Positions 1 to 58,356 of a DNA stretch of 58,356 bases are shown piece after piece; positions within the stretch are counted from its first letter, which is position 1, and every line of letters begins with the position of its first letter. Where the stretch lies: NCBI GenBank assembly GCA_964347155.1, contig CAYFXR010000161.1, positions 1-58,356 on the forward strand. Reading direction: 5' to 3'. Below the pieces are notes generated by a model that had not been told where the DNA came from, made no database searches, and worked only from the letters and a program-made list of their open reading frames with translations. The position numbers and the translations under genes were made by a program. This stretch comes from an uncultured Nitrospiraceae bacterium (GTDB taxonomy: Bacteria > Nitrospirota > Thermodesulfovibrionia > UBA6902).

Positions 1-637
1 TAACAAATGGCTTTATTACTAAATAGTCGACCCCTGCGTTCCTCATTGTTCGGACAGCATTGATTAAGCAATTAATATTTTCAGGCAAAAGGACGTACTG
101 TACGCCGATATCAAGAGACAATCTGTTTTTCTTCTTCAGATTCGCCGCCCTTTCGATATTTCCGACAACCGTATCAAACGCAGCCGGTTTCACCCTATGG
201 ATTTTGGAATAGTTATCTCTCGTGCCGCCATTAAAACTGAATCTCATAAAGGTAAGAGCAGGTAATATTTTTTCAGTCAGTTCCTTTTTCAGTAACTGCC
301 CGTTTGTGAACATCCCAACATCGATATTACGTTCTCTTGAATGTGTAATGAATTTATCAATATCCGGATGCAATAATGGCTCTCCCTCTCCTGCAAACAA
401 AAGGCTTTTAATACCGCATCGAGCTATCTCGTTGATAAACGCTATAAGCCTTTCTGCTTCAAGTTTTCTGTTAGGATAGCCAATGAAATCATATGCACAG
501 AATATGCATCTATGACTGCATTTTCCTATGGGGCTGATCTCCATATACATCGGGAAGCAGTCACTTTTTTCAATAAATTCATTTACCCTGTCAGGGTGAT
601 ACATGAGTTTATGTCCATCAAAAATATATTTGCTCAT
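1..637 (-). CDS. radical SAM protein (partial; C-terminus runs off the window edge)
   Basis: Absent from the ORF track because it runs off the edge. Reverse complement from the ATG at 637 reads MSKYIFDGHKLMYHPDRV...ISPIGKCSHRCIFCAYD (CxxxCxxC) ...LLFAGEGEPLL. It starts 9 nt after the stop of the upstream rSAM gene. Confidence 0.8.
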   Translation of the reverse strand, partial: MSKYIFDGHKLMYHPDRVNEFIEKSDCFPMYMEISPIGKCSHRCIFCAYDFIGYPNRKLEAERLIAFINEIARCGIKSLLFAGEGEPLLHPDIDKFITHSRERNIDVGMFTNGQLLKKELTEKILPALTFMRFSFNGGTRDNYSKIHRVKPAAFDTVVGNIERAANLKKKNRLSLDIGVQYVLLPENINCLINAVRTMRNAGVDYLVIKPFV

Positions 638-645
638 ACATCCTC

Positions 646-1617
646 TTAACCAACCGCTACATTCCCTGCATCTTCTTCTTTCTTTAGTTTCCTGATATTC
701 CTCATTTCTACGGTTGTATGCCCGAATATTTGAAACCTATTTGTTTTCACCTTTACATCACAGGGATTACAATCTCCGTAAGACGAACATGGTCTGAACT
801 TATCGATTTCGTTTTCATTAAAATTATTGTCCAAGATATTGGCGAAAGGTGATCTGCCGTTATAAAGGTCTGAATGACATTTATACACATACCCTGCCGG
901 ATCCACAATAATTTCTGTTGTCCTGCATTCACAGGATTTCATTTCATTTCCGCATACGGCGCCATCGTACTTGAAGGTGCCGTAAAGATCTTCTTCCCAT
1001 TTGCCAAGAAATTCCTTTGTCCTGAAATCGATTCCTATGTCCCGACATTTTTCCATAGTTTGCATTATATGCTCTCTCATATTCTTATCAGGAAACAGTA
1101 TTCCGTACAGTCCAACCCTGAATCCCGCTTCCTGCATTTTAAATGTCTTTTTGATTAATTCATCTATATCATTCTGTTCGGGATGATAACTGACCCGTAT
1201 GGAAGCATACGGCGCCTCCCTTGTAAACCGCCACAAAGGAACATTTTTAACAAATTTATTTACATCAAATGACATGTTTGTCAGGAGGTCCATTCTTATT
1301 TCTTCCTTGACTTCCCTGACAAATCTGTAAAACCCTTTATAAAGTGTCGGCTCTCCGCCCTGAAGTGTAAGAGGCAAATCGTCTCTTAAAATTAGCCTGT
1401 TCGCCGCCGTTATCCACTCATCAACAGATAAATGTTTTCTTTTTGCTTTTGTATATCTCGAGCCGCCGCCATGCAAATTTATGCAATACGGGCAACGCAG
1501 GTTACAGTTTAATGTCAGGAAAAAGGCAACATAATTATGATGTTGTTTTGGTTTTAGATTCAAAAAAGTCTTTTCTTGCTGATAATTTTTATTAATCTCT
1601 TTGATATTGAAGCTCAT
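646..1617 (-). CDS. radical SAM protein with Cys-rich (SPASM/twitch-like) C-terminal region
   Basis: 323-aa ORF with the LNCNLRCPYC CxxxCxxC motif, GGEPTL, and C-terminal cysteines (CECR...CHSD...CSSYGDCNPC). A sigma54-type promoter lies upstream. Confidence 0.85.
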   Translation of the reverse strand: MSFNIKEINKNYQQEKTFLNLKPKQHHNYVAFFLTLNCNLRCPYCINLHGGGSRYTKAKRKHLSVDEWITAANRLILRDDLPLTLQGGEPTLYKGFYRFVREVKEEIRMDLLTNMSFDVNKFVKNVPLWRFTREAPYASIRVSYHPEQNDIDELIKKTFKMQEAGFRVGLYGILFPDKNMREHIMQTMEKCRDIGIDFRTKEFLGKWEEDLYGTFKYDGAVCGNEMKSCECRTTEIIVDPAGYVYKCHSDLYNGRSPFANILDNNFNENEIDKFRPCSSYGDCNPCDVKVKTNRFQIFGHTTVEMRNIRKLKKEEDAGNVAVG

Positions 1618-1706
1618 AACACCTCCAACATTCTTATTGCTTTAAATCCGTACACATCGTTTTGATCCTGCAGCCTATGGCTTTTTTCCAAGACTCTAAG
1701 TTTGAA

Positions 1707-1722
1707 AGCAATATATGTACCA
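1707..1722 (-). promoter_or_regulatory. sigma54-type promoter (TGGTAC-ATATA-TTGCT)
   Basis: Minus-strand read TGGTACATATATTGCT has correct GG-N10-GC spacing, about 90 nt upstream of the rSAM ATG at 1617. One mismatch in the -24 box. Confidence 0.55.
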
Positions 1723-1856
1723 AATAACTGCTATTAGATATGAGCAAATAGAAGTCGGATTGCGGTTCTTTTGTTTCAATATCACCCTTACCTTCATAAA
1801 AAAATCATATTTTTAATATCACGTGATGATGTCATTGCTGTTCTTTAACTTAAGGA

Positions 1857-1872
1857 AGCAATTACCTTGCCA
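1857..1872 (-). promoter_or_regulatory. sigma54-type promoter (TGGCAA-GGTAA-TTGCT)
   Basis: Minus-strand read TGGCAAGGTAATTGCT. The identical 16-mer recurs at 5168-5183 within a homologous block of about 70 bp. Confidence 0.6.
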
Positions 1873-2031
1873 GAATTTTTTTATAACGAAGGGAAAAAGG
1901 ATAATATATTGAAATAAAAAAATAATACAGAATGAGATATAATGGAAACATGGATTTTAGCAATTTTCTGTAACCTGTTTTTAGGGTACAGAAGTCAATA
2001 TATTGACAATTATGATATGAATGAATTTTGT

Positions 2032-2119
2032 TTAACCCGAAAAATGCGTTTGAAATAATGTCCCGATATGTCGGGATTGGAAGAAAATTTATTTACAATG
2101 TCTGCATTATTTGGGTTAA
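2032..2119 (+). repeat. MITE/REP-like element, short form (copy A, 88 bp)
   Basis: TTAACCCGAAAAATGCG...CTGCATTATTTGGGTTAA. Both TIRs are present and there is an internal hairpin TCCCGATATGTCGGGA. It lies 8 nt downstream of the fliS-1 stop. Confidence 0.8.
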
Positions 2120-2126
2120 TCTTCGG

Positions 2127-2495
2127 TTACAGTTGACTTACCTGCTGCATTTCCTTCCAGGCATCCCTGATGATCTCAATAATCCGTTCCGCATTTTCTA
2201 TAGCCTTTATGTCTCCATTTGCATTGGCCTGATAGAGTCCGACAAGGACAAAATCATAGAGATTTTTGAGATTCCGGGCGATCTCTCCGCCATCCATATT
2301 AAGTGAGTTTGACAGCTCTGTCACAATCGCAGAAGCCTTTTTAATATATAACGCCTTTCCTGTTGAATCACCCTGCTCTAATTTCTCTTTTGCAATCCTG
2401 ATAAAGTTGACCGCACCATCATAGAGCAAAGTGACAGCCTGTATTTTGTCTGTATCTTTTGTCTCTGTCTGTACATCCGTTCTCAATACTTCCAT
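2127..2495 (-). CDS. fliS: flagellar export chaperone FliS (paralog 1)
   Basis: 122 aa, with LLYDGAVNFI...ELSNSLNMDGGEIARNLKNLYDF typical of FliS. SD GGAGGAAGAG lies before the ATG. It is clearly similar by eye to the second FliS at 5379-5825. Confidence 0.85.
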   Translation of the reverse strand: MEVLRTDVQTETKDTDKIQAVTLLYDGAVNFIRIAKEKLEQGDSTGKALYIKKASAIVTELSNSLNMDGGEIARNLKNLYDFVLVGLYQANANGDIKAIENAERIIEIIRDAWKEMQQVSQL

Positions 2496-2519
2496 CTCTT
2501 CCTCCTTGTTGATTGTTTA

Positions 2520-2701
2520 TTGACCCAAAAAATGCTTTTAAAATAATGCAGATGTTGTGAAAAAATTTATTTTTCGATACATTAAACGCATTTTTAATCA
2601 ATGTACCTGTTCTTATTTTTATTCAAAGCTATATGCATAATTTGATAAAAAAATATCGAGTTAAATAAATTTTTGAACAATGTCTGCATTATTTGGTTTA
2701 A
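2520..2701 (+). repeat. MITE/REP-like element, long form (copy B, 182 bp)
   Basis: TTGACCCAAAAAATGC...CTGCATTATTTGGTTTAA aligns end to end with copies D, E and H. It lies between the sigma54 promoter at 2783 and the fliS-1 ATG. Confidence 0.8.
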
Positions 2702-2782
2702 GGCGTCTATGCCGCTTACTTGTATTTTCAACATTTCTAACAGGTGACCATTTCAAGGTTCTATAAAATATGGTGGGAATAG

Positions 2783-2798
2783 AGCAATATCTATGCCA
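2783..2798 (-). promoter_or_regulatory. sigma54-type promoter (TGGCAT-AGATA-TTGCT)
   Basis: Minus-strand read TGGCATAGATATTGCT matches the consensus. It is upstream of fliS-1, with repeat copy B in the predicted leader. Confidence 0.7.
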
Positions 2799-2917
2799 AA
2801 GATTAAGACAGGAATTTTTTTATATTTTCTTTAACTTTAAATGCCTCTGGGAGGAGGCATACATACCTGAAAAAGCTTTACCCCGTATAATATTTGTACG
2901 GGGTTTAAAGCAACTCC

Positions 2918-3072
2918 TTTAAAAATGCCATCTTGCATTCATAAAAGTATTAATGAATGCAAAAAACTTTTATCGATTGCAAAATGGCATTTAATAATCA
3001 TGTTGCATTTTTAAAGATTTTAAAGGTATCTATGCCTTGTATTTGCATGGTTAACTGCATTATCTAGGTTAA
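2918..3072 (+). repeat. degenerate copy of the MITE/REP-like element
   Basis: The right end CTGCATTATCTAGGTTAA (3055-3072) matches the family right TIR. The left part, AAAAATGCCAT...TTTTATCGATTGC, resembles the family only loosely. Confidence 0.35.
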
Positions 3073-3247
3073 TGCAATGAGCATACTTTTGATAAGCTTA
3101 TACAAAGAGAATAATTGTCAAATATTTCAATATACGATTGGTAAAATCAGGGAAAAATCTTCACCCCTATGGTATTATTTTTCCTGCCTTCCATAAATAT
3201 ATCAAAACGCAAGTTTGCCGCCCTTACCCGTTCCTCTGGTTCTCGCC

Positions 3248-3325
3248 TTATCTAAAATGCAGTTAAATAATGCAGGCGTTGGAAGAAAATAAATTTTATT
3301 ACAATGTCTGCATTATTTGAGTTAA
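3248..3325 (+). repeat. MITE/REP-like element, short form (copy C, 78 bp)
   Basis: TTATCTAAAATGCAG...CTGCATTATTTGAGTTAA overlaps the last 8 codons and the stop of the Maf gene. Confidence 0.7.
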
Positions 3326-4810
3326 CTCTTCTATATATCTGTTACACATATCAATCCGTTGTGCAGCCGGAATCTCCTGCAAAAAAGACCATAACTTAAC
3401 TTTTGAATTTATTCGATGTATGTGTGAATTATTATATTGCCTTCCTCCTTTTCCTCTTTTTATATCTTTCAATAATGTATCAACCTGTTGAATCGTAACG
3501 GGAGATGGTGTTCTTTTCACATTAAAAACAATTTTTTCATTTCTGTTACGCAATTTTTTATCCAATTCATCCTGACTGAGTATAGCCGTCGTGTTAAAAT
3601 CAATTCCACCTGCAATTTGAAATACTTTTTTACCCGTTTTTCTTAATTCTATAGTCTTCTGCTGCATATAACGGGCAGCGTGAAAATAGACCGATTGTGT
3701 AGTTGCAATCTGATTGTCACTTGTTAATACCCTAAACGTTGACATCATATCATTTACTTTCAAATCATTATCGTATTTATATTGAGTCCTGTAAGAATAA
3801 CGACTGTCCTTCCAGCAAAAATCCATACCAATACAATATATCTCATTAAATCCCATATAACCTGCTAACAAGAGCATAACCTCAGAGACCGAAGAAACCG
3901 GATCTTCCATTATCGGTAACCGAGCTTTTTCCCATATCATTTCATGTATCTGTCCACATCTGAAATGAAATAGAAATGTTTTTTTTCTCCTCCAATCCAG
4001 GGTAAGGGGATCAACACTGGTCTCTGCAAAAAAGGCCTCAAAATCATCGCTACATTCAGCCAGGAAGGATGTCATATCTTTTGGGTCCGCACAAACAACA
4101 AAATGTACCTTAATTCCATTTTTCTGTAAAAAAGATGCTGACTGCAATGATGCAAAGACTATACTCGTGTCAGTCTTTTTTAAAACAGGAATGCTTTGCT
4201 TCAGTGACGGGCCTGGATTAGTGAGAACTGCTCTCTTGCCTTTAAAAAGTCCTTCAAAATCTTTGATGCTGCCTAAAAAAGGCAATCGCACCATTGCCTC
4301 CAGTGATCTCTGGCTAACAATATGTTTTATATGATCATTATTGTTATATATCCTTCCCAAAAATTGTATAGCAAGTCTATATTCCAATCGGCAAAAAATA
4401 TCATACCCGGGATGGATGAACAGCTTAGGCTTTGCCCCTTTCTTTACAAAATGTAAAACGCTCTTTTTAAAATCGCTATAGTTATAGACAACAGTCACTG
4501 CTTTTTTCCATTCTCCACTACAAACCGGAAAAGACTGCTGCATAACGGGGAACGGTTCCCATACAATTATATTCCCATACCCTAAACTATATATTGACCT
4601 TGGAAGATAACCTAATCCCAGACCAATGATAATGATATGATCGCATCTTTCTTCCTTTGTTTTTGCGATAAGCTTACGGGCAATACCGTTTACTTGCTCC
4701 AGAGGATCATATAGACTATATACTGCCCGACCGCCGAGCAAAAGTATTTTTTCACCGGTTTTACTGACTTTTACTTCCCATTCACATTCTGAGTATCCTT
4801 TTGCATTCAT
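3299..4810 (-). CDS. motility-associated factor (Maf/DUF115-type) putative flagellin glycosyltransferase
   Basis: 503 aa with NPGPSLKQ and an IYCIGMDFCW-type core typical of Maf/MptE-like proteins. It is located between the two fliS genes. Confidence 0.75.
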   Translation of the reverse strand: MNAKGYSECEWEVKVSKTGEKILLLGGRAVYSLYDPLEQVNGIARKLIAKTKEERCDHIIIIGLGLGYLPRSIYSLGYGNIIVWEPFPVMQQSFPVCSGEWKKAVTVVYNYSDFKKSVLHFVKKGAKPKLFIHPGYDIFCRLEYRLAIQFLGRIYNNNDHIKHIVSQRSLEAMVRLPFLGSIKDFEGLFKGKRAVLTNPGPSLKQSIPVLKKTDTSIVFASLQSASFLQKNGIKVHFVVCADPKDMTSFLAECSDDFEAFFAETSVDPLTLDWRRKKTFLFHFRCGQIHEMIWEKARLPIMEDPVSSVSEVMLLLAGYMGFNEIYCIGMDFCWKDSRYSYRTQYKYDNDLKVNDMMSTFRVLTSDNQIATTQSVYFHAARYMQQKTIELRKTGKKVFQIAGGIDFNTTAILSQDELDKKLRNRNEKIVFNVKRTPSPVTIQQVDTLLKDIKRGKGGRQYNNSHIHRINSKVKLWSFLQEIPAAQRIDMCNRYIEELTQIMQTL

Positions 4811-4912
4811 GAGAATTTTTCCGTCACATCATTTCTTATTACCGGTTCCAGCACTTTTCTTGTTTTATCTAGAATATTGAACAAGCAGATTTTTATTTTT
4901 TTATCTTATCGC

Positions 4913-5094
4913 TTTACCAAAAAAATGCATTTAAAATAATGCAGGCTTTGTGAAAGAAATTATTTTTCGATACCTTAAACGCAATATTAATTGATCGAGC
5001 GTGAATTCTTTTATTCAAAGCCATATGCACAATTTAATAATAAATTTATCGAGTTAAATAATTTATTGAGCAATGCCTGCATTATTTGGGATTA
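4913..5094 (+). repeat. MITE/REP-like element, long form (copy D, 182 bp)
   Basis: TTTACCAAAAAAATGCATTT...CCTGCATTATTTGGGATTA. It lies between the sigma54 promoter at 5168 and the Maf ATG at 4810. Confidence 0.8.
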
Positions 5095-5167
5095 TGAATC
5101 TTTGAACATGCCTGCACATCACGTCATATGTGAATAATTTCATTTATGTTTTACATTTATAGAGGAA

Positions 5168-5183
5168 AGCAATTACCTTGCCA
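5168..5183 (-). promoter_or_regulatory. sigma54-type promoter (TGGCAA-GGTAA-TTGCT)
   Basis: Same 16-mer as at 1857-1872. It is upstream of copy D and the Maf gene and downstream of the fliS-2 stop. Confidence 0.65.
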
Positions 5184-5378
5184 GAATATGTAAAAGATAA
5201 CAATTGTTATAGTAAAATATTAATAAAATGTCTATAACTTATTGTAATTATTATATTGTTGCTGGGGCTTGCGTTTAGAAAATAATTCGACCAAAATCAA
5301 TATTCATGATTTTATATTTAAATAAATTGATGTCAACTCAATGACATTGATGATGGAATGACAGAATGTTTTGCACAT

Positions 5379-5825
5379 TTACAAATTTGAATTTTGAATT
5401 TGTTTTGTATTGAGTTCTTTCAATCCAGGATTTTTCACCTGGACGTTTACTGGTTGTTTCATCTCCTGCATCATTTCTTTCCAACCGTCTTTAATCGTTT
5501 CAATAACTCTTTCTACATCTTCTATCGCCTTGATATCATTATTCATGTTAGCAAAGAGAAGACGTCTGAGGGCATAATCATAAAGACTCCTCAGGTTCTT
5601 AGCAATCTCCCCCCCTTTTTCCATATCCAGTACATTGGACAGTTCACTTACAATTGTCGTTGCCTTTACAATATGGGTTCCTTTTGATATAGTATCTCCC
5701 CTTTCAATCTTATGTCTAGCGATCTTAAGATGCTTCAGCGTCCCTTCATACAACATCAAAACAATTCCCACTTTATCGGTAGATGCAATAACAGTCTTCT
5801 TATAACCCGCAATGTCCATGTACAC
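5379..5825 (-). CDS. fliS: flagellar export chaperone FliS (paralog 2)
   Basis: 148 aa with MLYEGTLKHL...ELSNVLDMEKGGEIAKNLRSLYDY. It follows fliD, the canonical position. Confidence 0.9.
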   Translation of the reverse strand: MYMDIAGYKKTVIASTDKVGIVLMLYEGTLKHLKIARHKIERGDTISKGTHIVKATTIVSELSNVLDMEKGGEIAKNLRSLYDYALRRLLFANMNNDIKAIEDVERVIETIKDGWKEMMQEMKQPVNVQVKNPGLKELNTKQIQNSNL

Positions 5826-5872
5826 GCCTCCTCTTGAATAGTTTAATACCTGTACACCAGTATATTAGATTT

Positions 5873-7237
5873 TTAAGCCTGTAAAGAAATGTTGTTCAAT
5901 AAATTTCCCGCAGTCTGAAATCCACTTACAAGTGATTCTAGAGCTGTAAATTTGCGAACCAGATCCTCCTCTGTTTTATCCAGCCTGTATTCCATATTCC
6001 TTATAGTATCATTTATATTGTCAATAATATCCTTTAAACCTTTTTCCCTTAAAGTTATGGAACCATCAACAGTACTCGTAATTGCGTCTATATAGTCATG
6101 TATCTGTATTGCAATACCTTCTGTTGCATCTGTAAAAAGATTTGCAACATCATCAAGGTTAGAAGAAAGTTTGGAATCCAGTGTACTGCTGTCTATCTCA
6201 AGCTTGCCGGTTTTGCTGTCAGTTGTAATACCTATCTGGGCAAGCGTCTTTAAATCATCCGTAAGTCCTGACACACTGTCTGAAATGATACTCCTAAACT
6301 TGCTCTCGATATTCCTCGCAGTCCCTTCTCCTGAAAAAATGCCGCTCACTCCAGTGGCAGAATCATATGCCCTGTTTGTGGAAAGGAAAGATATCACTTC
6401 ATTATGAGCACTGACAAAATCTTCTATCTGTTCCTTTATTGCATCCACATCTGCGATCACCGATACTGTACTTGATGAACCCTCCTTGTAAAGATTTATC
6501 GTCATTCCCTCTATTACATCCGTGATGGTATTTGAACTTCTTGAAATTGATATACCGTCTACAGTGAAATCGGCATCATCACCAGTCTTCTTTTCAGTAA
6601 AAGTAGTCGACCGAAAATCTTCGGTATTGCCGGTTCCATCCAGTGTCGTACCTGCATCAATGCTGATTGTTTTTGTACTGCCCATATCATTTCCCGTAAT
6701 TGACAACCGGTAAGAAGAACCATCATTAATGATTGTTGCTGTGACTCCAGGGTTACTTGTGTCATCATTAATGAGGTTTTTCAGACCTTCCAATGTGGTA
6801 CCATCCGCTACGGTAAGCGTTCTTTGTGTCCCTGCATATGTATATTGAAAAATTTTATCACTGCCGCTGTTGTTCACTACCGTTGCAGATGATGCAACCC
6901 CGCTGTGTACTTCTTTTTCTTCTGAAGCAAGGTCTGTTACCGTTACGTTGTAGTTACCCACGGGAGTTGTATTGCCCACTGTAGCGTTCAAAACTGTTGA
7001 GTCACCTACCGATACAGACTTTGCATAAAAATTAGCTGAAGTTCTCAGTTTATCAACAGCACTTTCCACGGCTGAAAGCTTTGTTGAAAGTTCACTATAT
7101 GTGCTGATTTTTTCTTTATATGCAGATTTTTTGTTTTCTAATATCTTAATAGGCTGGCGCTTTACCTCAATGAGTTTGGATATTAAATCATTATAGTCAA
7201 TTCCTGTGCTTAGACCACCTACGGTAAAAGTCGACAT
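5873..7237 (-). CDS. fliD: flagellar filament cap protein FliD
   Basis: 454 aa. The N-terminus GGLSTGIDYNDLISKLIEVKRQPI and a C-terminal coiled-coil region are typical of FliD. Confidence 0.95.
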   Translation of the reverse strand: MSTFTVGGLSTGIDYNDLISKLIEVKRQPIKILENKKSAYKEKISTYSELSTKLSAVESAVDKLRTSANFYAKSVSVGDSTVLNATVGNTTPVGNYNVTVTDLASEEKEVHSGVASSATVVNNSGSDKIFQYTYAGTQRTLTVADGTTLEGLKNLINDDTSNPGVTATIINDGSSYRLSITGNDMGSTKTISIDAGTTLDGTGNTEDFRSTTFTEKKTGDDADFTVDGISISRSSNTITDVIEGMTINLYKEGSSSTVSVIADVDAIKEQIEDFVSAHNEVISFLSTNRAYDSATGVSGIFSGEGTARNIESKFRSIISDSVSGLTDDLKTLAQIGITTDSKTGKLEIDSSTLDSKLSSNLDDVANLFTDATEGIAIQIHDYIDAITSTVDGSITLREKGLKDIIDNINDTIRNMEYRLDKTEEDLVRKFTALESLVSGFQTAGNLLNNISLQA

Positions 7238-7238
7238 T

Positions 7239-7619
7239 TTATCCCTCCTTATTTATCAGGAGACCTTTTAAATCCCTCGCTTTTTTTGAAAGTTCTAAAA
7301 ACTCTTCCGGCGGAATTTGTCGCACAACTTTATCTGTCTCACTGTCTACAACCTTTACTACAGTGATATCGAGTTCTTCCTCAACCTCGAGTCGGATCTT
7401 CCTGTTAAAGAATTTTGCAACACTGACAATACGGTCTAATGCTTCTTTTACATCGATATTCTTGTCTTTATCTCTATCTTTATTAATACTTCCCTTTTTT
7501 TCAACAGCTTCTGTTTTTTGCTTGTCAGCATGCAGGAATTCCCTGTATTTCACCTCGGGTGTTGATACATTCTCCAAATTTACTTTTTTAAAAATGCCAT
7601 TAATCATTCCTGTATTCAC
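7239..7619 (-). CDS. flaG: flagellar protein FlaG
   Basis: 126 aa. The C-terminal LEVEEELDITVVKVVDSETDKVVRQIPPEE motif is typical of FlaG, and the gene lies between fliC and fliD. Confidence 0.85.
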   Translation of the reverse strand: MNTGMINGIFKKVNLENVSTPEVKYREFLHADKQKTEAVEKKGSINKDRDKDKNIDVKEALDRIVSVAKFFNRKIRLEVEEELDITVVKVVDSETDKVVRQIPPEEFLELSKKARDLKGLLINKEG

Positions 7620-7639
7620 TCCCTATCATCCAATCATTG

Positions 7640-7667
7640 TCAAGGGCAGGGTAATCCCTGCCCTTGA
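7640..7667 (-). terminator. perfect 12-bp stem-loop after fliC (terminator/attenuator-like, no U-tract)
   Basis: TCAAGGGCAGGG-TAAT-CCCTGCCCTTGA, 22 nt downstream of the fliC stop and upstream of flaG. Confidence 0.5.
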
Positions 7668-7689
7668 CTGAAATATCCCTGTGGGGATC

Positions 7690-8535
7690 TTATGCCAAAA
7701 GCTGAAGGGCATACTGAGGCATTACATTTGCCTGTGAGAGAACCGCAACTCCAGCCTGCAATATTATCTGGTTTCTTGTCAGAGTTGCAGTCTCAATTGC
7801 AAAGTCTGCATCCGCAATCCTTGAATTAGCTGCTGTCAAATTTTCTGATGCTATCTCAAGGTTTGCAATGGTGTTACCCAGCCTGTTCTGTACCCCGCCT
7901 AATGTACCTCTTCTTGTAGAGACCGTTGAAATAGCGCTATCCACCAGGGTTAACATGGATTGTGCATTAGCCGCTGTTTCAATGCTTGACTGAGCGGTAC
8001 TTAGTCCAAGCGCTGAAGCGTCAATATCCCCTAATGAACCTCCGCTTATTGATATCCTGTCATTAGCACTATTCTGAATTCCAACCTGCAAGGATACACC
8101 GTTTGTACTCAGGGTTCCGTCTAAGAGCTTGAGACCGTTAAATTCTGTGGTATCTGATATCCTGGTAATTTCACTCTTCAGATCCTGGAACTCATTATTC
8201 AGTGCCGTTCTGTCAGAACTAGCCAATGTGCCGCTAGCAGCCTGCTGTGCAAGTTCCCTCATCCTTGTAAGTATGTTGTGGATCTCGTTCATGCCGCCTT
8301 CAGCTGTCTGCACAACGCTAACACCATCCTGGGCATTTCTTATAGCCTGATTGATACTCCTGATATGTGCAGTCATTTTCATTGAAATGGCGAGTCCTGC
8401 GGCATCGTCCTTTGCAGAGTTGACTCTCAGACCTGAAGACAATCTTTCAATAGATGTTCCAAGCCTTCCCTGAACGCGTCCTACATTCTTCTGCGCATTC
8501 AGAGACATGATATTTGTGTTAACAATTAAACCCAT
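7690..8535 (-). CDS. fliC: flagellin
   Basis: 281 aa. N-terminus NTNIMSLNAQKN...LSSGLRVNSAKDDAAGLAI and C-terminus ...LTRNQIILQAGVAVLSQANVMPQ are typical of flagellin. Confidence 0.97.
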   Translation of the reverse strand: MGLIVNTNIMSLNAQKNVGRVQGRLGTSIERLSSGLRVNSAKDDAAGLAISMKMTAHIRSINQAIRNAQDGVSVVQTAEGGMNEIHNILTRMRELAQQAASGTLASSDRTALNNEFQDLKSEITRISDTTEFNGLKLLDGTLSTNGVSLQVGIQNSANDRISISGGSLGDIDASALGLSTAQSSIETAANAQSMLTLVDSAISTVSTRRGTLGGVQNRLGNTIANLEIASENLTAANSRIADADFAIETATLTRNQIILQAGVAVLSQANVMPQYALQLLA

Positions 8536-8540
8536 TTTTT

Positions 8541-8573
8541 CCTCCTTGATTTTTGCTTATTGGCTTCCGTGCC
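8541..8573 (-). promoter_or_regulatory. candidate CsrA binding sites in the fliC leader
   Basis: The mRNA reads GGC-ACGGAA-GCC (GGA in a hairpin loop, 8562-8573), and the SD AAGGAGG (8541-8547) contains a second GGA. csrA and fliW are encoded just upstream. Confidence 0.45.
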
Positions 8574-8721
8574 TTTTTGCAAGACAAAGCTTGCTGTTAC
8601 TTCCTTTTAAAGAATTAGGTCACATTGTTTGAATTGTCCAAGCAGTTTAACTGCTTCTCGCAATCCTGTTTTCTTTCATCACCCCTTTCTTGACCATATT
8701 ATGTTCATTTCTTTAGTTTAC

Positions 8722-8748
8722 TTATCGGCATATTCCATAAAAACTTTA
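8722..8748 (-). promoter_or_regulatory. sigma28 (FliA) promoter of fliC
   Basis: Minus-strand read TAAAGTTT-TTATGGAATAT-GCCGATAA matches the consensus exactly, with an 11-nt spacer. Confidence 0.85.
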
Positions 8749-8860
8749 GCTAAAACTGTAAAAATTATTTTCAGTTTCTATTTAAGGTAAATATTTTATG
8801 GTTCTTTCGGAACAAAGCTGAAAGAATCTTCTAAGATGGAATAAATTGAACTATAATGTT

Positions 8861-8891
8861 GTCATTCCCGCAGTCTTTTGAGCGGGAATCC
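8861..8891 (+). repeat. GTCATTCC-type REP-like hairpin
   Basis: GTCATTCCCGC-AGTCTTTTGA-GCGGGAATCC inverted repeat. Confidence 0.6.
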
Positions 8892-8963
8892 AGAGATCAT
8901 AACTAAAGGAACCTCTTTATATTTGAAGAGTTATGGTGTATTTTATTCCTGTGCAGAGAGACT

Positions 8964-9046
8964 GGATCCTCCGGTCAAGCCCTGAACCAAATGGAACAGG
9001 GCAAGCCCTGAACCGCTCCTGGTACAGGGCAAGCCGGAGGATGACA
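8964..9046 (-). repeat. GTCATCC/CCCTGNACC REP-like element (tandem hairpins)
   Basis: The minus strand reads GTCATCCTCCGGCTTGCCCTGTACCAGGAGCGGTTCAGGGCTTGCCCTG..., homologous to 40797-40843. Confidence 0.6.
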
Positions 9047-9140
9047 AAAGTGATGGTATCGCTCTACCATGAGACCTATAAAAAAATGTGGGAACTCCTG
9101 ATACTATGAGGGTCGATCTGACTCAAATGATTCAGGACAG

Positions 9141-9551
9141 TTACTTAACCTTCTGATATGAGTCAAGGGGCTTGTCTAAAACCACCTGCAAACCTTTCAT
9201 GACACTGGCATTTATAATGAGAGGTCCTTGAAAATTGGCTATTACATCTTCTCCATGAACTCTCATAATTACAAGTATTACGATATCTTCATTATTTTCA
9301 ATCTGAAGGAACTGTTTTACTCTCTTATCCAGGTCAATAGAATATTCGGCTACAAGAAAATCAGGCGATACAACAATAAATGCTATATCAGGATCATTCA
9401 GTGCCTGCAACCATTTAAGGGGTGTGTCCTTATGGTCTATCAGGATAAAACGATTTATATTTGGAAAACCCACGAGACCTTCAGGAAAATGTATAATCTT
9501 ATCCTCTTCTACTTCTAATTTTCCAAATCTTGAGGTTTGAAACTTTATCAT
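9141..9551 (-). CDS. fliW: flagellar assembly factor FliW
   Basis: 136 aa with FPEGLVGFPNINRFILID...LKWLQALNDPDIAFIVVSP. It overlaps the csrA stop by 4 nt. Confidence 0.93.
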   Translation of the reverse strand: MIKFQTSRFGKLEVEEDKIIHFPEGLVGFPNINRFILIDHKDTPLKWLQALNDPDIAFIVVSPDFLVAEYSIDLDKRVKQFLQIENNEDIVILVIMRVHGEDVIANFQGPLIINASVMKGLQVVLDKPLDSYQKVK

Positions 9552-9778
9552 TTCGACTTTAATACCTTGTTTATCCTATTAAATTCTTCCATTAAAAGAT
9601 CTGAAGACATAAGGTTTTCTTCCCTTATCCTGTCATATAATTCTTTTCGGTATATCCTGAGATTAAAAGGCGCCTCTATCCCTAATCTCACAGAATTGCC
9701 TTTTATCTCAACAACGGTAATCGTGATATTATCTCCAAGCTTTATTGATTCATCTGACTTCCTTGTCAAAACCAGCAT
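9548..9778 (-). CDS. csrA: carbon storage regulator CsrA
   Basis: 76 aa with MLVLTRKSDESIKLGDNITITVVEIKGNSVRLGIEAP. Confidence 0.97.
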   Translation of the reverse strand: MLVLTRKSDESIKLGDNITITVVEIKGNSVRLGIEAPFNLRIYRKELYDRIREENLMSSDLLMEEFNRINKVLKSK

Positions 9779-9794
9779 CCTGCCTCCATTTTAA

Positions 9795-9858
9795 TCATTG
9801 GTCAACAGTCACTGGTCATAAAACTTTCAATCAATTACTAATGACCAGCGACCAATGA
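9795..9858. repeat. heptanucleotide-periodic hairpin array (flgL/csrA junction)
   Basis: TCATTGG TCAACAG TCACTGG TCA...ATG ACCAGCG ACCAATG A. The arms TCATTGGTC/GACCAATGA and ACTGGTCAT/ATGACCAG are complementary. The array abuts the flgL stop. Confidence 0.75.
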
Positions 9859-9859
9859 C

Positions 9860-10738
9860 TTATCCGAGAAAATCGAGCAGAGATTGTGATAACATTTCTG
9901 AACCTGATGCCCTTAGTGACTGAAGTGTCACTTCAGTTTTTGCGAGTTCACTCACAGTTTCCGCAATATCTGCATCTTCCGTATCAGAAAGGAACATTTT
10001 TAATGAATAATTCATGTCTTCCAGATTGATCTTTTGTTTTTCAAGATACGCCAGTCTCGCACCAAACAACGCACGTACATTCGCTGTCTGTTCAAGCATG
10101 CCTTCGATATTTGTGATAGCCATTTGTATTTCTGCCTCATCATTATTTTCAAGAGCTATACGAAAGTTATCAAGGATTTTAGCAAAGGTATTCCCTCCGT
10201 AGCTAAGGGCCGCATTACCGGGAATATTTGCCGCTATCGTGGAATTCCTACCAACCATTACATCTATTTCGCCTGAATCACCCTGATAGTTATATCCGGA
10301 ATCAAAAGCCGGGGTGTCAGTACTATATCCTGAGAATACATATCTGTCCCGGAACCTGCTGTTTGAATAATTAAAGACTTCGTCTCTTAAGTTTCCTATT
10401 TCCGCTGCGATGGTATATCGAGTCTCAGCAGACTGTGTTCCATTAGCTGCTTCAATAGCAAGCTCTTTTGCCCGTGTTAACGAAGAACTAATAGACGACA
10501 TCACCGTATCCGAAAAATCCAGATACGAATAGGCATCATCTATGTTTTTCATATATTGTTCATTCTCGTTTAATTTTACTTTGTAATCCAGGGCCCTTGC
10601 CCCGCCTGCTACATCTTCTGACGGCTTATTTATCTTTTTGCCCGTAGATAGCCTGTCACTATATTTTGACAGTATCCTCATGTTTCTTTGAAGGGACCTT
10701 GTAAGTTGATCGAATATGATAAATGATGTAATTCTCAT
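9860..10738 (-). CDS. flgL: flagellar hook-associated protein 3 FlgL
   Basis: 292 aa with a flagellin-like N-terminus (RLSTGKKINKPSEDVAGG). It follows flgK with a 4-nt overlap. Confidence 0.9.
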   Translation of the reverse strand: MRITSFIIFDQLTRSLQRNMRILSKYSDRLSTGKKINKPSEDVAGGARALDYKVKLNENEQYMKNIDDAYSYLDFSDTVMSSISSSLTRAKELAIEAANGTQSAETRYTIAAEIGNLRDEVFNYSNSRFRDRYVFSGYSTDTPAFDSGYNYQGDSGEIDVMVGRNSTIAANIPGNAALSYGGNTFAKILDNFRIALENNDEAEIQMAITNIEGMLEQTANVRALFGARLAYLEKQKINLEDMNYSLKMFLSDTEDADIAETVSELAKTEVTLQSLRASGSEMLSQSLLDFLG

Positions 10739-12357
10739 AAATTTACTATCAATTGTAAAAGTTCATCTGTTATCTTGAGTATTCGTGCACCGGCTTCATA
10801 TGCACGTTGATATCTTATGAGGTTGGCTGCCTCTTCATCCAGAGATACACCTGATGCCTCTTCTCTTTTCTTTTGCAATTCAAAGAGCAAATTATCATCA
10901 TAAGTAAGGCTATCTGATGCTGCCCTACTTAAAATGCCGATATTTGAAACAATCCCACGATAGTAATCTTGAAACGAAGCGCTGCTAAGGTCTGAAATGC
11001 CATTTTGAGGTAACTGGGCAATTTGCAGAGCATTTGTATTATCACCGGGCAAATACAGATCAGAGGTAGCCGCTGCAACCTCTTGAGAATCCGTGAGAGC
11101 AACATTAAAATTCTTGATGGCGTCTGTTAATGGACTAATAAAAAAACTGTCATTTGCAGCAGGGGCTCCATCAATAACAACTTCGATACCATCAAAATTA
11201 ATCGGATTTCCCGCTCCGTAAACTCCTGATGCAACGAGAGCACCAGACTGGTGATTGTATACTTCATAATTTGATGCATCAACGAATTGTATGTCATATT
11301 CATCAAGAGTAAGAGAAGAAGGGTCAGTAATAATTGATGATGTTATATATGCACCTGACGAATAATCAAGTGTATATGTTTGTAATGCATCAAAAAAATT
11401 ATTGTTTGTCGAACCGTCAAGACCGTAGCCGGAGCGATGAAGAATATTTGTCTCCTTCGTTATGGATGCAATCAATTTCCTTAAACTATAAATAGGATTT
11501 GATCTAATATCATCCCTGACTGCAAGTAGTCCTCCGATCTGGCCTTGTTGAAAGGAAGAGTTCACATTTTTTCCATTAAAGTATATTTCCCTGTCTCCTT
11601 CTAAATCAACTGCCGTAGTAAGTTCATATGATCTTTCAGGATTTACAATTGTTTCCCCACCTACTATAACCGAGATACTACCATTACTGTTTTCAAACCA
11701 CGAAAAGTCCATGAGTTCGGCAAGCTCATTGAGAAGGATGTCCCTCTCATCCCTAAAATTGCTGGCGATATCAACGTTAAGGCCGGCTTCTATCTGAACA
11801 ATCTTTTCATTTATTGCAGCAATGTTTGACGTTATTAAATTTGCACGGTCCACTACATCACCGATTTCATTATTAATATTTTTTATTGTATCCAAAAGCT
11901 CATTTTCTATCTGTTTTGCCGATTTGACCACCGCATCTGCTTTCTGTATCAATACTATCCTTTGGGGTTGTCCTTCGGGATTGGTCGCAACTTCCTGCCA
12001 TGCATTAAAATAATCTTCTAAGGGATTAAATAATCCCATGTCTTGTGCCTCATTAAAAATCTGCTCAACATAACTTAATCCTCGTTCGAGAGAATATGAT
12101 CTTCCATAACTATGCTTTTGTCCGATAATCTGAAGGTGAATAAACTTATCATAATGTCTTCTTACTTCGACATTTCCAATACCTCTACCGATATAATTTC
12201 CATTTATTACAACCGGGTCGGCTATTTCAAGGATTACTTCCTGACGGGTGTATCCAGGTGTATTAACATTGGCTATATTATTGCTTGTTACATTAAGTGC
12301 TGCCTGATTTGCAAAGATTGCAGATTTTCCTATATCAAAAAGCCCGTAGAGGGACAT
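10735..12357 (-). CDS. flgK: flagellar hook-associated protein 1 FlgK
   Basis: 540 aa. N-terminus ALNVTSNNIANVNTPGYTRQ and C-terminus LDEEAANLIRYQRAYEAGARIL are typical of FlgK. Confidence 0.93.
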   Translation of the reverse strand: MSLYGLFDIGKSAIFANQAALNVTSNNIANVNTPGYTRQEVILEIADPVVINGNYIGRGIGNVEVRRHYDKFIHLQIIGQKHSYGRSYSLERGLSYVEQIFNEAQDMGLFNPLEDYFNAWQEVATNPEGQPQRIVLIQKADAVVKSAKQIENELLDTIKNINNEIGDVVDRANLITSNIAAINEKIVQIEAGLNVDIASNFRDERDILLNELAELMDFSWFENSNGSISVIVGGETIVNPERSYELTTAVDLEGDREIYFNGKNVNSSFQQGQIGGLLAVRDDIRSNPIYSLRKLIASITKETNILHRSGYGLDGSTNNNFFDALQTYTLDYSSGAYITSSIITDPSSLTLDEYDIQFVDASNYEVYNHQSGALVASGVYGAGNPINFDGIEVVIDGAPAANDSFFISPLTDAIKNFNVALTDSQEVAAATSDLYLPGDNTNALQIAQLPQNGISDLSSASFQDYYRGIVSNIGILSRAASDSLTYDDNLLFELQKKREEASGVSLDEEAANLIRYQRAYEAGARILKITDELLQLIVNL

Positions 12358-12813
12358 TCATGTCTCCTTTGATAAAAGAACCCCCGTAGTGTGAGGGATA
12401 TTTTCCATATTAAATGAGTTAAAAAAATTTGTAGATGTTCTAATATATCTGATCGAACGATCTATCAGAACAGAGTTAAATTTGTTCATCTCCTCTAAGC
12501 TCTGCAGAAGGGACAGTAACTGGGAACGTAATGCAGGGAAGATATTGTTTTTTGTCAACTTTCCTAATTCTTCGAGATTAATGTCACCTGTAATGCCGTT
12601 GTCGTCAGTGAATTTTTTTGTAAGCCTCATCCGTTCTTCTTCGAGCAGTCTAAGCCTCATAATGACCGTATCCTTTTCCTTTGATATCTCTTCAACCTCT
12701 TCTGCATTAATATCTATAAGACACGCCCTTTCTTTCTTGAGAATGTCATAGAGTATCTTGTAGGTATTGATTTGCTCTTTCAGTATGCTTATAATCGCCT
12801 GATCAGATGTCAT
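12358..12813 (-). CDS. flgN: flagellar chaperone FlgN-like protein
   Basis: 151-aa helical protein between flgM and flgK, in the canonical position. Confidence 0.7.
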   Translation of the reverse strand: MTSDQAIISILKEQINTYKILYDILKKERACLIDINAEEVEEISKEKDTVIMRLRLLEEERMRLTKKFTDDNGITGDINLEELGKLTKNNIFPALRSQLLSLLQSLEEMNKFNSVLIDRSIRYIRTSTNFFNSFNMENIPHTTGVLLSKET

Positions 12814-13103
12814 ATTTCTTCTAAAATCTTCTGTGCTGTTTTCTGTGAATCTATGTTATAGTTACCAGAGTCAATTGCCTTTTTGATAGCATCAACCTTA
12901 TCTCTCCTTATATCAGGAAGTTGATCTATCAAACCTTTAAGCTCAATGATCTTTTTTGCCTTTGCTGACAAACTTATTTTATCTTTATCGCTTTCAGTCT
13001 TTTGAGCACTTTCATTCTTTTCCAGATCCTGATTTTTGCTTAGATCATGAACCTTTTCATATAGGTTTTTCCCTTCAACCGGATTATTTCCCTGTATCTT
13101 CAT
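12810..13103 (-). CDS. flgM: anti-sigma-28 factor FlgM
   Basis: 97 aa. The C-terminal RRDKVDAIKKAIDSGNYNIDSQKTAQKILE is typical of FlgM, and a sigma28 promoter lies upstream. Confidence 0.8.
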   Translation of the reverse strand: MKIQGNNPVEGKNLYEKVHDLSKNQDLEKNESAQKTESDKDKISLSAKAKKIIELKGLIDQLPDIRRDKVDAIKKAIDSGNYNIDSQKTAQKILEEI

Positions 13104-13215
13104 GCTTATACCCCCCCTTCAGAACTTTGTTATATATTTTCATGCATGATATATTATTCTTAATATCCAAAAAATTTTTTTAAAGTGTAAATTTATTTTA
13201 CAGCTTTTGATTTTC

Positions 13216-13242
13216 TTATCGGCACTTTTATTAAAATCTTTA
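13216..13242 (-). promoter_or_regulatory. sigma28 (FliA) promoter of the flgM operon
   Basis: Minus-strand read TAAAGATT-TTAATAAAAGT-GCCGATAA with an 11-nt spacer. It overlaps the last codons of the rod-binding gene. Confidence 0.8.
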
Positions 13243-13554
13243 ATCATGTATATCATTACCATCTCTACTCTTATGTCCATTGTTTGGCATCCTTTCCAAC
13301 CAATTCACTATCGCATCCTGCAGACCAAGACCTCTCTCAGCAAAGAGCCTTGAGATCTCCATATCGAACATGCTCATATATGTATTATGCCCGAATCCTT
13401 TTTTTTCGGATGATATACTATTTGCAGTTTCTCTCATTATTTTGATTAACTGATAAGCAAAGAGAGATTCCATTTCCTTCGCAACCTTTTTATGATCAGC
13501 GAGTTGATTTTCTACGGACTTCTGATTACTGATTATTGAGATGAGATCAATCAT
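13240..13554 (-). CDS. rod-binding protein (FlgJ N-terminal-domain type)
   Basis: 104 aa with MESLFAYQLIKIMRET..., located after flgI. No muramidase domain. Confidence 0.75.
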   Translation of the reverse strand: MIDLISIISNQKSVENQLADHKKVAKEMESLFAYQLIKIMRETANSISSEKKGFGHNTYMSMFDMEISRLFAERGLGLQDAIVNWLERMPNNGHKSRDGNDIHD

Positions 13555-14690
13555 ATTATCTCCAGCTCTGCATTTAACGCGCCTGCAGACTTTAGCGCCT
13601 GAAGTATGGATATGAGGTCACGTGGTGTTACACCTAAGGCATTTAATGCCCTTACTATTTCACCCAGGGTAACGCCTGATACCTCAACAAGAGAAGCCTT
13701 TTGCTCTTCAACTTTAATATCTGTTCGAGGTACAAGAATAGTCTCTGCCTTTTCAGATGCAAATGGGCCTGGTTGAGAAACTTTGGGTTCTTCTTTGATC
13801 TCAATTGCAAGGGAGCCGTGAGCAATTGCTACAGGGGATATTTTTACATTATCTCCAATAATTATCGTTCCGGTTCTTTCGTTAATGATAATCTTAGCCG
13901 GCATATCAACATCCACCTCCAGCATGTCAACCTTTGTAATTAATGTAACGATTCTATCCTTATATACCGGTGGTATCAATAACTTTACTGATGACGGATC
14001 AATCGGGAATGCATACGTTCCTTTTAAGGCGTTGTTTATCTGCCTTGAAATTTCATCTGCCGTAGCAAAATCACTCTTATGGAGAAACAGCCTGATTTCA
14101 TTGCCATCACCGAGAGTAAAAAATGGTTCCCTTTCTATTGTTGCACCCGCAGGGATTTTCCCTGCGGTTGGATGATTTTTTTGCAAAGAAGCTGCCTCTC
14201 CTTCTGCAGCAAAACCCCCTATTGATACAGGACCCTGGGCAAGGGCATAGACCTTGCCATCAGGGCCCTTCAGGGGGGTAAGAAGTAGCGTGCCACCTTG
14301 AATACTTTTCGCATCACCTATAGTTGAAACAAGTACGTCAACCTTCTTTCCCGGTTTCGCAAAAGGTGGGAGTATCGCAGTAACGACAACAGCAGCTATA
14401 TTTTTTGATTTTATATCTTCTGCATGTAACGTAAGCCCCATCCTTCTGAGCATATTCCCAATACTCTGTATAGCTGCCTGTCCTTTATCACCGGTGCCAT
14501 CAAGTCCAACCACAAGTCCGTAACCGATAAGTTGATTATCTCTAACACCTTCAAAGCTTGCTATATCCTTGATACGCTCAGCATGACTGAAAGTGATAAG
14601 TAAGCAGTAAGCAGTAAGCAGAAAAAGGTAAAGTAGTCCTCTACTTACTGACTTCTGACTTCTGATTTCTGATTTCATTAGAATGGCCAT
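13551..14690 (-). CDS. flgI: flagellar P-ring protein FlgI
   Basis: 379 aa with signal peptide ...LLITFSHA/ERIKDIASFEGVRDNQLIGYGLVVGLDGTGD. An alternative ATG at 14678 overlaps the flgH stop by 1 nt. Confidence 0.95.
   Translation of the reverse strand: MAILMKSEIRSQKSVSRGLLYLFLLTAYCLLITFSHAERIKDIASFEGVRDNQLIGYGLVVGLDGTGDKGQAAIQSIGNMLRRMGLTLHAEDIKSKNIAAVVVTAILPPFAKPGKKVDVLVSTIGDAKSIQGGTLLLTPLKGPDGKVYALAQGPVSIGGFAAEGEAASLQKNHPTAGKIPAGATIEREPFFTLGDGNEIRLFLHKSDFATADEISRQINNALKGTYAFPIDPSSVKLLIPPVYKDRIVTLITKVDMLEVDVDMPAKIIINERTGTIIIGDNVKISPVAIAHGSLAIEIKEEPKVSQPGPFASEKAETILVPRTDIKVEEQKASLVEVSGVTLGEIVRALNALGVTPRDLISILQALKSAGALNAELEII
14595..14676. repeat. heptanucleotide-periodic hairpin array inside the flgI 5' coding region
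   Basis: AAGCAGT AAGCAGT AAGCAGA ... GTAG-TCCT-CTAC ... ACTTCTG ACTTCTG ATTTCTG ATTTC. Confidence 0.7.
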
Positions 14691-15421
14691 ACCTTATCCA
14701 GTGCCCTTACAAGCCAGCCCGGTCTCTGCTTGTCTTGAATTACACCGTCTCCTACATAATAGATCTGTGCATCAGCTATATTGCTGCTTAATACTGTATT
14801 ATCAGTTGAAATATCATCCGGTCTTACCATCCCTCGTAATATAAGTATCTGTTTCTCGTCATTTATGGTCAATTCCTTTCTCGACTCCAAAACGAGATTG
14901 CCATTAGGCATAACTTCTACAACTTTTGCTGTGATAGTCGCTATCAGTTCTCCTTCCCTGTTTGTGTCCCCCTCGCCTTTAAACTCTGATTTTCCACTCC
15001 CTTTCACTACCGGTTCAAAGACATTTGTACCCTTGTAAAAATCTTTTAATAAGAATGCATTGTGAAGATTAAAGTCCTTATTCATGCCTAAAAAATTTGT
15101 TAAATTAAAATCTGCAGACGAATCACGACTTGTTTCCGTATCAGCCTTACCTGATCCCGACAAACTTTCCACTACATTTATGGTTACAAGGTCGTTCACT
15201 CTTCTTGCTTTTGTATCAATAAACAGATTTTCCTTATTGTTCCAGAGTGAGTTGACAGTCCCGACATCCCGGGGCTCTTCCATATGATAAACATATTTCG
15301 GTGGTGGAATCGGGAGTTTTGCTGAAGGTGTAGCACAAGCATATACAAAAAACATCGTACAGAACCACGAACTGAGAACCCAGATGTTTTTTATCTGTAT
15401 GTTGTGTTCTTTTTTTTGCAT
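14678..15421 (-). CDS. flgH: flagellar L-ring lipoprotein FlgH
   Basis: The start is taken at MQKKEH (ATG at 15421, 1 nt after the flgA stop). Lipobox-like FFVYAC, and the FlgH core LVTINVVESLSGSGKADT...GNLVLESRKELTIN. Confidence 0.9.
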   Translation of the reverse strand: MQKKEHNIQIKNIWVLSSWFCTMFFVYACATPSAKLPIPPPKYVYHMEEPRDVGTVNSLWNNKENLFIDTKARRVNDLVTINVVESLSGSGKADTETSRDSSADFNLTNFLGMNKDFNLHNAFLLKDFYKGTNVFEPVVKGSGKSEFKGEGDTNREGELIATITAKVVEVMPNGNLVLESRKELTINDEKQILILRGMVRPDDISTDNTVLSSNIADAQIYYVGDGVIQDKQRPGWLVRALDKVWPF

Positions 15422-15422
15422 C

Positions 15423-16130
15423 TTAAAGTTCCACCTTAACTGTATTTTCATCTATCAATACTCCGCTGACCTCTTTTTTTGATGACAGGTTCATTGCCCT
15501 TACCGTCGTTCCAACATATCCTTTCTCTTTCGTTTTACCGGCCGTCGTTATATTAAGCCCTTTATGACGTATCATAAGCATTACCATCTTTCCTCTTTTT
15601 ACCAACTGAGATTTCTCAACCATATCTTCTACTATCGGGATATTGGCAATTATGGATCTCTTTAAAGATTTTCCTATGATTAATTCCGGATTCTTTACTG
15701 AACTTTTTGGCATTTTTCTAATATCCATTCCGGAAACATATATATCTTGATAGCGGAGGACATGACCCTTTTTGAATGGTCTCCTGCTCTTAACAACGCT
15801 GTCAAATGCCCTGACATTTGCCTTTACCATTACCCTTCTGTCAGTCTTGAATAAAAAAGAAAAAACAGCCTTTCCAATCGGACCTTTTTCAACATTAATC
15901 TTCTCGGGTACTTCTACGGGCACTTTACCAATAACTTGAACACCGGTAACTTCCACTTCTTTCCAGGGGTAGTTTTTTGTTACATACATCTTTATGATGC
16001 TTTCCGGATTCCATGAAGCAGCCACTACTAAATCAGAAGGCAAAAGGAAAAAACATGAAACAAGAACAATGCATGAGATAGTTACCAGTGTGCAAGATAT
16101 ATGTAACCTTTTAAGCATTATCACATTCAT
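15423..16130 (-). CDS. flgA: flagellar P-ring assembly chaperone FlgA
   Basis: 235 aa with a signal/TM N-terminus and a SAF-like C-terminal region (RPFKKGHVLRYQDI...VRAMNLSSKKEVSGVLIDENTVKVEL). Confidence 0.85.
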   Translation of the reverse strand: MNVIMLKRLHISCTLVTISCIVLVSCFFLLPSDLVVAASWNPESIIKMYVTKNYPWKEVEVTGVQVIGKVPVEVPEKINVEKGPIGKAVFSFLFKTDRRVMVKANVRAFDSVVKSRRPFKKGHVLRYQDIYVSGMDIRKMPKSSVKNPELIIGKSLKRSIIANIPIVEDMVEKSQLVKRGKMVMLMIRHKGLNITTAGKTKEKGYVGTTVRAMNLSSKKEVSGVLIDENTVKVEL

Positions 16131-16164
16131 TATCTCCTCTCCTTATGCCCATTGCCAATTGCCT

Positions 16165-16346
16165 TTAACCCAAAAAATGCATTTCACATAATGCAGTCTT
16201 TGTGAAAGAAATTATTTTTCGATACCGTAAACGCAATAATAATTGATCGAGTGTGAATACTTTTATTCAAAGCCATATGCATGATTTAATAATAAATGTA
16301 TCGAGTTAAATAATTTATTGGGCAATGTCTGCATTATTTGGGTTAA
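16165..16346 (+). repeat. MITE/REP-like element, long form (copy E, 182 bp)
   Basis: TTAACCCAAAAAATGCATTT...CTGCATTATTTGGGTTAA fills the flgG-flgA intercistronic gap, starting 3 nt after the flgG stop. Confidence 0.85.
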
Positions 16347-16349
16347 TTA

Positions 16350-17138
16350 TTATCTCTTTATTCTATTTGCCATTTGCAGCATCTCATCCGACGACTGCAC
16401 TACCTTTGAATTAAGCTCATAAGCCCTCTGGCTCACAATCATGTTTACCATCTCCTCCACTACATTTACATTACTGAGTTCGAGAAATCCCTGATTAACC
16501 ATGCCAAGTCCTTCTGATCCAGGGTTACCGGTTATGGGTTCGCCTGATGAACCAGTCGTCAAATATAGATTTTTACCAATCGCATTAAGACCACCGGGAT
16601 TTATAAACTGCGCTAATTCTATCTGTCCTATCTCTGAAGGTGTTGTGCTTCCGGCCTGCCGCACTGAAATTGTGCCATCCGAACTGATTGTAATACTCAA
16701 CGTATTCGAGGGGATAGTCATTGATGGCTCTATTGGATAACCATCCGAGTTTACTATACGACCTTCACTGTCAAGTTTAAAAGCACCTGCACGTGTATAC
16801 GCAATTTCTCCATCCGGCATGGAAATCTGAAAAAAACCTTCTCCTTCTATTACCAGATCAAGGCTATTGTCAGTTGATACAAAATCTCCCTGTTGAAACA
16901 TTTTCTGAACAGCTGCAGGTTTTACACCGAGGCCTATCTGTATACCCGATGGAATTTCTGTTCCCTCCGCTGAAGTAGCACCTGCCGTCTTTAATCCCTG
17001 ATATAACAGTTCCTGAAAATCAGCCCTGCTTTTTTTAAATCCGGTTGTATTTACATTTGCAAGGTTATTGGCTACTACGTCAATATTGAGTCTCTGTGCC
17101 TCCATACCTGTTGCTGCGATAAACATTGACCTTTGCAT
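16350..17138 (-). CDS. flgG: flagellar distal rod protein FlgG
   Basis: 262 aa. N-terminus [28 protein letters not shown] and C-terminus [23 protein letters not shown]. Confidence 0.95.
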
Positions 17139-17156
17139 CCTTTTCCCTCCTTATTT

Positions 17157-17268
17157 TAGTCATTAGTCATTAGTCATTAGTCACCAGTCACTAGTCATTA
17201 GTTATTGACCAGTGACCATTGACTGATGACCAGTGACTTTTGACTATTGTCCGATGACCAGTGACCAC
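17157..17268. repeat. heptanucleotide array (16 units) forming a long imperfect hairpin (flgF/flgG junction)
   Basis: TAGTCAT x3, TAGTCAC, CAGTCAC, TAGTCAT, TAGTTAT, then TGACCAG TGACCAT TGACTGA TGACCAG TGACTTT TGACTAT TGTCCGA TGACCAG TGACCAC. Confidence 0.85.
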
Positions 17269-17273
17269 TATTA

Positions 17274-17981
17274 TCATTTTCCCATTTGGTTATTTACCTT
17301 TGCCGACGCATCATCAAATGCCTGAATTATCTTTTGATAAGCCTCAAACTCCCTGAGAGATGTTAACATCTGTACCATTTCTTTAATTACCTCAACATTC
17401 GATGTCTCCAGATACCCTTGACTAATATGAAATTTTATTGCCTCACCAGGTTCATCAGTGGTAAATATCCCTCCATTCAGTTTTTTAAGTAAGCCCTTAT
17501 CAGAAAAATCTACTATCTTTATTGTTCCTACAGATATATCGTCAACAAAGACCTCTCCTGATGAGTTGATGTCAATTTTTCTTCCACGAACTGATATAGG
17601 TCCTCCACTTCCGAGAACCTTTATATCATCATGTGTTACAAGGTAACCATCAGTGTTAATCTTAAAGTTACCATTCCTCGTATATCTGTTATTTTCAAGT
17701 ACAAAAAAACCTTCACCGTTTATTGCCACATCAAGAGGGTTCCCCGTCTTTAAGAGAGTACCTTTTGAAAAATCAGTTATAATACTGGAAATCGTACTCA
17801 TCGATCTTCCATCAGTTGCAAAGCTTGTTTTATTATCAACCGGAATTAAATAATTCTTGAAAGATATTCTTTCTTTTTTATAACCCGATGTAGTTGAATT
17901 GGCAATATTCTGGGCAAAGATATCCATATGTTTCTGTTTTAATATTGCTCCTGAAAGTGCTATATAGATTCCCTTATGCAT
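17274..17981 (-). CDS. flgF: flagellar proximal rod protein FlgF
   Basis: 235 aa. N-terminus IALSGAILKQKHMDIFAQNIANSTTSGYK and C-terminus LETSNVEVIKEMVQMLTSLREFE. Upstream of flgG. Confidence 0.85.
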   Translation of the reverse strand: MHKGIYIALSGAILKQKHMDIFAQNIANSTTSGYKKERISFKNYLIPVDNKTSFATDGRSMSTISSIITDFSKGTLLKTGNPLDVAINGEGFFVLENNRYTRNGNFKINTDGYLVTHDDIKVLGSGGPISVRGRKIDINSSGEVFVDDISVGTIKIVDFSDKGLLKKLNGGIFTTDEPGEAIKFHISQGYLETSNVEVIKEMVQMLTSLREFEAYQKIIQAFDDASAKVNNQMGK

Positions 17982-17996
17982 TGTTGAAAATAATCT

Positions 17997-18012
17997 AGCA
18001 AGCTAGATGCCA
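17997..18012 (-). promoter_or_regulatory. sigma54-type promoter (TGGCAT-CTAGC-TTGCT) abutting flgF
   Basis: Minus-strand read TGGCATCTAGCTTGCT. The -12 GC lies 17 nt upstream of the flgF ATG, and no SD is visible. Confidence 0.7.
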
Positions 18013-18021
18013 GATAAAACC

Positions 18022-18112
18022 AAAAATAAGAAATAGGAAATAAAAATAAAAAGCCTTATTTTCAGTTCTTAATTCTTGTTTCTTAGTTCTCATTTCTCTC
18101 TTTTCATTTCTC
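18022..18112. repeat. heptanucleotide-periodic spacer array
   Basis: AAATAAG AAATAGG AAATAAA ... AGTTCTT AATTCTT GTTTCTT AGTTCTC ATTTCTC TCTTTTC ATTTCTC. Confidence 0.7.
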
Positions 18113-18150
18113 AGGTTGAGGAAAATTTTTCCCACAGGGAAAATATCTGC

Positions 18151-18318
18151 CTATATCCTTATATCTATCCTTCCTTCCTTAATCTTCTGCTCGTCGGCTT
18201 CCTTTTTCTTATCCTTCTTGGAGCCCTTTTTTTGCTTCTTCTTCTGATTCATCTCTGTCTCCCGCTCCTTTTTCACTGCTGGTATACTGTATGTACTACT
18301 GAGGCCTTCGATTGCCAT
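18151..18318 (-). CDS. small lysine-rich hypothetical protein (55 aa)
   Basis: SD AAGAGGTG lies 7 nt before the ATG at 18318. Sequence MAIEGLSSTYSIPAVKKERETEMNQKKKQKKGSKKDKKKEADEQKIKEGRIDIRI. Located between fliA and flgF. Confidence 0.4.
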   Translation of the reverse strand: MAIEGLSSTYSIPAVKKERETEMNQKKKQKKGSKKDKKKEADEQKIKEGRIDIRI

Positions 18319-18434
18319 AATGACACCTCTTTTTTTTGATCGCCTCTCATTTAAAACGTATTTTATAAAAAACATCTATAAATTTTTGAACCTGCATTGC
18401 ATATCTATTCATGTGAGAATCCCTCAATTTAGGT

Positions 18435-19166
18435 TTAATTTAACTGTTTAAGCTTTGTCTTCAGTTTAACAAGTGCCTGACTATGAATCTGGCAAACCCT
18501 CGATTCCGTAATACTCAGTACTTTACCAATCTCCTGCATGGTAAGTTCTTCCCAGTAATAAAGTGACAATACCAGCTTTTCCTTCTCTGGCAAAGTATCT
18601 ATTAACTGAGCGAGTTTGTCCTTCATATCTTTTTCCTCAAGAACGTTAAGGGGAGTTTTCGCTTTAGGGTCCGCTATACATTCCGATATATTCATATCAC
18701 TGTCTGCATGTTTATTATTCTTGAAATCTTCCATCCTTAATGATATCGAAGAGGTTGCATACTGCTGTATTTTGTAAAATTCATTAAGATGCATCTTGAG
18801 CGATTTTGCTACTTCAATGTCATCAGGCATTCTGCCAAGTTTCTTTTCAAGCTTTGTCCGTGCCTTATTAATATCATCAATCTTTTTCCTCATTGATCTT
18901 GGAATCCACGCTGTTGCCCTCAGTTCATCAATCATTGCACCCTTTATCCGCAACTCCGCATATGTCTTCAACTTAACCTTTCCTGGTTCATATCTTTTAA
19001 CCGCATCCATCAAACCCATAAGGCCAACGCTGATAAGGTCGTCTATGTTAAGATGAGGGGGAAGTTTCCATGAAAGTCTGAAAGCAGTGTATTTGATATA
19101 GGGGAGAAACTCCTTTATTATCTGCTCTTTCTTTTCTTCTTTAATTATCGCTTTATGCTTTAACAT
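18435..19166 (-). CDS. fliA: flagellar sigma factor FliA (sigma28)
   Basis: 243 aa with sigma70 regions 2-4 (DLISVGLMGLMDAVKRYEP...LTMQEIGKVLSITESRVCQIHSQAL). It follows flhG. Confidence 0.95.
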   Translation of the reverse strand: MLKHKAIIKEEKKEQIIKEFLPYIKYTAFRLSWKLPPHLNIDDLISVGLMGLMDAVKRYEPGKVKLKTYAELRIKGAMIDELRATAWIPRSMRKKIDDINKARTKLEKKLGRMPDDIEVAKSLKMHLNEFYKIQQYATSSISLRMEDFKNNKHADSDMNISECIADPKAKTPLNVLEEKDMKDKLAQLIDTLPEKEKLVLSLYYWEELTMQEIGKVLSITESRVCQIHSQALVKLKTKLKQLN

Positions 19167-19984
19167 CCTGTCTTCAAAAGACCCCCAAAAAAGAACTGGA
19201 GTGTTCCTTTAACATTGTTACTGTTGCTTTCATTACAAATTTTATGAGCAATTTTCATTAAGCTCTTCGCTGCATCACTATCAGGATAAATATCGATTAA
19301 AGCCCTTTGTTGTCGAACAGCTTTCTGTACAAAACTGTCATGTGGCACATATCCAATGTAATCAAGTGATATACTGAGAAATCTTTCAGCAGCAGTCGAA
19401 AGTCTCTTATACACATCTGTTGCTTCCTTAGCATTTTTCACCGAATTGACAAGAATTTTAAAATTCTTCTCCTGATACTTTGTAAAAAGAACCTTGATGA
19501 GAGCGTATGCATCAGTCATTGCAGTAGGCTCTGCTGATGTCACAACAATAATATCCTGTGCAGCCATGCAGAAAAATCCTACATTTGTGGAGATTCCAGA
19601 AGAGGTGTCTATCAAGAGATAATCCACATAACCATCATATGAATCAAACTCATCAATCAACCGCAATCTTTGAAACTCATCGAGTGATGTCAACTCCTGA
19701 ATACCAGAACTTGCCGGAAGTATTTTTATCCCCTGTGGGCCTTCAACAATAAGATCTTTTAATTTTTTTTCTCCTTTGAAAAGATGTTTGATGTTGTATT
19801 TTGTTGCAAGATTCAGTATAACGTCTATGTTGCTTAAGCCAAGATCAGCATCAAATACCAGTACTTTTTTATTCAGTCTGCTAAATCCAATTGCAAGATT
19901 TGCTGTAATATTTGTCTTTCCCACACCACCTTTTCCACTCGCTATCGCTATTGTTCTCACTACCGTTTTTTCTTCAATATTCAT
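19160..19984 (-). CDS. flhG: flagellar number regulator FlhG (MinD-type ATPase)
   Basis: 274 aa with the deviant Walker A motif ASGKGGVGKT. Located between flhF and fliA. Confidence 0.92.
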   Translation of the reverse strand: MNIEEKTVVRTIAIASGKGGVGKTNITANLAIGFSRLNKKVLVFDADLGLSNIDVILNLATKYNIKHLFKGEKKLKDLIVEGPQGIKILPASSGIQELTSLDEFQRLRLIDEFDSYDGYVDYLLIDTSSGISTNVGFFCMAAQDIIVVTSAEPTAMTDAYALIKVLFTKYQEKNFKILVNSVKNAKEATDVYKRLSTAAERFLSISLDYIGYVPHDSFVQKAVRQQRALIDIYPDSDAAKSLMKIAHKICNESNSNNVKGTLQFFFGGLLKTGC

Positions 19985-21105
19985 TATGCACTCCCTGTTC
20001 TGATAATAAGATTTGCCAATTTTTTGCTGTCAACAAATTCAATATTTCCCGGCACTTTCTGCCCTGTAGTTATATACGCAACAGGTTTTTTATAAAGGCA
20101 GCAAAGGTTGTAAATCGAACCGAATTTCACGGCCTCATCAGTCTTTGTAAAAGCAATATAGTCTATAGGGAGAGACTTGTAATGCTGATAGGTATGCATA
20201 AGAAAATCACAGTCACTTGATGTGCTTAACAATAGCTGTGTTTCAATAGGTAATCCTATCCTGTAGACCTTCTCAAGTCCTTTAATATATTCTTTTTCTC
20301 CCGGGTTCTGTCCTGTTGTATCTATCAATAAAATATCTCTGTCAGAAAATCTGTTTACGCTCCATTTCAAATTCTCAACACTTGAAACTATATCAAGTGG
20401 AATTCCCATCATCCTTGAATATATTCGTATCTGTTCCGCTGCACCTATTTTGTATGTATCAATACTCATCATGGCAACTTTCTTCCCTTCCTTTATTGCC
20501 TTTGATGCAAGCTTTGCAACGGTAGTTGTCTTACCAACACCGGTAGGTCCAATAAGCATAATGATCCTTCTGCTTTGTCGGGAATATTCGCTTCCCTTAC
20601 CCGTAATATTGTTAACAAACATGCTTGAGGTTCTCATGTTTTCCGACATACGCATTTTGAGCTCCTCTAAATCATGGGCACCTTCGACAAGCCTGAGGGC
20701 AAATTCCTCTTTTACCGATTGTTTTTTTAGAAAATGAAACATTTTTCCCCTTTCTATCGGTAGCTTTAACTCAAAACCACTATTTTTCATATTCTCAATA
20801 CAATCCCTCAGGCATTTTATCTCATTTTTTAATTCCATAAATCCGCTTGAAAATAATCTCATTGAGATGTCCCCGGATGAATCAGGATCACTACCATGGC
20901 TCGTATCGTCCTGATACTTCGCGATGTCCTTATACTCATCATCAATCGTTTCAATGTCATAATCAACAGCCGCTGTAACCTCTACGCACGACCTCATTCC
21001 CCTTCTATCTTCAGACGAAAGGATTACGGCATCTTTTCCAAGTTCCCTCTTTACAAGAGAAAGAGCTTCTCTAAAGCTCCCTGCCCGAATTTTTTTAATC
21101 TTCAT
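19984..21105 (-). CDS. flhF: flagellar GTPase FlhF (SRP-type)
   Basis: 373 aa with GPTGVGKTTT and DTTG motifs, located after flhA. Confidence 0.92.
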   Translation of the reverse strand: MKIKKIRAGSFREALSLVKRELGKDAVILSSEDRRGMRSCVEVTAAVDYDIETIDDEYKDIAKYQDDTSHGSDPDSSGDISMRLFSSGFMELKNEIKCLRDCIENMKNSGFELKLPIERGKMFHFLKKQSVKEEFALRLVEGAHDLEELKMRMSENMRTSSMFVNNITGKGSEYSRQSRRIIMLIGPTGVGKTTTVAKLASKAIKEGKKVAMMSIDTYKIGAAEQIRIYSRMMGIPLDIVSSVENLKWSVNRFSDRDILLIDTTGQNPGEKEYIKGLEKVYRIGLPIETQLLLSTSSDCDFLMHTYQHYKSLPIDYIAFTKTDEAVKFGSIYNLCCLYKKPVAYITTGQKVPGNIEFVDSKKLANLIIRTGSA

Positions 21106-23125
21106 ACTTCACCATTCCTTTTATATCCAGATTTGTATTAGATACAATTTCTGCACTTGAAAGCACTACAAGCGATGGGGTAATCCTTTCAACAATCTTT
21201 CTCAGATATTTCCTGACATTAGCAGAACAGAGAATAATCGGCTGTATACCTTCCACCTTGCCTGAAGAAAGAAGACTTTCGATGCTCTTCACAAGCTTGT
21301 TAATAATATCAGGATTTATACCACCGTCTTCAACCTGCAAGAGAAGCTTTTCAAATGTCGGATCCAGAGTAAACACGGGCAATCTACCATCGTCGATGAC
21401 ATACTGCCTGGTAATCGTCCTTGAGAGAGCCTGGCGGACATATTCTGTAAGTATTTCCGTATCCTTTACATTTGGAGAATAATCAAGCAATGTATCTAAA
21501 ATTTTAACCATATCCTTTATCGGCACCCTTTCTTTTAAGAGATTCTGAAGTACACGTTGAACAGCGCCGAGTGTAAGATGTGAAGGAATGAGTTCTTCAA
21601 CGATCTTAGGATATGACTTTGAAATCTTATCCAGCAGTTTCTGCGTCTCGCTTCTTGTAAGGAGTTCACTTGAATGTTCCCTTATAAGTTCAGTCAAATG
21701 TGTACCGATAACAGTGGATGGCTCAACCACCATATAACCAGAGAGTTGTGCCTTTTCTACGTCTTTTTCATCGATCCAGTAAGCCGGAAGACCGAATGCC
21801 GGTTCCTTTGTTGGAACACCTTCAATCCTCTCAGACTCACCGGAAGCAACAGCAAGCCAACTTCCCATTATCACCTCACCTTTAGCAATCTCGATCCCGC
21901 GAATGAGAAAACTATATTCATGAGGTCTTAATTGCAGGTTGTCTTTTATATGAATCGGCGATACAACAAATCCAAGTTCTGCAGCAAGCTGTCTTCTCAT
22001 AGCCTTTATTTTTCCAAGTAGCTCTCCATTGGTCTCATCAACAAGAGGTATGAGTCCATAACCTATTTCAAGACTAAGAGGGTCAAGCTCAAGTAAGGAT
22101 TCTATTTTGGGTTCCTCGGATACAGGCACCTCAGAAACTGTGGTATCTTCCTCCTCAGAAGTAACTCTTGTCAATACATATGCGATTCCTCCAGAAATTG
22201 CTGATACAAGGAAAAAAGGTATATGTGGAAGTCCCGGGACAAAACCAAAAGCCATTAAGACACCAGCAACTGTAATAAGCGATTTGGGATTAATCAGTAC
22301 CTGATTTGTAATATCCTTTCCAATGTCGCTTTCTCTGCCTGCGCGGCTTACTACAATACCGGCAGCAGTTGATATCAGGAGTGCTGGAATCTGGGATACC
22401 AGGCCATCGCCTATAGTGAGTATCGTGTATGTTGTGGCAGCTTCAACGATTGGCATATCTTTTTGCAGTACTCCAATAATAAGTCCTCCAACTATATTAA
22501 TTGCGGTTATAATTAATCCAGCAACTGCATCACCCCTTACGAACTTACTCGCACCATCCATAGAGCCATAATAGTCGGCTTCCCGTGCAATAGTATCTCT
22601 GCGCATACGTGCTTCTGCTTCATCTATAAGGCCGGTATTTAAATCAGCATCTATTGCCATCTGTTTGCCTGGCATTGCATCGAGAGTAAACCTTGCTGCG
22701 ACCTCTGCTATTCTCCCTGCACCTTTTGTGATAACCACAAAATTAACAACAACCAGTATCAGAAAGATTATTATTCCCACAGCATAATTTCCACCAACCA
22801 CAAAGTTTCCAAAAGATTTGATAACCTGTCCGGCAGCATCTATTCCCTCATTTCCTTTTAAGAGAATAAGCCTTGTAGTTGCAACGTTAAGCGAAAGCCT
22901 GTAAAGTGTGGCTATGAGGAGTACCGAGGGCAGCACCGAAAAATCAAGTGGCTTTTTAATGTAGATAGATGTAATAAGAATTGTTATTGAAAGTGAAATT
23001 GAAAGCGTTAACAGTAAATCAAGCAAAAAGGGCGGGAGAGGAAGAATCATCACTCCAATGACTGATACCATCATTACGGCAACCACTACATCCTCTCTTT
23101 GTTGCATTACATCCAATAATCTCAT
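21095..23125 (-). CDS. flhA: flagellar export apparatus protein FlhA
   Basis: 676 aa with a conserved TM region and FVRGDAVAGLIIT motif. Confidence 0.97.
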   Translation of the reverse strand: MRLLDVMQQREDVVVAVMMVSVIGVMILPLPPFLLDLLLTLSISLSITILITSIYIKKPLDFSVLPSVLLIATLYRLSLNVATTRLILLKGNEGIDAAGQVIKSFGNFVVGGNYAVGIIIFLILVVVNFVVITKGAGRIAEVAARFTLDAMPGKQMAIDADLNTGLIDEAEARMRRDTIAREADYYGSMDGASKFVRGDAVAGLIITAINIVGGLIIGVLQKDMPIVEAATTYTILTIGDGLVSQIPALLISTAAGIVVSRAGRESDIGKDITNQVLINPKSLITVAGVLMAFGFVPGLPHIPFFLVSAISGGIAYVLTRVTSEEEDTTVSEVPVSEEPKIESLLELDPLSLEIGYGLIPLVDETNGELLGKIKAMRRQLAAELGFVVSPIHIKDNLQLRPHEYSFLIRGIEIAKGEVIMGSWLAVASGESERIEGVPTKEPAFGLPAYWIDEKDVEKAQLSGYMVVEPSTVIGTHLTELIREHSSELLTRSETQKLLDKISKSYPKIVEELIPSHLTLGAVQRVLQNLLKERVPIKDMVKILDTLLDYSPNVKDTEILTEYVRQALSRTITRQYVIDDGRLPVFTLDPTFEKLLLQVEDGGINPDIINKLVKSIESLLSSGKVEGIQPIILCSANVRKYLRKIVERITPSLVVLSSAEIVSNTNLDIKGMVKYED

Positions 23126-24162
23126 ATCTTTCCTTTTAATTTGTAAATATATGCAAGTATCTTGGCAACAGCAACATATAGTTCTTCCGGAATAAATGTA
23201 TTTAATTCAAGTCTGAATAATGCCCTTGCCAGAGGTTTGTCTTCGACAATCGGAATCCCGTGTTCTGTTGCTATCTCTTTTATCCGTTCTGCTATGAAAC
23301 CCGCACCTTTTGCTACAATCTTTGGCGCATGCATCATTTTTTCTTCATATTTAATTGCAACCGCCAAATGCTGCGGATTTGTAACGACAACTGTTGCAGT
23401 CGAAACCTCTTGCATCATACGTTTCCTAGCTGTCTCTCTCTGAATGCTCCTTATTCTCGACTTTACTATTGGATCTCCTTCTGTTTCCTTATGCTCTTCT
23501 TTAACCTCTTCTTTCGACATTCGCAAATTACGCTCAAACTGCCATTTTTCAAGTGCAGCACTCACAAGGGCAACAGCGAGGTAATAAAAAAATGCAGTTA
23601 CCAAAGCATCCATAACTAATTTACCTGAAACTCTTATGAGTTCATCTATTTCCATAGCTGAAAGCGTAGGAAATACTTTTAAGTCTTTCTTAATGATGTA
23701 ATAAACAACCCAACCTCCAATAGCAAACTTTAAAAGGCTCTTGAGCATCTCCGTAAGACCACGCATGGAAAAAATCTTTTTAATTCCTTCAACAGGATTA
23801 AGATTCTTGAGATCAATTTTAAGCGGTTTTATTACGAAACCTCCCTGCATTACAGCCGCTAGTGAAACCAAAATGACTGAAGCAAGAAAAATGGGAGAAA
23901 CGATTTTCCCGCCCTGCAGAATTGCAATCTTAGACACATGTAAAGGATCTCTTCCATGCTGAAGACTGAGAATTCCTGCTATCATATTAGATAAATTTGA
24001 GAAAAAATATTCTCCACCAAAATAAAAAATCATGATTATTCCACCCAAAGCCACTATCGAAGAAAGGTCACGACTTCTTGAAACCTGTCCCTTTTCTCTA
24101 GCCTTTTGCCGCTTTCGCGGGGTAGCTCGCTCAGTTTTATCCTGATATCCTTCTTCAGCCAT
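23122..24162 (-). CDS. flhB: flagellar export switch protein FlhB
   Basis: 346 aa with the NPQH autocleavage-type motif (VVVTNPQHLAVAI). Confidence 0.96.
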   Translation of the reverse strand: MAEEGYQDKTERATPRKRQKAREKGQVSRSRDLSSIVALGGIIMIFYFGGEYFFSNLSNMIAGILSLQHGRDPLHVSKIAILQGGKIVSPIFLASVILVSLAAVMQGGFVIKPLKIDLKNLNPVEGIKKIFSMRGLTEMLKSLLKFAIGGWVVYYIIKKDLKVFPTLSAMEIDELIRVSGKLVMDALVTAFFYYLAVALVSAALEKWQFERNLRMSKEEVKEEHKETEGDPIVKSRIRSIQRETARKRMMQEVSTATVVVTNPQHLAVAIKYEEKMMHAPKIVAKGAGFIAERIKEIATEHGIPIVEDKPLARALFRLELNTFIPEELYVAVAKILAYIYKLKGKI

Positions 24163-24280
24163 CTTATTTACCCTTAACTTTTAATTTTTTACTCTTTATT
24201 TTTTCTTTTTACCGCTTACTTTTTTCTTTTTACCCCTTACTGCTTACTCCATACTCTTTACTCTTAACCCTTATTTTCAT
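24163..24280. repeat. heptanucleotide-periodic spacer (fliR/flhB junction)
   Basis: The whole 118-bp intercistronic gap has 7-nt periodicity: ...TTTTACC GCTTACT TTTTTCT TTTTACC CCTTACT GCTTACT CCATACT CTTTACT CTTAACC... Confidence 0.7.
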
Positions 24281-25060
24281 CTATCCTTTTGCCATCATAA
24301 CAAGACGTGCTATTTCATCTCGCATATTACTGAAATTTATATCCATGACATACTCAAAAACAGGAATACTTAATACCATCAAGACAAAACCCAGAAAAAT
24401 ATTGAGAGGTAAGGCAATAAAAAATATATTCATCTGTGGTGCTGCCTTTGACAACAACCCTGTCAACAGATTGGATATTAACAAACCGACAATAACCGGT
24501 GAGCTAATTTTTAATGCAAGAACAAAAAGTTTGCTTCCTATAGACAGTACCTCGGGGATGATAGGCATAATGTTCAGTTGGCCGCCCGGCAATAACTCAA
24601 AACTTTTCACAAAAACGTATATAAGATCGTGATGTGCATCCATGACAAGAAAAAACAACATTGTCATAATGCCGTATGCTTCTGCTATATGGGTTGACTG
24701 GCCCATCTCAGGATCAAAGACCCTGGCAATTGACATTCCCATTACATAGCTAATAAATAATCCGGCCATATTCACGGCCAAAAAAACAAATCTGACAGTT
24801 AGTCCGAGAGCAATTCCGATAAATATTTCCTTAAGTATTAACAGGGGGATATTATTCTCCGAAATTTCAAATTTAACAACGGGTGTTAAAAGCAGTGCTA
24901 TTAACACCGCTAGGCCTATCCTGAATTGCGCAGGCAACTGTTTACCTCCAATAACGGGAAGCAAACTAACAAATATCCCTGACCTGAGCAGAATAAACAA
25001 GAAGTTTGTTATGTATTGAGAGAATGTAGTAATGTTATCTGTCAGGATAATATCGTTCAA
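24281..25060 (-). CDS. fliR: flagellar export apparatus protein FliR
   Basis: 259-aa polytopic membrane protein after fliQ. Confidence 0.93.
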   Translation of the reverse strand: MNDIILTDNITTFSQYITNFLFILLRSGIFVSLLPVIGGKQLPAQFRIGLAVLIALLLTPVVKFEISENNIPLLILKEIFIGIALGLTVRFVFLAVNMAGLFISYVMGMSIARVFDPEMGQSTHIAEAYGIMTMLFFLVMDAHHDLIYVFVKSFELLPGGQLNIMPIIPEVLSIGSKLFVLALKISSPVIVGLLISNLLTGLLSKAAPQMNIFFIALPLNIFLGFVLMVLSIPVFEYVMDINFSNMRDEIARLVMMAKG

Positions 25061-25164
25061 TTCTTATTCCTTTTTTTCACTCGTTATACTTTAATCGCTA
25101 TTCGAAATAAATAAGAAAGATAACGAATAACATATAAGGGCAACCTTTAACAATTTAAGAATTT

Positions 25165-25434
25165 TCATTTTATGTAATACGGTATTTGTTGAATCAGGTT
25201 CCTGGTAAACGTCAGGAGTTTATCTGTCATCCACGGCATAAGAAGAAATAGACAAAGAAACACTACAAGCATTTTTGGTACAAATGTCAGTGTAAATTCC
25301 TGTATTTGCGTTACTGTCTGAAACAAGCCGACAAGCAGTCCTACAACCAAACCTATCAAAAGTGCCGGCCCTCCTACTAACAGTACGGTTTTAAACATCT
25401 CTGCGGATATCCCTTTTATAAGCTCTTGAGTCAC
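25165..25434 (-). CDS. fliQ: flagellar export apparatus protein FliQ
   Basis: The start is re-set to the GTG at 25434, with SD GAGGAG upstream and a 1-nt overlap with the fliP stop. 89 aa with two TM helices. Confidence 0.9.
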   Translation of the reverse strand: MTQELIKGISAEMFKTVLLVGGPALLIGLVVGLLVGLFQTVTQIQEFTLTFVPKMLVVFLCLFLLMPWMTDKLLTFTRNLIQQIPYYIK

Positions 25435-26159
25435 TAAAAACTCCTCATCATCGAACCTACTACCAGGTTCCACCCGTCAACAAGCACAAACAAAAGCAGT
25501 TTAAATGGAAGTGATATCATAACCGGGGGAAGCATCATCATTCCCATACTTAAAAGTATGCTCGCAACAACCATATCTACTACAAGAAAAGGCAAAAACA
25601 ACAAGAAGCCAATTTCAAACGCAGTTTTGAGTTCGCTTATTGCAAAGGCCGGAATAAGGACACTCATTGTTAATTCAGCAGGTGTTTCCGGAGACGGCTT
25701 TTTTGACAGGCCGGAAAACAACGCAATATCTTTTTTCCTTGTTTGTTTCAACATAAAATTTTTTAACGGCGGCACTGCCTGCTCAAGAGCATCTCCCAAA
25801 TTTATTTCTTCTTCAATATATGGTGTTACTGCATTTTCATTAATAACATTAATAGTCGGTGACATAATAAAGAATGTAAGAAATAGTGAAAGTCCAATAA
25901 TTACCGGGTTTGGCGGTACCTGCTGCCCCCCGAACGCATGGCGCAAAAAAGACAGTACAACAACAATACGGGTAAAAGAGGTAAACATAATCAGCACTGC
26001 CGGTAAAAAGGAAAGAAAACTTATTAAAAGAAAAACCTCAATGAGAGGACTATTAATATCCTTGAAGTCAATTGCATACACAGGAGAGGTCATCACAAGA
26101 AGCAAAAATAAAATAGCGGTAATCGTTACAAACTTCAATATACAATTTTTCATTTCCAA
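25434..26159 (-). CDS. fliP: flagellar export apparatus protein FliP
   Basis: 241 aa with FTRIVVVLSFLRHAFG and the C-terminal MMMLPPVMISLPFKLLLFVLVDGW. Confidence 0.96.
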   Translation of the reverse strand: MEMKNCILKFVTITAILFLLLVMTSPVYAIDFKDINSPLIEVFLLISFLSFLPAVLIMFTSFTRIVVVLSFLRHAFGGQQVPPNPVIIGLSLFLTFFIMSPTINVINENAVTPYIEEEINLGDALEQAVPPLKNFMLKQTRKKDIALFSGLSKKPSPETPAELTMSVLIPAFAISELKTAFEIGFLLFLPFLVVDMVVASILLSMGMMMLPPVMISLPFKLLLFVLVDGWNLVVGSMMRSF

Positions 26160-26467
26160 TTTCTTTGCACCCTAATACTTCTGAACTTTTCCAATTTACT
26201 CTGAAACCCTTCAATCTCTTTTAATTCAAGTTCGCCGTCTTTAAAGATTCTTAATAGTCTCATATCATTCGATGTAACGCCCAGTATCAATATTTCATTC
26301 CCGATCTTTAATGCTGCTACACCTTTTTTAGGACCGAATGGCTGATAGCTGACTACACTCATAAGACCATATCTGTTTTGTTTCTTCTTCAGCAGAAATC
26401 CGACAACAATTATCAAAAAGATTACAAAGGTAAGGGCTACAGCCATTTGTATATAAGTCCCTGTCAT
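26150..26467 (-). CDS. fliO: flagellar protein FliO
   Basis: 105 aa with a single TM helix, located between fliN and fliP. Confidence 0.7.
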   Translation of the reverse strand: MTGTYIQMAVALTFVIFLIIVVGFLLKKKQNRYGLMSVVSYQPFGPKKGVAALKIGNEILILGVTSNDMRLLRIFKDGELELKEIEGFQSKLEKFRSIRVQRNWK

Positions 26468-26847
26468 CTCAGCTGTGTCAACCTTTCTGACGGACTAACG
26501 ACATCCGTAAGCCTTATACCAAATTTTTCATTCACCACAACTACTTCTCCCCTTGCGATAAGCCTGTTGTTTGCTAATATCTCCATTGGTTCGCCTGCAA
26601 GTTTTTCTAATTCTATAACTGATCCCTGACCAAGCTGTAAGAGCTCTTTTATCAGCATCTTTGCATTTCCAAGCTGTACGGTAATCTCAACAGGGATATC
26701 GAGCAGAAAATCTATATCCCTTGAAGCTGTTTGCTTATTGTCCTCTCTCAAGTCTTCAAACTCATGCTGCTTAAACTCTTCTTCTTGCTTCACATCTTCT
26801 TCTTGCTTCACATCTTCCTCTTGCTTAATATCTTCTTCCATAAACAC
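26464..26847 (-). CDS. fliN: flagellar motor switch protein FliN
   Basis: 127 aa with a SpoA-type C-terminus (LDIPVEITVQLGNAKMLIKELLQLGQGSVIELEKLAGEP). Confidence 0.92.
   Translation of the reverse strand: MFMEEDIKQEEDVKQEEDVKQEEEFKQHEFEDLREDNKQTASRDIDFLLDIPVEITVQLGNAKMLIKELLQLGQGSVIELEKLAGEPMEILANNRLIARGEVVVVNEKFGIRLTDVVSPSERLTQLR
26778..26831 (-). repeat. 18-nt tandem repeat x3 in the fliN 5' region
   Basis: CTTCTTCTTGCTTCACAT x2 plus a variant copy, encoding (EEDVKQ)3. Confidence 0.85.
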
Positions 26848-26874
26848 CCCTTTCCTTATAATTTTCTTATTTTG

Positions 26875-27849
26875 TCACTCAAAAATATTTGTTACCTTTA
26901 TCGCCTGATTCCCCTTGCTGTATCCCGGTACACCTTTAAACTTTGGAGAACCTTCTACTTTAACAATAAGTTCATCTGATACAGATTTCCCAAGATTTAA
27001 CACGTTACCAACCTCAAAATGTATCAATTCCCCAAATGTAACAACTAACTTCCCTATCTCTGCTACTACATTTAAGCGAGTCTCCTTTAAAACCTCTTTC
27101 ATCATGAGCGCCCATCTGTGGTCTGTTTCGAATTTGTCACCATGTATACCTGAATAAAGTTTTTCTTTTATTGGCTCCACCATTGAATACGGGACACAAA
27201 AGAACAACCTGCCTGTAAAATCTTCTATCTCTATGTTGATTTCTATGTTAATTATGATTTCACCAGGTGTAACAATAGAAACAAACTGCGGATTTATCTC
27301 GGAGTTAATGTACTTCGGCTGGACAGGTACTATTATTTTCCAGGCTGTTTGTACATCTTTCAATATTATATTTACTACCTTATTAATGACCCTCTGCTCA
27401 ATCGGCGTAAATGCCCTCCCCTCTGTTTTTATATGCTGTGCATTAGCTGCTCCAAAGAAAAACTCGATAAACGCAAAAACAAGTGGCGCCTCTAATACAA
27501 GCAGCGAATAACCCTTGAGTGGTTCCATCGTAAAGATATTTATACTGGATGGCATGGGGATGGTCTTTATAAAATCACTATATTTTATTGTCTCGATACC
27601 TTGAATATTTATATCAATGTACTTCATGATTAGTTTAGAAATAGAACCTCTCAGCAATCTTGAAAATGTGTCATTTACCCTTTCGAGACCGGGCATCTTG
27701 CCACGGATAATGCGTTCCTGGTTTGCAAAGTCATATGGGAGTTCATCCCCTACTATTTTTTCTTTTGCTTCTTCTGTATCTATCTCTCCTGATGCTACGC
27801 CTTTCAGGAGAGCATCAACTTCATCCTGTGAAAGTATTTTTTCTGTCAT
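26875..27849 (-). CDS. fliM: flagellar motor switch protein FliM
   Basis: 324 aa with the N-terminal LSQDEVDALL CheY-P-binding motif. Confidence 0.95.
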   Translation of the reverse strand: MTEKILSQDEVDALLKGVASGEIDTEEAKEKIVGDELPYDFANQERIIRGKMPGLERVNDTFSRLLRGSISKLIMKYIDINIQGIETIKYSDFIKTIPMPSSINIFTMEPLKGYSLLVLEAPLVFAFIEFFFGAANAQHIKTEGRAFTPIEQRVINKVVNIILKDVQTAWKIIVPVQPKYINSEINPQFVSIVTPGEIIINIEINIEIEDFTGRLFFCVPYSMVEPIKEKLYSGIHGDKFETDHRWALMMKEVLKETRLNVVAEIGKLVVTFGELIHFEVGNVLNLGKSVSDELIVKVEGSPKFKGVPGYSKGNQAIKVTNIFE

Positions 27850-28337
27850 TGCATTACAAATTCAGTAAAAAATAGATTTTTGAAAACATCCTTATCCTTA
27901 CCCATTATTTGATTGACTCTAAAAAGCACCTCATCTTTGAGCTGAAACTTTCCCTCTGGACTTGCTATTGAATTTAAAGATTTACTGCTTACAAGTGTTA
28001 TGATTGTATCTCTCAATTGAGGTGTTTTTGCCTTTACAGTATCTTGTAAGGATTTATCGGCTATTTCAAATTGTATAGTTACTTTAAGGTATCTCCCTTG
28101 ATCCGCGAGATTTAAAACAAAAGGGGCAAGTGCAAAAATTTCAGTCTCACGACTGACCTCTGCTTCATTTGTAATTTCTTTGTCCCCTTTGGCAGCCAGT
28201 AGTTTGTAACCAATAAATCCTCCAGCACCGATAACAATGGAAGCTGCAATAATAATTATTAGTAGTTTTTTATTTCCACTTTTTTTCTTCGATTCCTCAG
28301 GTGTTTCATCCTGAGGTTCATCTCTTTCATCTGCCAT
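27846..28337 (-). CDS. fliL: flagellar basal-body-associated protein FliL
   Basis: 163 aa with a single TM helix and a FliL-type C-terminus, located upstream of fliM. Confidence 0.88.
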   Translation of the reverse strand: MADERDEPQDETPEESKKKSGNKKLLIIIIAASIVIGAGGFIGYKLLAAKGDKEITNEAEVSRETEIFALAPFVLNLADQGRYLKVTIQFEIADKSLQDTVKAKTPQLRDTIITLVSSKSLNSIASPEGKFQLKDEVLFRVNQIMGKDKDVFKNLFFTEFVMQ

Positions 28338-28711
28338 TTTTTAAATCCTCCCTTTTAAAACGTTATTATTTTTTTAGTTATTTATCTCAATTACCTCTGA
28401 TCATTAATGAACACCGATTTAGTTTTAATATTCAAATATCATGCCTGATATAATTTATTGAAAAATAATGATTTATATTATTTAGAATATGTCAAAATAA
28501 TGACTTTTCGATATTTTATTGGCTATGCGGCGAAGTTTGATGGTAATCGACAATTTTAGAGAATGATTATTGATTAACAGCTCATGTTTTTAAGAAAGTA
28601 GTATGGAAGGAAAAGCAAGTGAAGCCACGTATCATAGGGTATATGGCTAAGCGAAGAATCTCTTTTACAAACTATTAATAATCACAAAATGAAACAAGAA
28701 AGGGCTCCAAT

Positions 28712-30901
28712 CTACCTAGACAATGCAGGGGTCACAGATTTCCTGATATTATTTGAAAGATTTACTGTATCCTCCCAGGTATTTCCACCGTCAGTTGACC
28801 GCCTGAAATATATCTCATAATTATCCGTTGCAGCATACTGCCACACTACGTAAATCTCTGTTCCAGCAATCGTAATAACAGGGTTCTTTGACTCCCCTTT
28901 CATGGTGTTCAGTCTTACTGTAGCACCCCAGGTATTTCCACCGTCAGTTGACCGCCTGAAATATATCCTGTAATTATCCCTTTTACCATACTGCCATACT
29001 GCGTAAATGTCTGTCCCTTCAACCGCTATGGCAGGGTTCTTTGACTTCCCTTTCATGGTGTTCAGTCTTACCGTAGCACCCCAGGTATCTCCTCTGTCGG
29101 TTGACCGCCTGAAATATATCCTGTAATTATCCCTTTCACCATACTGCCATACTGCGTAAATGTCTGTTCCCTCAACCGCTATGGCAGGGTTCTTTGACTT
29201 GCCTTTCATGGTGTTCAGTCTTACTGTAGCACCCCATGTATCTCCTCCATCGGTTGACCGCCTGAAATATATCCTGTAATTATCCTTTATACCATCCTGC
29301 CATACAAGATTTATTAATGATAAGCAGTCAGTATCATCTAAGTCTGTGGAACCATCGCAGTCGTTATCTAAAGAGTCATTACAGGTAATTTCTTGATTTT
29401 CATCCTTTATGTCTGGAGAACATGTATTAATTACCTCACCTCCCTGACAAGTCAACATGCCTGTTGATACACATTCACCCAAACCACAATTTGTCGTCGA
29501 AGTGACATAATGTTCATCAGCGGTTCCATCACAGTCGCTGTCTACACCGTCACAGTCAGAATCGTCTCCTGTCGGGCTGCCTTCTGTACAGGAGTCAACT
29601 TCTATACCATTAACACAGATTTTCTGACCTGTAGAAGTGCATGCTCCTCGTCCACATTCAGTATCTGTTATTACATAATCCTCATCATCAAATCCGTCAC
29701 AGTCATCATCCATACCGTCACAAGTTGCATCATCTGGAGCAGCTCCTGCAAAAGGGTCGCATGTGTCTATCAAGCTTCCGCTCTGGCACTCAAGCTGGCC
29801 GGTATTGTTATTACATGCACCTGTTCCACAACTGGTTTGTGTTGGTACATAATCTTCATCAGCACTACCATCACAGTCATTGTCAATGCCATCACAATTG
29901 CTATCATCTGCGCTTGGATGGACAGTGTCATCATTATCATTGCAGTCAACATCAGGAAGATATCCGTCTCCGTCAATATCAACCGGGATGAACTGCTTTA
30001 TTTGATTGTTTTTTGTATCAGCGATATAGACATTTCCTGATGAGTCTACTACTACTCCATGAGGATAATTCAACTGACCGTCTGCTGTTCCATATGAACC
30101 CCACTTAACGACAAAACTGCCATCAGATTTCAACCTCTGTACCCTGTTATTATTCGAATCAGCAACATAGAGATCTCCGGATGTTCCTACTGATATTCCA
30201 TATGGATAATTAAACTGACCATCGCCTGCGCCGTTAGAACCCCATGATGCGACAAAATCACCGTTAGCACTGAACTTCTGGATTCTATGGTTTCCTGTAT
30301 CAGCAACATACACATTACCTGATGCATCTTCTACTGCTATCCCATATGGATAACTAAACTGACCGTCGCCTGTACCGTTTGAGCCCCATGCGGTAATAAA
30401 TACACCATTTGAATTGAACTTCTGAACCCTGTGAAGACCTGAATCAGTAACATACACATTTCCAGATGCATCCACGGTTATTCCCTGTGGATAGATAAAC
30501 TGTCCGCTACCTGTACCATATGAACCCCATTCTGTAATAAAATCGCCAAGAGAACTGAATTTTTGGACCCTATTATTTCCCCAATCAGCAACATACACAT
30601 TACCTGATGCATCTACAGCTATCCCATATGGATAACTAAATTGGCCGTCACCTGTACCGTATAAGCCCCATGAAGTGACAAAATTACCGTTAGCACTGAA
30701 CTTCTGGATTCTGTTATTATTCGAATCAACCACATAAACATTGCCGGATATATCTAATGCTAATTTATATGGATTATTAAATTGACCGTTACCTGTACCT
30801 TTTGAGCCCCATTTATTGTTAAATTGATATTCGACAGCATGCACACACGTGTAAAGAAATAGCATGATAAAAGTAACTGATAAGATAAGGCCCTTTTTCA
30901 T
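28712..30901 (-). CDS. secreted multidomain protein: NHL repeats + MopE-type Cys/Asp-rich metal-binding motifs + BNR/Asp-box repeats
   Basis: 729 aa with a signal peptide. Six NHL-like units (GxGxGQFxxPxGIAVDxSGNVYVAD), four CDGxDNDCDG modules and four 51-aa units containing STDGGxTW. Confidence 0.8.
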   Translation of the reverse strand: MKKGLILSVTFIMLFLYTCVHAVEYQFNNKWGSKGTGNGQFNNPYKLALDISGNVYVVDSNNNRIQKFSANGNFVTSWGLYGTGDGQFSYPYGIAVDASGNVYVADWGNNRVQKFSSLGDFITEWGSYGTGSGQFIYPQGITVDASGNVYVTDSGLHRVQKFNSNGVFITAWGSNGTGDGQFSYPYGIAVEDASGNVYVADTGNHRIQKFSANGDFVASWGSNGAGDGQFNYPYGISVGTSGDLYVADSNNNRVQRLKSDGSFVVKWGSYGTADGQLNYPHGVVVDSSGNVYIADTKNNQIKQFIPVDIDGDGYLPDVDCNDNDDTVHPSADDSNCDGIDNDCDGSADEDYVPTQTSCGTGACNNNTGQLECQSGSLIDTCDPFAGAAPDDATCDGMDDDCDGFDDEDYVITDTECGRGACTSTGQKICVNGIEVDSCTEGSPTGDDSDCDGVDSDCDGTADEHYVTSTTNCGLGECVSTGMLTCQGGEVINTCSPDIKDENQEITCNDSLDNDCDGSTDLDDTDCLSLINLVWQDGIKDNYRIYFRRSTDGGDTWGATVRLNTMKGKSKNPAIAVEGTDIYAVWQYGERDNYRIYFRRSTDRGDTWGATVRLNTMKGKSKNPAIAVEGTDIYAVWQYGKRDNYRIYFRRSTDGGNTWGATVRLNTMKGESKNPVITIAGTEIYVVWQYAATDNYEIYFRRSTDGGNTWEDTVNLSNNIRKSVTPALSR
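28715..29302 (-). repeat. 153-nt near-identical tandem repeats (3 full + 1 partial) in the 3' part of the NHL/BNR gene
   Basis: The W codons of successive WQxG units lie at 29302 and 29149 (153 nt apart). The protein units are nearly identical (WQYG[EK]RDNYRIYFRRSTD[RG]G[DN]TWGATVRLNTMKGKSKNPAIAVEGTDIYAV). Confidence 0.85.
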
Positions 30902-31147
30902 TTTTAAACCCCCACTTAAAATTAGCCCAAGTATGAGAAGTTGCTTAATATAAAAAATTATTTATTTAAATATTTTTAAATAAGATTGTCCCTTTTTAAA
31001 TATAAAACCTTATATTAAGTGTAAATTATTTTATCATAAATGTCAATATATTTTACATTTTAAAATTGGTATTTTATCTTTTTTCATATGTTTATATATT
31101 TTCCCTGTTTAAAACGAAAATGGGTTTTAATCCCTCCCTGCCCCGCT

Positions 31148-31382
31148 TTAATCAAAAAATGCATTTCAAATAATGCAGGCTTTGTGAAAGAAATTATTTT
31201 TCGATACCTTAGACGCAATTCCAACTAATCTATTGGAAATATGTTTGTTCCCCCTCACCCTTTCCCTCTCCCGCCAGGGGAGAGGAGATTTGAAAGGATG
31301 CCATTCATCCCCTTGCACAGCAAGGGATATTCTGGCAAAATTTTTATAAATCTTGTTATAATGTCTGCATTATTTGGGTTAA
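31148..31382 (+). repeat. MITE/REP-like element with a different, GC-rich internal module (copy F, 235 bp)
   Basis: The left end TTAATCAAAAAATGCATTTCAAATAATGCAGGC... and right end ...CTGCATTATTTGGGTTAA are conserved. The interior carries CCTCTCCC-GCCA-GGGGAGAGG and CCCTTGC-ACA-GCAAGGG hairpins. Confidence 0.75.
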
Positions 31383-31445
31383 CGGTATGGTTTTATAACA
31401 GGGTAAATAATTAAGGAAAGCAGTCAGAATAGAAATAACCTTACA

Positions 31446-32030
31446 TTATCCAGTATCAATCAATCCCTTTTCAATTGCGATAGCGACAGCCTGGGTTCTG
31501 GTTATCGCATCAAGTTTCTGCATAATATTATTAATATGGAAATTTACCGTCCTTTCACTTATTTCAAGAATTATTGATATATCCCAAGAGCTTTTGCCTT
31601 TTTTTAGCCACTTCAACACTTCTTTTTCTCTCAAAGAGAGTGGAGAAATATTCATTTTTTTACTGAGATAATGGCTCTGCAGGGCTTCATTAATATTTGA
31701 AATTATTTCTCTATCCTCAAAAGGCTTGGTGATATAATCAAATGCTCCCAACTTTATCGCTTTGACAGCATCTTTAATATCTCCATAGCCTGTAAGCATG
31801 ACTACAATTAAATCTTTATTTATCTTCTTAATTTCTTCAAGAACGTTAAGCCCGTTCATTCCGGGAAGCTTGACATCCAATAAAATCAGATTGGGCAATT
31901 CTTTCTTTACTTTTCTTAGAGCCTCTTTACCATTGCCAGCAACAATGGTTTTGTATCCCTCTAATCTTAGAGATTTTGAGAGAATCAACCGCATGTCCTT
32001 ATCATCATCAACGATCAGAATTTTATTCAT
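31446..32030 (-). CDS. response regulator, NarL/LuxR family (REC + HTH)
   Basis: 194 aa. Receiver domain ILIVDDD...LLDVKLPGMNGL and a LuxR-type HTH (LSLREKEVLKWLKKGKSSWDISIILEISERTVNFHINNIMQKL). Confidence 0.9.
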   Translation of the reverse strand: MNKILIVDDDKDMRLILSKSLRLEGYKTIVAGNGKEALRKVKKELPNLILLDVKLPGMNGLNVLEEIKKINKDLIVVMLTGYGDIKDAVKAIKLGAFDYITKPFEDREIISNINEALQSHYLSKKMNISPLSLREKEVLKWLKKGKSSWDISIILEISERTVNFHINNIMQKLDAITRTQAVAIAIEKGLIDTG

Positions 32031-32088
32031 GTCCCAAGAACTCTTTTTTGCAAATGATACTTATTATTAAAAAAATCATTGAATTTAA

Positions 32089-32667
32089 TCAACTTTTCTC
32101 TATAAATCCGCCACCATCTTCCTTTATAAAAAATAACAGTATAGTTGAAAAAGCTACGACTATTGAGGCAAGATAAAACAAGGATTTAAGGCCATAGAGT
32201 TTAACCAAATAACCGCCTAAAAAAAGACCCGCTGCCGAAGAAAGACCAACTATTGCATTAAACTTACCTATACTCCTTCCTCTTTTTGCCTTTACTGTCA
32301 AATCTCCTAGTAATGATGTACTTATGGTACTTGCCATACCGTTTGTTATTCCAAGCATGGCCTGAAGAATATATAATTGATAGACATTGTTTATAATTGT
32401 ATAAAGAAAGAGAACAACTGCGTCTGTATATGCAGTAAGAAATAAAAAGAATTTTCTTCCCAATTTATCAGAGAAACGGCCTGCAAGATAAGTAGTTGCT
32501 GATTGAACGAGCACCATAATGCTGAAAGCCAAACCAAGTTTTTCCATCCCGCCGCTCAATTTCTCAACCTGCAACACGTAAAAAGGCCCGATAAATCCCA
32601 AAACAATTGCCCATATCGAGCTTACCGTGGTAAATACTTTGAGGTTTCTGGCGTTTGATGAGCTCAA
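32089..32667 (-). CDS. half-size (6-TM) MFS-type transporter, possibly truncated
   Basis: Contains the MFS motif-A-like GRFSDKLGRK and six predicted TM helices. The proposed TTG start lies 5 nt after the maturase stop; the ORF-track ATG would overlap the maturase by 76 nt. No second half follows. Confidence 0.5.
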   Translation of the reverse strand: MSSSNARNLKVFTTVSSIWAIVLGFIGPFYVLQVEKLSGGMEKLGLAFSIMVLVQSATTYLAGRFSDKLGRKFFLFLTAYTDAVVLFLYTIINNVYQLYILQAMLGITNGMASTISTSLLGDLTVKAKRGRSIGKFNAIVGLSSAAGLFLGGYLVKLYGLKSLFYLASIVVAFSTILLFFIKEDGGGFIEKS

Positions 32668-32672
32668 TAGTC

Positions 32673-33962
32673 TTAGGCTTTCATCTGATACTTTATATCC
32701 TGTGTGATAAATGACTCTAATGTAGCATCGAGATAAGGCTTTTTGCAATCAACGTCATCAATATTACCGTCCCTCAATAGTCTCATAAATCTGCATCCAC
32801 CAAAACAGAGCGGAAGATACTCGCAGTCAAGACACTTGTCTTTTTTCCACAGGTCGATATTATGGGACTCTCTATAGTCTTTTATGCCTGTCACCAAATC
32901 ACCAACTTCAAAACCTTTCCAACCAACGAACGCAGGGCATTTATAAAACGTTCCATTATAGTTGACGATAATATCATCCTTGAATTCTATTGCACATGGT
33001 AACGGAATAATTTTATGGGTATTAAAACCTCTCTTTAATATCTCTTCTCTGAGATAAATGCTTGCTTCTATAATCCATGGTTCATTTATAGACTCTGCAC
33101 CATCCCTGAAATCAGGCAGTGCAAACTCCTCTAAAACCTTCGTAACCGGATCAAATTTTAAAGTAGAGATCTTATCAGGTGTGATTCCCCTCTCAATCAA
33201 GTAATCGAGGAGAAAAGGAAAGTCTTTATAATTTTCTTTAGTATAGTTACCTCCTATCTGAACTTTTATTAGCTTACAAACATCCTTCACGTTGCGAATG
33301 ATGATATCAAATGTGCCTGAACCTGTTTTAAAAGGCCTATATTCATCATGATTTTCTTTTAATCCGTCTATTGTGATTTTTGCATCTTTTAATCCATAAG
33401 GTAGAAGTTCCTCTGCCCTTTTTTTCGTAAGAAGCGTACCATTAGTTATCAGACCGAATTTGTAGTTTAGACCTTTTCCTTCAGCAGATGTCTTCAACTT
33501 TCTAGAAATGTATTTGATAGTATCAAAACTAAGAAGAGGCTCTCCGCCATAAAAGTCGACATTAACATATTTCCCTCTGATAAGGTATTTTGTAATAAAA
33601 TCTATTAACAGGTCTACTGTTTCCGAAGACATATAATGTTTGCCCTTCATCTTTCCTTCAAAACAGTATTTACAGGCAAGATTGCAGTCAAGGTTCAAGA
33701 CAACAATAGCATTAAAATGTCTCTTTCTGTCAGCCTCCTTAAGAGACTCAAATATTTCTTTATTTTCTTCATTTTCGTTGGGCACTAAAAAGCCGAGACT
33801 AGCTAGTGTTTTCTCATCCGAACTTGAAATGTTACCTTGCCTTATTGATTTTAAAATGGATTTATGAAGAAGGATTTTAGATGCCCTCTTAGTAGAATAA
33901 AAGAGGAGATAATCAGGATTCTCATTATAATGATAGAATTTAATATATCTGGATAATTGCAT
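32673..33962 (-). CDS. radical SAM/SPASM-type peptide maturase
   Basis: 429 aa. The CxxxCxxC motif is at C93/C97/C100 (LDCNLACKYC), after an N-terminal extension of about 85 aa (RRE-like position). The Cys-rich C-terminus reads CPAF...CLDCEYLPLCFGGCRF. Confidence 0.85.
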   Translation of the reverse strand: MQLSRYIKFYHYNENPDYLLFYSTKRASKILLHKSILKSIRQGNISSSDEKTLASLGFLVPNENEENKEIFESLKEADRKRHFNAIVVLNLDCNLACKYCFEGKMKGKHYMSSETVDLLIDFITKYLIRGKYVNVDFYGGEPLLSFDTIKYISRKLKTSAEGKGLNYKFGLITNGTLLTKKRAEELLPYGLKDAKITIDGLKENHDEYRPFKTGSGTFDIIIRNVKDVCKLIKVQIGGNYTKENYKDFPFLLDYLIERGITPDKISTLKFDPVTKVLEEFALPDFRDGAESINEPWIIEASIYLREEILKRGFNTHKIIPLPCAIEFKDDIIVNYNGTFYKCPAFVGWKGFEVGDLVTGIKDYRESHNIDLWKKDKCLDCEYLPLCFGGCRFMRLLRDGNIDDVDCKKPYLDATLESFITQDIKYQMKA

Positions 33963-34022
33963 TTTTTAGAGAGTAAATACAAAAAAGACTTGAGAGCACA
34001 CTTGCACGCAAAACGGGTACAT

Positions 34023-34047
34023 GTCATCCTGAACGAAGCTAAGGATC
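34023..34047 (+). repeat. GTCATCC-type REP-like remnant
   Basis: GTCATCCTGAACGAAGCTAAGGATC, related to the other GTCAT(T/C)CC elements in the window. Confidence 0.4.
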
Positions 34048-34197
34048 TTATAAGCTATTGATTCAAAAAATTCCTAGGCCGCAACTCCGCTTGAACCTGT
34101 ATTACATTGAGCTGAATTTTTGAACTTGTACAAATGCCTCAATTAATAAAATTCAGGATAGTTAGCTTCTCTTTAAATAAATGTTAGTTTATTATTG

Positions 34198-34411
34198 CCT
34201 AAATTGAGCGATTCTAATATGACTAGATGTTCAATGCAGGTTCAAAAATTTATAATGCGATTGGATATTTGTAATTGTCTTACTGCTATATTTAGTCTTC
34301 CACTTAAAGAGTGAAGATCATAAAAGCAAGACAATAACTGTACTAAGGTATCGCTATGTATTTTTTCACCTGCCTCGCACATCTTTATGAAATTAAATCG
34401 CTCAATTTAGG
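34198..34411. repeat. 214-bp segment bounded by a perfect 16-bp inverted repeat
   Basis: CCTAAATTGAGCGATT (34198-34213) pairs with AATCGCTCAATTTAGG (34396-34411). Nested inner inverted repeats ATTGTCTTA/AAGACAAT. The segment begins 6 nt after the candidate precursor stop. Confidence 0.7.
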
Positions 34412-34417
34412 TAATAT

Positions 34418-34519
34418 TTATGCTCTATACACTGTAAAAGCTCCATGGCAGCAAGGCCCCAAGGGACCGATTGAATCTTTGATTCCCTTATCGAGAATTA
34501 TAATTTTTTCCTTGCTCAT
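34418..34519 (-). CDS. candidate RiPP precursor peptide (33 aa)
   Basis: Read by hand: AAAGAGGGGGGCAA-ATG, then MSKEKIIILDKGIKDSIGPLGPCCHGAFTVYRA*. Strong SD, same strand as and upstream of the rSAM/SPASM gene. Below the ORF-track length cut-off. Confidence 0.45.
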   Translation of the reverse strand: MSKEKIIILDKGIKDSIGPLGPCCHGAFTVYRA

Positions 34520-34569
34520 TTGCCCCCCTCTTTAAATAAATTGAGATTTGATCTCCAAAGGAGATATTC

Positions 34570-34598
34570 ACTTTACTATATAAAATTTAATATGTTAA
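34570..34598 (-). promoter_or_regulatory. sigma70-like promoter candidate for the precursor ORF
   Basis: Minus-strand read TTAACA-N17-TAAAGT, immediately after the TonB-receptor stop. The AT-rich context makes chance matches likely. Confidence 0.3.
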
Positions 34599-36494
34599 TC
34601 AAAATGTTAATCTTACCCCTCCTTCTATCCATCTCCCTGGATTCTTAAACACCTCCATCAGATATTGAGAGCCATTAAAGATATTATGAGCACTGAAATA
34701 GAGTTCAATTGCTTTATCATCATTTTTGAAAGTACTCTTTGTCAAATGAATGTCCCATATAAACGAGTTGTATTTTCCCTTGACAAAAGGCGTAGAATTC
34801 CACCATATATAGTGACCCTTAAGCAAAGCCTTAAATGATTTATTGTCACTGTATTGAGTGCCGAAGTCATAGGTGTATTCTGGAATACCTGGGAGTTTCT
34901 CTCCTGTGTCTCTGTTTTTTGCATTAACATATATAAATCCGGTTAATAGAGAAACATTATAAACAGGAATTGTCTTGACCTCTAATTCAAATCCCTGCCT
35001 CCTCTGCTTTTCTTTATTTGCTGATGTAAATGTACCATCAGGCAATTCCTCATCAAAAATTGCATCTGATATATAATGTCTGAACAGACTTGCTCTTAAC
35101 CATAGATATTTAAGTACTGTAGATTCAATGCCTGCCTGAATTGACAGGACCTTTTCAACTTCAAGATCAGGATTAGGCACAGAAAAAAATCCTGTCCCGA
35201 AAGTTTCAGAAAGAGAAGGGATATTGAACCCTCTTGCAACGTATCCTCTTAAAATACTTCTTTCATCAAACGTATAAGTAACTCCAATGCTAGGGCTCAG
35301 GAAATCACCATTGGTTGTTGTATGGTCATACCTGATGCCGGGGTTGAAGGAAAATTCATTAATTGTAATCGTGTCATTGGCAAAAACTGCCCATTTTTCA
35401 AGATGCTGCATCTCATCTGTAATGCTATTTGATTCCAATTCGCCATTATCATAATCCGCACCAACAACTATGTTATTTATACCTTGCTTCCACATAAGCT
35501 TCATACTACCACCGTTTCCTGTATCGTCAAAAGTACTTTTCATTAAATTATCACCTGTGCTCATTTGATCCCAGAAAAACTCTGTATTTTGTCTTGATGT
35601 CCTGAGAGAAAGGCTTAAATCTGCCGCATCGGTTATTGAATAATTCATAGATAAAGTGGAAAAGAGATACTCAAAATCATTGCTGAATGAAAGGTCAAAC
35701 TCAGGGTCTTCACCTCTCCCCCTTGAACCCTTATTGTATCCAAAGGTAAATATGATATCTGTCTTGTTGTTAATATCCAGTTTTAATTTTGTGTACAGGT
35801 TATTTTCAAAAAAATTGGTATTTGGCCTGAGGCCGCCAGATGTGAGATTCCCTGCATAAATATAATAGCCAAAATTATTCTCTCCACCTGATACCTCAGC
35901 CCTGTAATCTCCGGTACCCCTTTCTCCATAAGATGACAAAATGGCACCTCTCATCTTTTCCTCTCCTTCTACAGGTTTAGTTATTATGTTTATCACTCCA
36001 CCAAGAGATGAACCCCATGAAGATGAGGCAGAACCTTTTATAACTTCTACCCTCTCTATATTTTGAACAGGTATTGCGCTTATGTCGGCAAAGTTGTCTG
36101 AAAGATTATTGAATGTAACGCCGTCTATCATAACCAGTACATGTTTGAAATCAGATCCCTGTATAAGTGCCCTTGTTTCACTGCCCGGTCCGCCTCTGAT
36201 ATCCATCTGTACGCCAGGGACGATATTAAGGACATCTGTTAATGTATGTGCATTCATATCTTTAATATCTTTTGCGGTAATAACGGAAATATTTTCTGCA
36301 ACCTGAGAAATAGGCTTAATGGTTCTAGTGGGTGTAACAACCAGTTCATCTTCTTTAAAGTACATCTTTAGTATTTTTATTTCTTCTTCAGTTTGGGCAG
36401 AGGTAAAAGTAGGATAAAGTATTATATTAAGTAATAAGCATAGTGAAAATAAGAGATAACGTAGATGTACGTTTCCTGTTTTAATTTTGATCAT
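34599..36494 (-). CDS. TonB-dependent outer-membrane receptor
   Basis: The start is set at MIKIKTGN, with SD AGGTGA 7 nt upstream. Signal peptide, plug region (ISVITAKDIKDMNAHTLTDVLNIVPGV), a beta-barrel and a C-terminal ...GGVRLTF. Confidence 0.9.
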   Translation of the reverse strand: MIKIKTGNVHLRYLLFSLCLLLNIILYPTFTSAQTEEEIKILKMYFKEDELVVTPTRTIKPISQVAENISVITAKDIKDMNAHTLTDVLNIVPGVQMDIRGGPGSETRALIQGSDFKHVLVMIDGVTFNNLSDNFADISAIPVQNIERVEVIKGSASSSWGSSLGGVINIITKPVEGEEKMRGAILSSYGERGTGDYRAEVSGGENNFGYYIYAGNLTSGGLRPNTNFFENNLYTKLKLDINNKTDIIFTFGYNKGSRGRGEDPEFDLSFSNDFEYLFSTLSMNYSITDAADLSLSLRTSRQNTEFFWDQMSTGDNLMKSTFDDTGNGGSMKLMWKQGINNIVVGADYDNGELESNSITDEMQHLEKWAVFANDTITINEFSFNPGIRYDHTTTNGDFLSPSIGVTYTFDERSILRGYVARGFNIPSLSETFGTGFFSVPNPDLEVEKVLSIQAGIESTVLKYLWLRASLFRHYISDAIFDEELPDGTFTSANKEKQRRQGFELEVKTIPVYNVSLLTGFIYVNAKNRDTGEKLPGIPEYTYDFGTQYSDNKSFKALLKGHYIWWNSTPFVKGKYNSFIWDIHLTKSTFKNDDKAIELYFSAHNIFNGSQYLMEVFKNPGRWIEGGVRLTF

Positions 36495-36521
36495 ATTACA
36501 ATCACCTATTCCTGTCATAAA

Positions 36522-36551
36522 AGTCTACCTGTCTAAAATGACAGGTGGACT
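36522..36551. promoter_or_regulatory. 12-bp-arm palindrome in the divergent TonB-receptor/SBP control region
   Basis: AGTCTACCTGTC-TAAAAT-GACAGGTGGACT with one G-T mismatch. A further CCTGTCAT copy at 36511-36518 could pair alternatively. Confidence 0.4.
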
Positions 36552-36687
36552 TTTAAATAGTACATCTTTTCCATAATAATAATGTAAGTGCAATAATATT
36601 CAAAAAATTATCACATATAATTTTCAGATATATTAAATATAAGTATTTTTTTTGTCTACACCTTAAAACATATTTGAAACAGATACT

Positions 36688-37617
36688 GTGTTAAAAATAA
36701 ACAAAAATCATCAACTTTTAAATTTATATAATTGGCTCATTGTATTATTCATTCTGTCTTGCCACTCCATAGTGTCTGCCGATGGAATTGTAGCAGTCCA
36801 GAGCTTTCTTATTAAACCCTATAATGATGCCCTGGAAGGTTTTAAAAGTATTTGTAACTGTAATGTAAAAGAGTTTGTTGTTTCTGAAATAGAAGGAGCA
36901 GATATAATAAGCGAGATTCACAAAGCAAAACCTGAAATTATTCTCGCCATAGGCATTGATGCACTTGAAAGGATTAAAAATATTAAAGATATACCTATTG
37001 TTCATATGATGATTCTGAATCCGCAATCCGTGACGTCCTACAATAAGAATATCACCGGCGTAAGTCTGTATATATCTCCCGAAAAACAGTTATCCTTCTT
37101 GCGGAAAGTACTGCCCGAAGCAAAAAACATTGGACTTCTGTACGATCCGGCAAGAACAGGAGATTTTGTTGAGAAAGCAAAACGTGCTGCCACAGCAACA
37201 AGTATTAAACTATTTGCAAAGGAAATTCATAAATCAAGAGATTTCTCCGCTCTTTTAAACGGTATGAAGGGAGAGATAAATGCCTATTGGATGCTGCCGG
37301 ATTTAACTGTTGTTACTCCTGAAACGGTTGAATTGTTATTCCTCTTTTCTATCGAAAACAGAATTCCGGTAATTACTTTCTCAAACAAATACCTTGAAAT
37401 GGGTGCCTTGATGTCATTTGATATTGATACCCGTGACATAGGAAAACAGGCAGGAGAAACAGCCAATAACATACTGTCCGGAATGGATGTAAAGAACATG
37501 AAAATGACTGATGCAAGAAAAATAAATATCAATATTAACCGGAAAACAGCAAAGAAGCTTGGAATAACCATGAATGAGCGTATGTTCGGTAACGAAAGGT
37601 TAATGAACCAACAATAA
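36688..37617 (+). CDS. periplasmic substrate-binding protein (ABC_sub_bind-like), sensor-associated
   Basis: 309 aa with a signal/TM N-terminus and a family-typical ...IPVITFSNKYLEMGALMSF...INRKTAKKLGITM. Located 4 nt upstream of the histidine kinase. Confidence 0.7.
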   Translation: MLKINKNHQLLNLYNWLIVLFILSCHSIVSADGIVAVQSFLIKPYNDALEGFKSICNCNVKEFVVSEIEGADIISEIHKAKPEIILAIGIDALERIKNIKDIPIVHMMILNPQSVTSYNKNITGVSLYISPEKQLSFLRKVLPEAKNIGLLYDPARTGDFVEKAKRAATATSIKLFAKEIHKSRDFSALLNGMKGEINAYWMLPDLTVVTPETVELLFLFSIENRIPVITFSNKYLEMGALMSFDIDTRDIGKQAGETANNILSGMDVKNMKMTDARKINININRKTAKKLGITMNERMFGNERLMNQQ

Positions 37618-37621
37618 CACC

Positions 37622-39181
37622 ATGAGGTTTCTGAAACACAATAAAATAAGCTTTGGCACGAAGATTTTTTATGTATTTACTATTTTCATCGTACTCACCT
37701 ATATCTCCTTCTCATCATTTTTTATTTATTATCAAAGTAAAACTTTGAAAAAAAATCTTATAAATGAAGGCAAATTGCTTATAGACCTTCTTTCATATAG
37801 CTCAAGACTCGGCGTGTTTGCAGAGAATGCAAATTTACTGAAAGACCCCATAGAAGGCATTATGCATAACAAAGAAGTAATGCTCGTACAGGTATTTACT
37901 GATAACGGCAGACAATTGAAAAAGCAAGAGAGAACCGGGAAAGAAACGAATGAAAAATCTTCAAAAAAGTATTTCACAAGACACGACAAAATAATGAATA
38001 TGATAAAAAAATCGAAATCAACCTATTATTCTGAAGACAATGATACATTCGAATTCTGGGCACCTGTTATTTCAAAAAGAACTAAGTCTGAAGAAGAAGG
38101 TTTATTTTTCGAAGAAAATGTATCTCAAACTGATGACACAATAATCGGATTTGTCAGGATCATATTTACGACAGAATTGCTGAATAAAAATCTGAAAGGC
38201 ATGTTGTTAAAGAGTATTTTCATCCCGATTACTTTTATGGTACCCGGCTGGTTCATATTATATTTTATAGTCAAGGGAATAACAAGCCCTCTTAACAGGC
38301 TGTCAGATGGTGTTACAGCAGTTGGAACAGGAAGTTCAGTGGAAAGGGTATCTGTTGAAACAAAGGATGAAATAGGCAAACTTGCACAGGCTTTCAACGA
38401 TATGGTCGAATCATTAAAGACTAAGGATGTTGAAAAACAACAGATTGAAGAGCAGTTGAGACAGGCGCAAAAGATGGAGGCAATCGGGACGTTTGCCGGA
38501 GGGATTGCTCATGATTTTAATAATATCCTGAACGTAATAATAGGTTATGGAAATTTATTACTGAAACAAATGAATTCTCAAGATTCTGAAAGAGACTATC
38601 TTGATAACCTGCTATCTACGGCAAAAAGGGCATCATACCTTACAAAGAGCCTCCTTACATTGAGCAGACAACAAGAGATAAACCTTGAGCCGGTAAATAT
38701 CAATGATATTATCAGGAATTTAGAGAAAATCCTGGTGAGTCTTATGAGTAAAGATATAGAAATCAGCACTAACCTTTCAGAGGAAGACCTCGTTGTTATG
38801 GCAGATACAGGCCAAATAGAGCACGTCCTGATAAACCTTGTAACAAATGCACGGGATGCAATGCCTCATGGAGGAACGTTCACAATATCTACAGAATGTG
38901 TCAATAAGGATAAACAATTTATCATATTCTCCGGTCATGGAGATCCCGGTCAATATGCCGTGATATCTGTTACGGATACAGGTATCGGTATGAACGATCA
39001 GATTAAAGAGAAAATATTCGATCCTTTTTTCACAACAAAAGAGCAAGGTAAAGGCACGGGTCTTGGGCTCTCCATGGTATACGGGATCATCAAACAACAC
39101 AATGGCTATATCAATGTCAGCAGCAAACCAGGCCAAGGGACAATATTTAAAATTTACCTCCAGCTAAGCAAACTTCGTTAG
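37622..39181 (+). CDS. sensor histidine kinase (TM-sensor-HAMP-HisKA-HATPase)
   Basis: 519 aa with H-box FAGGIAHDFNNIL, N-box LVTNARDAM and G-boxes DTGIGM/GTGLGLSMV. Confidence 0.92.
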   Translation: MRFLKHNKISFGTKIFYVFTIFIVLTYISFSSFFIYYQSKTLKKNLINEGKLLIDLLSYSSRLGVFAENANLLKDPIEGIMHNKEVMLVQVFTDNGRQLKKQERTGKETNEKSSKKYFTRHDKIMNMIKKSKSTYYSEDNDTFEFWAPVISKRTKSEEEGLFFEENVSQTDDTIIGFVRIIFTTELLNKNLKGMLLKSIFIPITFMVPGWFILYFIVKGITSPLNRLSDGVTAVGTGSSVERVSVETKDEIGKLAQAFNDMVESLKTKDVEKQQIEEQLRQAQKMEAIGTFAGGIAHDFNNILNVIIGYGNLLLKQMNSQDSERDYLDNLLSTAKRASYLTKSLLTLSRQQEINLEPVNINDIIRNLEKILVSLMSKDIEISTNLSEEDLVVMADTGQIEHVLINLVTNARDAMPHGGTFTISTECVNKDKQFIIFSGHGDPGQYAVISVTDTGIGMNDQIKEKIFDPFFTTKEQGKGTGLGLSMVYGIIKQHNGYINVSSKPGQGTIFKIYLQLSKLR

Positions 39182-39269
39182 AAGGACATGTCTTTCCTTT
39201 TTAGTCTATTTTCAACAACAATAAATTGCTCAATTTTATTTGCACATTAGGTTATTAAAAATATTTTAC

Positions 39270-39296
39270 TAAAGATATTTTTCATATTACCGACAA
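39270..39296 (+). promoter_or_regulatory. sigma28-type promoter candidate upstream of a GGDEF gene
   Basis: TAAAGATA-TTTTTCATATT-ACCGACAA: 11-nt spacer, 6/8 match in the -10 box. Confidence 0.5.
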
Positions 39297-39424
39297 GATC
39301 TTTAAATAAGACATTGTCTGTGCCTAAGAGAGGAGTGATATTTCTTTAATTGATACATTAGATTTATGGGCTCAATTTTTTGAATAACCAGTCAAACATA
39401 CTTAAAGAAGGGGAGCTAGCATAA

Positions 39425-40747
39425 ATGGCTCAGGAATTTCAACTCACAGAAATTGATACAGAATTTGAAGAGAAAGTCTATGTAATAGCAGACGAGATTC
39501 TTAAAATACTCAAGGAACTATCTCAAGAAAACAAGAGACAGATAAGCAGTAAGAATATAGCAGATAAGATGTTTCGGAAGGATTCTGTTAAAAATGTCCT
39601 AAATAGTCGTTACCATGAAACATCAGAAAATGGCGAGGAGACGCGGTGTCTCAAGGAATTTTCTAATATGGTTCTTAATAAGGTTACTGAAATTGTGCCG
39701 ACCCCTGTCATAGAACAGTTAAGTAATTTGAAGAAACAGATCCATAATAAAGAAATTATTGGAGGTTCTAAAGAGTGGTTTGAAACACCATTCAATATTA
39801 TTAAAAAATATATATATGCTCTTTCAAGCCGTAACCAAGAACTTGAGGAATTTATGCAGCAAACGATGCTGTATCTCACAAATACAGAGACACACATAAA
39901 AGGCGAATTATCTTCCCGGCAGCGAAAATTTTATGATGACAGGGACTTCGAAAATATTATAGCTAAAAATATGAATGTGATAAAGGATAATATCAATATC
40001 TCTGGCGACTTCAATAGGGTCAGGATGGCATTCATGGACAAGATAGAGAACATTAACAAATGTATCAAGCAAAAGAGGCAGCAGGATATGTTAAATTTAA
40101 AAGAAACAGAAAAAACTTTGGAAGAAATGAGCAAGAAAATGACAGAAATTAAACGTGAAGCCGATGACATAAGGAAGCAATCACAGGAGATAGAATTTGA
40201 ATCTGTCCGTGATGCTCTCACAAGGCTTTATAACCGGAAGGCTTATGACGAGAAAATTATAGAAACACTGGCCCATTTTGAACGGTATAATGTGTCTTCC
40301 TCTTTGATGCTATGTGATATAGACTTTTTTAAAAAAATAAATGATAATTTCGGGCATCAAATAGGAGATCTTGCCCTCAAGAAACTCGCTGTTCTTTTAA
40401 ATGAGAGATTAAGGAAAAATGATTTTATATCAAGATATGGAGGAGAAGAGTTTGCCATTATTCTTCCCCATACAAATCTGGACGGCGCTTTTAATGCAGG
40501 TGAAGGCATCAGGTCTTACATTGATAAATCAGAGTTTTCTTATAAAAATCAAACAATCTCTCTTACAATAAGTGTGGGAATCAGCTCCTTCATGAAAGGG
40601 GACAATAGCAACACAGTCTTTGAAAGGGCAGACAGTGCCCTTTACCTTGCCAAAAGGTCTGGCCGTAATACGGTAAAAACTGAAAAAGATGTCATCGAAG
40701 AAGGAACAGTCTTACATGAAGACCCACTTGATGAGAGATCTGATTAG
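39425..40747 (+). CDS. diguanylate cyclase (coiled-coil N-terminal region + GGDEF)
   Basis: 440 aa with an RYGGEEF active site and the RKND I-site 5 residues upstream. Confidence 0.9.
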   Translation: MAQEFQLTEIDTEFEEKVYVIADEILKILKELSQENKRQISSKNIADKMFRKDSVKNVLNSRYHETSENGEETRCLKEFSNMVLNKVTEIVPTPVIEQLSNLKKQIHNKEIIGGSKEWFETPFNIIKKYIYALSSRNQELEEFMQQTMLYLTNTETHIKGELSSRQRKFYDDRDFENIIAKNMNVIKDNINISGDFNRVRMAFMDKIENINKCIKQKRQQDMLNLKETEKTLEEMSKKMTEIKREADDIRKQSQEIEFESVRDALTRLYNRKAYDEKIIETLAHFERYNVSSSLMLCDIDFFKKINDNFGHQIGDLALKKLAVLLNERLRKNDFISRYGGEEFAIILPHTNLDGAFNAGEGIRSYIDKSEFSYKNQTISLTISVGISSFMKGDNSNTVFERADSALYLAKRSGRNTVKTEKDVIEEGTVLHEDPLDERSD

Positions 40748-40796
40748 TATACTGTTCATAAAATCTTAATTAAAGTCTCTGAGTATAAACTACACT

Positions 40797-40843
40797 GTCA
40801 TTCCCCGACTTGCCCTGAACCAGGAGCGGTTCAGGGTTGAATC
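40797..40843 (+). repeat. GTCATTCC/CCCTGAACC REP-like element
   Basis: GTCATTCCCCGACTTG-CCCTGAACC-AGGAGC-GGTTCAGGG-TTGAATC. Perfect 9-bp stem, 50 nt after the GGDEF gene stop. Confidence 0.65.
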
Positions 40844-40881
40844 TTAAAAAAAAAGATATTTCACGAGCCATTGACCAAGGC

Positions 40882-40909
40882 TAAAGTAATAACTATAAAG
40901 TACCGATAC
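40882..40909 (+). promoter_or_regulatory. sigma28-type promoter candidate of the che operon
   Basis: TAAAGTAA-N12-ACCGATAC, about 80 nt upstream of the HEAT-repeat gene ATG. Confidence 0.55.
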
Positions 40910-40990
40910 TTATGCATAGACTTATAAATTATTTCACTGATTTAAGGAATCAGAAATATCATAAATAATTAAGTATACATCGAGGTAAAA

Positions 40991-42415
40991 ATGCATACGG
41001 CTAAGTTTACAAAACTAATCAGAAATCTCGATCACGAAGATGCATCAAAAAGGCGATCTGCTGCAGAAGCCCTTTCTGAAGGAGATGAAAGAGCTATTTA
41101 TCCCTTAATTAAGGCCTTGAGAGATGACAATTTTGGAGTACAGGATGCTGCAATGCGTTCTCTTATGGAGATAAAAAGGGAATCTACCGCATATATGATA
41201 CTCCCTCTTCTCAGGGAAAACGCTTTTTTAAGAAACACTGCACTTATTATTCTAAGAGAATTAGGGAAAACCACTGTTCCTCTTCTTCACGCCCTGTTAA
41301 GTGATAAAGACGATGATGTAAGAAAATTCGCCCTGGACCTCATTTATGATATCCAATATTGTGATTACCCTGAAAAATTGGCTGAGATGCTCACAGATGA
41401 TCCAAATTCAAATGTAAGGGCAGCTGCTGCAAAAGTTATAGGGATATTACAATTCAGAGAAGCAATTCCTCAACTCCTCAGTGCCTTAGAAGATGAGGAA
41501 TGGGTATGCTTCTCTGCCCTTGAAGCACTCACCAATCTAAGAGATGCAAACTCAGTAGAGTCTATTGCAGTTCTTTTGAAGAGTCCCTCAGAGACAATTC
41601 GTTTTGCAGCTATTGAGGCTCTCGGAAAAATCGGTTCATTAAAAGCAGAGAAACCTCTCGTTGAACATATATCAAAAACTTACGGTCTTCAAAAGATGGC
41701 ATTGATAAAAAGTCTTGTACAGATAGGAACTATTCCCTCAATACCGGGTATATCTGATGTTCTCATTGATATGCTCAAGAATGATGACTGGGAAGAAAAA
41801 TTCATTGCCATTAAAGGTTTGACTTATTTGAAAGAAAAAAAGTCAATCCATTATATAGTCGACGCCGCAGGTTCTCTCGATTTGTCAGATCCGGAAAATG
41901 AAAACAAGCTGTATGTGCTCAGAGAAGCAATTAAAAGTTTTGGCTGCACTAAATCCCTCATAGATATTCTTGATGACAAAACCTTTAAATATCGGGGAAA
42001 GGTCTTTGCGATAGAGACAGTAGGAGACTTAAAGTGCAAAAATGCAGTCTCCGTTCTCATCAAACTTCTCAAAAGCGGATACAGGGATATAAGAAGATCC
42101 AGCATAAAATCACTAAGTCAAATTGACAGTGATGAAACCAAAGAATATTTCATTGAAGCAATTAATGACCATGACAGCCACGTCAGGAAGACAGCTGTTA
42201 CTGCACTTGGAAAGATAAACGATATGGCAGCCTTTGAACCTCTCATGAAAATGCTACACAACGAAAAATACAATGACGTAATTGACGAGTTTGTTAAATC
42301 GCTTCTGAAGATTAATTCTACATTATTTATATCACGTATCAACGAGTTCAACGATTATATTAAAGAGAGTGCCGGAAGATATGCAGAATTCCTCAAACCG
42401 GAGGTTACATGTTAA
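40991..42415 (+). CDS. HEAT-repeat (PBS-lyase-type) protein, first gene of the che operon
   Basis: 474 aa with repeated units (D.D..VR..A..ALG.I). Its stop overlaps the cheR start. Confidence 0.8.
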   Translation: MHTAKFTKLIRNLDHEDASKRRSAAEALSEGDERAIYPLIKALRDDNFGVQDAAMRSLMEIKRESTAYMILPLLRENAFLRNTALIILRELGKTTVPLLHALLSDKDDDVRKFALDLIYDIQYCDYPEKLAEMLTDDPNSNVRAAAAKVIGILQFREAIPQLLSALEDEEWVCFSALEALTNLRDANSVESIAVLLKSPSETIRFAAIEALGKIGSLKAEKPLVEHISKTYGLQKMALIKSLVQIGTIPSIPGISDVLIDMLKNDDWEEKFIAIKGLTYLKEKKSIHYIVDAAGSLDLSDPENENKLYVLREAIKSFGCTKSLIDILDDKTFKYRGKVFAIETVGDLKCKNAVSVLIKLLKSGYRDIRRSSIKSLSQIDSDETKEYFIEAINDHDSHVRKTAVTALGKINDMAAFEPLMKMLHNEKYNDVIDEFVKSLLKINSTLFISRINEFNDYIKESAGRYAEFLKPEVTC

Positions 42416-43224
42416 ATATTCCTCTTTCTGATTCAACATTCAAAAATATAAGGGACTGTATATATGAAAAATGTGGTATCTATATATCCGACACCAAAAA
42501 ATATCTTATCGAAAACAGGCTTGCAAGAATAATACAAGAAAATAATATAAAAAGTTTTGAAGATTACCTGCACATTATCAAAGGTAATTCCAACGGCTCA
42601 GAACTCAACAGGCTCTTTGACGCCGTCACGACAAATGAAACTTATTTTTTCAGGGAGCCACAACAACTTGATGTATTTGCTGACGAAATATTACCTAAAT
42701 TATCGAGACAAAAAAAGAGAATGAAAATATGGTCTGCAGCATGCTCTACTGGTGAAGAACCATATACAATTTCAATGATAATGGTAGAGAAACTGTTAAG
42801 TCCAAGAAATTTTGATATCTATGCTTCAGACATAAGTCAAGGAGTTTTACATTCTGCACAGAATGCCGTTTATAACTCTTATTCCGTGAGAAATATACCT
42901 GAATCTTATCTTAAAAAATATTTTTCAAACAATGGACACCTTTATCATCTTAACTCCTTTGTTAAAAATACCGTTCAATTCATAAAAATAAATCTTATCG
43001 ATGAAAAAAAAATGAAATCATTCCGGGGAATAGATGTTATCTTCTGCCGCAATGTACTTATTTATTTTGATACCAAGGCAAAACAGAAAACAGTCTCATA
43101 TCTTTACGATAGTTTAAAACCCGGAGGTTATTTATTTATAGGGGTTTCCGAAAGTCTTCACAATGTAACGAGGGCATTCAGGCCATGTGTTATAAACAAA
43201 GTCATTATATATCAAAAAGCATGA
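42409..43224 (+). CDS. cheR: chemotaxis protein methyltransferase CheR
   Basis: 271 aa with TNETYFFREPQQ and IWSAACSTGEEPYT motifs. Confidence 0.93.
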   Translation: MLNIPLSDSTFKNIRDCIYEKCGIYISDTKKYLIENRLARIIQENNIKSFEDYLHIIKGNSNGSELNRLFDAVTTNETYFFREPQQLDVFADEILPKLSRQKKRMKIWSAACSTGEEPYTISMIMVEKLLSPRNFDIYASDISQGVLHSAQNAVYNSYSVRNIPESYLKKYFSNNGHLYHLNSFVKNTVQFIKINLIDEKKMKSFRGIDVIFCRNVLIYFDTKAKQKTVSYLYDSLKPGGYLFIGVSESLHNVTRAFRPCVINKVIIYQKA

Positions 43225-43270
43225 AAATGAAAGAAACACAAATGTTTTTTTTATTTGGGAGGGGAACGGC

Positions 43271-43654
43271 ATGAAAATTTTGATTGTAGAAGATTGCCAA
43301 ACTACAAGAAAACTGCTTGGACATTATCTGAAATCCATGGGATATTCGGTTATATTTGCTGAAAACGGTCTTGATGCCCTTGAGAAACTTGGAACAGATA
43401 CGGTCAACCTCATAATGACAGATTTGAACATGCCATATATGGATGGATTGGAATTTGTAAAGACATTGCGGTCAGATTCAAACCTGTCAGATATCCCTGT
43501 CCTTATGGTCACAACTGAAAACGATGAAAAGGAGCGTGAAAAGGCCTTCAGTATCGGTGCGAACGGGTATATCGTAAAGCCGGTAACAGGGGACATTATT
43601 GAACAGAATATAAAGACAATTTTACATAAGGTATTAAAAAAGGGAGGAAATTAA
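43271..43654 (+). CDS. CheY-like single-domain response regulator
   Basis: 127 aa with a receiver domain (ILIVEDC...MTDLNMPYMDG...YIVKP). Confidence 0.9.
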   Translation: MKILIVEDCQTTRKLLGHYLKSMGYSVIFAENGLDALEKLGTDTVNLIMTDLNMPYMDGLEFVKTLRSDSNLSDIPVLMVTTENDEKEREKAFSIGANGYIVKPVTGDIIEQNIKTILHKVLKKGGN

Positions 43655-44044
43655 ATGTCCGACAATAAAATGAAAATACTAATTGTTGATGACTTTTCCA
43701 CGATGCGAAGAATAATCAAAAACCTTCTCAAACAACTTGGCTACGAAAACATAGAAGAAGCTGAGGACGGTGCACAGGCCTTGTCAAAATTAAAAAGCAA
43801 TGATTTTAGTTTTGTTATTAGCGACTGGAATATGCCCAATATGGACGGGCTTGAGCTTTTAAAAAATCTACGAAGTGATGATTCATTGAAAGACATACCT
43901 GTCCTTATGGTTACTGCTGAGGCAGAGAAGGAAAAAGTTGTAACTGCAATACAATCAGGAGTCAATAATTATATCGTCAAGCCTTTTACACAGGAAGTTT
44001 TAAAAGAGAAAATGGACAAGATACTTGAAAAACTCTCATCATAG
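43655..44044 (+). CDS. cheY: chemotaxis response regulator CheY
   Basis: 129 aa with [13 protein letters not shown]...[15 protein letters not shown]...NNYIVKPFT. Confidence 0.95.
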
Positions 44045-44081
44045 CAGCAGGTTAAATTTTATTTGTGGATGGAGATAAGAA

Positions 44082-45872
44082 ATGAACGATGAAATGGAAG
44101 AAATAATATCAGAGTTTATTACAGAATCCGAAGAATCGCTTGACAAGATAGAACCCCTCTTTGTTGAGCTTGAACAGAATGGTCACGACAGGGAACTACT
44201 TAATGATATATTCAGGTCAATGCATACTATCAAGGGTGCAGCGGGCTTTTTAGGTTTTAAGGCAATAGTTGATGTAGCACATTCATCAGAAAATATTATG
44301 AAAAAGCTCCGTGACGGAGAAGTCCCCTTTTCAAAACAACTGATGGATGTAATTCTAAAATCCATTGACATGCTCAGATTACTCCTGAATCATTTAAAAA
44401 GAAAAGACAATGAAGAAGAAAACGTTACTCCATTAGTGCAGGAACTGGAAGATGCCTTAAAGACTGCCATGTCAAAGCCGTCCGATGACAAAGATGTACC
44501 TTCGCCTTCTCCCGCAGATAATACTGATCAAAAAGCTGAAGAAATTATACAAAATTCTGAACAGATACAGGAAATACCTAAAACCGTACAGGCTGCAGAA
44601 AGCCCTGTGCAAAAACAAGGGGAATCAACACAGACACTTAAAGATGCCCCTCAAAAACCAAAAGAAACAGCACAGAATCTAAGGGTAGATGTTGAAAGAA
44701 TAGACAAGGTCATGAACCTTGCAGGCGAGGTAGTGCTGATAAGAAACAGACTTTTGAACATATCACGATATTTTGAACAACAGTATACCGGTGACTTCCA
44801 TACGGAAACATTAATGGAAACCGTCTCATTTCTCGATCGCGTTACATCTGATTTGCAGCTAGCTGTAATGAAGATCCGTATGCAGCCCATTAAAAAGGTC
44901 CTCAGTAAATTCCCGAGATTTTTAAGGGATACATGTGCTTCGGTTAATAAAGATGTTGATTTACAGATCTTTGGAGAAGGCACAGAAGTTGATAAATCAG
45001 TAATAGAACATATCGGAGATCCTTTAATGCACATATTAAGAAATTCCATTGACCACGGCCTTGAATCTACAGAAGAAAGGCTTGCCAAGGGCAAGCCGCC
45101 AAGAGGCAGGATTGTGATAAGCATATTTCAAAAAGGCAACCAGATTGTAATCGAGATTTCTGATGACGGAAAAGGATTGGATATAGAAAAACTTAAAAAT
45201 AAAGCAATTGAGAAGGGCTTGTTAAACGAAGAAGAAGCTGACAAAATGTCTGACGAGGCTGCAACTGATATCATATTTATGCCCGGTTTCTCTACGAAAG
45301 AAGTTGCCACAGAGCTCAGCGGTCGCGGCGTAGGAATGGATGTGGTCAAGACAAATATATCGTTTCTGAACGGCTACGTCGAAGTAGTAACCCAAAAAGA
45401 TATAGGTACAACATTCAGGATATGCATACCTTTAACACTTGCAATAATCCAGGCATTAATGGTTGAGGTCTCCGGAGCCAAATATGCAATACCCTTATCA
45501 CCCATAGAAGAAACTCTCAAGGTTTCAAAAGATGACATTGATAACATTACAGGTCAAAATGTCATCATTATCCGCGACAGGGTCTGCCCTCTTTTTGAGC
45601 TTAATAGCCTTCTGGGGATGGGTTTTAATGGAAACAATGAAAATGAAACAGAGCACAAGTATTTAGTTGTTATTGCAATGGGCGATAAAAGGTTTTGTAT
45701 CGCCGTTGACAAACTTCTAGGGCAAGAGGAAGTCGTGATCAAGTCACTCGACGGCATAGATACCACATCTTCGTACGTCCTCGGAGCAACCATAACAGGT
45801 GATGGAAAAGTTGTTTTTATACTTGATGTCACAGGAATATCAAAAAATCTTTTTAATATCACAAAGGTCTAG
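44082..45872 (+). CDS. cheA: chemotaxis histidine kinase CheA
   Basis: 596 aa. Hpt HTIKGAAGFLG, HATPase region (DDGKGLD, GRGVGMDVV) and a CheW-like C-terminal domain. Confidence 0.96.
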   Translation: MNDEMEEIISEFITESEESLDKIEPLFVELEQNGHDRELLNDIFRSMHTIKGAAGFLGFKAIVDVAHSSENIMKKLRDGEVPFSKQLMDVILKSIDMLRLLLNHLKRKDNEEENVTPLVQELEDALKTAMSKPSDDKDVPSPSPADNTDQKAEEIIQNSEQIQEIPKTVQAAESPVQKQGESTQTLKDAPQKPKETAQNLRVDVERIDKVMNLAGEVVLIRNRLLNISRYFEQQYTGDFHTETLMETVSFLDRVTSDLQLAVMKIRMQPIKKVLSKFPRFLRDTCASVNKDVDLQIFGEGTEVDKSVIEHIGDPLMHILRNSIDHGLESTEERLAKGKPPRGRIVISIFQKGNQIVIEISDDGKGLDIEKLKNKAIEKGLLNEEEADKMSDEAATDIIFMPGFSTKEVATELSGRGVGMDVVKTNISFLNGYVEVVTQKDIGTTFRICIPLTLAIIQALMVEVSGAKYAIPLSPIEETLKVSKDDIDNITGQNVIIIRDRVCPLFELNSLLGMGFNGNNENETEHKYLVVIAMGDKRFCIAVDKLLGQEEVVIKSLDGIDTTSSYVLGATITGDGKVVFILDVTGISKNLFNITKV

Positions 45873-47492
45873 ATGAGAATGAAATTTCCAAGATTTGATA
45901 ATGTAACAATCAATATACGGAAAAAACTCTTAATAGGAATCATACCTTTTTCATTACTGATGTGCCTGATAATCGTAGGCACTTTTTTTTACAATCAAAA
46001 TGTATTGGAACTCACAGATCACTACACTGAAATAGAACTGTCTGATTCTTTACTTAACTACCTGTACGGCTTTAAAAAAGCCCTTAATAATGCTTCTCAT
46101 GATGAAGTACAGAAATTATTTGAAGATCAAATTCAGATTGAATCAACGATAGAAAAATTAAAAGATATTTCAAAAGATAAAAATCTAGAGGAAATTCAAG
46201 AACTATTTTTCAGATATTTTGCAAAGGGTAAGTCTCTACCAATGTTATCAGCAAAAGAAGATATGTCCGCTGTACGCAATGAACTAGTGAATATATCAAA
46301 TGCACTGGAAGAAAAAATAACTGATTTCTATCACAAAGAACATAATCTTCTGATGGATAATATAGGAAAAGTGAGAAAATCTTCTTTTGGTTCAAGGAGC
46401 TTTATTTTTATATTTACCATTTTAACTATTTTATCGGTTATTGTTGCCATTTACCTAACAAATAGAGACTACGGCGCCTCAATTGATAATATGGTTTTTA
46501 TTGCTCAGGCGATTTCTGATGGTGATTTAACCCGGAAGGATATTGATGTCAGGACACACGATGAACTTGAAAAATTCAGTAATTCCCTGAATAAAGTCAA
46601 ACATAAACTAACGAGAATAATCACGAAGATAAAAGAAACAACTAATAATCTCACAACATTTTCAGATAGTCTGTTGGTATCTTCGGAAACTATTATTGAA
46701 GATACCAAGGCACAAGTTACTAATACGAACAAAGTGGCAAGCTCTGTTGAAATGATGAGCATCGTGGTGTTTGACGTGACAAAAAATTCAAGCAATGCTG
46801 CCAACTTTGCAAAGGAAGCAGCAGATCTTGCTATCAAGGGTGGAGACGTTGTCGCTGAAACTATTAACGGTATGAATAAGATATCACAATCCGTTAACAA
46901 TACTGCCAATACCATTGAAGCACTGGGTAAAAGTTCTGAACAAATCGGTGAAATTGTTCAGGTGATCAATGATATTGCCAACCAAACCAATTTACTTGCC
47001 CTGAATGCAGCTATTGAAGCCGCCCGGGCAGGAGATCAGGGAAGAGGTTTTGCGGTAGTCGCAGACGAGGTAAGAAAGTTAGCAGAGAGAACCACATCAG
47101 CTACTAACGAAATAGAAGACATGATCAAAAACATTCAGGAAGAGACCAGAAATGCAGTAGAGTCAATGCAATCCGCAACAAAGGAAGTAGAAGAAGGCGC
47201 AAACTCAGCCAATCAGGCCGACGAATCCCTGAAGCAGATAATGGCTTCGGTTCAGAATGTAATGGATATGGTTCAGCAAATTGCCGAATCTGCCAAGCAT
47301 CAAACCTCTACAGGTGAAGAAGTTTCTTCAAATTTGCAGGAAATCGTTAACGAGAACACGAGAACCGCAAATATTGCCCATGATTATTTTGACACGACAA
47401 AAAAATTAAATACACTCTCACAGGAACTAAAGTCTTTGATTGGTAATTTCAAGGTGCATAATGGCGATAAGGGAAGTTTATCATCTGTGTAA
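45873..47492 (+). CDS. methyl-accepting chemotaxis protein
   Basis: 539 aa: TM-sensor-TM-HAMP plus the conserved signalling hairpin [37 protein letters not shown]. Confidence 0.93.
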
Positions 47493-47638
47493 TAAAGGAT
47501 ATCAAATGCAACAATATAGGATTTCACCTTTGTAGAGGCACTTTTGAATGACTATGGTGTTTAAATTCACGAGACCTTGATTTTCAGGGATTTGAGAATT
47601 TTTGAAGATCCTGAATAAAAAATAAGGAGGTAAGATAT

Positions 47639-48094
47639 ATGGAAACTTCAATAGTAGGGGAACAAATAATGCAATTAGTTACATTTACCCTTAAAAACGA
47701 GGAATATGCAGTGGACATCCTGAATGTACAAGAGATAAACAGAATAGTTGAGATCACAAGGGTACCGAATTCACCAGACTATGTTGAAGGGGTGATTAAC
47801 CTCAGGGGCAAGGTCATCCCTGTTATAAACCTCAGGAAAAAATTCGGATATGAAGAAAAAGATACTGATGAGACTTCAAGGATTATCATTATGGATATAA
47901 AGGGAATAACAAATGGGCTTATCGTAGATTCTGTCTCAGAAGTATTAAGGATACCTTCAAACGTGGTTGAACCACCGCCGCCAATGTCATCAGATTTGAG
48001 CAGTATGTACATAAAAGGCATAGCAAAGCTGGAAAACAGACTCATTATACTTATAGATATTGACAAGCTGATGGGAGAGACAGTACAACTGTAA
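47639..48094 (+). CDS. cheW: chemotaxis coupling protein CheW
   Basis: 151 aa with SD AAGGAGG. YAVDILNVQEINRIVEITRVPNSPDYVEGVINLRGKVIPV. Confidence 0.93.
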   Translation: METSIVGEQIMQLVTFTLKNEEYAVDILNVQEINRIVEITRVPNSPDYVEGVINLRGKVIPVINLRKKFGYEEKDTDETSRIIIMDIKGITNGLIVDSVSEVLRIPSNVVEPPPPMSSDLSSMYIKGIAKLENRLIILIDIDKLMGETVQL

Positions 48095-48147
48095 ATTGAG
48101 AAAACAATTTCAACGTAAACCTCTATCTATGATACAGGACAATCTAC

Positions 48148-49188
48148 ATGGTTAAGGTACTTATTGTTGATGACTCAGCCTTTATGCGAAATACAATCTC
48201 CAGTATGATTTCCGCTGATCCTGAGATTAAGGTAATAGGTTTTGCAAGAAATGGCATCGAAGCCGTTGAAAAAGTGGCTGAACTCAAGCCGGATATTGTT
48301 ACCATGGATATCGAAATGCCAAAGATGGATGGAATCGAAGCTCTCAAACATATAATGGCGAAGAATCCCGTTCCTGTCTTAATGGTCAGCTCATTAACTA
48401 CTGAAGGCGCAAAGATTACACTTGACGCCCTTGACATTGGTGCCGTTGACTTTATACCAAAGAATCTCGAAACCCTTTCTCTTAACATAATCAAAATTAA
48501 AGAAGTTTTAATAGAAAAAATTAAAATCCTTGGCAAAAACAGACCCGCTTTAAACAAGAAAACCCAATCTCATACACCGATTCAGATGCTAAAGACAGCC
48601 GGGTATGATCCTCACAGAAATATAAGTATTGTTGTAATCGGGACATCTACAGGTGGACCCAAGGCATTGCAAAATATCATCACAAAAATTCCAGAAAATT
48701 TTCCGGTCCCTATCCTTATTGCTCAGCATATGCCCCCAAATTTCACAGGCCCTTTTGCAGAAAGATTAAATCAATTGAGCAGCATAGAAGTTAAAGAGGC
48801 GGAAGACGGGGAACCTTTAAAGAAAGGTGTAGCATTTATAGCTCCAGGCAGGGGTCATATGGGGATTATTAGAAAAAAACTTACAGAGACCTTAATAATC
48901 ATAAATGAAGACAATGGAAAACATATATATAGACCGTCTGTTGATGCGCTTATGCTATCAACTGTTGATAATTTTTCCGGCCATGTGCTCGGTGTAATTC
49001 TCACTGGTCTCGGAAATGACGGTGAAAAGGGAATGAAGGAGATCAAGAATAAAGGTGGCAAGACTATCGCTGAGAGTGAAGAAACATGTGTTGTCTACGG
49101 AATGCCCAAAGCAGTCATACAAGCAGGTATTGCAGACAAAATTGTGCCACTTGATAAAATAGCCGGAGAGATTATTAATATGGTGTAG
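48148..49188 (+). CDS. cheB: chemotaxis methylesterase CheB (REC + esterase)
   Basis: 346 aa. Receiver domain VLIVDDSAFMR and esterase motifs GTSTGGP / GLGNDG. Confidence 0.95.
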   Translation: MVKVLIVDDSAFMRNTISSMISADPEIKVIGFARNGIEAVEKVAELKPDIVTMDIEMPKMDGIEALKHIMAKNPVPVLMVSSLTTEGAKITLDALDIGAVDFIPKNLETLSLNIIKIKEVLIEKIKILGKNRPALNKKTQSHTPIQMLKTAGYDPHRNISIVVIGTSTGGPKALQNIITKIPENFPVPILIAQHMPPNFTGPFAERLNQLSSIEVKEAEDGEPLKKGVAFIAPGRGHMGIIRKKLTETLIIINEDNGKHIYRPSVDALMLSTVDNFSGHVLGVILTGLGNDGEKGMKEIKNKGGKTIAESEETCVVYGMPKAVIQAGIADKIVPLDKIAGEIINMV

Positions 49189-49238
49189 TCAAATTTGTGA
49201 GAGGAAAGAGTCTATTTTTCATAATCAGGAAAAAACGC

Positions 49239-49266
49239 TAAAGTTTTTACAAAATATGTCCGATTA
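49239..49266 (+). promoter_or_regulatory. sigma28-type promoter candidate upstream of the two-CW gene
   Basis: TAAAGTTT-N12-TCCGATTA. The -35 half is identical to that of the fliC promoter. Confidence 0.55.
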
Positions 49267-49333
49267 ATAAATGTGATTTATGGATAAAATGAGTAAGCAG
49301 TAAAAAAATAAACCAAAAAGAGGGAGAGGTAAA

Positions 49334-49645
49334 ATGTATAAAACGAATTGCTGGGAAATTAAAAAGTGCGGCAGGGAACCAGGTGGCAGTAAAAATCAAG
49401 AACTTGGAATTTGTCCGGCAGCCACAGAAGCCTCATGTGATGGTATTAATAACGGTAAAAATGCTGGACGGATATGCTGGGCTATTGCCGGTACATTCTG
49501 CGGAGGCAAGGTACAGGGCGACTTTGCGCAAAAATCGGTTTCCTGTATGTCCTGTGACGTATTCAAGCAGGTGAAAGCCGATGAGGGTGCAGAAAACTTC
49601 ACCCTGTTAAAACCCGGCCAAGTTTATCACGCTTCTGCTAAATAA
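49334..49645 (+). CDS. small Cys-rich protein resembling the 'two-CW' domain family
   Basis: 103 aa with strong SD AGAGGGAGAGG. NCWEIKKCGREPGG...ICPA...RICWAIAGTFCGG...CMSCDVF: two CW dipeptides and 8 Cys. The family name is recalled from memory, not searched. Confidence 0.65.
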   Translation: MYKTNCWEIKKCGREPGGSKNQELGICPAATEASCDGINNGKNAGRICWAIAGTFCGGKVQGDFAQKSVSCMSCDVFKQVKADEGAENFTLLKPGQVYHASAK

Positions 49646-49900
49646 AAGAACCTGACGATTTTAGAAAGCTAAACTCCCTGTAAGAGAAATCAAAGAGAGT
49701 TTACACGGAGATCAATCGGTACGAGTCATTTAACGAGGCAAGTTAAAGCAATCTCGTAATCGAGTCGTACCGACCTGAGCGGAAACCCGCCTCGGGATGT
49801 CCGGCTATTTTCATTCTTCATTTTGTACCTCAGTGGCATCAGGGTTTGGGTAATATCCTTTTTCTTCAGTAATAGCCTTTTTTTATCCGAAAAAAATCTA

Positions 49901-49996
49901 TTAATGCAAAAAATGTATTTAATATAATATCCCGATGTGTCGGGATTGGAAAAAAATTTATTTATCGATACCGTAAACGCAACTCCAACTAATCCA
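49901..49996 (+). repeat. MITE/REP-like element, left portion only (copy G)
   Basis: TTAATGCAAAAAATGTATTT...TCCCGATGTGTCGGGA...TTTATCGATACCGTAAACGCAACTCCAACTAATCC. It shares its internal variant with copy F, and no clear right TIR is present. Confidence 0.6.
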
Positions 49997-50061
49997 AGGG
50001 GAATGACAGAAACAACATTTTCATCTTTCGTGGTGACCCATAGGGGCATGATTGTTTGAAT

Positions 50062-50088
50062 TAAAGAAACACATAAAAAAGCCGATAA
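50062..50088 (+). promoter_or_regulatory. sigma28 (FliA) promoter upstream of the sensor diguanylate cyclase
   Basis: TAAAGAAA-CACATAAAAAA-GCCGATAA: exact -10 box and 11-nt spacer. Confidence 0.75.
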
Positions 50089-50141
50089 AATATCAATAAA
50101 ATGAACGTAATAAATAAACATTATTGTACGGGTATTCATTA

Positions 50142-52406
50142 ATGTTCCAGACAATCAGGAACAAATTTGTCATTTTTTTCATTCTCCTAGTTACCATTAC
50201 GATCACTCTGATCGGTATTGTAAGCGACTATATAATTCAAAAACATATTACTTATGGTGTCTCAAAAGACTTTTTAGAGGATCTGAAGCATGAAATTTCA
50301 AAGATAGACTCATTTATCAATGAAGTTAAAACAGATATTGATTACCTTTCGGATAATGCCGCATATAACTTTATCAGATCTGTTGATGCCGGGGAAAAAG
50401 ATGAGATAGAAAAGTGGCGTTTGCTGCTGGAGGATAAATTCATTAAATACATGGAGGTAAAGAAGATATACGCACATATAAGATATATTAATATCAAGGG
50501 AGAAGAGATTATAAATGTGGCCTTTGACGGGAAAAAGGCAAAAATTAACACGGGAAAAACAAATAATGATAAAGATCTCACGGCGTTTATAGAAGCTATG
50601 AAACTTAACAAGGGTATGATCTATATATCGCCATTGAAACTCAAAAGAAAAAACAATAAGGTAAAGATACCACTTGAGCCAATCATATGTTTTGCCAAGC
50701 CCATCTATAATGGCATAGACGAAAAATCTGACATCCTCATAATCGATGTCTTTGTAGAAGAACTTCTTAAGAAGCTGGATCATGTCAATTCCGGCAACTT
50801 AATGCTTGTAAACAGAGATGGTTATTTCCTGGTCCATCCTGATGAAAATGTTGAATTCGGGTTTGATATTCCCGAAAATAGCGGGAAGCATTTACATAAT
50901 TACTATCCTGATCATTCTGGAGAAATTTTGAGTAAACGATCCGGTTATGTGGACACTGGTAAAGGATGGGTAACTACCTGGCTCTACTGGATTTATAACC
51001 CGGGAGACAAATTAATTGTATATCAAAGTATTTTTCTCAATTCAATGGATAAAACCCATTATTGGGTGCTTATCAAATCAGGAAACAAGAAGGAACTCCT
51101 TGGCACTCTTATGACGATAAGGGTTGTAATGCTTGCAGTATCATTTTTATTTTTTGCCATAATCTTCCCTGTGATCATCTTTTTCAGCTGGAGACTTACT
51201 GATTCTATATCCAGGTTAAAAAAGGCTATGGAAGGCTTTGAGAAGGCAGAAGGTATTGAGGAACTGAATATAAAAACAAATGACGAGTTTAGTGATCTGA
51301 CACGATCATTTGTTACAATGGCAGAGAGTCTATACTGCACAAAGATGAGCCTGAATACAGAATTTCAGCGTCTCAAGAACCTTGTAAAATTTAGCAGGTT
51401 GGTAGGAGAAGAAATTTCCGAGAAAGAATGTTACACAATACTCATGAGGTTCCTGTCCAAAAGTTTTTACTTCGATAAAGTCATAGTAATCAGCTTTAAC
51501 AACAGCAAAAGTATCGCTGAAGTTATTGTCTCTTACGAGGGGAAAAATGGCAACCTCATTCTCAATACCTCCCCCCACTTTGATTTAAAGGTCATTGAAG
51601 ATCCCAGTCTCTGCAGGGCGTTAAGGTCCGGACGTAAATTTGTTGTCAATAATATTGAATCAGATTATCGGTGCCATTATCAAGAAGTAGATCAGGATAA
51701 AGGCAGTTGTGCATGCTTCCCGGTGGTTACAGGTGGTGCAGTCCTGGGATGGATTCACATGGTCAATTTGAATAAAGATTACTTTTCTGAAGAACGGTGC
51801 TTTATGATCGAATCCTATATCAATACACTTGCCCCTGCTATAAACAGTATACGCCTCCTTAATGCCCATAGGAAGATGTCTGTTGTTGATCCACTGACAG
51901 GACTTTATAATCGCAGGTTTTTAGAAGAGATACTCGAAAGGCAAATCGCTATAGCAGAGAGATATAAACAGTCATTAAGCATAATAATGGCGGATATCGA
52001 TCATTTCAAGAAATTTAATGACACTCATGGGCATGCATTTGGAGATAATGCCCTGAGGCTTATCTCTAAAATTATCCTTATGAGTGTTCGTGAATCAGAT
52101 ACAGTAGCCCGTTACGGGGGAGAGGAATTCATCATGGTTCTTCCTAATACCGATCTTGACTCTGCATGTCTACTGGCAGAAAAAATCAGAAAGGCCATTG
52201 AGCAATTTGACATTACAAATGATAAAGATATGATAGAAAGGGTAACAATAAGTATGGGGGTATCTAATTATCCTAATGTGGCCTATTCAATGAATGATTT
52301 GATCAATTCAGCAGATAGCGCTCTTTATCAGTCCAAGGCAAGAGGCAGGAATATGGTAACCAAAGCTGAGAAGAGCATGGTAAAGAGTATAATAATCGTG
52401 GATTAA
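50142..52406 (+). CDS. sensor diguanylate cyclase (TM - periplasmic Cache-like - TM - HAMP - GAF-like - GGDEF)
   Basis: RYGGEEF active site with a RESD I-site. The start is taken at the ATG (MFQTIRNKF...); the ORF-track start at 50124 is a TTG. No SD precedes either. Confidence 0.88.
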   Translation: MFQTIRNKFVIFFILLVTITITLIGIVSDYIIQKHITYGVSKDFLEDLKHEISKIDSFINEVKTDIDYLSDNAAYNFIRSVDAGEKDEIEKWRLLLEDKFIKYMEVKKIYAHIRYINIKGEEIINVAFDGKKAKINTGKTNNDKDLTAFIEAMKLNKGMIYISPLKLKRKNNKVKIPLEPIICFAKPIYNGIDEKSDILIIDVFVEELLKKLDHVNSGNLMLVNRDGYFLVHPDENVEFGFDIPENSGKHLHNYYPDHSGEILSKRSGYVDTGKGWVTTWLYWIYNPGDKLIVYQSIFLNSMDKTHYWVLIKSGNKKELLGTLMTIRVVMLAVSFLFFAIIFPVIIFFSWRLTDSISRLKKAMEGFEKAEGIEELNIKTNDEFSDLTRSFVTMAESLYCTKMSLNTEFQRLKNLVKFSRLVGEEISEKECYTILMRFLSKSFYFDKVIVISFNNSKSIAEVIVSYEGKNGNLILNTSPHFDLKVIEDPSLCRALRSGRKFVVNNIESDYRCHYQEVDQDKGSCACFPVVTGGAVLGWIHMVNLNKDYFSEERCFMIESYINTLAPAINSIRLLNAHRKMSVVDPLTGLYNRRFLEEILERQIAIAERYKQSLSIIMADIDHFKKFNDTHGHAFGDNALRLISKIILMSVRESDTVARYGGEEFIMVLPNTDLDSACLLAEKIRKAIEQFDITNDKDMIERVTISMGVSNYPNVAYSMNDLINSADSALYQSKARGRNMVTKAEKSMVKSIIIVD

Positions 52407-52475
52407 GATAAATGATGCGTCCTGATTGTCTATCCCCTGATGGTCTACGAGTCATTGAGGACGGGACAAAGGGGA

Positions 52476-52494
52476 GGGTGAAAAAACTTCACCC
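52476..52494. terminator. stem-loop between the convergent GGDEF and flgE genes
   Basis: GGGTGAA-AAAAC-TTCACCC within a G/C-rich context. Weak T-tracts on both sides. Confidence 0.45.
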
Positions 52495-52521
52495 CCACCC
52501 TACCCTTTTATTAATCTAGTT

Positions 52522-53805
52522 TTATCGTTTCAAGTTTACCAGTTCCATCATAAGTTCGTCTGTCGTCGACACTATCCTGGAGTTCGCCTGAAATCCACGC
52601 TGTGATATGATCATCTTGACAAATTCTGAGGCAAGGTCAACATTACTCAGTTCAAGTGTATTTGATAACAATTTTCCAGTACCGGTATCTCCCGGTGCAG
52701 TAATAATCGGCTGCCCGGACTCATAAGACTCAGCATAAAGGTTTCTACCCATTTTTGTAAGCTCACTTGGAGCAATAAATTTTGAGAGGGCGATCTTTGC
52801 AATATTCTTGGTCTGTCCATTGGTAAAAATACCTGTCATTACACCATCATCAGCTATAGTTATGTTCTTTAATGATCCTGCAGTATAGCCATCCTGGTCC
52901 TGGAATGCCGTTGTTGATGTGGAGCCAAACTGGGTGGTACCATCTAAACCTGTTCCACCTTCTGTAATAGAAGTACCAAAATCAAAAACCATAATCTGAC
53001 CTGCCGCAGCTCCACCGTTAAAATCAAACCCGCCCGAGGCAAGGGGATACGTTATTGCGCTTTCATTATCAAGCGCACCGTTGTTATCAAAATCCAATGT
53101 GCCCTGTGCCTGAATCTCTTTCAACCCGCTTAATGAATCTGCATCATTCACAACCGCAAACCACTGCCATGTATTTCCTGTTACTGTTTCGGCAGACTTC
53201 CTGAAATAGACGTTAATAATATGCCCATTTCCGAGTGAATCATAGACTGTCATCGAGGTTGAAAAATTTGCTGTGTTATCAGGGTCACTGACATCAAAAG
53301 CAGCAGGTACCGTCTCTCTCGAATCAAGATTCACATTGATATATACGTTATCAGTATCATTAGGCTGGCTGTTTATCGAAGCAACATTTATATCACCGAG
53401 CACACTCGTTGGAACCCCCGTTTCAGAGAATTGATAACCCTGCACACGTTTACCATCGGGACTGACTGCATAACCCGTTTTGTCAATACCAAATTGCCCT
53501 GCCCTTGTATAATAGGTATCAGTCCCTTCCTTTAAAATGAAAAAACCGTCACCATCAATAGCCAGGTCTAAGACACTGGAAGTACTCTCAAATGCTCCCT
53601 GTGTAAACTGGGGCGACACCTTACTTACCATTACACCTCTTCCAATCTGTGCCGACCCCATTGTTTGACTGAGCACATCTCCAAATGCAACGGTACTCAC
53701 CTTAAAGGCAGTAGTGTTCATGTTAGCTACATTATCACCAATTACTGAGAGAGCCGTACCATTCGAATTCATCCCACTAACTGCCGTAAATAAGGACGTA
53801 AGCAT
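52522..53805 (-). CDS. flgE: flagellar hook protein FlgE
   Basis: 427 aa. N-terminus FTAVSGMNSNGTALSVIGDNVANMNTTAFK and C-terminus LELSNVDLASEFVKMIISQRGFQANSR. Confidence 0.95.
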   Translation of the reverse strand: MLTSLFTAVSGMNSNGTALSVIGDNVANMNTTAFKVSTVAFGDVLSQTMGSAQIGRGVMVSKVSPQFTQGAFESTSSVLDLAIDGDGFFILKEGTDTYYTRAGQFGIDKTGYAVSPDGKRVQGYQFSETGVPTSVLGDINVASINSQPNDTDNVYINVNLDSRETVPAAFDVSDPDNTANFSTSMTVYDSLGNGHIINVYFRKSAETVTGNTWQWFAVVNDADSLSGLKEIQAQGTLDFDNNGALDNESAITYPLASGGFDFNGGAAAGQIMVFDFGTSITEGGTGLDGTTQFGSTSTTAFQDQDGYTAGSLKNITIADDGVMTGIFTNGQTKNIAKIALSKFIAPSELTKMGRNLYAESYESGQPIITAPGDTGTGKLLSNTLELSNVDLASEFVKMIISQRGFQANSRIVSTTDELMMELVNLKR

Positions 53806-53806
53806 T

Positions 53807-54463
53807 TTAATTCCTCCTTTCTTCTATAGTTTGTATATCATTCAGGTGTACATTACTTCTACCATTTAACACAAGATATGTATCTCCGTTTTTGTAAACA
53901 ACACCTGTTACATCTCCTGAACTACTTGTCACTGTTTCAATCTGATTACCCGAGCTATCCAATGCTTCAATCTCGAAAATATATGTGCCTTCAGGCATTT
54001 TATTACCAAAGCTGTCTTTGCCATCCCATAAATAACTGTTGTTACCCGCTGTATGAGGACCGAGATTTTCTGATCGTATAAGCTTTCCCACTCCATTAAA
54101 AATTGATATCTCGACTGAAGCCGCTTCCTCCAAAAGTCCATAATGAATATATGCTGCATCTTCAAGATATGTGGTATTCCCTGGCACTTGCACCGTTTTT
54201 CCTATCAGATTTGTAACCGCTGCATTCTGCATCGAATGCTGAAATGCAAGTACCTCCTCAAGCGTATCGTTAATATTATTCAACTCTTCCAGAGAACTGA
54301 ATTGAGCAAGCTGGGCCGTAAATTCTGTGCTGTCCAGGGGATTCAAGGGGTCCTGATAACTTAATTGTTTAAGGAGGAGGTTCAGGAAATCTTCCTTGCC
54401 GAGAGATGGTTTTCCAGCAAATGTACTACCGCCATTCATGTTACTTATATCAAGTATATCCAT
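53807..54463 (-). CDS. flgD: flagellar hook assembly protein FlgD
   Basis: 218 aa with LGKEDFLNLLLKQLSYQDPLNPLDSTEFTAQLAQFSSLE. Confidence 0.93.
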   Translation of the reverse strand: MDILDISNMNGGSTFAGKPSLGKEDFLNLLLKQLSYQDPLNPLDSTEFTAQLAQFSSLEELNNINDTLEEVLAFQHSMQNAAVTNLIGKTVQVPGNTTYLEDAAYIHYGLLEEAASVEISIFNGVGKLIRSENLGPHTAGNNSYLWDGKDSFGNKMPEGTYIFEIEALDSSGNQIETVTSSSGDVTGVVYKNGDTYLVLNGRSNVHLNDIQTIEERRN

Positions 54464-54480
54464 ATTACCTCCTTATAAAA

Positions 54481-54537
54481 TATTAGTCATTAGTCATTGG
54501 TCAATAGTCAATGACTAGTGACCAGTGACTATTGACC
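54481..54537. repeat. heptanucleotide hairpin array (fliK/flgD junction)
   Basis: TAGTCAT TAGTCAT TGGTCAA TAGTCAA | TGACTAG TGACCAG TGACTAT TGACCCA. The two halves pair at about 23 of 27 positions. Confidence 0.85.
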
Positions 54538-54608
54538 CAGTGGTTGTCCTCTCTGTATCGGCAAATATTCATTTTTCATATATGCTTTTCATAAAACTTT
54601 TGAAATTA

Positions 54609-56279
54609 TCATACAAATATATTTACAAGGCCACTATTGTCTCTGTTGTCTCTCACATTTTCCGGACTCTGAATAAATTCTTTGTCCGGGCCGTTGTTGA
54701 CAATGAAAATATTACCTGGATTATCTTTATGATCCTTCAACGCTACAGAAAATCCACCAACACTGACGCCGTTCTTGGAAAGAGAATCGACTATGTACTG
54801 CATATTGTTCTCAATAAATTCCCTTATGGCTTTATCCGGTGTGTTAATGTGAACATTTACCAGACCTTTATCCATGCTAAGATTAATATTCAGTTTTCCA
54901 AGGTTTTCATTTTCAACAGTGACACCCAATCTGTTGTTTCCCTTTATCACATAAACTATGTTATCCAGTAATTCTTGAAAACCGGATGCCCTGGTAGCAC
55001 TTCCGGTAAATAGGCCTTCATTTGTTCTCACACCTTCATGTGTTATATGAGAATTGTTTAACAGGTTAACATTGTTATTGTCAGAATTAACGTTTACCGG
55101 TCTCACATGATAATTTCCATAATTCCTTAAAACCCCTTCACGGTTAAAATTCCCTGCAAATTCTGACATAATCTTGTTTGTCAAGGCCTTTTCGTTGTTG
55201 CCGCCTTCCTGGGAATCTAATTCTGCCATTTCTTCAAGAAATTGAGATTCTTTGGAATAATTTTGTTTAACATCGGTATTCTTATCTGTTTGATTAAATA
55301 GTTCTCTGGTTTCGGTTTTAGAATCGTTTGAATGTAAATTTACTGATTTTAACTGAGAGTTCATCAAATCTTCTTCAACACTGTCACCCTCTTCATTTCC
55401 GGAATCATTCGCTATATCAGACAATAAACTACCCATATGCAAACCGTTCTCTGACTTTGACAGACCGCTTTTGACCCACCTTGAATTTTCGCTGTTATGT
55501 ATTGAGTCACTCTGAGAGTCCGCGGATTTTATAAGATTACCGTTTAATAAATGAGATAATGAGACATCTGTTTGAGAACCATCCTCTTCACCTTCACTCG
55601 TTTGATTCCCTGATGGTTCTGATACCTTCCCGCTATTAGTAAGGAAATTATCATTTGATTCTTCAGAAGAACGGTTTAATAAATGAGATAACAAGTCATT
55701 ACCAGTCTCTTCGTTATTTCGTATTTCTTTATCATCAACAAGAGAATCGGCAATCAATTCTTCAGCATTTTCGTTTAACGATGCTAATAATAAGTCACTG
55801 GTTTTCAAATCTGTCTTTGTTCCTGAAAAATCCTGTGACTGTTTAGAGTCTTCAGTATCATTATCTGTTAAAGCTGCTTTGTTGCTATCATTTTGATTTT
55901 TATTTTCTTTACATTTATCTGATTTTTCTGATCTTCCGTCAAATTCCTCTGATCTGTTATCTTTGTTTTGATTATCATCCTCTTTCAATCTTTCTGATTG
56001 ATCTGATCTTCTTTTGACTTCTCTTGATCTGTCATTCCTGTTTTGAACGTCAATCTCTGTGTCTCTGTCTATTTGTTCCGGTCTTTCGTTTTTTCCCTCT
56101 GATCTTAAATTATTATATTTTTCTGATTCCCTGGCGATTGTCTCTGATCTGAAATTGTTGATCAGTGAGTCAAACATAAAGCTGTCATAGGCGGCTTTAC
56201 CATGGGAATTCAGATCAGACACTGTATTGAGTTGCCGGAAGCCATTTCCCTCATTCATTATGCTCAGAGAAAAATTCAT
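54609..56279 (-). CDS. fliK: flagellar hook-length control protein FliK
   Basis: C-terminal FliK-type domain (LGKLNINLSMDKGLVNVHINTPDKAIREFIENNMQYIVDSLSKNGVSVGGFSV) and a low-complexity acidic/Ser-rich centre. The start is moved to M17 because a sigma54 promoter occupies the first 16 codons of the ORF; M24 (56258) is also possible. Confidence 0.8.
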   Translation of the reverse strand: MNFSLSIMNEGNGFRQLNTVSDLNSHGKAAYDSFMFDSLINNFRSETIARESEKYNNLRSEGKNERPEQIDRDTEIDVQNRNDRSREVKRRSDQSERLKEDDNQNKDNRSEEFDGRSEKSDKCKENKNQNDSNKAALTDNDTEDSKQSQDFSGTKTDLKTSDLLLASLNENAEELIADSLVDDKEIRNNEETGNDLLSHLLNRSSEESNDNFLTNSGKVSEPSGNQTSEGEEDGSQTDVSLSHLLNGNLIKSADSQSDSIHNSENSRWVKSGLSKSENGLHMGSLLSDIANDSGNEEGDSVEEDLMNSQLKSVNLHSNDSKTETRELFNQTDKNTDVKQNYSKESQFLEEMAELDSQEGGNNEKALTNKIMSEFAGNFNREGVLRNYGNYHVRPVNVNSDNNNVNLLNNSHITHEGVRTNEGLFTGSATRASGFQELLDNIVYVIKGNNRLGVTVENENLGKLNINLSMDKGLVNVHINTPDKAIREFIENNMQYIVDSLSKNGVSVGGFSVALKDHKDNPGNIFIVNNGPDKEFIQSPENVRDNRDNSGLVNIFV

Positions 56280-56291
56280 GTCGATCATGAA

Positions 56292-56307
56292 AGCAAGAGC
56301 CGTGCCA
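56292..56307 (-). promoter_or_regulatory. sigma54-type promoter (TGGCAC-GGCTC-TTGCT) of fliK-flgD-flgE
   Basis: Minus-strand read TGGCACGGCTCTTGCT matches the consensus exactly. The -12 GC lies about 14 nt upstream of the ATG at 56279. Confidence 0.7.
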
Positions 56308-56449
56308 TTTGGTTTAAAAAAAAACAAAGTGCAGGTCTTTATTGAATATTGAATGATTGATAGTGATGATACCAGGTTGCAATAAAAGAATTTTTTTCTT
56401 TAACAGGAATTTTTTTCCTGTTTAAAGCGGGTATCCAGTAACAAAGGTC

Positions 56450-56476
56450 TGGATTCCCGATCGGGGTTGGGAATGA
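56450..56476 (-). repeat. GTCATTCC-type REP-like hairpin
   Basis: The minus strand reads GTCATTCCCAACCCCGATCGGGAATCC. Confidence 0.55.
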
Positions 56477-56597
56477 CGGTCTATCTTCGGGTCAATGACG
56501 GTAAAAGATAAATAAATATCTTAAAAGGACTTTTTCACAGCCTGATGTTGCCTGACTGCTATGCTTCTTTAAGATTCATTTTTATGTAGTATTTAGC

Positions 56598-56828
56598 TTA
56601 TTCCAATATTTCAAGAACACAACGCTTGCCGAGTTTATTACCGGCAGCACTGAGTATTGTTCTCATTGCTCGTGCAGTATTTCCACGCTTTCCGATAACC
56701 TTTCCAATATCACTTGGAGCAACGCGCAATTCTAAAACAGCGGTTCTTTCTCCGTCTACCTCGGCAACTGAAACTTCATCCGGCCTGTCTACCAGAGACT
56801 TTGCCATTTGTTCAATGAGTGATTTCAT
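56598..56828 (-). CDS. KH-domain RNA-binding protein (YlqC/UPF0109-like)
   Basis: 76 aa starting at MKSLIEQ, with SD GGAGGT 6 nt upstream. ...[25 protein letters not shown] (GxxG KH motif). Confidence 0.85.
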
Positions 56829-56948
56829 GTCTACCTCCATTTGAATCTTGGTTGTTTTTTACATACCCGATATTTTCATCGGATACCATTTCTTCAAGTG
56901 CTGCTTTCGATTTCTTTTATCTCCTTACTAAAAAGGAGAATTCATCTA

Positions 56949-57130
56949 TTAACCCAAAAAATGCATTTCAAATAATGCAGGCTTTGTGAAAGAAATTATT
57001 TTTCGATACCTTAAACGCAATATTAATTGATGTAGTGTAAATATTTTTATTTAAAGATACATGCATAATTTAATAATAAATTCATCGAGTTAAATAATTT
57101 ATTGAGCAATGTCTGCATTATTTGGGTTAA
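56949..57130 (+). repeat. MITE/REP-like element, long form (copy H, 182 bp)
   Basis: TTAACCCAAAAAATGCATTTCAAATAATGCAGGC...CTGCATTATTTGGGTTAA, about 120 nt upstream of the KH gene. Confidence 0.85.
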
Positions 57131-57139
57131 CAAAAAAAT

Positions 57140-57165
57140 ACCACAAAGTTTAAAGCCCTTGTGGT
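57140..57165 (-). terminator. rho-independent terminator candidate
   Basis: The minus strand reads ACCACAA-GGGCTTTAAACT-TTGTGGT followed by ATTTTTTTG. Confidence 0.55.
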
Positions 57166-57484
57166 CTTATCAACAAAAACTCCAGAAACTTCATTTTAAT
57201 GATGACATCTTTTATATGAAAAAATCAAATACAAATTATCCCCATCTCTCATCTTACATTTGAAGTAAAGATTTAAAATTAATGATAACGGCAAGACATA
57301 TTGCTTTCAGAAAAATTATTCAAAATCACAATAATAAAAGAAAGGCATTAATTTTGTTCTGCAAATTACACCTGCTAACCCTCAGATTTAGAGAAGTGCA
57401 CGGTTATTGAAAACTCCTATTAAGTCAATGATGTGCAGAGGTTAAAATATTGTTGATTAGTGATTGAAAGCAAGCATGAACGAA

Positions 57485-57505
57485 GGGCCTGGAATAACCA
57501 GGCCC
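57485..57505 (-). terminator. GC-rich stem-loop after the hypothetical secreted-protein gene
   Basis: GGGCCTGG-AATAA-CCAGGCCC: perfect 8-bp stem 40 nt after the stop, with a weak U-tract. Confidence 0.45.
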
Positions 57506-57545
57506 CCTTCACCTTTTCAAGTGATTACGAAGTATCTATATACAT

Positions 57546-58088
57546 CTAGGGTTTAGGTCCTACTCGCCCTCCAGGGCCATCAGATGGACCTACAGGATTG
57601 CCTGGGTGCAAATCGTATTCAACCCAGTCACCTTCGTTGCCACAGTCTGCCACACTAGTTTGTGCAATGATAGCAACACCACATCCAGGAAAAACAGGGT
57701 CTATTCCTCCCGTCCGATCAAAATCCTCAGCCTCGTAGAGAACGTTATTCACCATGAAATAGTCAATAAATGCGTTTCTGTCCGTATCGGGGTTGCCTGG
57801 TATAAAAAAATCGTTAATAAAAGTCAAGCGTAAGATTCGAGTTGTCTTGGGGATTTCAACAGTCTGATCGGAAAAAGAATTATCGTCAGCATCCCAGGAA
57901 AGTATCGTATCAATTGTCAGGTTCCCTCTCACATCCCAGCCCTCAACGACAACGTCTACTGGTCCAGGTTTATCATTGATGCCGTTAATCACCAGTACCG
58001 CTTGGCTTGAGGCAAGAGCGAGTGAGGATCCAACGAAAAAGGCAATGGCGAGAATACAAACAAGAAATATATTTACTTCTCTCATCAT
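57546..58088 (-). CDS. secreted hypothetical protein (possible carbohydrate-binding-module-like fold)
   Basis: 180 aa with a signal peptide (LALASSQA) and a DTDRNAFIDYFMVNN motif reminiscent of Ca-dependent CBMs. Weak assignment. Confidence 0.55.
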   Translation of the reverse strand: MMREVNIFLVCILAIAFFVGSSLALASSQAVLVINGINDKPGPVDVVVEGWDVRGNLTIDTILSWDADDNSFSDQTVEIPKTTRILRLTFINDFFIPGNPDTDRNAFIDYFMVNNVLYEAEDFDRTGGIDPVFPGCGVAIIAQTSVADCGNEGDWVEYDLHPGNPVGPSDGPGGRVGPKP

Positions 58089-58121
58089 ATCTCACCTCCT
58101 TTCATAAGTCGATTTTGAAAC

Positions 58122-58167
58122 AAAAAAAAGCCGAATCCACCAAAGGTTTATCACTAGCAATTCGGCT
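58122..58167 (-). terminator. terminator-like hairpin with U-tract upstream of the hypothetical gene
   Basis: The minus strand reads AGCCGAAT-(23-nt loop)-ATTCGGCT followed by TTTTTTTT. The large loop lowers confidence. Confidence 0.35.
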
Positions 58168-58356
58168 ATCTTTAAAAGACTGTACACATTCTTCCCCAGA
58201 GAAAGTTTGCTTATAAGAAAACAGCTGTATTTATTACATTACTAAAGTATCTTTTAAATTTGTTAAAGCGGGGAAATCTTTAAAAATTATACCACTCAAT
58301 ACCCGAGTTGTCCAATTTGAAATATTTATAAATGCTATAAAAATCTCATATTTGCA

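Follow-up and report, generated by a model that had tools for sequence, protein, structure and literature searches.

A family of repeats around flagellar genes of a Nitrospirota contig, very probably MITEs inserted at TTAA with the ends of an IS1380-family IS

The IS1380-family element ISEcp1 duplicates 5 bp at varied A+T-rich sites, and the Correia elements, the MITEs of Neisseria, duplicate TA; the latter have no known parent IS. Duplication of a TTAA target, now and then in a variant form such as CTAA or TAAA, characterizes the eukaryotic piggyBac transposons and their MITEs, whose TIRs start with CCC (PMC10813416). IS1380 transposases are distant prokaryotic relatives of piggyBac and serve as its outgroup (PMC10140906). 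One copy of Chunjie, a MITE of Geobacter uraniireducens, is inserted within an operon (PMC3184786, PMC10969869). Two reviews of prokaryotic MITEs mention none with a TTAA duplication, and in the literature consulted we found no description of a TTAA-specific IS1380 clade with cross-phylum MITE families.

The window analyzed here, meaning the whole stretch of 58,356 nt, contains a family of 182-bp repeats, as the preliminary description had claimed. Four copies measure exactly 182 bp and a variant 236 bp; besides these there are two shortened copies, a left half and a doubtful remnant, and all of them are intergenic or gene-terminal. These repeats are very probably MITEs that insert at TTAA and have the ends of an IS1380-family IS. 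The copies are as follows:

2032..2119, + strand: short copy (88 bp) of the probable MITE, with TTAA at both ends and a small hairpin module, TCCCGATATGTCGGGA; it lies downstream of fliS (2127-2495, - strand) and ends 8 nt from the stop codon of that gene.
2520..2701, + strand: full-length 182-bp copy of the probable MITE (nhmmer E = 2.5e-40), tips slightly decayed (TTGA...TTTAA); it is situated upstream of fliS, 25 nt from the start of the gene.
2918..3072, + strand: doubtful remnant (nhmmer E = 3.8, not significant).
3248..3325, + strand: short copy (78 bp), left tip decayed; its right end forms the last 27 nt and the stop codon of an MptE-like/Maf-type ORF (3299-4810, - strand).
4913..5094, + strand: full-length 182-bp copy (nhmmer E = 1.6e-41), tips decayed (TTTA...ATTA); it sits between ORF 3299-4810 and a second fliS (5379-5825).
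16165..16346, + strand: full-length 182-bp copy (nhmmer E = 4.5e-43), TTAA at both ends; it lies within the flgG-flgA operon junction, 3 nt past the flgG stop and 35 nt ahead of the flgA start.
31147..31382, + strand: 236-bp variant with normal left and right arms and a replaced or expanded center, a G+C-rich segment containing a hairpin (CCCTCTCCCGCCAGGGGAGAGG...).
49901..50004 (end at about 49996-50004), + strand: left-half copy without the right arm (nhmmer E = 1.6e-9); it is the only copy inside a + strand gene block and lies upstream of a GGDEF gene (50124-52406).
56949..57130, + strand: full-length 182-bp copy (nhmmer E = 2.7e-42), TTAA at both ends; it lies 108 nt upstream of a KH-domain gene (56598-56840, - strand).

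Two of these entries modify the earlier account. The variant is present, but it starts one base earlier than the 31148 given before. In the region 2918-3072, described as a degenerate copy, only the right terminus (3055-3072, CTGCATTATCTAGGTTAA, 18 bases with 2 mismatches) is recognizable. A profile search of the window using nhmmer gave no copies beyond those listed. With up to 3 mismatches allowed, the 18-mer of the right end occurred 8 times on the + strand of the window (0.2 expected), and the 20-mer of the left end occurred 7 times (0.07 expected).

The general form of a copy is TTAA, CCCAAAAAATGCA, about 155 bp free of genes, TGCATTATTTGGG and again TTAA. The ends are inverted over 17 positions with one mismatch (TTAACCCAAAAAATGCA versus TTAACCCAAATAATGCA), and the arms align over about 55 nt. 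The preliminary description was right about this pairing of the ends, about the TTAA flanks and about the TCGATA...TATCGA palindrome in the interior. The window copies span 78 to 236 bp and have no conserved ORF or transposase gene. The two short forms, of 88 and 78 bp, may have arisen by internal deletion between repeated sequences of the arms, as proposed earlier, and this fits a graded series of short forms found in other genomes (88, 77, 65, 47 and 30 bp). Small size, TIRs, dispersed copies with an orthologous junction that is empty in relatives, and ends shared with an IS agree with a nonautonomous transposable element family of two or more size classes. The copies at 2520-2701, 4913-5094 and 16165-16346 were 85-91% identical to the one at 56949-57130, and pairwise identity among the full-length window copies was 80-91%. 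Therefore, these copies are probably old insertions, and the earlier description of the family as actively expanded is not supported.

Five copies are crowded in 2.0-5.1 kb beside two fliS paralogues, as could be expected if they came from a local segmental duplication in the flagellar region rather than from mobile DNA. However, the similarity between the copies stops precisely at the borders of the element, beyond which the flanks are unrelated. Moreover, the family extends beyond the window: elements of 180-184 bp with the same ends were found in 78 blocks from 15 other, species-level assemblies (Nitrospirota/Thermodesulfovibrionia). One MAG contributed 40 of the 78 blocks, and many blocks lie at contig ends, where the element breaks assemblies; a metagenome contig of the same organism as the window (L159) breaks within copy 4913-5094. 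We give a segmental duplication practically no chance.

The preliminary description had suggested looking for a full-length IS that carries these termini, and this search succeeded. The partner is an IS1380-family IS of about 1.62-1.63 kb with a single gene for a 460-aa DDE transposase. The window itself holds no transposase gene, and the partner IS is known from other assemblies. L424 carries, at 6004-7631, a unit of 1,628 bp in which an interrupted IS1380-type transposase is enclosed by the same TIRs and by TTAA flanks; L256 and L299, from a Nitrospira-labelled MAG, show the same IS end and, after it, the transposase N terminus; and further instances occur in L440 and L451-L456. The IS copies whose ends match those of the window element lie in L441-L450. 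In L441, the left end of the IS (TTAACCCAAATAATGCAG) was identical at 18 of 18 positions to the reverse complement of the right end of the window element, and the right end of the IS was identical at 17 of 17 positions to the left end of the element. A total of 785 homologues of the transposase were found, mostly of 460 aa; some of them, from Thermodesulfovibrionales and Dissulfurispiraceae, are labelled IS1380 family transposase by NCBI. Intact transposases scored 194.4, 201.8 and 214.9 bits against NCBIfam NF033539, for which the curated cutoff is 180 bits, and the protein also matched Pfam PF13701 (DDE_Tnp_1_4). The termini of the element, roughly 13-14 bp of the form CCC...TGCA, are the TIRs of an IS1380-family IS clade. 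Past the terminal 17-18 nt, the MITE interior showed no similarity to the IS, so the MITE did not arise from the IS copies found by a simple deletion.

The target site was examined with the help of the IS. In one genome with six copies of one identical IS, five were flanked by TTAA on both sides and one by CTAA on both sides. Another IS, and one MITE of another subfamily, had TTGA on both sides. Among 127 paired elements, 93 had TTAA at both ends, and no direct repeats were found outside the TTAA. When the IS and one TTAA were removed from L455, a 444-aa IS110-family transposase ORF was restored; with both or neither TTAA removed, it was not. The IS has TTAA as its insertion site, with CTAA or TTGA as rare alternatives, and the 4 bp of the site become duplicated. 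For the IS and the sister MITE, the flanking TTAA is a genuine duplication of a 4-bp target, and from these two cases we infer the same duplication for the 182-bp window copies; an exact pair of filled and empty sites was not found for the 182-bp element.

The preliminary description had stressed that all copies have the same orientation and had considered mobilization by a Y1 (RAYT/IS200-like) transposase, which would act on single-stranded hairpins as in REP/BIME- or REPIN-like elements and would explain a strict orientation. Within the window, all 8-9 copies are indeed carried by one strand, and + was the best-scoring strand by nhmmer for every one of them. Folding of the whole element also gives a long hairpin, with energies of -41 and -38 kcal/mol (z about -3), and in the 182-bp element family G:T is commoner than A:C among arm mismatches on the + strand. 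However, other families with the same terminus showed no G:T excess. The orientation did not hold as a property of the family: in other genomes, the two orientations stood at 46:34 when scored against the adjacent gene, 55:34 against local GC skew and 8:6 for neighboring copies. The strict orientation is therefore local, against about 60:40 elsewhere, and leaves the idea of a Y1 transposase unsupported. The elements carry true TIRs and duplicate 4 bp, their ends are those of an IS with a DDE (IS1380) transposase, and their termini are common to several phyla, whereas REPs are species-specific. A tblastn search of 2.5 Mb of element-bearing loci with an IS200 TnpA query, which is a weak test, gave no Y1 hit below E = 1. 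Mobilization by such an enzyme is highly improbable.

It is also improbable, though less so, that the copies are or became selected RNA or DNA elements, either an mRNA hairpin that serves flagellar operons as a stability element or as a site for RNase III, or a small RNA gene; such a gene would be driven by a promoter-like sequence, TTAACC-N16-NATAAT, in the left end. The hairpin is stable on both strands, one element is located inside the flgG-flgA operon, and several copies have a sigma-70-like match at the left end. However, the promoter-like matches numbered 16, against 17 expected from shuffled sequence, and the predicted transcription start would lie within the stem. No terminator-like site was detected in the 182-bp copy scanned (16000-16500); the sole terminator-like match inside an element was the small hairpin module of short copy 2032-2119. 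No Rfam family matched at the gathering score across the window, in keeping with the earlier view of a possibly undescribed family, and a permissive scan of copy 16165-16346 with its flanks (16100-16420) gave only noise (E of at least 0.4). The flgG-flgA junction has no element in six relatives (L079-L084), and the insertion there is lineage specific. In other genomes the family adjoins unrelated genes of all kinds, so nothing ties it specifically to flagella. Within subfamilies, the subterminal arms are 2-3 times less variable than the center, as selection would predict; a transposase-binding constraint on "master" copies predicts this as well. Given the lower arm variation and the mild bias of about 60:40 across the family, in the same direction as in the window, some selection may act on inserted copies.

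For the MITE interpretation, a transposase supplied in trans would bind both ends of the element, which would then be excised or copied and inserted at TTAA. This tetranucleotide often occurs at stop codons and within A+T-rich spacers, which would account for the intergenic and gene-terminal positions. Upon read-through of the flagellar operons, the copies would form a long mRNA hairpin, seemingly as a by-product. The elements are selfish DNA of an ordinary type; their spread across bacterial phyla is unusually wide. The same terminus of about 17 bp encloses many MITE interiors that are unrelated to one another, in assemblies carrying the labels of several other phyla. We suggest, only tentatively, that a piggyBac-like IS1380 clade (near-strict TTAA, CCC...GGG ends, 4-bp duplication) seeded a MITE superfamily with the conserved 17-bp terminus TTAACCCRAAWAATGCA in Nitrospirota, Desulfobacterota, Omnitrophota, Cloacimonadota, Nitrospinota, Elusimicrobiota and others. 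If so, no other prokaryotic system would be a closer working model of piggyBac-type transposition, hypothetically including scarless excision (precise excision is the hallmark of piggyBac), and the superfamily would point to recent transfer between phyla in anoxic sediments and groundwater.

Among known systems, Correia elements resemble the present family in their size of about 100-200 bp, TIRs, long and short classes formed by internal deletion, and intergenic, often cotranscribed and hairpin-forming copies (PMC3184786). Their terminal sequence is unrelated, and the present family differs by an identified IS1380-type partner and the 4-bp TTAA duplication. Chunjie is similar in length (178-235 bp), A+T richness and partial copies (PMC3184786, PMC10969869), but has 21-bp TIRs and 9-bp direct repeats, compared with conserved termini of about 13-17 bp and a 4-bp duplication here. 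REP, BIME and REPIN sequences likewise lie between genes and are palindromes in which the arms are conserved and the center varies, and 30-bp palindromic forms exist. The present elements differ from these RAYT-associated sequences by a target duplication, true TIRs common to a DDE IS, cross-phylum spread and the lack of strict orientation; no RAYT was found in the weak tblastn search of the 2.5 Mb of loci. From palindrome-associated elements of the IS200/IS605 type, the family differs by the presence of TIRs and by its orientation (55:34 for GC skew, 8:6 for neighbors). The IS1380 family (e.g., ISEcp1 and ISPme1) is matched in that the partner transposase passes the NCBI IS1380 model and Pfam DDE_Tnp_1_4, and in the single transposase gene, the IS length of about 1.6 kb, the CC(C) ends and the short target duplication (4 bp here). 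The partner clade differs by its strong TTAA specificity (93 of 127 paired elements) and by its many MITE families, which have unrelated interiors and occur in assemblies that carry the labels of several phyla. A sequence search with the partner transposase against solved structures (PDB) gave no match. Its predicted fold was of moderate model quality (pLDDT 69, pTM 0.73), and a fold search with this model ranked the Tn5 transposase first (E = 1e-5, TM 0.37) and the piggyBat transposase seventh (E = 0.07, TM 0.30). With the piggyBac superfamily (PMC10813416), the present elements share the TTAA duplication and the CCC...GGG termini, and they differ from it by the bacterial host and the 460-aa transposase.

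A repeat search of the window recovered four copies of the 182-bp element and two further copies that match it in its left part, which are listed here with other features of the region.

2127-2495: fliS, with one MITE copy on each side
2520, 4913, 16165 and 56949 (starts), plus strand: four copies of 182-183 nt
3299-4810: MptE-like ORF, with one copy on each side
28762-29305: 153-nt tandem repeat, 3.6 copies, 90% matches, inside gene 28712-30901
30017-30813: 141-nt tandem repeat, 4.6 copies, inside gene 28712-30901
31144-31250, plus strand: fifth copy, left 107 nt in common with the family
49946-50004, plus strand: sixth copy, left part in common with the family

The right 48 nt of the element was common to seven places in the window. 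The right-end 18-mer (CTGCATTATTTGGGTTAA) had 8 plus-strand matches at ≤3 mismatches (0.2 expected), and the left-end 20-mer had 7 matches (0.07 expected). With such an excess, the repeat family reported in the preliminary description is real and had been correctly observed. Its copy coordinates were right overall and needed minor corrections: the 236-bp variant begins at 31147, and the half copy reaches about 50004. As for the "degenerate copy" at 2918-3072, the last 18 bases belong to the family, but the remainder is without support. With a profile made from 37 full-length copies, all window copies scored best on the plus strand, and no further copies were found in the window. The full-length window copies were just 80-91% identical to one another, a divergence that does not support the active expansion proposed for the family. 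Some MITE copies had G+C-rich, REP-like hairpins (CCCTCTCCCGCCAGGGGAGAGG; CCCCTCCCCTTGTGGGAGGGG) inserted mid-element, in the window at 31240-31330 (within the copy at 31147-31382) and in locus L001 at 618-984; these central hairpins look like a second small repeat family. A small hairpin module (TCCCGATRTGTCGGGA) stood in place of part of the left arm at 2059-2076 and 49928-49945, and was also found in another Nitrospirae MAG (L294).

The window, at about 37% G+C, covers a region of flagellar and chemotaxis genes, with minus-strand genes at 1-36.5 kb and 52.5-58 kb and plus-strand genes between these. Within it, the copies were confined to spacers or gene ends. ORF 3299-4810 takes its final 27 nt and its stop codon from the copy at 3248-3325. 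The copy at 16165 sits between flgG and flgA, within the operon. Neither tRNAs nor Rfam matches were found in the window. Two fliS paralogues (2127-2495 and 5379-5825) lie 3 kb apart, with a motility-associated MptE-like/Maf-type gene and four MITE copies between them. The flagellar operon spacers also contain arrays of 7-bp tandem repeats (TTAGTCA, TGACCAG, AGTAAGC, ACTTCTG) at 17156-17267, 54482-54542 and 14599-14676, and other heptamer arrays (AGAAGCC, AGAGCAC) directly follow flgG in the relatives L081 and L083. Gene 28712-30901 encodes a 729-aa NHL/BNR-repeat protein with in-frame tandem repeats.

A search of other genomes, as suggested in the preliminary description, showed that the element is not confined to the window. 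In a species-representative genome collection, the exact right-end 24-mer was present in 78 eight-kilobase blocks from 15 assemblies, nearly all labelled Nitrospirota or Thermodesulfovibrionia. One MAG held 40 of these blocks, and in many of the 78 the element was ≤200 bp from a contig end. Two-ended elements were overwhelmingly 180-184 bp long and formed three or four subfamilies with conserved ends (~65 nt left, ~50 nt right) and different centres. Short forms (88, 77, 65, 47 and 30 bp) have lost the stretch between repeats in the arms, and long forms (197-367 bp) carry extra inserts. The 30-bp palindromes (TTAAyCCAAATAATGCATTATTCGGGTTAA, with few base differences among copies) are two termini fused at TGCA; five were found in one MAG (CAZXCW01; L192 3098, L225 2014, L239 6059 and 7315, L246 867), and they may have arisen by deletion several times over or be a minimal unit that is itself mobile.

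In the nearest relatives by FlgG (76-85% identity), flgA directly follows flgG and the element is absent. The insertion at 16165, within the operon, is therefore lineage-specific, with a reconstructed empty site of ...GAGATAATAA-TTAA-AGGCAATTGG.... Neither flank BLAST nor joined-flank searches gave an exact empty site for the 182-bp element, and five window proteins had no exact matches. A metagenome scan gave only one contig, 3 kb long and from the same organism, which breaks within copy 4913-5094.

In the first ~190 loci, no transposase was found between widely spaced ends or beside lone ends, only housekeeping genes, and an all-against-all search detected no IS-sized repeats among the loci. 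A genome scan identified a 1628-bp unit, gatgcca-TTAA-CCCGAAAAATGCATTTAGC...CCAAATGCATTTTTCGGG-TTAA-tggcatac (locus L424, 6004-7631), enclosing an interrupted IS1380-type transposase (Pfam PF13701, 7e-23; NCBIfam NF033539, 4e-49). In two contigs (L256, L299) from a deep lake cast, in a MAG labelled Nitrospira sp., the end TTAACCCAAATAATGCAG is followed ~110 nt on by the N terminus of the same transposase; both contigs end within the IS. A protein search found 785 relatives (E ≤1e-20), mostly of exactly 460 aa. Many of them were on contigs of 1.62-1.63 kb, that is, the IS assembled alone, and some, from Thermodesulfovibrionales and Dissulfurispiraceae, had been named "IS1380 family transposase" by NCBI. 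Intact transposases scored 194-215 bits against a curated cut-off of 180, and by this curated model the partner is assigned to the IS1380 family. The same IS architecture was found in 17 of the 17 contigs bearing three of these proteins. The IS encoding P0057, a transposase of this clade, could be compared end to end with the window element.

L441, 2389-4014: IS of P0057, with the same terminal ends as the window element

Its left end (TTAACCCAAATAATGCAG) is the reverse complement of the right end of the window element (18/18), and its right end equals the left end of the window element (17/17). Inward of these terminal bases, the two elements show no relationship, so the MITE has only the transposase recognition ends in common with the IS. 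A full-length IS with the same termini, which the preliminary description had proposed to look for, was thus found. Its identity as an IS1380-type, TTAA-inserting element does not support the Y1/RAYT mobilisation raised there as one possibility. The target of the IS on L424 is itself palindromic (ATGCCA-TTAA-TGGCAT, 5997-6007 and 7628-7638), so that the preferred target may extend beyond four bases.

The flanks of these elements were then compared. One identical IS with six copies in one genome had TTAA/TTAA flanks in five and CTAA/CTAA in the sixth; another IS and a 225-bp MITE had TTGA/TTGA flanks. TTAA was present on both sides in 93 of 127 distinct paired elements. On L455 (1600-4489), an IS1380-type IS lies inside an IS110-family transposase gene; deletion of the IS with one TTAA restored a 444-aa ORF, whereas deletion of both or neither TTAA gave 205 or 270 aa. 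Sequence alone cannot separate duplication of TTAA from duplication of TA within T-TA-A, but the matched CTAA and TTGA variants differ at positions 1 and 3, in support of 4 bp. We read TTAA as a 4-bp target duplication, probably in the window copies too. Separately, a different 94-bp MITE (CCCCGTTAGAAA...TTTCTAACGGGG; L194 2166-2259) is nested, with a clean 4-bp TAAA duplication of its own, in a TTAACCC-type 227-bp MITE, and its empty counterpart is at L195 5566-5792.

The terminus was much more widespread than the 182-bp family, and the matches listed for a degenerate 17-mer (TGCATTWTTYGGGTTAA) and for a 21-mer in the genome scan are lower bounds. We estimate that ~280 single 17-mer matches would arise by chance in 596 Gb, and lone matches in odd taxa are expected to be of this kind. 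Chance does not account for properly paired ends at a spacing of 40-435 bp, since a matching partner is too improbable; among the matches listed, such pairs enclosed quite unrelated interiors. The assemblies with paired ends, again among the matches listed, were labelled Deltaproteobacteria, Nitrospinae, Elusimicrobia, Omnitrophota, Cloacimonadota, Zhuqueibacterota, Ignavibacteriae, Pseudomonadota and several unclassified "bacterium" MAGs. Some "other phylum" labels may be MAG binning errors; L043, binned as Candidatus Omnitrophota, was 91.7% identical over 700 bp to the Nitrospiraceae contig L010. A 17-mer scan of viral contigs yielded little beyond chance matches, and a plasmid BLAST with the end sequence gave chance matches only. 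That one 17-bp terminus has spread across phyla is the sole mildly surprising aspect of the system.

The uniform orientation described for the window was confirmed there and is not a family rule. In other genomes, the gene adjoining the right end was on the opposite strand in 46 cases and on the same strand in 34, local GC skew in the element orientation was negative in 55 and positive in 34 (p = 0.03), and the orientation of neighbouring copies agreed in 8 and disagreed in 6. These counts therefore indicate a mild bias, in the direction seen in the window; at a preference of 0.6, eight of eight copies in the favoured orientation has P ~0.02 by our arithmetic. In a published survey, few chromosomes, if any, showed an orientation bias of IS1380 (PMC3971601).

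Either strand of the element is predicted to fold into a long hairpin (-41 and -38 kcal/mol; z -2.9 and -3.5), which would form part of the flgG-flgA transcript. On the plus strand, G:T arm mismatches outnumbered A:C ones by 158 to 9 with RNAalifold and by only ~2:1 with an unbiased palindromic alignment. The excess was carried by a few fixed sites and was not reproduced in other families with the same terminus. A strand-specific hairpin, as evidence of an RNA or single-stranded-DNA form, was rejected on these grounds. Promoter-like and terminator-like matches did not exceed shuffled expectation. Within subfamilies, the arms varied 2-3 times less than the centre, as would follow if propagation were limited to copies whose transposase-binding arms are intact. 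Other candidate identities were also rejected: a dif/Xer site, its resemblance being limited to one subfamily; an integron attC, with no array, mixed orientations and 17-bp ends common across phyla; and sigma-54 or sigma-28 promoters, whose motifs were absent or in the wrong order. We saw no evidence of an adopted function for the element, though one may exist.

The window repeats thus belong to a MITE family whose partner is an IS1380-type IS that inserts at TTAA; MITEs paired with an IS are already known. For annotation, the elements account for many of the places where contigs break in Nitrospirota/Thermodesulfovibrionia MAGs. In other genomes, it is common for a stop codon to lie inside the terminal TTAA (six cases); masking the elements should improve assembly and gene calling. 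Among bacteria of anaerobic sediments and groundwater, the clade also marks horizontal exchange. Nothing points to a special significance for flagellar biology. The copies occupy spacers, with one inside the flgG-flgA operon.

A full-text literature search retrieved no description of a prokaryotic MITE or IS with these ends, and two reviews of prokaryotic MITEs made no mention of TTAA-duplicating MITEs or of MITEs from Nitrospirota. No structure matched the transposase by sequence. Its predicted fold (a moderate model, pLDDT 69, pTM 0.73) best matched Tn5 transposase (E = 1e-5), with piggyBat at E = 0.07, and a comparison based on this model does not appear to single out piggyBac. The nearest ecological analogue, Chunjie, has 9-bp repeats, compared with the 4-bp TTAA here. 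In the piggyBac literature, IS1380 transposases are considered distant prokaryotic relatives (PMC10140906). piggyBac duplicates TTAA, occasionally CTAA or TAAA, and has TIRs starting with CCC (PMC10813416), and its terminal architecture is the one found here: TTAA duplication, occasional variants and CCC-starting TIRs. The TTAA-specific IS1380 clade, whose MITEs abound in many phyla, is a bacterial counterpart to piggyBac-style target choice, and a tractable one.

What the first reader, a model, noticed from the sequence alone, without database searches (positions are those of the whole stretch)
31446..36494. Compact RiPP-like locus: TonB-dependent receptor, 33-aa CC peptide, rSAM/SPASM maturase, half-MFS and LuxR-type regulator
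**Seen:** five co-oriented minus-strand genes. The order is a TonB-dependent receptor (34599-36494), an unannotated 33-aa ORF with a strong SD (34418-34519), a radical SAM enzyme, a 6-TM MFS-type protein and a NarL/LuxR response regulator.

The radical SAM enzyme has its CxxxCxxC motif after an N-terminal extension of about 85 aa, where leader-recognition (RRE) domains of peptide maturases sit. Its C-terminus is Cys-rich and SPASM-like. An orphan histidine kinase with its own binding protein is divergently adjacent (36688-39181), so an HK/RR pair brackets the locus.

**Established:** rSAM/SPASM enzymes with N-terminal RRE-type extensions modify short peptides encoded next to them (sactipeptides, ranthipeptides, PQQ, mycofactocin and others). 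A dedicated TonB-dependent importer plus an exporter next to a RiPP precursor is the layout of methanobactin-type metallophores.

**Inference:** the locus may make a secreted, cross-linked Cys-containing peptide that is re-imported, as a metallophore or a signal. The neighbouring secreted NHL protein carries MopE-type metal-binding motifs, which fits a metal theme but is only circumstantial.
Basis: partly seen in the sequence, partly recalled or inferred. Interest (0 to 1): 0.8.

Follow-up and report, generated by a model that had tools for sequence, protein, structure and literature searches.

The report
Geopeptide-type radical SAM peptide cassette
This is a real, conserved gene cassette for a small two-cysteine peptide modified by a radical SAM enzyme (the named but unstudied 'geopeptide' family); it nearly always sits beside an outer-membrane importer and usually a periplasmic sensor, which suggests a secreted signal or metal carrier that nobody has tested.

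Summary
All five minus-strand genes exist, and the 33-aa ORF (34418-34519) is a genuine gene.

- **Peptide.** A profile built from 19 peptides found beside homologous maturases elsewhere picks it out as the only hit among 1608 six-frame segments of the window (E 5e-16).
- **Enzyme.** The radical SAM protein is a full-length member of NCBIfam TIGR04280, 'geopeptide radical SAM maturase' (607 bits, cutoff 400). It has an RRE-like N-domain, CxxxCxxC and a 7-Cys SPASM motif. Its closest solved structure is the thioether synthase CteB.
- **Precursor family.** All 21 loci surveyed carry a 30-41 aa precursor with a hhVLDxG leader, a spacer of about 10 residues, an invariant CC (one CNC) and a variable tail. 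An intrinsic terminator usually follows.
- **Conserved neighbours.** The TonB-dependent receptor comes first, then the PF04392 binding protein plus histidine kinase. The half-MFS and LuxR regulator are extras confined to part of the family. The NHL/MopE protein is unrelated.

So this is a new, divergent and unannotated member of a family defined only bioinformatically.

My best model, which is inferred, is this: the peptide is cross-linked at the Cys pair, exported, re-imported by the receptor and sensed in the periplasm. A metallophore role is the main rival.

The parts
31446..32030 (-). Response regulator, receiver + LuxR/GerE HTH (194 aa). An accessory member, found only in the closest loci.
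   Evidence: Pfam Response_reg 113 bits and GerE 73 bits. Orthologues lie at the same position in L003 (76% identity) and L005 (69%). In L007 an Rrf2 regulator takes its place, and it is absent from more distant loci.
32089..32667 (-). Half-size (about 6-TM, 192 aa) MFS protein, the presumed exporter. An accessory member.
   Evidence: MFS_1 matches only profile positions 11-174 of 347. Homologues of 180-189 aa sit in L003, L005, L007 and L094, and there is a partial copy in L001. The alignment places the start at TTG 32667, 5 nt after the rSAM stop. Hydropathy shows about 6 segments.
32673..33962 (-). Geopeptide radical SAM/SPASM maturase (429 aa): RRE-like N-domain (about residues 1-80), rSAM core (C93/C97/C100) and 7-Cys SPASM domain (C323, C342, C377, C380, C386, C390, C406).
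   Evidence: TIGR04280 at 607 bits against a cutoff of 400, covering positions 1-428 of 428. The Cys residues are invariant in 79 homologues. AF2 model pLDDT 90.9 with strand-strand-strand-helix-helix-helix at the N-terminus. Foldseek best hit is CteB 5why, E 2e-21 over 446 columns. Sequence profile against PDB: CteB at 2e-31.
34193..34416 (.). 224-nt long-hairpin (MITE-like) insertion directly after the peptide stop codon. It sits where other loci have a short intrinsic terminator.
   Evidence: 21-nt inverted terminal arms, 95% complementary. RNA fold -73.2 kcal/mol, z -7.95. A 57-nt stretch at 18377-18433 is 89% identical to part of it. The element is absent from all related loci, where the spacer carries a GC hairpin plus a T-run.
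34418..34519 (-). Precursor peptide MSKEKIIILDKGIKDSIGPLGPCCHGAFTVYRA: leader motif IIILDKG, 10-residue spacer, invariant C23-C24, 9-residue tail.
   Evidence: Strong Shine-Dalgarno. Positional homologues in 21 of 21 loci. Foreign-peptide HMM E 5.4e-16, the only hit in the window. Codon pattern fits purifying selection. TIGR04229 reaches its cutoff on the L016 homologue and gives weak hits on 7 others, but none on this one.
34599..36494 (-). TonB-dependent outer-membrane receptor (631 aa from ATG 36494), with Plug and beta-barrel but no STN signalling extension. It is the neighbour most constantly linked to the peptide and maturase.
   Evidence: Pfam Plug 84.6 bits and TonB_dep_Rec_b-barrel 122 bits. 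It is adjacent in every rSAM locus that has enough upstream sequence. Its identity tracks rSAM identity. At least 30 contig lengths are shared between the top-120 lists of the TBDR and the rSAM.
36527..36546 (.). Palindrome ACCTGTC-N6-GACAGGT, 33 nt upstream of the receptor start. A candidate operator for the LuxR-type regulator (inferred).
   Evidence: It is the only perfect copy in the window. The arms are conserved in sequence upstream of the receptor in L003 and L005, with second copies at L003:12832 and L005:8760. It is absent from L001 and L007; L007 has an Rrf2 regulator in place of the LuxR regulator, and the L001 contig ends before that position.
36688..37617 (+). Periplasmic PF04392 (ABC_sub_bind) solute-binding protein with no ABC permease or ATPase partner. 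It is translationally adjacent to the kinase.
   Evidence: Pfam 124 bits. It is paired with the kinase and linked to the receptor in 15 loci, in three different gene orders. Solved PF04392 proteins bind Trp, Tyr or Phe (PMC10443332).
37622..39181 (+). Sensor histidine kinase (sCache_4, HAMP, HisKA, HATPase; 519 aa). It lacks the C-terminal receiver domain that its homologues carry.
   Evidence: Pfam domains. The homologues are 620-802 aa hybrid kinases with a Response_reg domain.

Best explanation
The locus is a geopeptide-type RiPP cassette.

**Shown.**
- A 33-aa precursor is encoded just upstream of a TIGR04280 radical SAM/SPASM enzyme with an RRE-like N-terminal domain.
- The family's precursors share a hydrophobic leader ending in L-D/N/S/K-x-G, a spacer of about 10 residues and an invariant Cys-Cys.
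- The pair is inherited together with a TonB-dependent receptor, and usually with a PF04392 binding protein plus sensor kinase.

**Inferred mechanism.**
1. The RRE domain docks the leader as a beta-strand. The fixed spacer then places the Cys pair at the active site.
2. The enzyme makes sulfur-to-carbon (thioether, sacti- or ranthipeptide-like) cross-links.
3. A terminator or hairpin after the precursor gene keeps peptide transcript in excess over enzyme transcript.
4. In this lineage the product leaves the cell through the half-MFS, presumably as a dimer.
5. Outside, the product is too large for porins. The dedicated receptor brings it back into the periplasm.
6. No inner-membrane importer is encoded. 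The orphan binding protein binds the product there and switches the kinase, much as LuxP does with LuxQ.
7. The LuxR-type regulator then acts on the palindrome upstream of the receptor-peptide-maturase operon.

In short, I read it as a self-produced extracellular peptide cue with a feedback loop in a diderm bacterium.

**My probabilities.** RiPP cassette of the geopeptide family about 0.9. Extracellular product taken up by the receptor about 0.6. Primary role as a signal rather than a metal carrier about 0.4. Thioether chemistry about 0.4.
For: - **Family assignment.** TIGR04280 at 607 bits against a cutoff of 400, full length. NCBI names the homologues 'geopeptide radical SAM maturase'.
- **Precursor.** Conserved in 21 of 21 loci, with the leader motif and CC. 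The independent profile gives E 5e-16.
- **Fixed spacing.** The distance from the leader Gly to CC is 8-10 residues in most peptides.
- **Nearest families.** All the nearest characterised families are Cys-directed peptide maturases: TIGR04463, PapB, CefB, the SCIFF maturase and QhpD. The best solved structure is the thioether synthase CteB, by sequence (2e-31) and by fold (2e-21 over the full length).
- **Aux-cluster cysteines.** Seven, not eight, auxiliary-cluster Cys are invariant. From my own knowledge, CteB leaves one Aux I site free for the substrate Cys.
- **Terminator.** A hairpin plus T-run lies between the peptide and maturase genes in nearly all other loci.
- **Receptor linkage.** It persists from 75% down to 44% rSAM identity and through gene-order changes.
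- **Sensing rather than transport.** The binding protein is always fused in an operon with a kinase and never sits beside an ABC permease or ATPase (same calls).
- **Receptor-only locus.** L097 carries the receptor, binding protein and kinase without peptide or maturase within 8 kb. This is as expected if the triad detects an external molecule.
- **No metal or cofactor control seen.** No riboswitch and no Fur box. The surroundings are signalling and motility genes: GGDEF, CheA, MCP and flagella.
- **Precedent.** Related ranthipeptides affect quorum-sensing circuits in clostridia (Chen et al. 2020, as reviewed in PMC8102284).
Against: - No experiment exists for any member. The words 'geopeptide' and 'TIGR04280' occur in no searchable paper.
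- Most loci encode no exporter and no protease, so secretion and leader removal are assumed.
- Two loci (L009, L011) have the receptor, peptide and maturase but no binding protein or kinase nearby. Sensing is therefore not obligatory.
- No acceptor residue is conserved around CC. This is unusual for thioether synthases and leaves the chemistry open.
- Solved PF04392 proteins bind free aromatic amino acids, not peptides.
- The palindrome could be a 5'-leader hairpin or terminator rather than an operator.
- The window kinase lacks the receiver domain of its homologues, and its pairing with the LuxR regulator is not shown.
Confidence: 0.5

Rival explanations
1. **Metallophore.** The modified Cys-Cys peptide is a secreted chelator for a thiophilic trace metal (Cu, Ni, Co, Zn, Mo or W) in sulfidic anoxic habitats. 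The receptor re-imports the loaded form. The binding protein and kinase report its arrival and adjust production, in analogy with methanobactin operons (precursor, TonB-dependent MbnT, periplasmic MbnE, exporter MbnM).
For: - The receptor is the most constant partner of the peptide and maturase. It is present even where the sensor pair is absent, as for siderophore and chalkophore systems.
- The invariant vicinal Cys pair is a plausible soft-metal ligand set.
- A receptor-only locus such as L097 resembles xenosiderophore piracy.
- In L007 an Rrf2-family regulator replaces the LuxR regulator.
- Carriers are anaerobic metal or sulfate reducers, going by the names.
Against: - No inner-membrane importer, reductase or metal-responsive regulator is conserved in the cassette. 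The binding protein is wired to a kinase, not to an ABC transporter.
- No Fur box or metal or cofactor riboswitch was found.
- If the enzyme converts the thiols to thioethers, they are lost as strong ligands.
- The MopE-motif NHL protein that suggested a metal theme is not conserved beside any related cassette.
- The tail after CC varies greatly between lineages, which suits specificity of recognition more than a fixed chelating site.
Confidence: 0.27
2. **Antimicrobial.** The peptide is a narrow-spectrum, microcin-like toxin that enters competitors through their TonB-dependent receptor. The adjacent receptor and sensor genes serve regulation or self-recognition.
For: - Many rSAM/SPASM-modified Cys peptides (sactipeptides) are bacteriocins, and several microcins use TonB-dependent receptors (established knowledge).
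- The peptide tail is highly variable.
Against: - No immunity gene or ABC exporter with a peptidase domain appears in any locus.
- A producer that conserves the uptake receptor in the same operon as its toxin would sensitise itself.
- The exporter is missing from most loci.
Confidence: 0.06
3. **Intracellular role.** The modified peptide stays in the cell, as a cofactor precursor or redox or regulatory peptide in the way of PQQ or mycofactocin. The receptor, binding protein and kinase form a separate nutrient-sensing module that merely controls its expression.
For: - Most loci lack an exporter.
- The receptor, binding protein and kinase can occur alone, as in L097.
- rSAM/SPASM enzymes also make cofactors such as PQQ and mycofactocin (established knowledge).
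Against: - No downstream tailoring enzymes, peptidase or cofactor-using dehydrogenases are linked, unlike the pqq and mft clusters.
- The peptide is co-oriented directly behind the receptor gene in most loci, apparently in one operon.
- A dedicated membrane transporter follows the maturase in this clade.
Confidence: 0.1
4. **Not a RiPP system.** The enzyme is an anSME-type or other housekeeping rSAM, and the 33-aa ORF is a chance ORF.
For: - The window peptide gets no hit from TIGR04229 even at E 10.
- It is not called as a gene in public collections.
- anSME structures are among the fold matches.
Against: - TIGR03942 (anSME) scores 74.7 against a cutoff of 349, while TIGR04280 scores 607.
- No sulfatase appears in any neighbourhood.
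- The ORF is conserved in 21 of 21 loci, with E 5e-16 from an independent profile.
Confidence: 0.01

Closest known systems
Geopeptide system (NCBIfam/TIGRFAMs TIGR04229 'geopeptide' + TIGR04280 'geopeptide radical SAM maturase'; defined bioinformatically, model type 'hypothetical equivalog')
   Same: - The maturase passes the family model over its full length (607 bits against 400).
- The precursor sits at the same position.
- It has the same leader motif, spacing and CC that the 22-position TIGR04229 model spans.
- A locus carrying a receptor protein identical to one of Geotalea uraniireducens has the same receptor, binding-protein and kinase neighbours.
   Different: - The window peptide is too divergent for TIGR04229: no hit here, and only 1 of 21 peptides reaches the cutoff. 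It has a Gly-Pro-x3-CC core and an aromatic, basic tail ([HY]xAFxx[YF]R[KRA]).
- This Nitrospirota-type clade adds a half-size MFS and a LuxR-type regulator.
- Here a 224-nt hairpin element replaces the usual terminator.
SCIFF/ranthipeptide and sactipeptide maturases (CteB, PapB; QhpD as a relative)
   Same: - RRE-like domain + rSAM + 7-Cys SPASM architecture.
- Short Cys-containing precursor encoded next door.
- CteB is the best match by sequence and by fold.
- PapB, CefB and the SCIFF maturase are the next-best family models.
   Different: - All scores lie far below those families' cutoffs: 122 against 425 and 147 against 340.
- There are only two Cys, adjacent to each other, and no conserved acceptor residue.
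- The hosts are diderm.
- The cassette is linked to a TonB-dependent receptor and a two-component sensor, which those systems lack.
Methanobactin (Mbn) operons
   Same: The layout is the same: a small Cys-containing precursor, a dedicated TonB-dependent importer, a periplasmic binding protein, a secondary-transporter exporter and a regulator (established knowledge of MbnA, MbnT, MbnE and MbnM).
   Different: - No MbnB/MbnC-type enzyme is present. The maturase here is a radical SAM/SPASM protein.
- The binding protein belongs to a different family (PF04392) and is paired with a histidine kinase rather than a sigma/anti-sigma pair.
- No copper-related genes are conserved nearby.
LuxP/LuxQ-type sensing (periplasmic binding protein controlling a hybrid histidine kinase)
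   Same: An orphan binding-protein gene is translationally adjacent to a kinase, which is a hybrid kinase in most homologues. There is no transporter partner.
   Different: - The binding-protein family is different.
- The presumed ligand is a ribosomal peptide that needs a TonB-dependent receptor to reach the periplasm.
- Interaction between binding protein and kinase is not shown.
Anaerobic sulfatase-maturating enzymes (anSME)
   Same: rSAM + SPASM fold; they act on a Cys or Ser in a peptide chain.
   Different: - anSME has no RRE-like N-domain (established knowledge).
- The TIGR03942 score is 74.7 against 349.
- No sulfatase neighbours appear in any locus.

Membership tests
Geopeptide radical SAM maturase (TIGR04280) | Whole-protein HMM score at or above the curated cutoff (400 bits), end to end | tested here: met
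   607.2 bits, E 1.7e-182, protein residues 1-426 on profile positions 1-428 of 428.
Geopeptide radical SAM maturase (TIGR04280) | CxxxCxxC radical SAM cluster plus the SPASM Cys pattern (C-x9-15-G-x4-C ... C-x2-C-x5-C-x3-C ... C) | tested here: met
   C93/C97/C100; C323-x13-G337-x4-C342; C377-x2-C380-x5-C386-x3-C390; C406. All are invariant in 79 homologues. The Pfam SPASM model itself gave no hit at E 0.01 or better.
Geopeptide radical SAM maturase (TIGR04280) | A short precursor peptide gene lies immediately beside the maturase | tested here: met
   The 33-aa ORF lies upstream on the same strand. The same arrangement holds in 21 of 21 loci.
Geopeptide precursor (TIGR04229) | HMM score at or above the curated cutoff (30 bits) | tested here: not met
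   The window peptide gets no hit even at E 10. Among syntenic homologues, L016 scores 32.1 bits, L017 24.9, L009 23.5, L091 17.5 and four others 8-13 bits. The model is narrow.
Geopeptide precursor (TIGR04229) | Homology to peptides encoded beside TIGR04280 enzymes (leader h-h-V-L-D-x-G, fixed spacer, CC) | tested here: met
   A profile of 19 such peptides from other loci gives 54.3 bits, E 5.4e-16. After removing the four closest loci it gives 42.1 bits, E 3.9e-12. It is the only hit among 1608 ORF segments.
RRE-dependent RiPP maturases | N-terminal PqqD-like recognition element (three-stranded sheet plus three helices) | tested here: met
   The AF2 model (pLDDT 90.9) has strands at 7-11, 18-23 and 28-33 and helices at 34-42, 47-55 and 63-79. 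Foldseek aligns the full length (446 columns) with CteB, and also with SuiB and TigE; that these carry RRE domains is from my own knowledge. This is a prediction only: no Pfam PqqD hit was found, and leader binding was not tested.
SCIFF / ranthipeptide maturases (TIGR03974; PapB NF047865) | HMM score at or above the cutoff, with a multi-Cys (six-Cys or CxxxD/E repeat) precursor | tested here: not met
   121.8 bits against 425, and 147.3 against 340. The precursor has only two adjacent Cys.
Anaerobic sulfatase maturase (TIGR03942) | HMM score at or above the cutoff, with a sulfatase substrate gene nearby | tested here: not met
   74.7 bits against 349.45. No sulfatase appears in the gene tables of any gene-called locus.
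Methanobactin-type metallophore operon | MbnB/MbnC (DUF692-type) maturase pair acting on the precursor | tested here: not met
   None of the cassette proteins has such a domain. The only modifying enzyme is a radical SAM protein.
Methanobactin-type metallophore operon | The product binds metal, and expression responds to metal | not testable with these tools
   There is only indirect negative evidence: no Fur box and no riboswitch.
Thioether (sacti-/ranthi-) peptide | A Cys sulfur to carbon cross-link in the mature product | not testable with these tools
   This is inferred from the nearest enzyme families and the 7-Cys SPASM domain. It needs mass spectrometry and NMR.

The most novel reading that the evidence does not exclude
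Geopeptides are peptide autoinducers of diderm anaerobes. A radical-SAM-modified Cys-Cys peptide is released, then pulled back across the outer membrane by a dedicated TonB-dependent receptor. A binding protein and histidine kinase pair reads it in the periplasm. Lineage-specific tails act as pherotypes, and receptor-only genomes such as L097 act as eavesdroppers. This would be a class of cell-cell signalling that depends on active outer-membrane import of a RiPP.
Probability: 0.3. Interest if true: 0.8.

Novelty: new member of a known kind. Interest (0 to 1): 0.55.

Why it matters
The geopeptide family was named from genome context, and I found no paper on it. The chemistry done on its invariant Cys-Cys pair and its biological role are both unknown.

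This survey shows three things.
- The family extends well beyond Geobacter into Nitrospirota and Desulfobacterota.
- Most of its precursors escape annotation. The curated peptide model catches 1 of 21.
- The peptide and maturase are inherited with a TonB-dependent receptor, and usually with an orphan binding protein plus kinase.

That wiring gives a concrete, testable hypothesis: a RiPP that is actively re-imported and sensed in the periplasm. If confirmed, it would add either a new peptide-signalling route in Gram-negative anaerobes or a new thiol or thioether metallophore class. It would probably also add a new radical SAM transformation on vicinal cysteines. Geotalea uraniireducens carries a receptor of this clade, and a locus encoding the identical receptor protein has the same core, so experiments are feasible.

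Tried and rejected
- **anSME reading.** Rejected on the HMM score and the lack of sulfatases (and the gene tables).
- **TIGR04229 on the window peptide.** No hit at E 10. I therefore built my own profile.
- **Literature.** 'geopeptide' and 'TIGR04280' gave 0 papers. 'radical SAM + SPASM + TonB-dependent receptor + precursor peptide' and 'Geobacter + radical SAM + RiPP' found nothing relevant.
- **Riboswitch or other known RNA in 31000-39500.** None at E 1 or better.
- **Fur box.** None within 3 mismatches.
- **NHL/MopE/BNR protein (28712-30901) as part of the system.** Rejected, because related cassettes have unrelated genes at that position.
- **46-aa ORF at 34242-34382 in the peptide-maturase spacer.** It lies wholly inside the hairpin element, which is absent from all other loci, so it is not a gene of the system.
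- **Second precursor copy in the window.** None found.
- **Genome-collection and metagenome pattern scans.** These gave few true family members: 2 of 39 candidate stretches, and about 10 of the 80 loci kept. The rest were about 30%-identical SPASM enzymes from gut metagenomes and were not used.
- **Promoter consensus scan.** Not above the shuffled expectation, 25 against 21.7, so no promoter is claimed.

Full report
**1. What is in the window**

ORF listing confirms five co-oriented minus-strand genes and a divergent plus-strand pair. Pfam and NCBIfam identify them as follows.

- A receiver + GerE response regulator, 31446-32030.
- A protein matching only the first half of the MFS_1 profile (ORF 32089-32748).
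- A radical SAM enzyme, 32673-33962.
- A Plug + beta-barrel TonB-dependent receptor, 34599-36518 as the longest ORF.
- A PF04392 solute-binding protein, 36688-37617.
- An sCache_4/HAMP/HisKA/HATPase histidine kinase, 37622-39181.

The 33-aa ORF (34418-34519, MSKEKIIILDKGIKDSIGPLGPCCHGAFTVYRA) has GAGGGGGG 5 nt before its ATG.

Two coordinates were refined. That start aligns with the homologues' starts and has an AGGTGA Shine-Dalgarno. The half-MFS most likely starts at TTG 32667, giving 192 aa, against 186-189 aa in homologues. It has about six hydrophobic segments.

**2. The enzyme**

The 429-aa protein matches TIGR04280, 'geopeptide radical SAM maturase', end to end at 607 bits against a cutoff of 400. 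The next-best models all fall far below their own cutoffs. They are Cys-directed peptide maturases: TIGR04463, PapB, CefB, the SCIFF maturase, CcpM and QhpD. The anaerobic sulfatase maturase model scores only 74.7 bits against 349.

More than 2000 homologues exist. NCBI names several of them 'geopeptide radical SAM maturase', in Nitrospirota, Thermodesulfovibrionales and Deltaproteobacteria MAGs.

In 79 aligned homologues the invariant cysteines are C93/C97/C100 plus C323, C342, C377, C380, C386, C390 and C406. This is the SPASM pattern with seven Cys.

An AlphaFold2 model built on that alignment is confident (pLDDT 90.9, pTM 0.89). It begins with three strands and three helices, which is the topology of an RRE. 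Foldseek's best PDB matches are, in order:

- the thioether synthase CteB (E 2e-21, 446 aligned columns, TM 0.66);
- SuiB;
- anSME;
- TigE;
- ChlB.

A sequence profile also puts CteB first, at 2e-31.

**3. The peptide is a real, conserved precursor**

I collected loci encoding homologous maturases at 75% down to about 37-44% identity. One further locus was reached through the receptor.

Every one of the 21 loci, counting the window, has a 30-41 aa ORF with a strong Shine-Dalgarno immediately upstream of the maturase. The peptides share:

- a hydrophobic stretch ending in L-[DNSK]-x-G;
- a spacer of 8-10 residues;
- an invariant CC (L092 has CNC and a longer spacer);
- a variable tail of 7-13 residues.

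The curated TIGR04229 'geopeptide' model has 22 positions and spans exactly from the leader motif to the CC. It reaches its cutoff on the L016 peptide (32.1 bits) and gives sub-threshold hits on seven others. It misses the window peptide altogether.

I built a profile from 19 peptides of other loci. It finds the window ORF as the only significant hit among all 1608 six-frame segments of the window, at E 5.4e-16. After removing the four closest loci the E-value is 3.9e-12, and the runner-up scores E 0.13 or worse.

Against the closest locus, L003, the 16 differing codons split 8 synonymous to 8 non-synonymous. Residues 5-14 and 23-30, covering the leader motif and the CC core, carry only synonymous changes.

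Public collections either do not call these peptides or label them hypothetical.

**4. Conserved neighbours**

In loci with enough flanking sequence, the receptor lies next to the peptide and maturase in all cases but one. The exception is a 2-kb contig, L017, where a multi-TM protein gene lies upstream (my reading of the translation is a MOP/Wzx-type exporter). Receptor identity falls in step with maturase identity, from 68% to 37%.

This is a lower bound on co-location.

The PF04392 protein and the kinase are present in 15 loci, in three different gene orders:

- divergent from the receptor operon, the commonest arrangement;
- downstream of the maturase in L012;
- co-linear with the receptor and divergent from the peptide in L014-L016.

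No ABC permease or ATPase is ever adjacent to the binding protein.

Two loci (L009, with two tandem receptors, and L011) have the receptor, peptide and maturase but no binding protein or kinase within reach. One locus, L097, has the receptor, binding protein and kinase but no peptide or maturase within 8 kb.

The half-MFS occurs only in the window, L001, L003, L005, L007 and L094. The LuxR-type regulator occurs only in the window, L003 and L005. L007 has an Rrf2 regulator in its place.

The NHL/MopE/BNR protein next to the window cassette has no counterpart beside any related cassette. The metal hint drawn from it is not supported.

A locus (L096) that encodes a receptor protein identical to one NCBI assigns to Geotalea uraniireducens has the same five-gene core. 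Its peptide is ...IVILDAGMAPTGPVICCTGFYAIYR.

**5. Regulatory features**

In nearly all the other loci measured, the 51-88 nt between the peptide and maturase genes hold a GC-rich hairpin followed by a T-run. This is an intrinsic terminator or attenuator of the kind that sets the precursor-to-enzyme ratio in other RiPP operons (established knowledge).

The window is different. Its spacer is 455 nt. It begins, one base after the stop codon, with a 224-nt element that has 21-nt inverted ends. The element folds into one long hairpin (-73 kcal/mol, z -7.95). A 57-nt stretch at 18377-18433 is 89% identical to part of it. The element looks like a MITE-type insertion, and its effect on read-through is unknown.

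Upstream of the receptor lies a palindrome, ACCTGTC-N6-GACAGGT (36527-36546). Its arms are conserved in sequence in L003 and L005, each of which has a second copy elsewhere in the locus. It is absent from L001 and L007; L007 has an Rrf2 regulator instead of the LuxR regulator, and the L001 contig ends before that position. I propose it as the regulator's operator. A 5'-leader hairpin is an alternative.

No Rfam family matches anywhere in 31000-39500, and there is no Fur-box-like site.

**6. How it most likely works**

What is shown is a geopeptide-type precursor and maturase pair, inherited with a TonB-dependent receptor and usually with a binding protein plus kinase. The rest is inferred, step by step.

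1. The RRE-like domain binds the leader, and the fixed spacer positions the Cys pair.
2. By analogy with the nearest enzymes, and given the 7-Cys SPASM domain, the reaction is probably sulfur-to-carbon cross-linking. No conserved acceptor residue is visible, so other chemistry on the vicinal cysteines remains possible.
3. The product is exported, here by the half-MFS.
4. It is pulled back across the outer membrane by the receptor.
5. No inner-membrane importer is encoded. It is bound in the periplasm by the orphan PF04392 protein, which switches the kinase. The LuxR-type regulator then closes the loop.

Several observations favour a signal:

- the sensor wiring;
- the signalling and motility neighbourhood (GGDEF, CheA, MCP and flagella);
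- the lineage-specific tails;
- the receptor-only locus;
- the reported link between ranthipeptides and quorum sensing in clostridia (Chen et al. 2020, via PMC8102284).

The main rival is a thiophilic metallophore built on the methanobactin layout. It is favoured by the primacy of the receptor and by loci that lack the sensor. It is weakened by the absence of any importer, metal regulator or metal-linked conserved neighbour.

Solved PF04392 proteins bind free Trp, Tyr or Phe (PMC10443332). This neither supports nor excludes a peptide ligand.

**7. Comparison and novelty**

The maturase is a member of TIGR04280; every defining feature I could test was met. The peptide fails the narrow TIGR04229 model but is demonstrably homologous to peptides that pass it. 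The locus is not a SCIFF/PapB, anSME or methanobactin system, because the defining features of each were tested and not met.

No paper in the searchable library mentions the family. The kind is therefore known only as a curated bioinformatic family with a 'hypothetical equivalog' model.

I classify the window locus as a new member of a known kind, divergent and with an unannotated precursor. Its lineage-specific additions are the half-MFS, the LuxR regulator and the hairpin insertion.

The conserved module of receptor, binding protein and kinase, and the receptor-only locus, are the points most worth following up.

**8. Verdict**

The secreted signal or metallophore role is plausible but untested.

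Interest is moderate (0.55). The family is already named, but its chemistry and biology are open. The context found here makes both directly testable in a cultured Geotalea strain.

Noticed in passing
window 34193-34416; related stretch at 18377-18433: A 224-nt element with 21-nt inverted ends folds into one long hairpin (-73 kcal/mol, z -7.95). It starts one base after the peptide stop codon. A 57-nt stretch at 18377-18433, also just after a gene's stop codon, is 89% identical to part of it. It looks like a MITE- or REP-type mobile repeat and is absent from all related cassettes.
   Followed up: partly
L097:4565-9857: A TonB-dependent receptor (56% identical to the window's), a PF04392 binding protein and a hybrid kinase sit together with no peptide or maturase within 8 kb. 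This may be a 'listener-only' or piracy genotype, or the producer genes may lie elsewhere in that genome.
   Followed up: partly
L092:7606-7728: A variant precursor has CNC instead of CC, and a longer, Lys-rich spacer (MKTQEIIILNSGVENDLDSGDGKKKDYSICNCYGPIVPYY). A strong hairpin and a 272-nt spacer follow it before the maturase.
   Followed up: no
L009:2279-6328: Two tandem paralogous TonB-dependent receptors (43-45% identical to the window's) precede the peptide and maturase. This locus and L011 lack the binding protein and kinase pair.
   Followed up: partly
window 32089-32667; L003:7299-7859, L005:7296-7862, L007:7301-7870, L094:9368-9910: A conserved family of half-length (180-192 aa, about 6 TM) MFS proteins with no second half encoded nearby. 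Stand-alone half-MFS proteins are unusual and would have to dimerise to work.
   Followed up: partly
window 37622-39181: The window's sensor kinase is 519 aa and lacks the C-terminal receiver domain present in all homologous kinases seen (620-802 aa). A GGDEF protein (39425-40747) follows it.
   Followed up: no
window 28712-30901: A 729-aa secreted protein combines six NHL repeats, MopE-type Cys-rich motifs and about four near-identical BNR-like repeats of roughly 50 aa (...YRIYFRRSTD[GR]GDTWGATVRLNTMKGKSKNPAIAVEGTDIYAVWQYG...). It is not conserved next to related cassettes.
   Followed up: partly
window 1-28337 and 39425-52406; L003:1-169: The cassette sits between a large flagellar gene cluster (FlhA, FliM, FliL, FlgK) and genes for c-di-GMP and chemotaxis signalling (GGDEF, HEAT-repeat protein, CheA, MCP). 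The closest related locus, L003, also has a flagellar hook gene beside the kinase. Whether this reflects function or just shared ancestry is unknown.
   Followed up: no
L003:12832-12851 and L005:8760-8779: Second copies of the CACCTGT-N8-ACAGGTG palindrome lie away from the receptor promoter: upstream of an alpha-amylase gene in L003, and between two response-regulator genes in L005. This hints at a small regulon for the LuxR-type regulator.
   Followed up: no
L017:1-1000 (minus strand): In this short contig, the gene divergent from the peptide encodes a multi-TM protein (about 340 aa of open frame) instead of a TonB-dependent receptor. From reading the translation it looks like a MOP/Wzx-type exporter, but no family search was run on it.
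   Followed up: no

Follow-up and report, generated by a model that had tools for sequence, protein, structure and literature searches.

The locus described here raises the question of whether a 33-codon open reading frame (ORF), left uncalled by gene callers between a TonB-dependent receptor gene and a radical SAM (rSAM)/SPASM gene, encodes a RiPP precursor on which the rSAM/SPASM enzyme acts, and what role its product might play. We refer to the whole 58,356-nt stretch of DNA that was analyzed as the window. The minus strand reads aaaGAGGGGGGcaaATG, in which a G-rich, Shine-Dalgarno-like run is followed by an ATG at 34519-34517; from there, the frame translates as MSKEKIIILDKGIKDSIGPLGPCCHGAFTVYRA up to a TAA stop at 34420-34418 (Table 1). 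Both the sequence and the ORF listing agree with the minus-strand ATG frame described in the first-pass annotation, which had also placed it 80 nt from the stop of the receptor gene (ORF end 34599) and upstream of the rSAM/SPASM gene. The gap to the receptor stop was measured as 79 nt, in keeping with that figure. The rSAM/SPASM gene is indeed the next gene downstream, at a distance of 455 nt that the annotation had not mentioned, and among the conserved ORFs upstream of it, the peptide ORF is the closest, on the same strand. As a 14-kb stretch of this AT-rich DNA contains 127 ORFs of at least 25 aa, a frame of 33 codons is by itself not beyond chance; it is the conservation that makes it significant.

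Table 1. Coordinates of the peptide gene, its neighbors and the repeat element in the window.
Feature	Coordinates	Strand	Remarks
Response regulator, LuxR/GerE DNA-binding domain	31446..32030	-	194 aa; near the system in many loci
Half-size MFS-like membrane protein	32089..32748	-	MFS_1, half of the profile; overlaps the maturase stop
Geopeptide radical SAM/SPASM maturase	32673..33962	-	429 aa; TIGR04280
MITE-like near-palindromic repeat element	34193..34416		224 nt; directly after the peptide stop codon
Precursor peptide gene	34418..34519	-	33 aa; ATG start; stop included in the coordinates
Shine-Dalgarno-like GAGGGGGG	34523..34530	-	End 3 nt before the peptide ATG
TonB-dependent receptor	34599..36518	-	639 aa; Plug and TonB_dep_Rec_b-barrel domains; directly upstream of the peptide
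PF04392 (ABC_sub_bind) periplasmic solute-binding protein	36688..37617	+	Divergent from the receptor gene
Membrane sensor histidine kinase	37622..39181	+	519 aa; directly after the binding protein; kinase family matches

The product of the rSAM/SPASM gene matched the NCBIfam model TIGR04280, “geopeptide radical SAM maturase”, a “hypothetical equivalog”, with 607.2 bits against a cutoff of 400 (E = 1.7e-182), residues 1-426 aligning with model positions 1-428. More than 2000 database proteins are similar to the maturase at E <= 1e-40, several of which are named geopeptide radical SAM maturase. The CX3CX2C motif (C93/C97/C100) is invariant among 20 homologues, as are the SPASM cysteines C323, C342, C377, C380, C386, C390 and C406, which form the seven-Cys pattern CX13GX4C...CX2CX5CX3C...C and imply the presence of two auxiliary Fe-S clusters. 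In an AlphaFold2 model of the maturase (pLDDT 78), the N-terminus (residues 7-79) adopts a beta-beta-beta-alpha-alpha-alpha arrangement, with strands at residues 7-11, 18-23 and 28-33 and helices at residues 34-42, 47-55 and 63-79 (pLDDT 67-90 for this block). The modeled topology is RRE-like, resembling that of PqqD, and this part of the enzyme is predicted to bind the leader. The full-length fold agrees with those of the RRE-containing enzymes CteB and SuiB. CteB was the best match among solved structures both in sequence (5WGG, E = 2e-31, at an identity of about 23%) and in full-length fold (5WHY, E = 4e-19), followed in the structure matches by SuiB, ChlB, TigE and anSME. The next-best NCBIfam families (TIGR04463, PapB, CefB and the SCIFF maturase) all scored far below their cutoffs.

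Orthologous TIGR04280 loci came from collections of genomes and metagenomes, together with contig look-ups. The first-pass annotation had proposed to look for homologous small ORFs beside orthologous maturases, and this search was positive throughout: in all 24 loci that have enough upstream DNA, the maturase gene is closely preceded by a short ORF that encodes a Cys-Cys pair near the C-terminus. In all relatives inspected, the peptide ORF is preceded at 5-9 nt by a GGAGG-type ribosome-binding site, and the distance from the end of that ORF to the maturase start was 54-216 nt in the 13 spacers measured. Examples of the encoded peptides are MKEKKIIILDKGIKETIGPLGWCCHGAFTVFRK (locus L163, the enzyme of which is 75% identical to that in the window), MKIRVLSKGIKKSAGPKATCCYAAFLPYRK (L001), MSDVVVILDEGVKEEELAQTACCPSSTSRA (L083) and MENETVELEVLDEGQSNEEENNTCCMSGLTRIF (L009, from Geotalea toluenoxydans). 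A family HMM was built from the peptides of 22 relatives, leaving out the window peptide, and run against all 1608 stop-to-stop ORFs in the window. The peptide ORF was the sole significant match (54.2 bits, E = 6.8e-16), with the runner-up at E = 0.06. An HMM made from the 13 most distant peptides alone still detected the window ORF with 25.5 bits (E = 6.6e-7).

At the nucleotide level, 12 of the 21 differences between the window ORF and that of its closest relative, L163, fall in third codon positions, and 7 of the 10 changed codons within codons 5-30 are synonymous, while the amino-acid changes are mostly located at both ends of the peptide. This substitution pattern fits purifying selection. 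The exact window peptide is absent from a collection of 15 billion proteins that does include the rSAM enzyme and the binding protein from the same contig; thus, the peptide was missed by the gene callers. When 1.84 billion cluster representatives were searched with phmmer, no more than three short peptides sharing the motif were retrieved, and such ORFs are evidently seldom called. We considered the possibility that the frame is a chance ORF that gives no product, since short ORFs are plentiful in the AT-rich window and gene callers had left this one out. The comparative data have already refuted this idea, however, considering the conservation, the unique HMM match, the codon-position bias and the three independent database peptides with the motif, and we regard its likelihood as negligible.

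A second way to account for the conservation is that the ORF serves regulation, as an upstream or leader ORF, or encodes a small protein unrelated to the maturase, its conservation reflecting control of the downstream genes rather than a role as substrate. The hairpin and T-run that follow the ORF in relatives (see below) could in principle act as a translation-coupled attenuator, but the hairpin sits after the stop codon, and an alternative anti-terminator pairing is not evident. Furthermore, a specific motif and an invariant Cys-Cys pair are kept at the amino-acid level across phyla while the DNA diverges, and the partner enzyme is a member of a family of peptide maturases and has a predicted RRE-like domain, all of which makes a purely regulatory ORF highly improbable. 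Taken together, the homologous ORFs at orthologous maturases, the unique HMM match and the codon-position bias lead us to count the ORF as a real gene. We estimate the probability that its product is a RiPP precursor peptide modified by the adjacent maturase at roughly 85%. The earlier suggestion of a candidate precursor for the adjacent rSAM/SPASM enzyme has therefore held up, with a homologous ORF at every locus where it could be sought and an enzyme that is a TIGR04280 peptide maturase.

A hairpin attenuator between the precursor gene and the enzyme gene is usual for RiPP precursors. Such a hairpin with a T-run (AAGGGGAG...CTCCCCTTTATTTTT) was present between peptide and enzyme in 13 of 13 relatives, in a spacer of 54-88 nt in 12 of these and of 216 nt in L004; two of the hairpins were folded and gave z = -3.5 and -5.4. 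A pattern scan of the peptide-maturase interval in the window found no minus-strand intrinsic terminator. The site of the hairpin and T-run is occupied here by the near-palindromic repeat element listed in Table 1, which was missing from the first-pass annotation and the insertion of which explains why the spacing is so much longer than in the relatives. The element has inverted termini of 21 nt that are 95% complementary and extend to 61 nt at 44/61 identity, and a possible 5-bp duplication (ATAAA) is seen on its flanks. The terminus recurs in a further copy at 18376-18436, and a shortened copy is located at about 34091-34144. The RNA fold of the element has an energy of -73 kcal/mol (z = -9.4). 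By these sequence features, it looks like a MITE insertion. The genes around it are all intact; nevertheless, the 455-nt separation with the repeat element in it makes co-expression of peptide and enzyme less certain in the window than in the relatives.

Several other elements near the peptide gene were inspected. A second or degraded copy of the peptide in the spacer was sought and rejected, as the family HMM gives one match only. The 14-nt direct repeat D1 has no similarity beyond its 14 nt. An Rfam scan of 33800-34700 returned no RNA family match. Upstream of the ribosome-binding site there is a palindrome, ATCTCC-TTT-GGAGAT (34551-34565), which is kept in the three closest loci with one change that is apparently compensatory. 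It was rejected as an RNA structure, since its fold was no better than that of shuffled sequences (z = -0.1 to -1.4); it is possibly a regulator-binding site.

The window peptide consists of a leader with the motif I-I-I-L-D-K-G-I at residues 6-13, the Cys-Cys pair at residues 23-24 and a tail of 9 residues. Across the family, the leader motif reads hydrophobic-x-hydrophobic-L-(D/K)-x-G-hydrophobic, the Gly is separated from the first Cys by 7-12 residues (mostly 10-12), and the tail after the Cys-Cys pair comprises 7-10 residues, usually with a basic residue at the end. Only L9, G12, C23 and C24 are conserved family-wide, and no conserved acceptor residue was found in the tail among the aligned family peptides. 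In the subgroup to which the window belongs, the Cys-Cys pair is preceded at a distance of four to five residues by an invariant Gly-Pro, and the tail has the form CC-x-(G/A)-(A/G/S)-F, usually with Arg-x at the end. The leaders of this subgroup are Lys-rich and basic, whereas those of the Geobacter type are rich in Glu and Asp; Geobacter-type peptides also lack the Gly-Pro. The layout of leader, hinge and core described in the first-pass annotation is thus broadly supported by the conserved leader motif (I6-G12) and the Cys-Cys pair, but the GP hinge is invariant within the subgroup only.

What the first-pass annotation did not mention is that a geopeptide family already exists in NCBIfam, in the form of TIGR04229 and TIGR04280, so the system in the window is not a new kind. 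Our literature searches retrieved no experiment or publication on this family. The peptide model, TIGR04229 (“geopeptide”), has 22 model positions and a cutoff of 30 bits. It assigned 40.5 bits to the Geotalea peptide from L009 (WP_012648279.1, for which “geopeptide” is the NCBI name) and 32.1 bits to that from L090. Intermediate peptides (L091, L083 and L008) scored 20-25 bits, and a peptide from the window's own subgroup (L165) scored 12.6 bits. The window peptide itself gave no match in scans of NCBIfam and Pfam at E <= 10, TIGR04229 included, and hence falls short of the cutoff. However, when a profile of the window subgroup (A3, 10 sequences) was compared by hhalign with a profile of the Geobacter/Desulfuromonadales type (A4), the two matched with 94.7% probability (E = 5.7e-8), with the LDxG motif and the CC in register. 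The window ORF also has the position of a geopeptide, being a short (~30 aa) peptide immediately upstream of a TIGR04280 maturase, albeit across the 455-nt spacer, and it shares the (I/V)L(D)xG motif and the invariant CC with recognized geopeptides. A profile-profile match in the absence of a TIGR04229 match indicates a homologous, divergent member and a curated model that is too narrow. Judged by these alignments, the window peptide is a member of a divergent, Nitrospirota-type branch of the geopeptide family, and the TIGR04229 model appears to cover the Geobacter-type peptides only.

This has consequences for annotation. The curated model misses the whole Nitrospirota/Deferribacteres-type branch, with the result that the maturases in those genomes look like orphans, and a broader profile made from the 25 peptides collected here would close this gap. 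The family also offers features that can be tested, namely a very short core (Cys-Cys plus a tail of ~9 residues), a fixed spacing from leader to core, and strictly conserved partners. The value of the analysis lies in this gap in the curated peptide model, in the family-wide anatomy of the peptide, and in the strict link with the receptor, binding protein and kinase module described below.

The modification reaction can be outlined by analogy with CteB. The RRE would bind the LDxG segment of the leader as a strand, and the nearly constant spacing from leader to Cys would put Cys23-Cys24 into the active site, where a Cys thiolate might ligate an auxiliary Fe-S cluster in a CteB-like manner. 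The 5'-deoxyadenosyl radical would take an H atom from a nearby residue, and formation of a C-S bond would lead to one or two thioether bridges of the sacti- or ranthi-type. A role of Cys23 and Cys24 as thioether donors, which the first-pass annotation had put forward, is plausible, since the nearest families and structures (PapB, CefB, the SCIFF maturase and CteB) are Cys-thioether formers. In the absence of a conserved acceptor in the tail, the partner in the thioether, and even the type of chemistry, are less constrained; one option is a sactionine-type link to Cα, for which the acceptor residue may vary. By analogy with these enzymes, we give thioether formation a little under an even chance.

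SPASM enzymes also oxidize Cys, as in anSME, or make C-C links, as in SuiB. The maturase might accordingly act on the Cys-Cys unit itself, generating formylglycine (anSME-like), a thio-oxazole (SbtM-like) or another heterocycle or cross-link, which would yield a metal-binding or chromophoric dipeptide unit. Consistent with this, the two Cys are the only invariant residues of the core and no acceptor position is conserved, although sactionine-type Cα links accept variable acceptors, so that thioethers are compatible with a tail that has no conserved acceptor. Structures of anSME were significant matches by both sequence and fold, but the closest families and structure (TIGR04463, PapB, CefB, SCIFF and CteB) are all thioether formers. 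The co-conserved TonB-dependent receptor is typical of metallophore systems, which fits a metal-binding product. In addition, SbtM, another rSAM/SPASM enzyme from Geobacter, takes 4 Da off the Cys in a GG(U/C)G motif, producing a thio-oxazole (PMC9204691). The SbtM system was the only Geobacter rSAM peptide system found in the literature; it was rejected as a relative of the present one, as it belongs to a different family. On balance, chemistry confined to the Cys-Cys unit seems rather unlikely to us, and thioether formation is the likelier reading for the maturase.

The first-pass annotation had not recognized the receptor, the binding protein and the kinase as conserved parts of a module. 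The receptor gene adjoins the peptide/maturase pair in 22 of the 22 loci that extend far enough, and its best family matches, all sub-threshold, are to the BtuB, siderophore and haem receptor families. Of 23 loci, 19 encode the PF04392 binding protein, and those without it have short flanks. Orthologues of the histidine kinase have HAMP-HisKA-HATPase(-REC) domains and are always located beside the binding protein, and a LuxR-type response regulator usually accompanies the pair. No ABC permease or ATPase was found in any of the loci inspected. The conserved core of the loci examined contained no protease, and outside the window's subgroup it contained no exporter. A half-size MFS gene follows the maturase gene in the window's subgroup only. 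Its product is called as 186-189 aa in relatives, and the true start in the window is probably near 32676; we consider this protein a candidate exporter.

Three gene arrangements were observed. In arrangement A, that of the window, HK< SBP< are divergent from TBDR> peptide> rSAM> (half-MFS>) (LuxR>). Arrangement B reads TBDR> peptide> rSAM> SBP> HK> LuxR>. In arrangement C, found in Desulfuromonadales/Geotalea, (HK<) SBP< TBDR< are divergent from peptide> rSAM>. The linkage between module and pair was found in Nitrospirota, in a Deferribacteres MAG and in Desulfuromonadales/Geotalea. A reverse look-up that started from homologues of the binding protein retrieved three contexts (a Deferribacteres MAG, a Geobacteraceae MAG and a Nitrospirae MAG), and a TIGR04280 gene was present in all three, in one of them split by a frameshift. 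Locus L172 was considered as a different rSAM system with the same triad of receptor, binding protein and kinase, but was rejected, as it actually contains a TIGR04280 gene split in two. A linkage that persists through rearrangement across phyla points to a functional unit.

Literature searches returned no publication on the receptor/binding protein/kinase module. A point against peptide binding is that the PF04392 proteins with solved structures have single aromatic amino acids as ligands (PMC10443332). The conserved gene neighborhood suggests an autoinducer-like or metallophore-sensing loop, in which the mature peptide would act outside the cytoplasm, possibly exported in the window's subgroup by the half-MFS protein, and would return to the periplasm through its dedicated TonB-dependent receptor. 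There, the orphan PF04392 protein would bind the re-imported peptide and signal via the adjacent histidine kinase to the LuxR-type regulator. Geopeptides would then be the diffusible ligands of an undescribed peptide-signaling or metallophore-sensing circuit of anaerobic Gram-negatives that employs TonB-driven import, a proposal that we put forward tentatively and with less than even confidence. If true, the sensing loop would represent an unusual case in which Gram-negative anaerobes receive a RiPP signal in a TonB-dependent manner, and the geopeptide would be a RiPP autoinducer whose reception depends on TonB-driven import.

The same gene set could also be explained if the mature peptide were a metallophore and not a signal. 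Ligands derived from the thiols would capture metal and the receptor would import the loaded peptide, while the binding protein and kinase would merely report the peptide, in an architecture like that of a methanobactin operon. A dedicated TonB-dependent receptor at every locus that extends far enough, with sub-threshold similarity to receptors of the BtuB, siderophore and haem families, is what such a function would call for, as is the invariant Cys-Cys pair, and the host lineages (Geotalea, Desulfuromonadales and Nitrospirota) are anaerobic and metal-respiring. However, an inner-membrane importer (ABC permease/ATPase) is absent from every locus, the constant pairing of the binding protein with a kinase points to sensing rather than uptake, and a metal-regulator box or other sign of metal regulation is likewise absent. 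We therefore consider a metallophore function unlikely.

Mycofactocin resembles the present system in that MftC, an RRE-containing rSAM/SPASM enzyme, acts on a small peptide, MftA. The first-pass annotation had drawn an analogy between the TVY segment of the window peptide and the Val-Tyr target of MftC, which is C-terminal. This analogy did not survive comparison with homologues: in the window, V30-Y31 is followed by R-A, and the segment is not conserved, the corresponding position in the subgroup being occupied by TVY, TVF, LPY, LPL, IPL or LYM, with unrelated sequences elsewhere. The 25 best-scoring families for the maturase did not include MftC, and the peptide has neither the C-terminal Val-Tyr nor the MftC partner of a mycofactocin precursor.

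SCIFF and its maturase CteB share with the window the combination of RRE, radical SAM and SPASM domains, a substrate that contains Cys, and a precursor encoded beside the enzyme. The window enzyme scored only 122 bits with the SCIFF maturase model, however, against a cutoff of 425. SCIFF peptides have six Cys and a longer core, whereas the two Cys of the window peptide are adjacent and followed by a short tail, and SCIFF loci lack the receptor, binding protein and kinase module. PapB, CefB and TIGR04463 enzymes likewise act on Cys-containing RiPP precursors, but the window enzyme reached only 147, 145 and 170 bits with the respective models, the cutoffs of which are 340, 600 and 525. Their substrates carry repeated CX3D/E or Cys-every-fifth motifs that are absent from the window peptide.

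Methanobactin operons encode a precursor, modifying enzymes, the TonB-dependent receptor MbnT and the periplasmic binding protein MbnE. As in the window, a RiPP precursor with essential Cys is thus combined with a dedicated TonB-dependent receptor and a binding protein. MbnB and MbnC are absent here, however, with an rSAM/SPASM protein as the modifying enzyme, and the binding protein, a member of PF04392, has a histidine kinase as its partner instead of an importer.

The closest counterpart is the geopeptide pair TIGR04229/TIGR04280 itself, with which the window shares a TIGR04280 maturase, full-length here, a peptide of ~30 aa just upstream, and the (I/V)L(D)xG...CC layout. The differences concern the host, which is Nitrospirota-like here and Geobacter there, and the window's subgroup, which is distinguished by the Gly-Pro, the aromatic G-A-F tail and the half-MFS gene after the maturase.

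Between the gene for the 33-aa Cys-Cys precursor peptide and that for its geopeptide radical SAM/SPASM maturase, a hairpin with a T-run terminator is found in all 13 relatives (13/13); in the window, this place is occupied instead by a near-palindromic, MITE-like element, for which the 5-bp sequence ATAAA is a possible target duplication. Two partial copies of the element also occur in the window.

The palindrome upstream of the peptide gene is retained in the closest orthologous maturase loci (L163, L165 and L167), with one change that is apparently compensatory. When it was folded as RNA, no significance was found for the palindrome, which may therefore be a site for a LuxR-type regulator, or a piece of the peptide's own promoter region.

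Positions of features in the window
Feature	Position	Strand	Remark
NHL / MopE-like / BNR protein	28712-30901	-	large, secreted
Four tandem ORFs	30187-30741		40-46 aa
Presumed flagellar block	23122-28337	-	downstream of locus
Terminus of MITE-like element	18376-18436		solo copy
MITE-like element	~34091-34144		shortened copy
MITE-like element	34193-34416		224 nt; starts directly 3' of peptide stop codon
Palindrome ATCTCC-TTT-GGAGAT	34551-34565	-	~20 nt 5' of peptide ribosome-binding site
Promoter-like TTGATT-16-TATAGT	34602-34575	-	
Sensor kinase	37622-39181	+	519 aa
GGDEF protein gene	39425-40747		follows sensor kinase gene
Presumed chemotaxis-type genes	42409-44044	+	

In the NHL / MopE-like / BNR protein, a 47-aa repeat (YRIYFRRSTDGGDTWGATVRLNTMKGKSKNPAIAVEGTDIYAVWQYG) occurs in four almost identical copies. 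The four tandem ORFs, which lie in a different frame from this protein, were rejected as peptide genes, being a by-product of the repeat. From the translations alone, we take the block downstream of the locus to be flagellar export/switch genes (FlhB-, FliR-, FliQ-, FliP-, FliN-, FliM- and FliL-like ORFs), and the chemotaxis-type genes to be CheR-like and CheY-like.

In the homologous locus L172 (2417-3684; Geobacteraceae MAG WSYB01000022.1), two ORFs of 300 and 107 aa, which both match TIGR04280 (model positions 1-274 and 326-427, respectively), make up a split geopeptide maturase; the split is due to a frameshift, to decay into a pseudogene or to an error in the assembly. The peptide of the Nitrospirae homologue L005 (3655-3948) has a far longer N-terminus, with ≈70 additional, extremely Lys/Ala/Thr-rich residues in KKxxAKK repeats preceding the conserved ...CCMGKPYVLK end, and its LDxG leader motif is degenerate.

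The sensor kinase of the peptide locus in the window has no C-terminal receiver domain; most of its orthologues are hybrid kinases of 663-671 aa that carry this domain.
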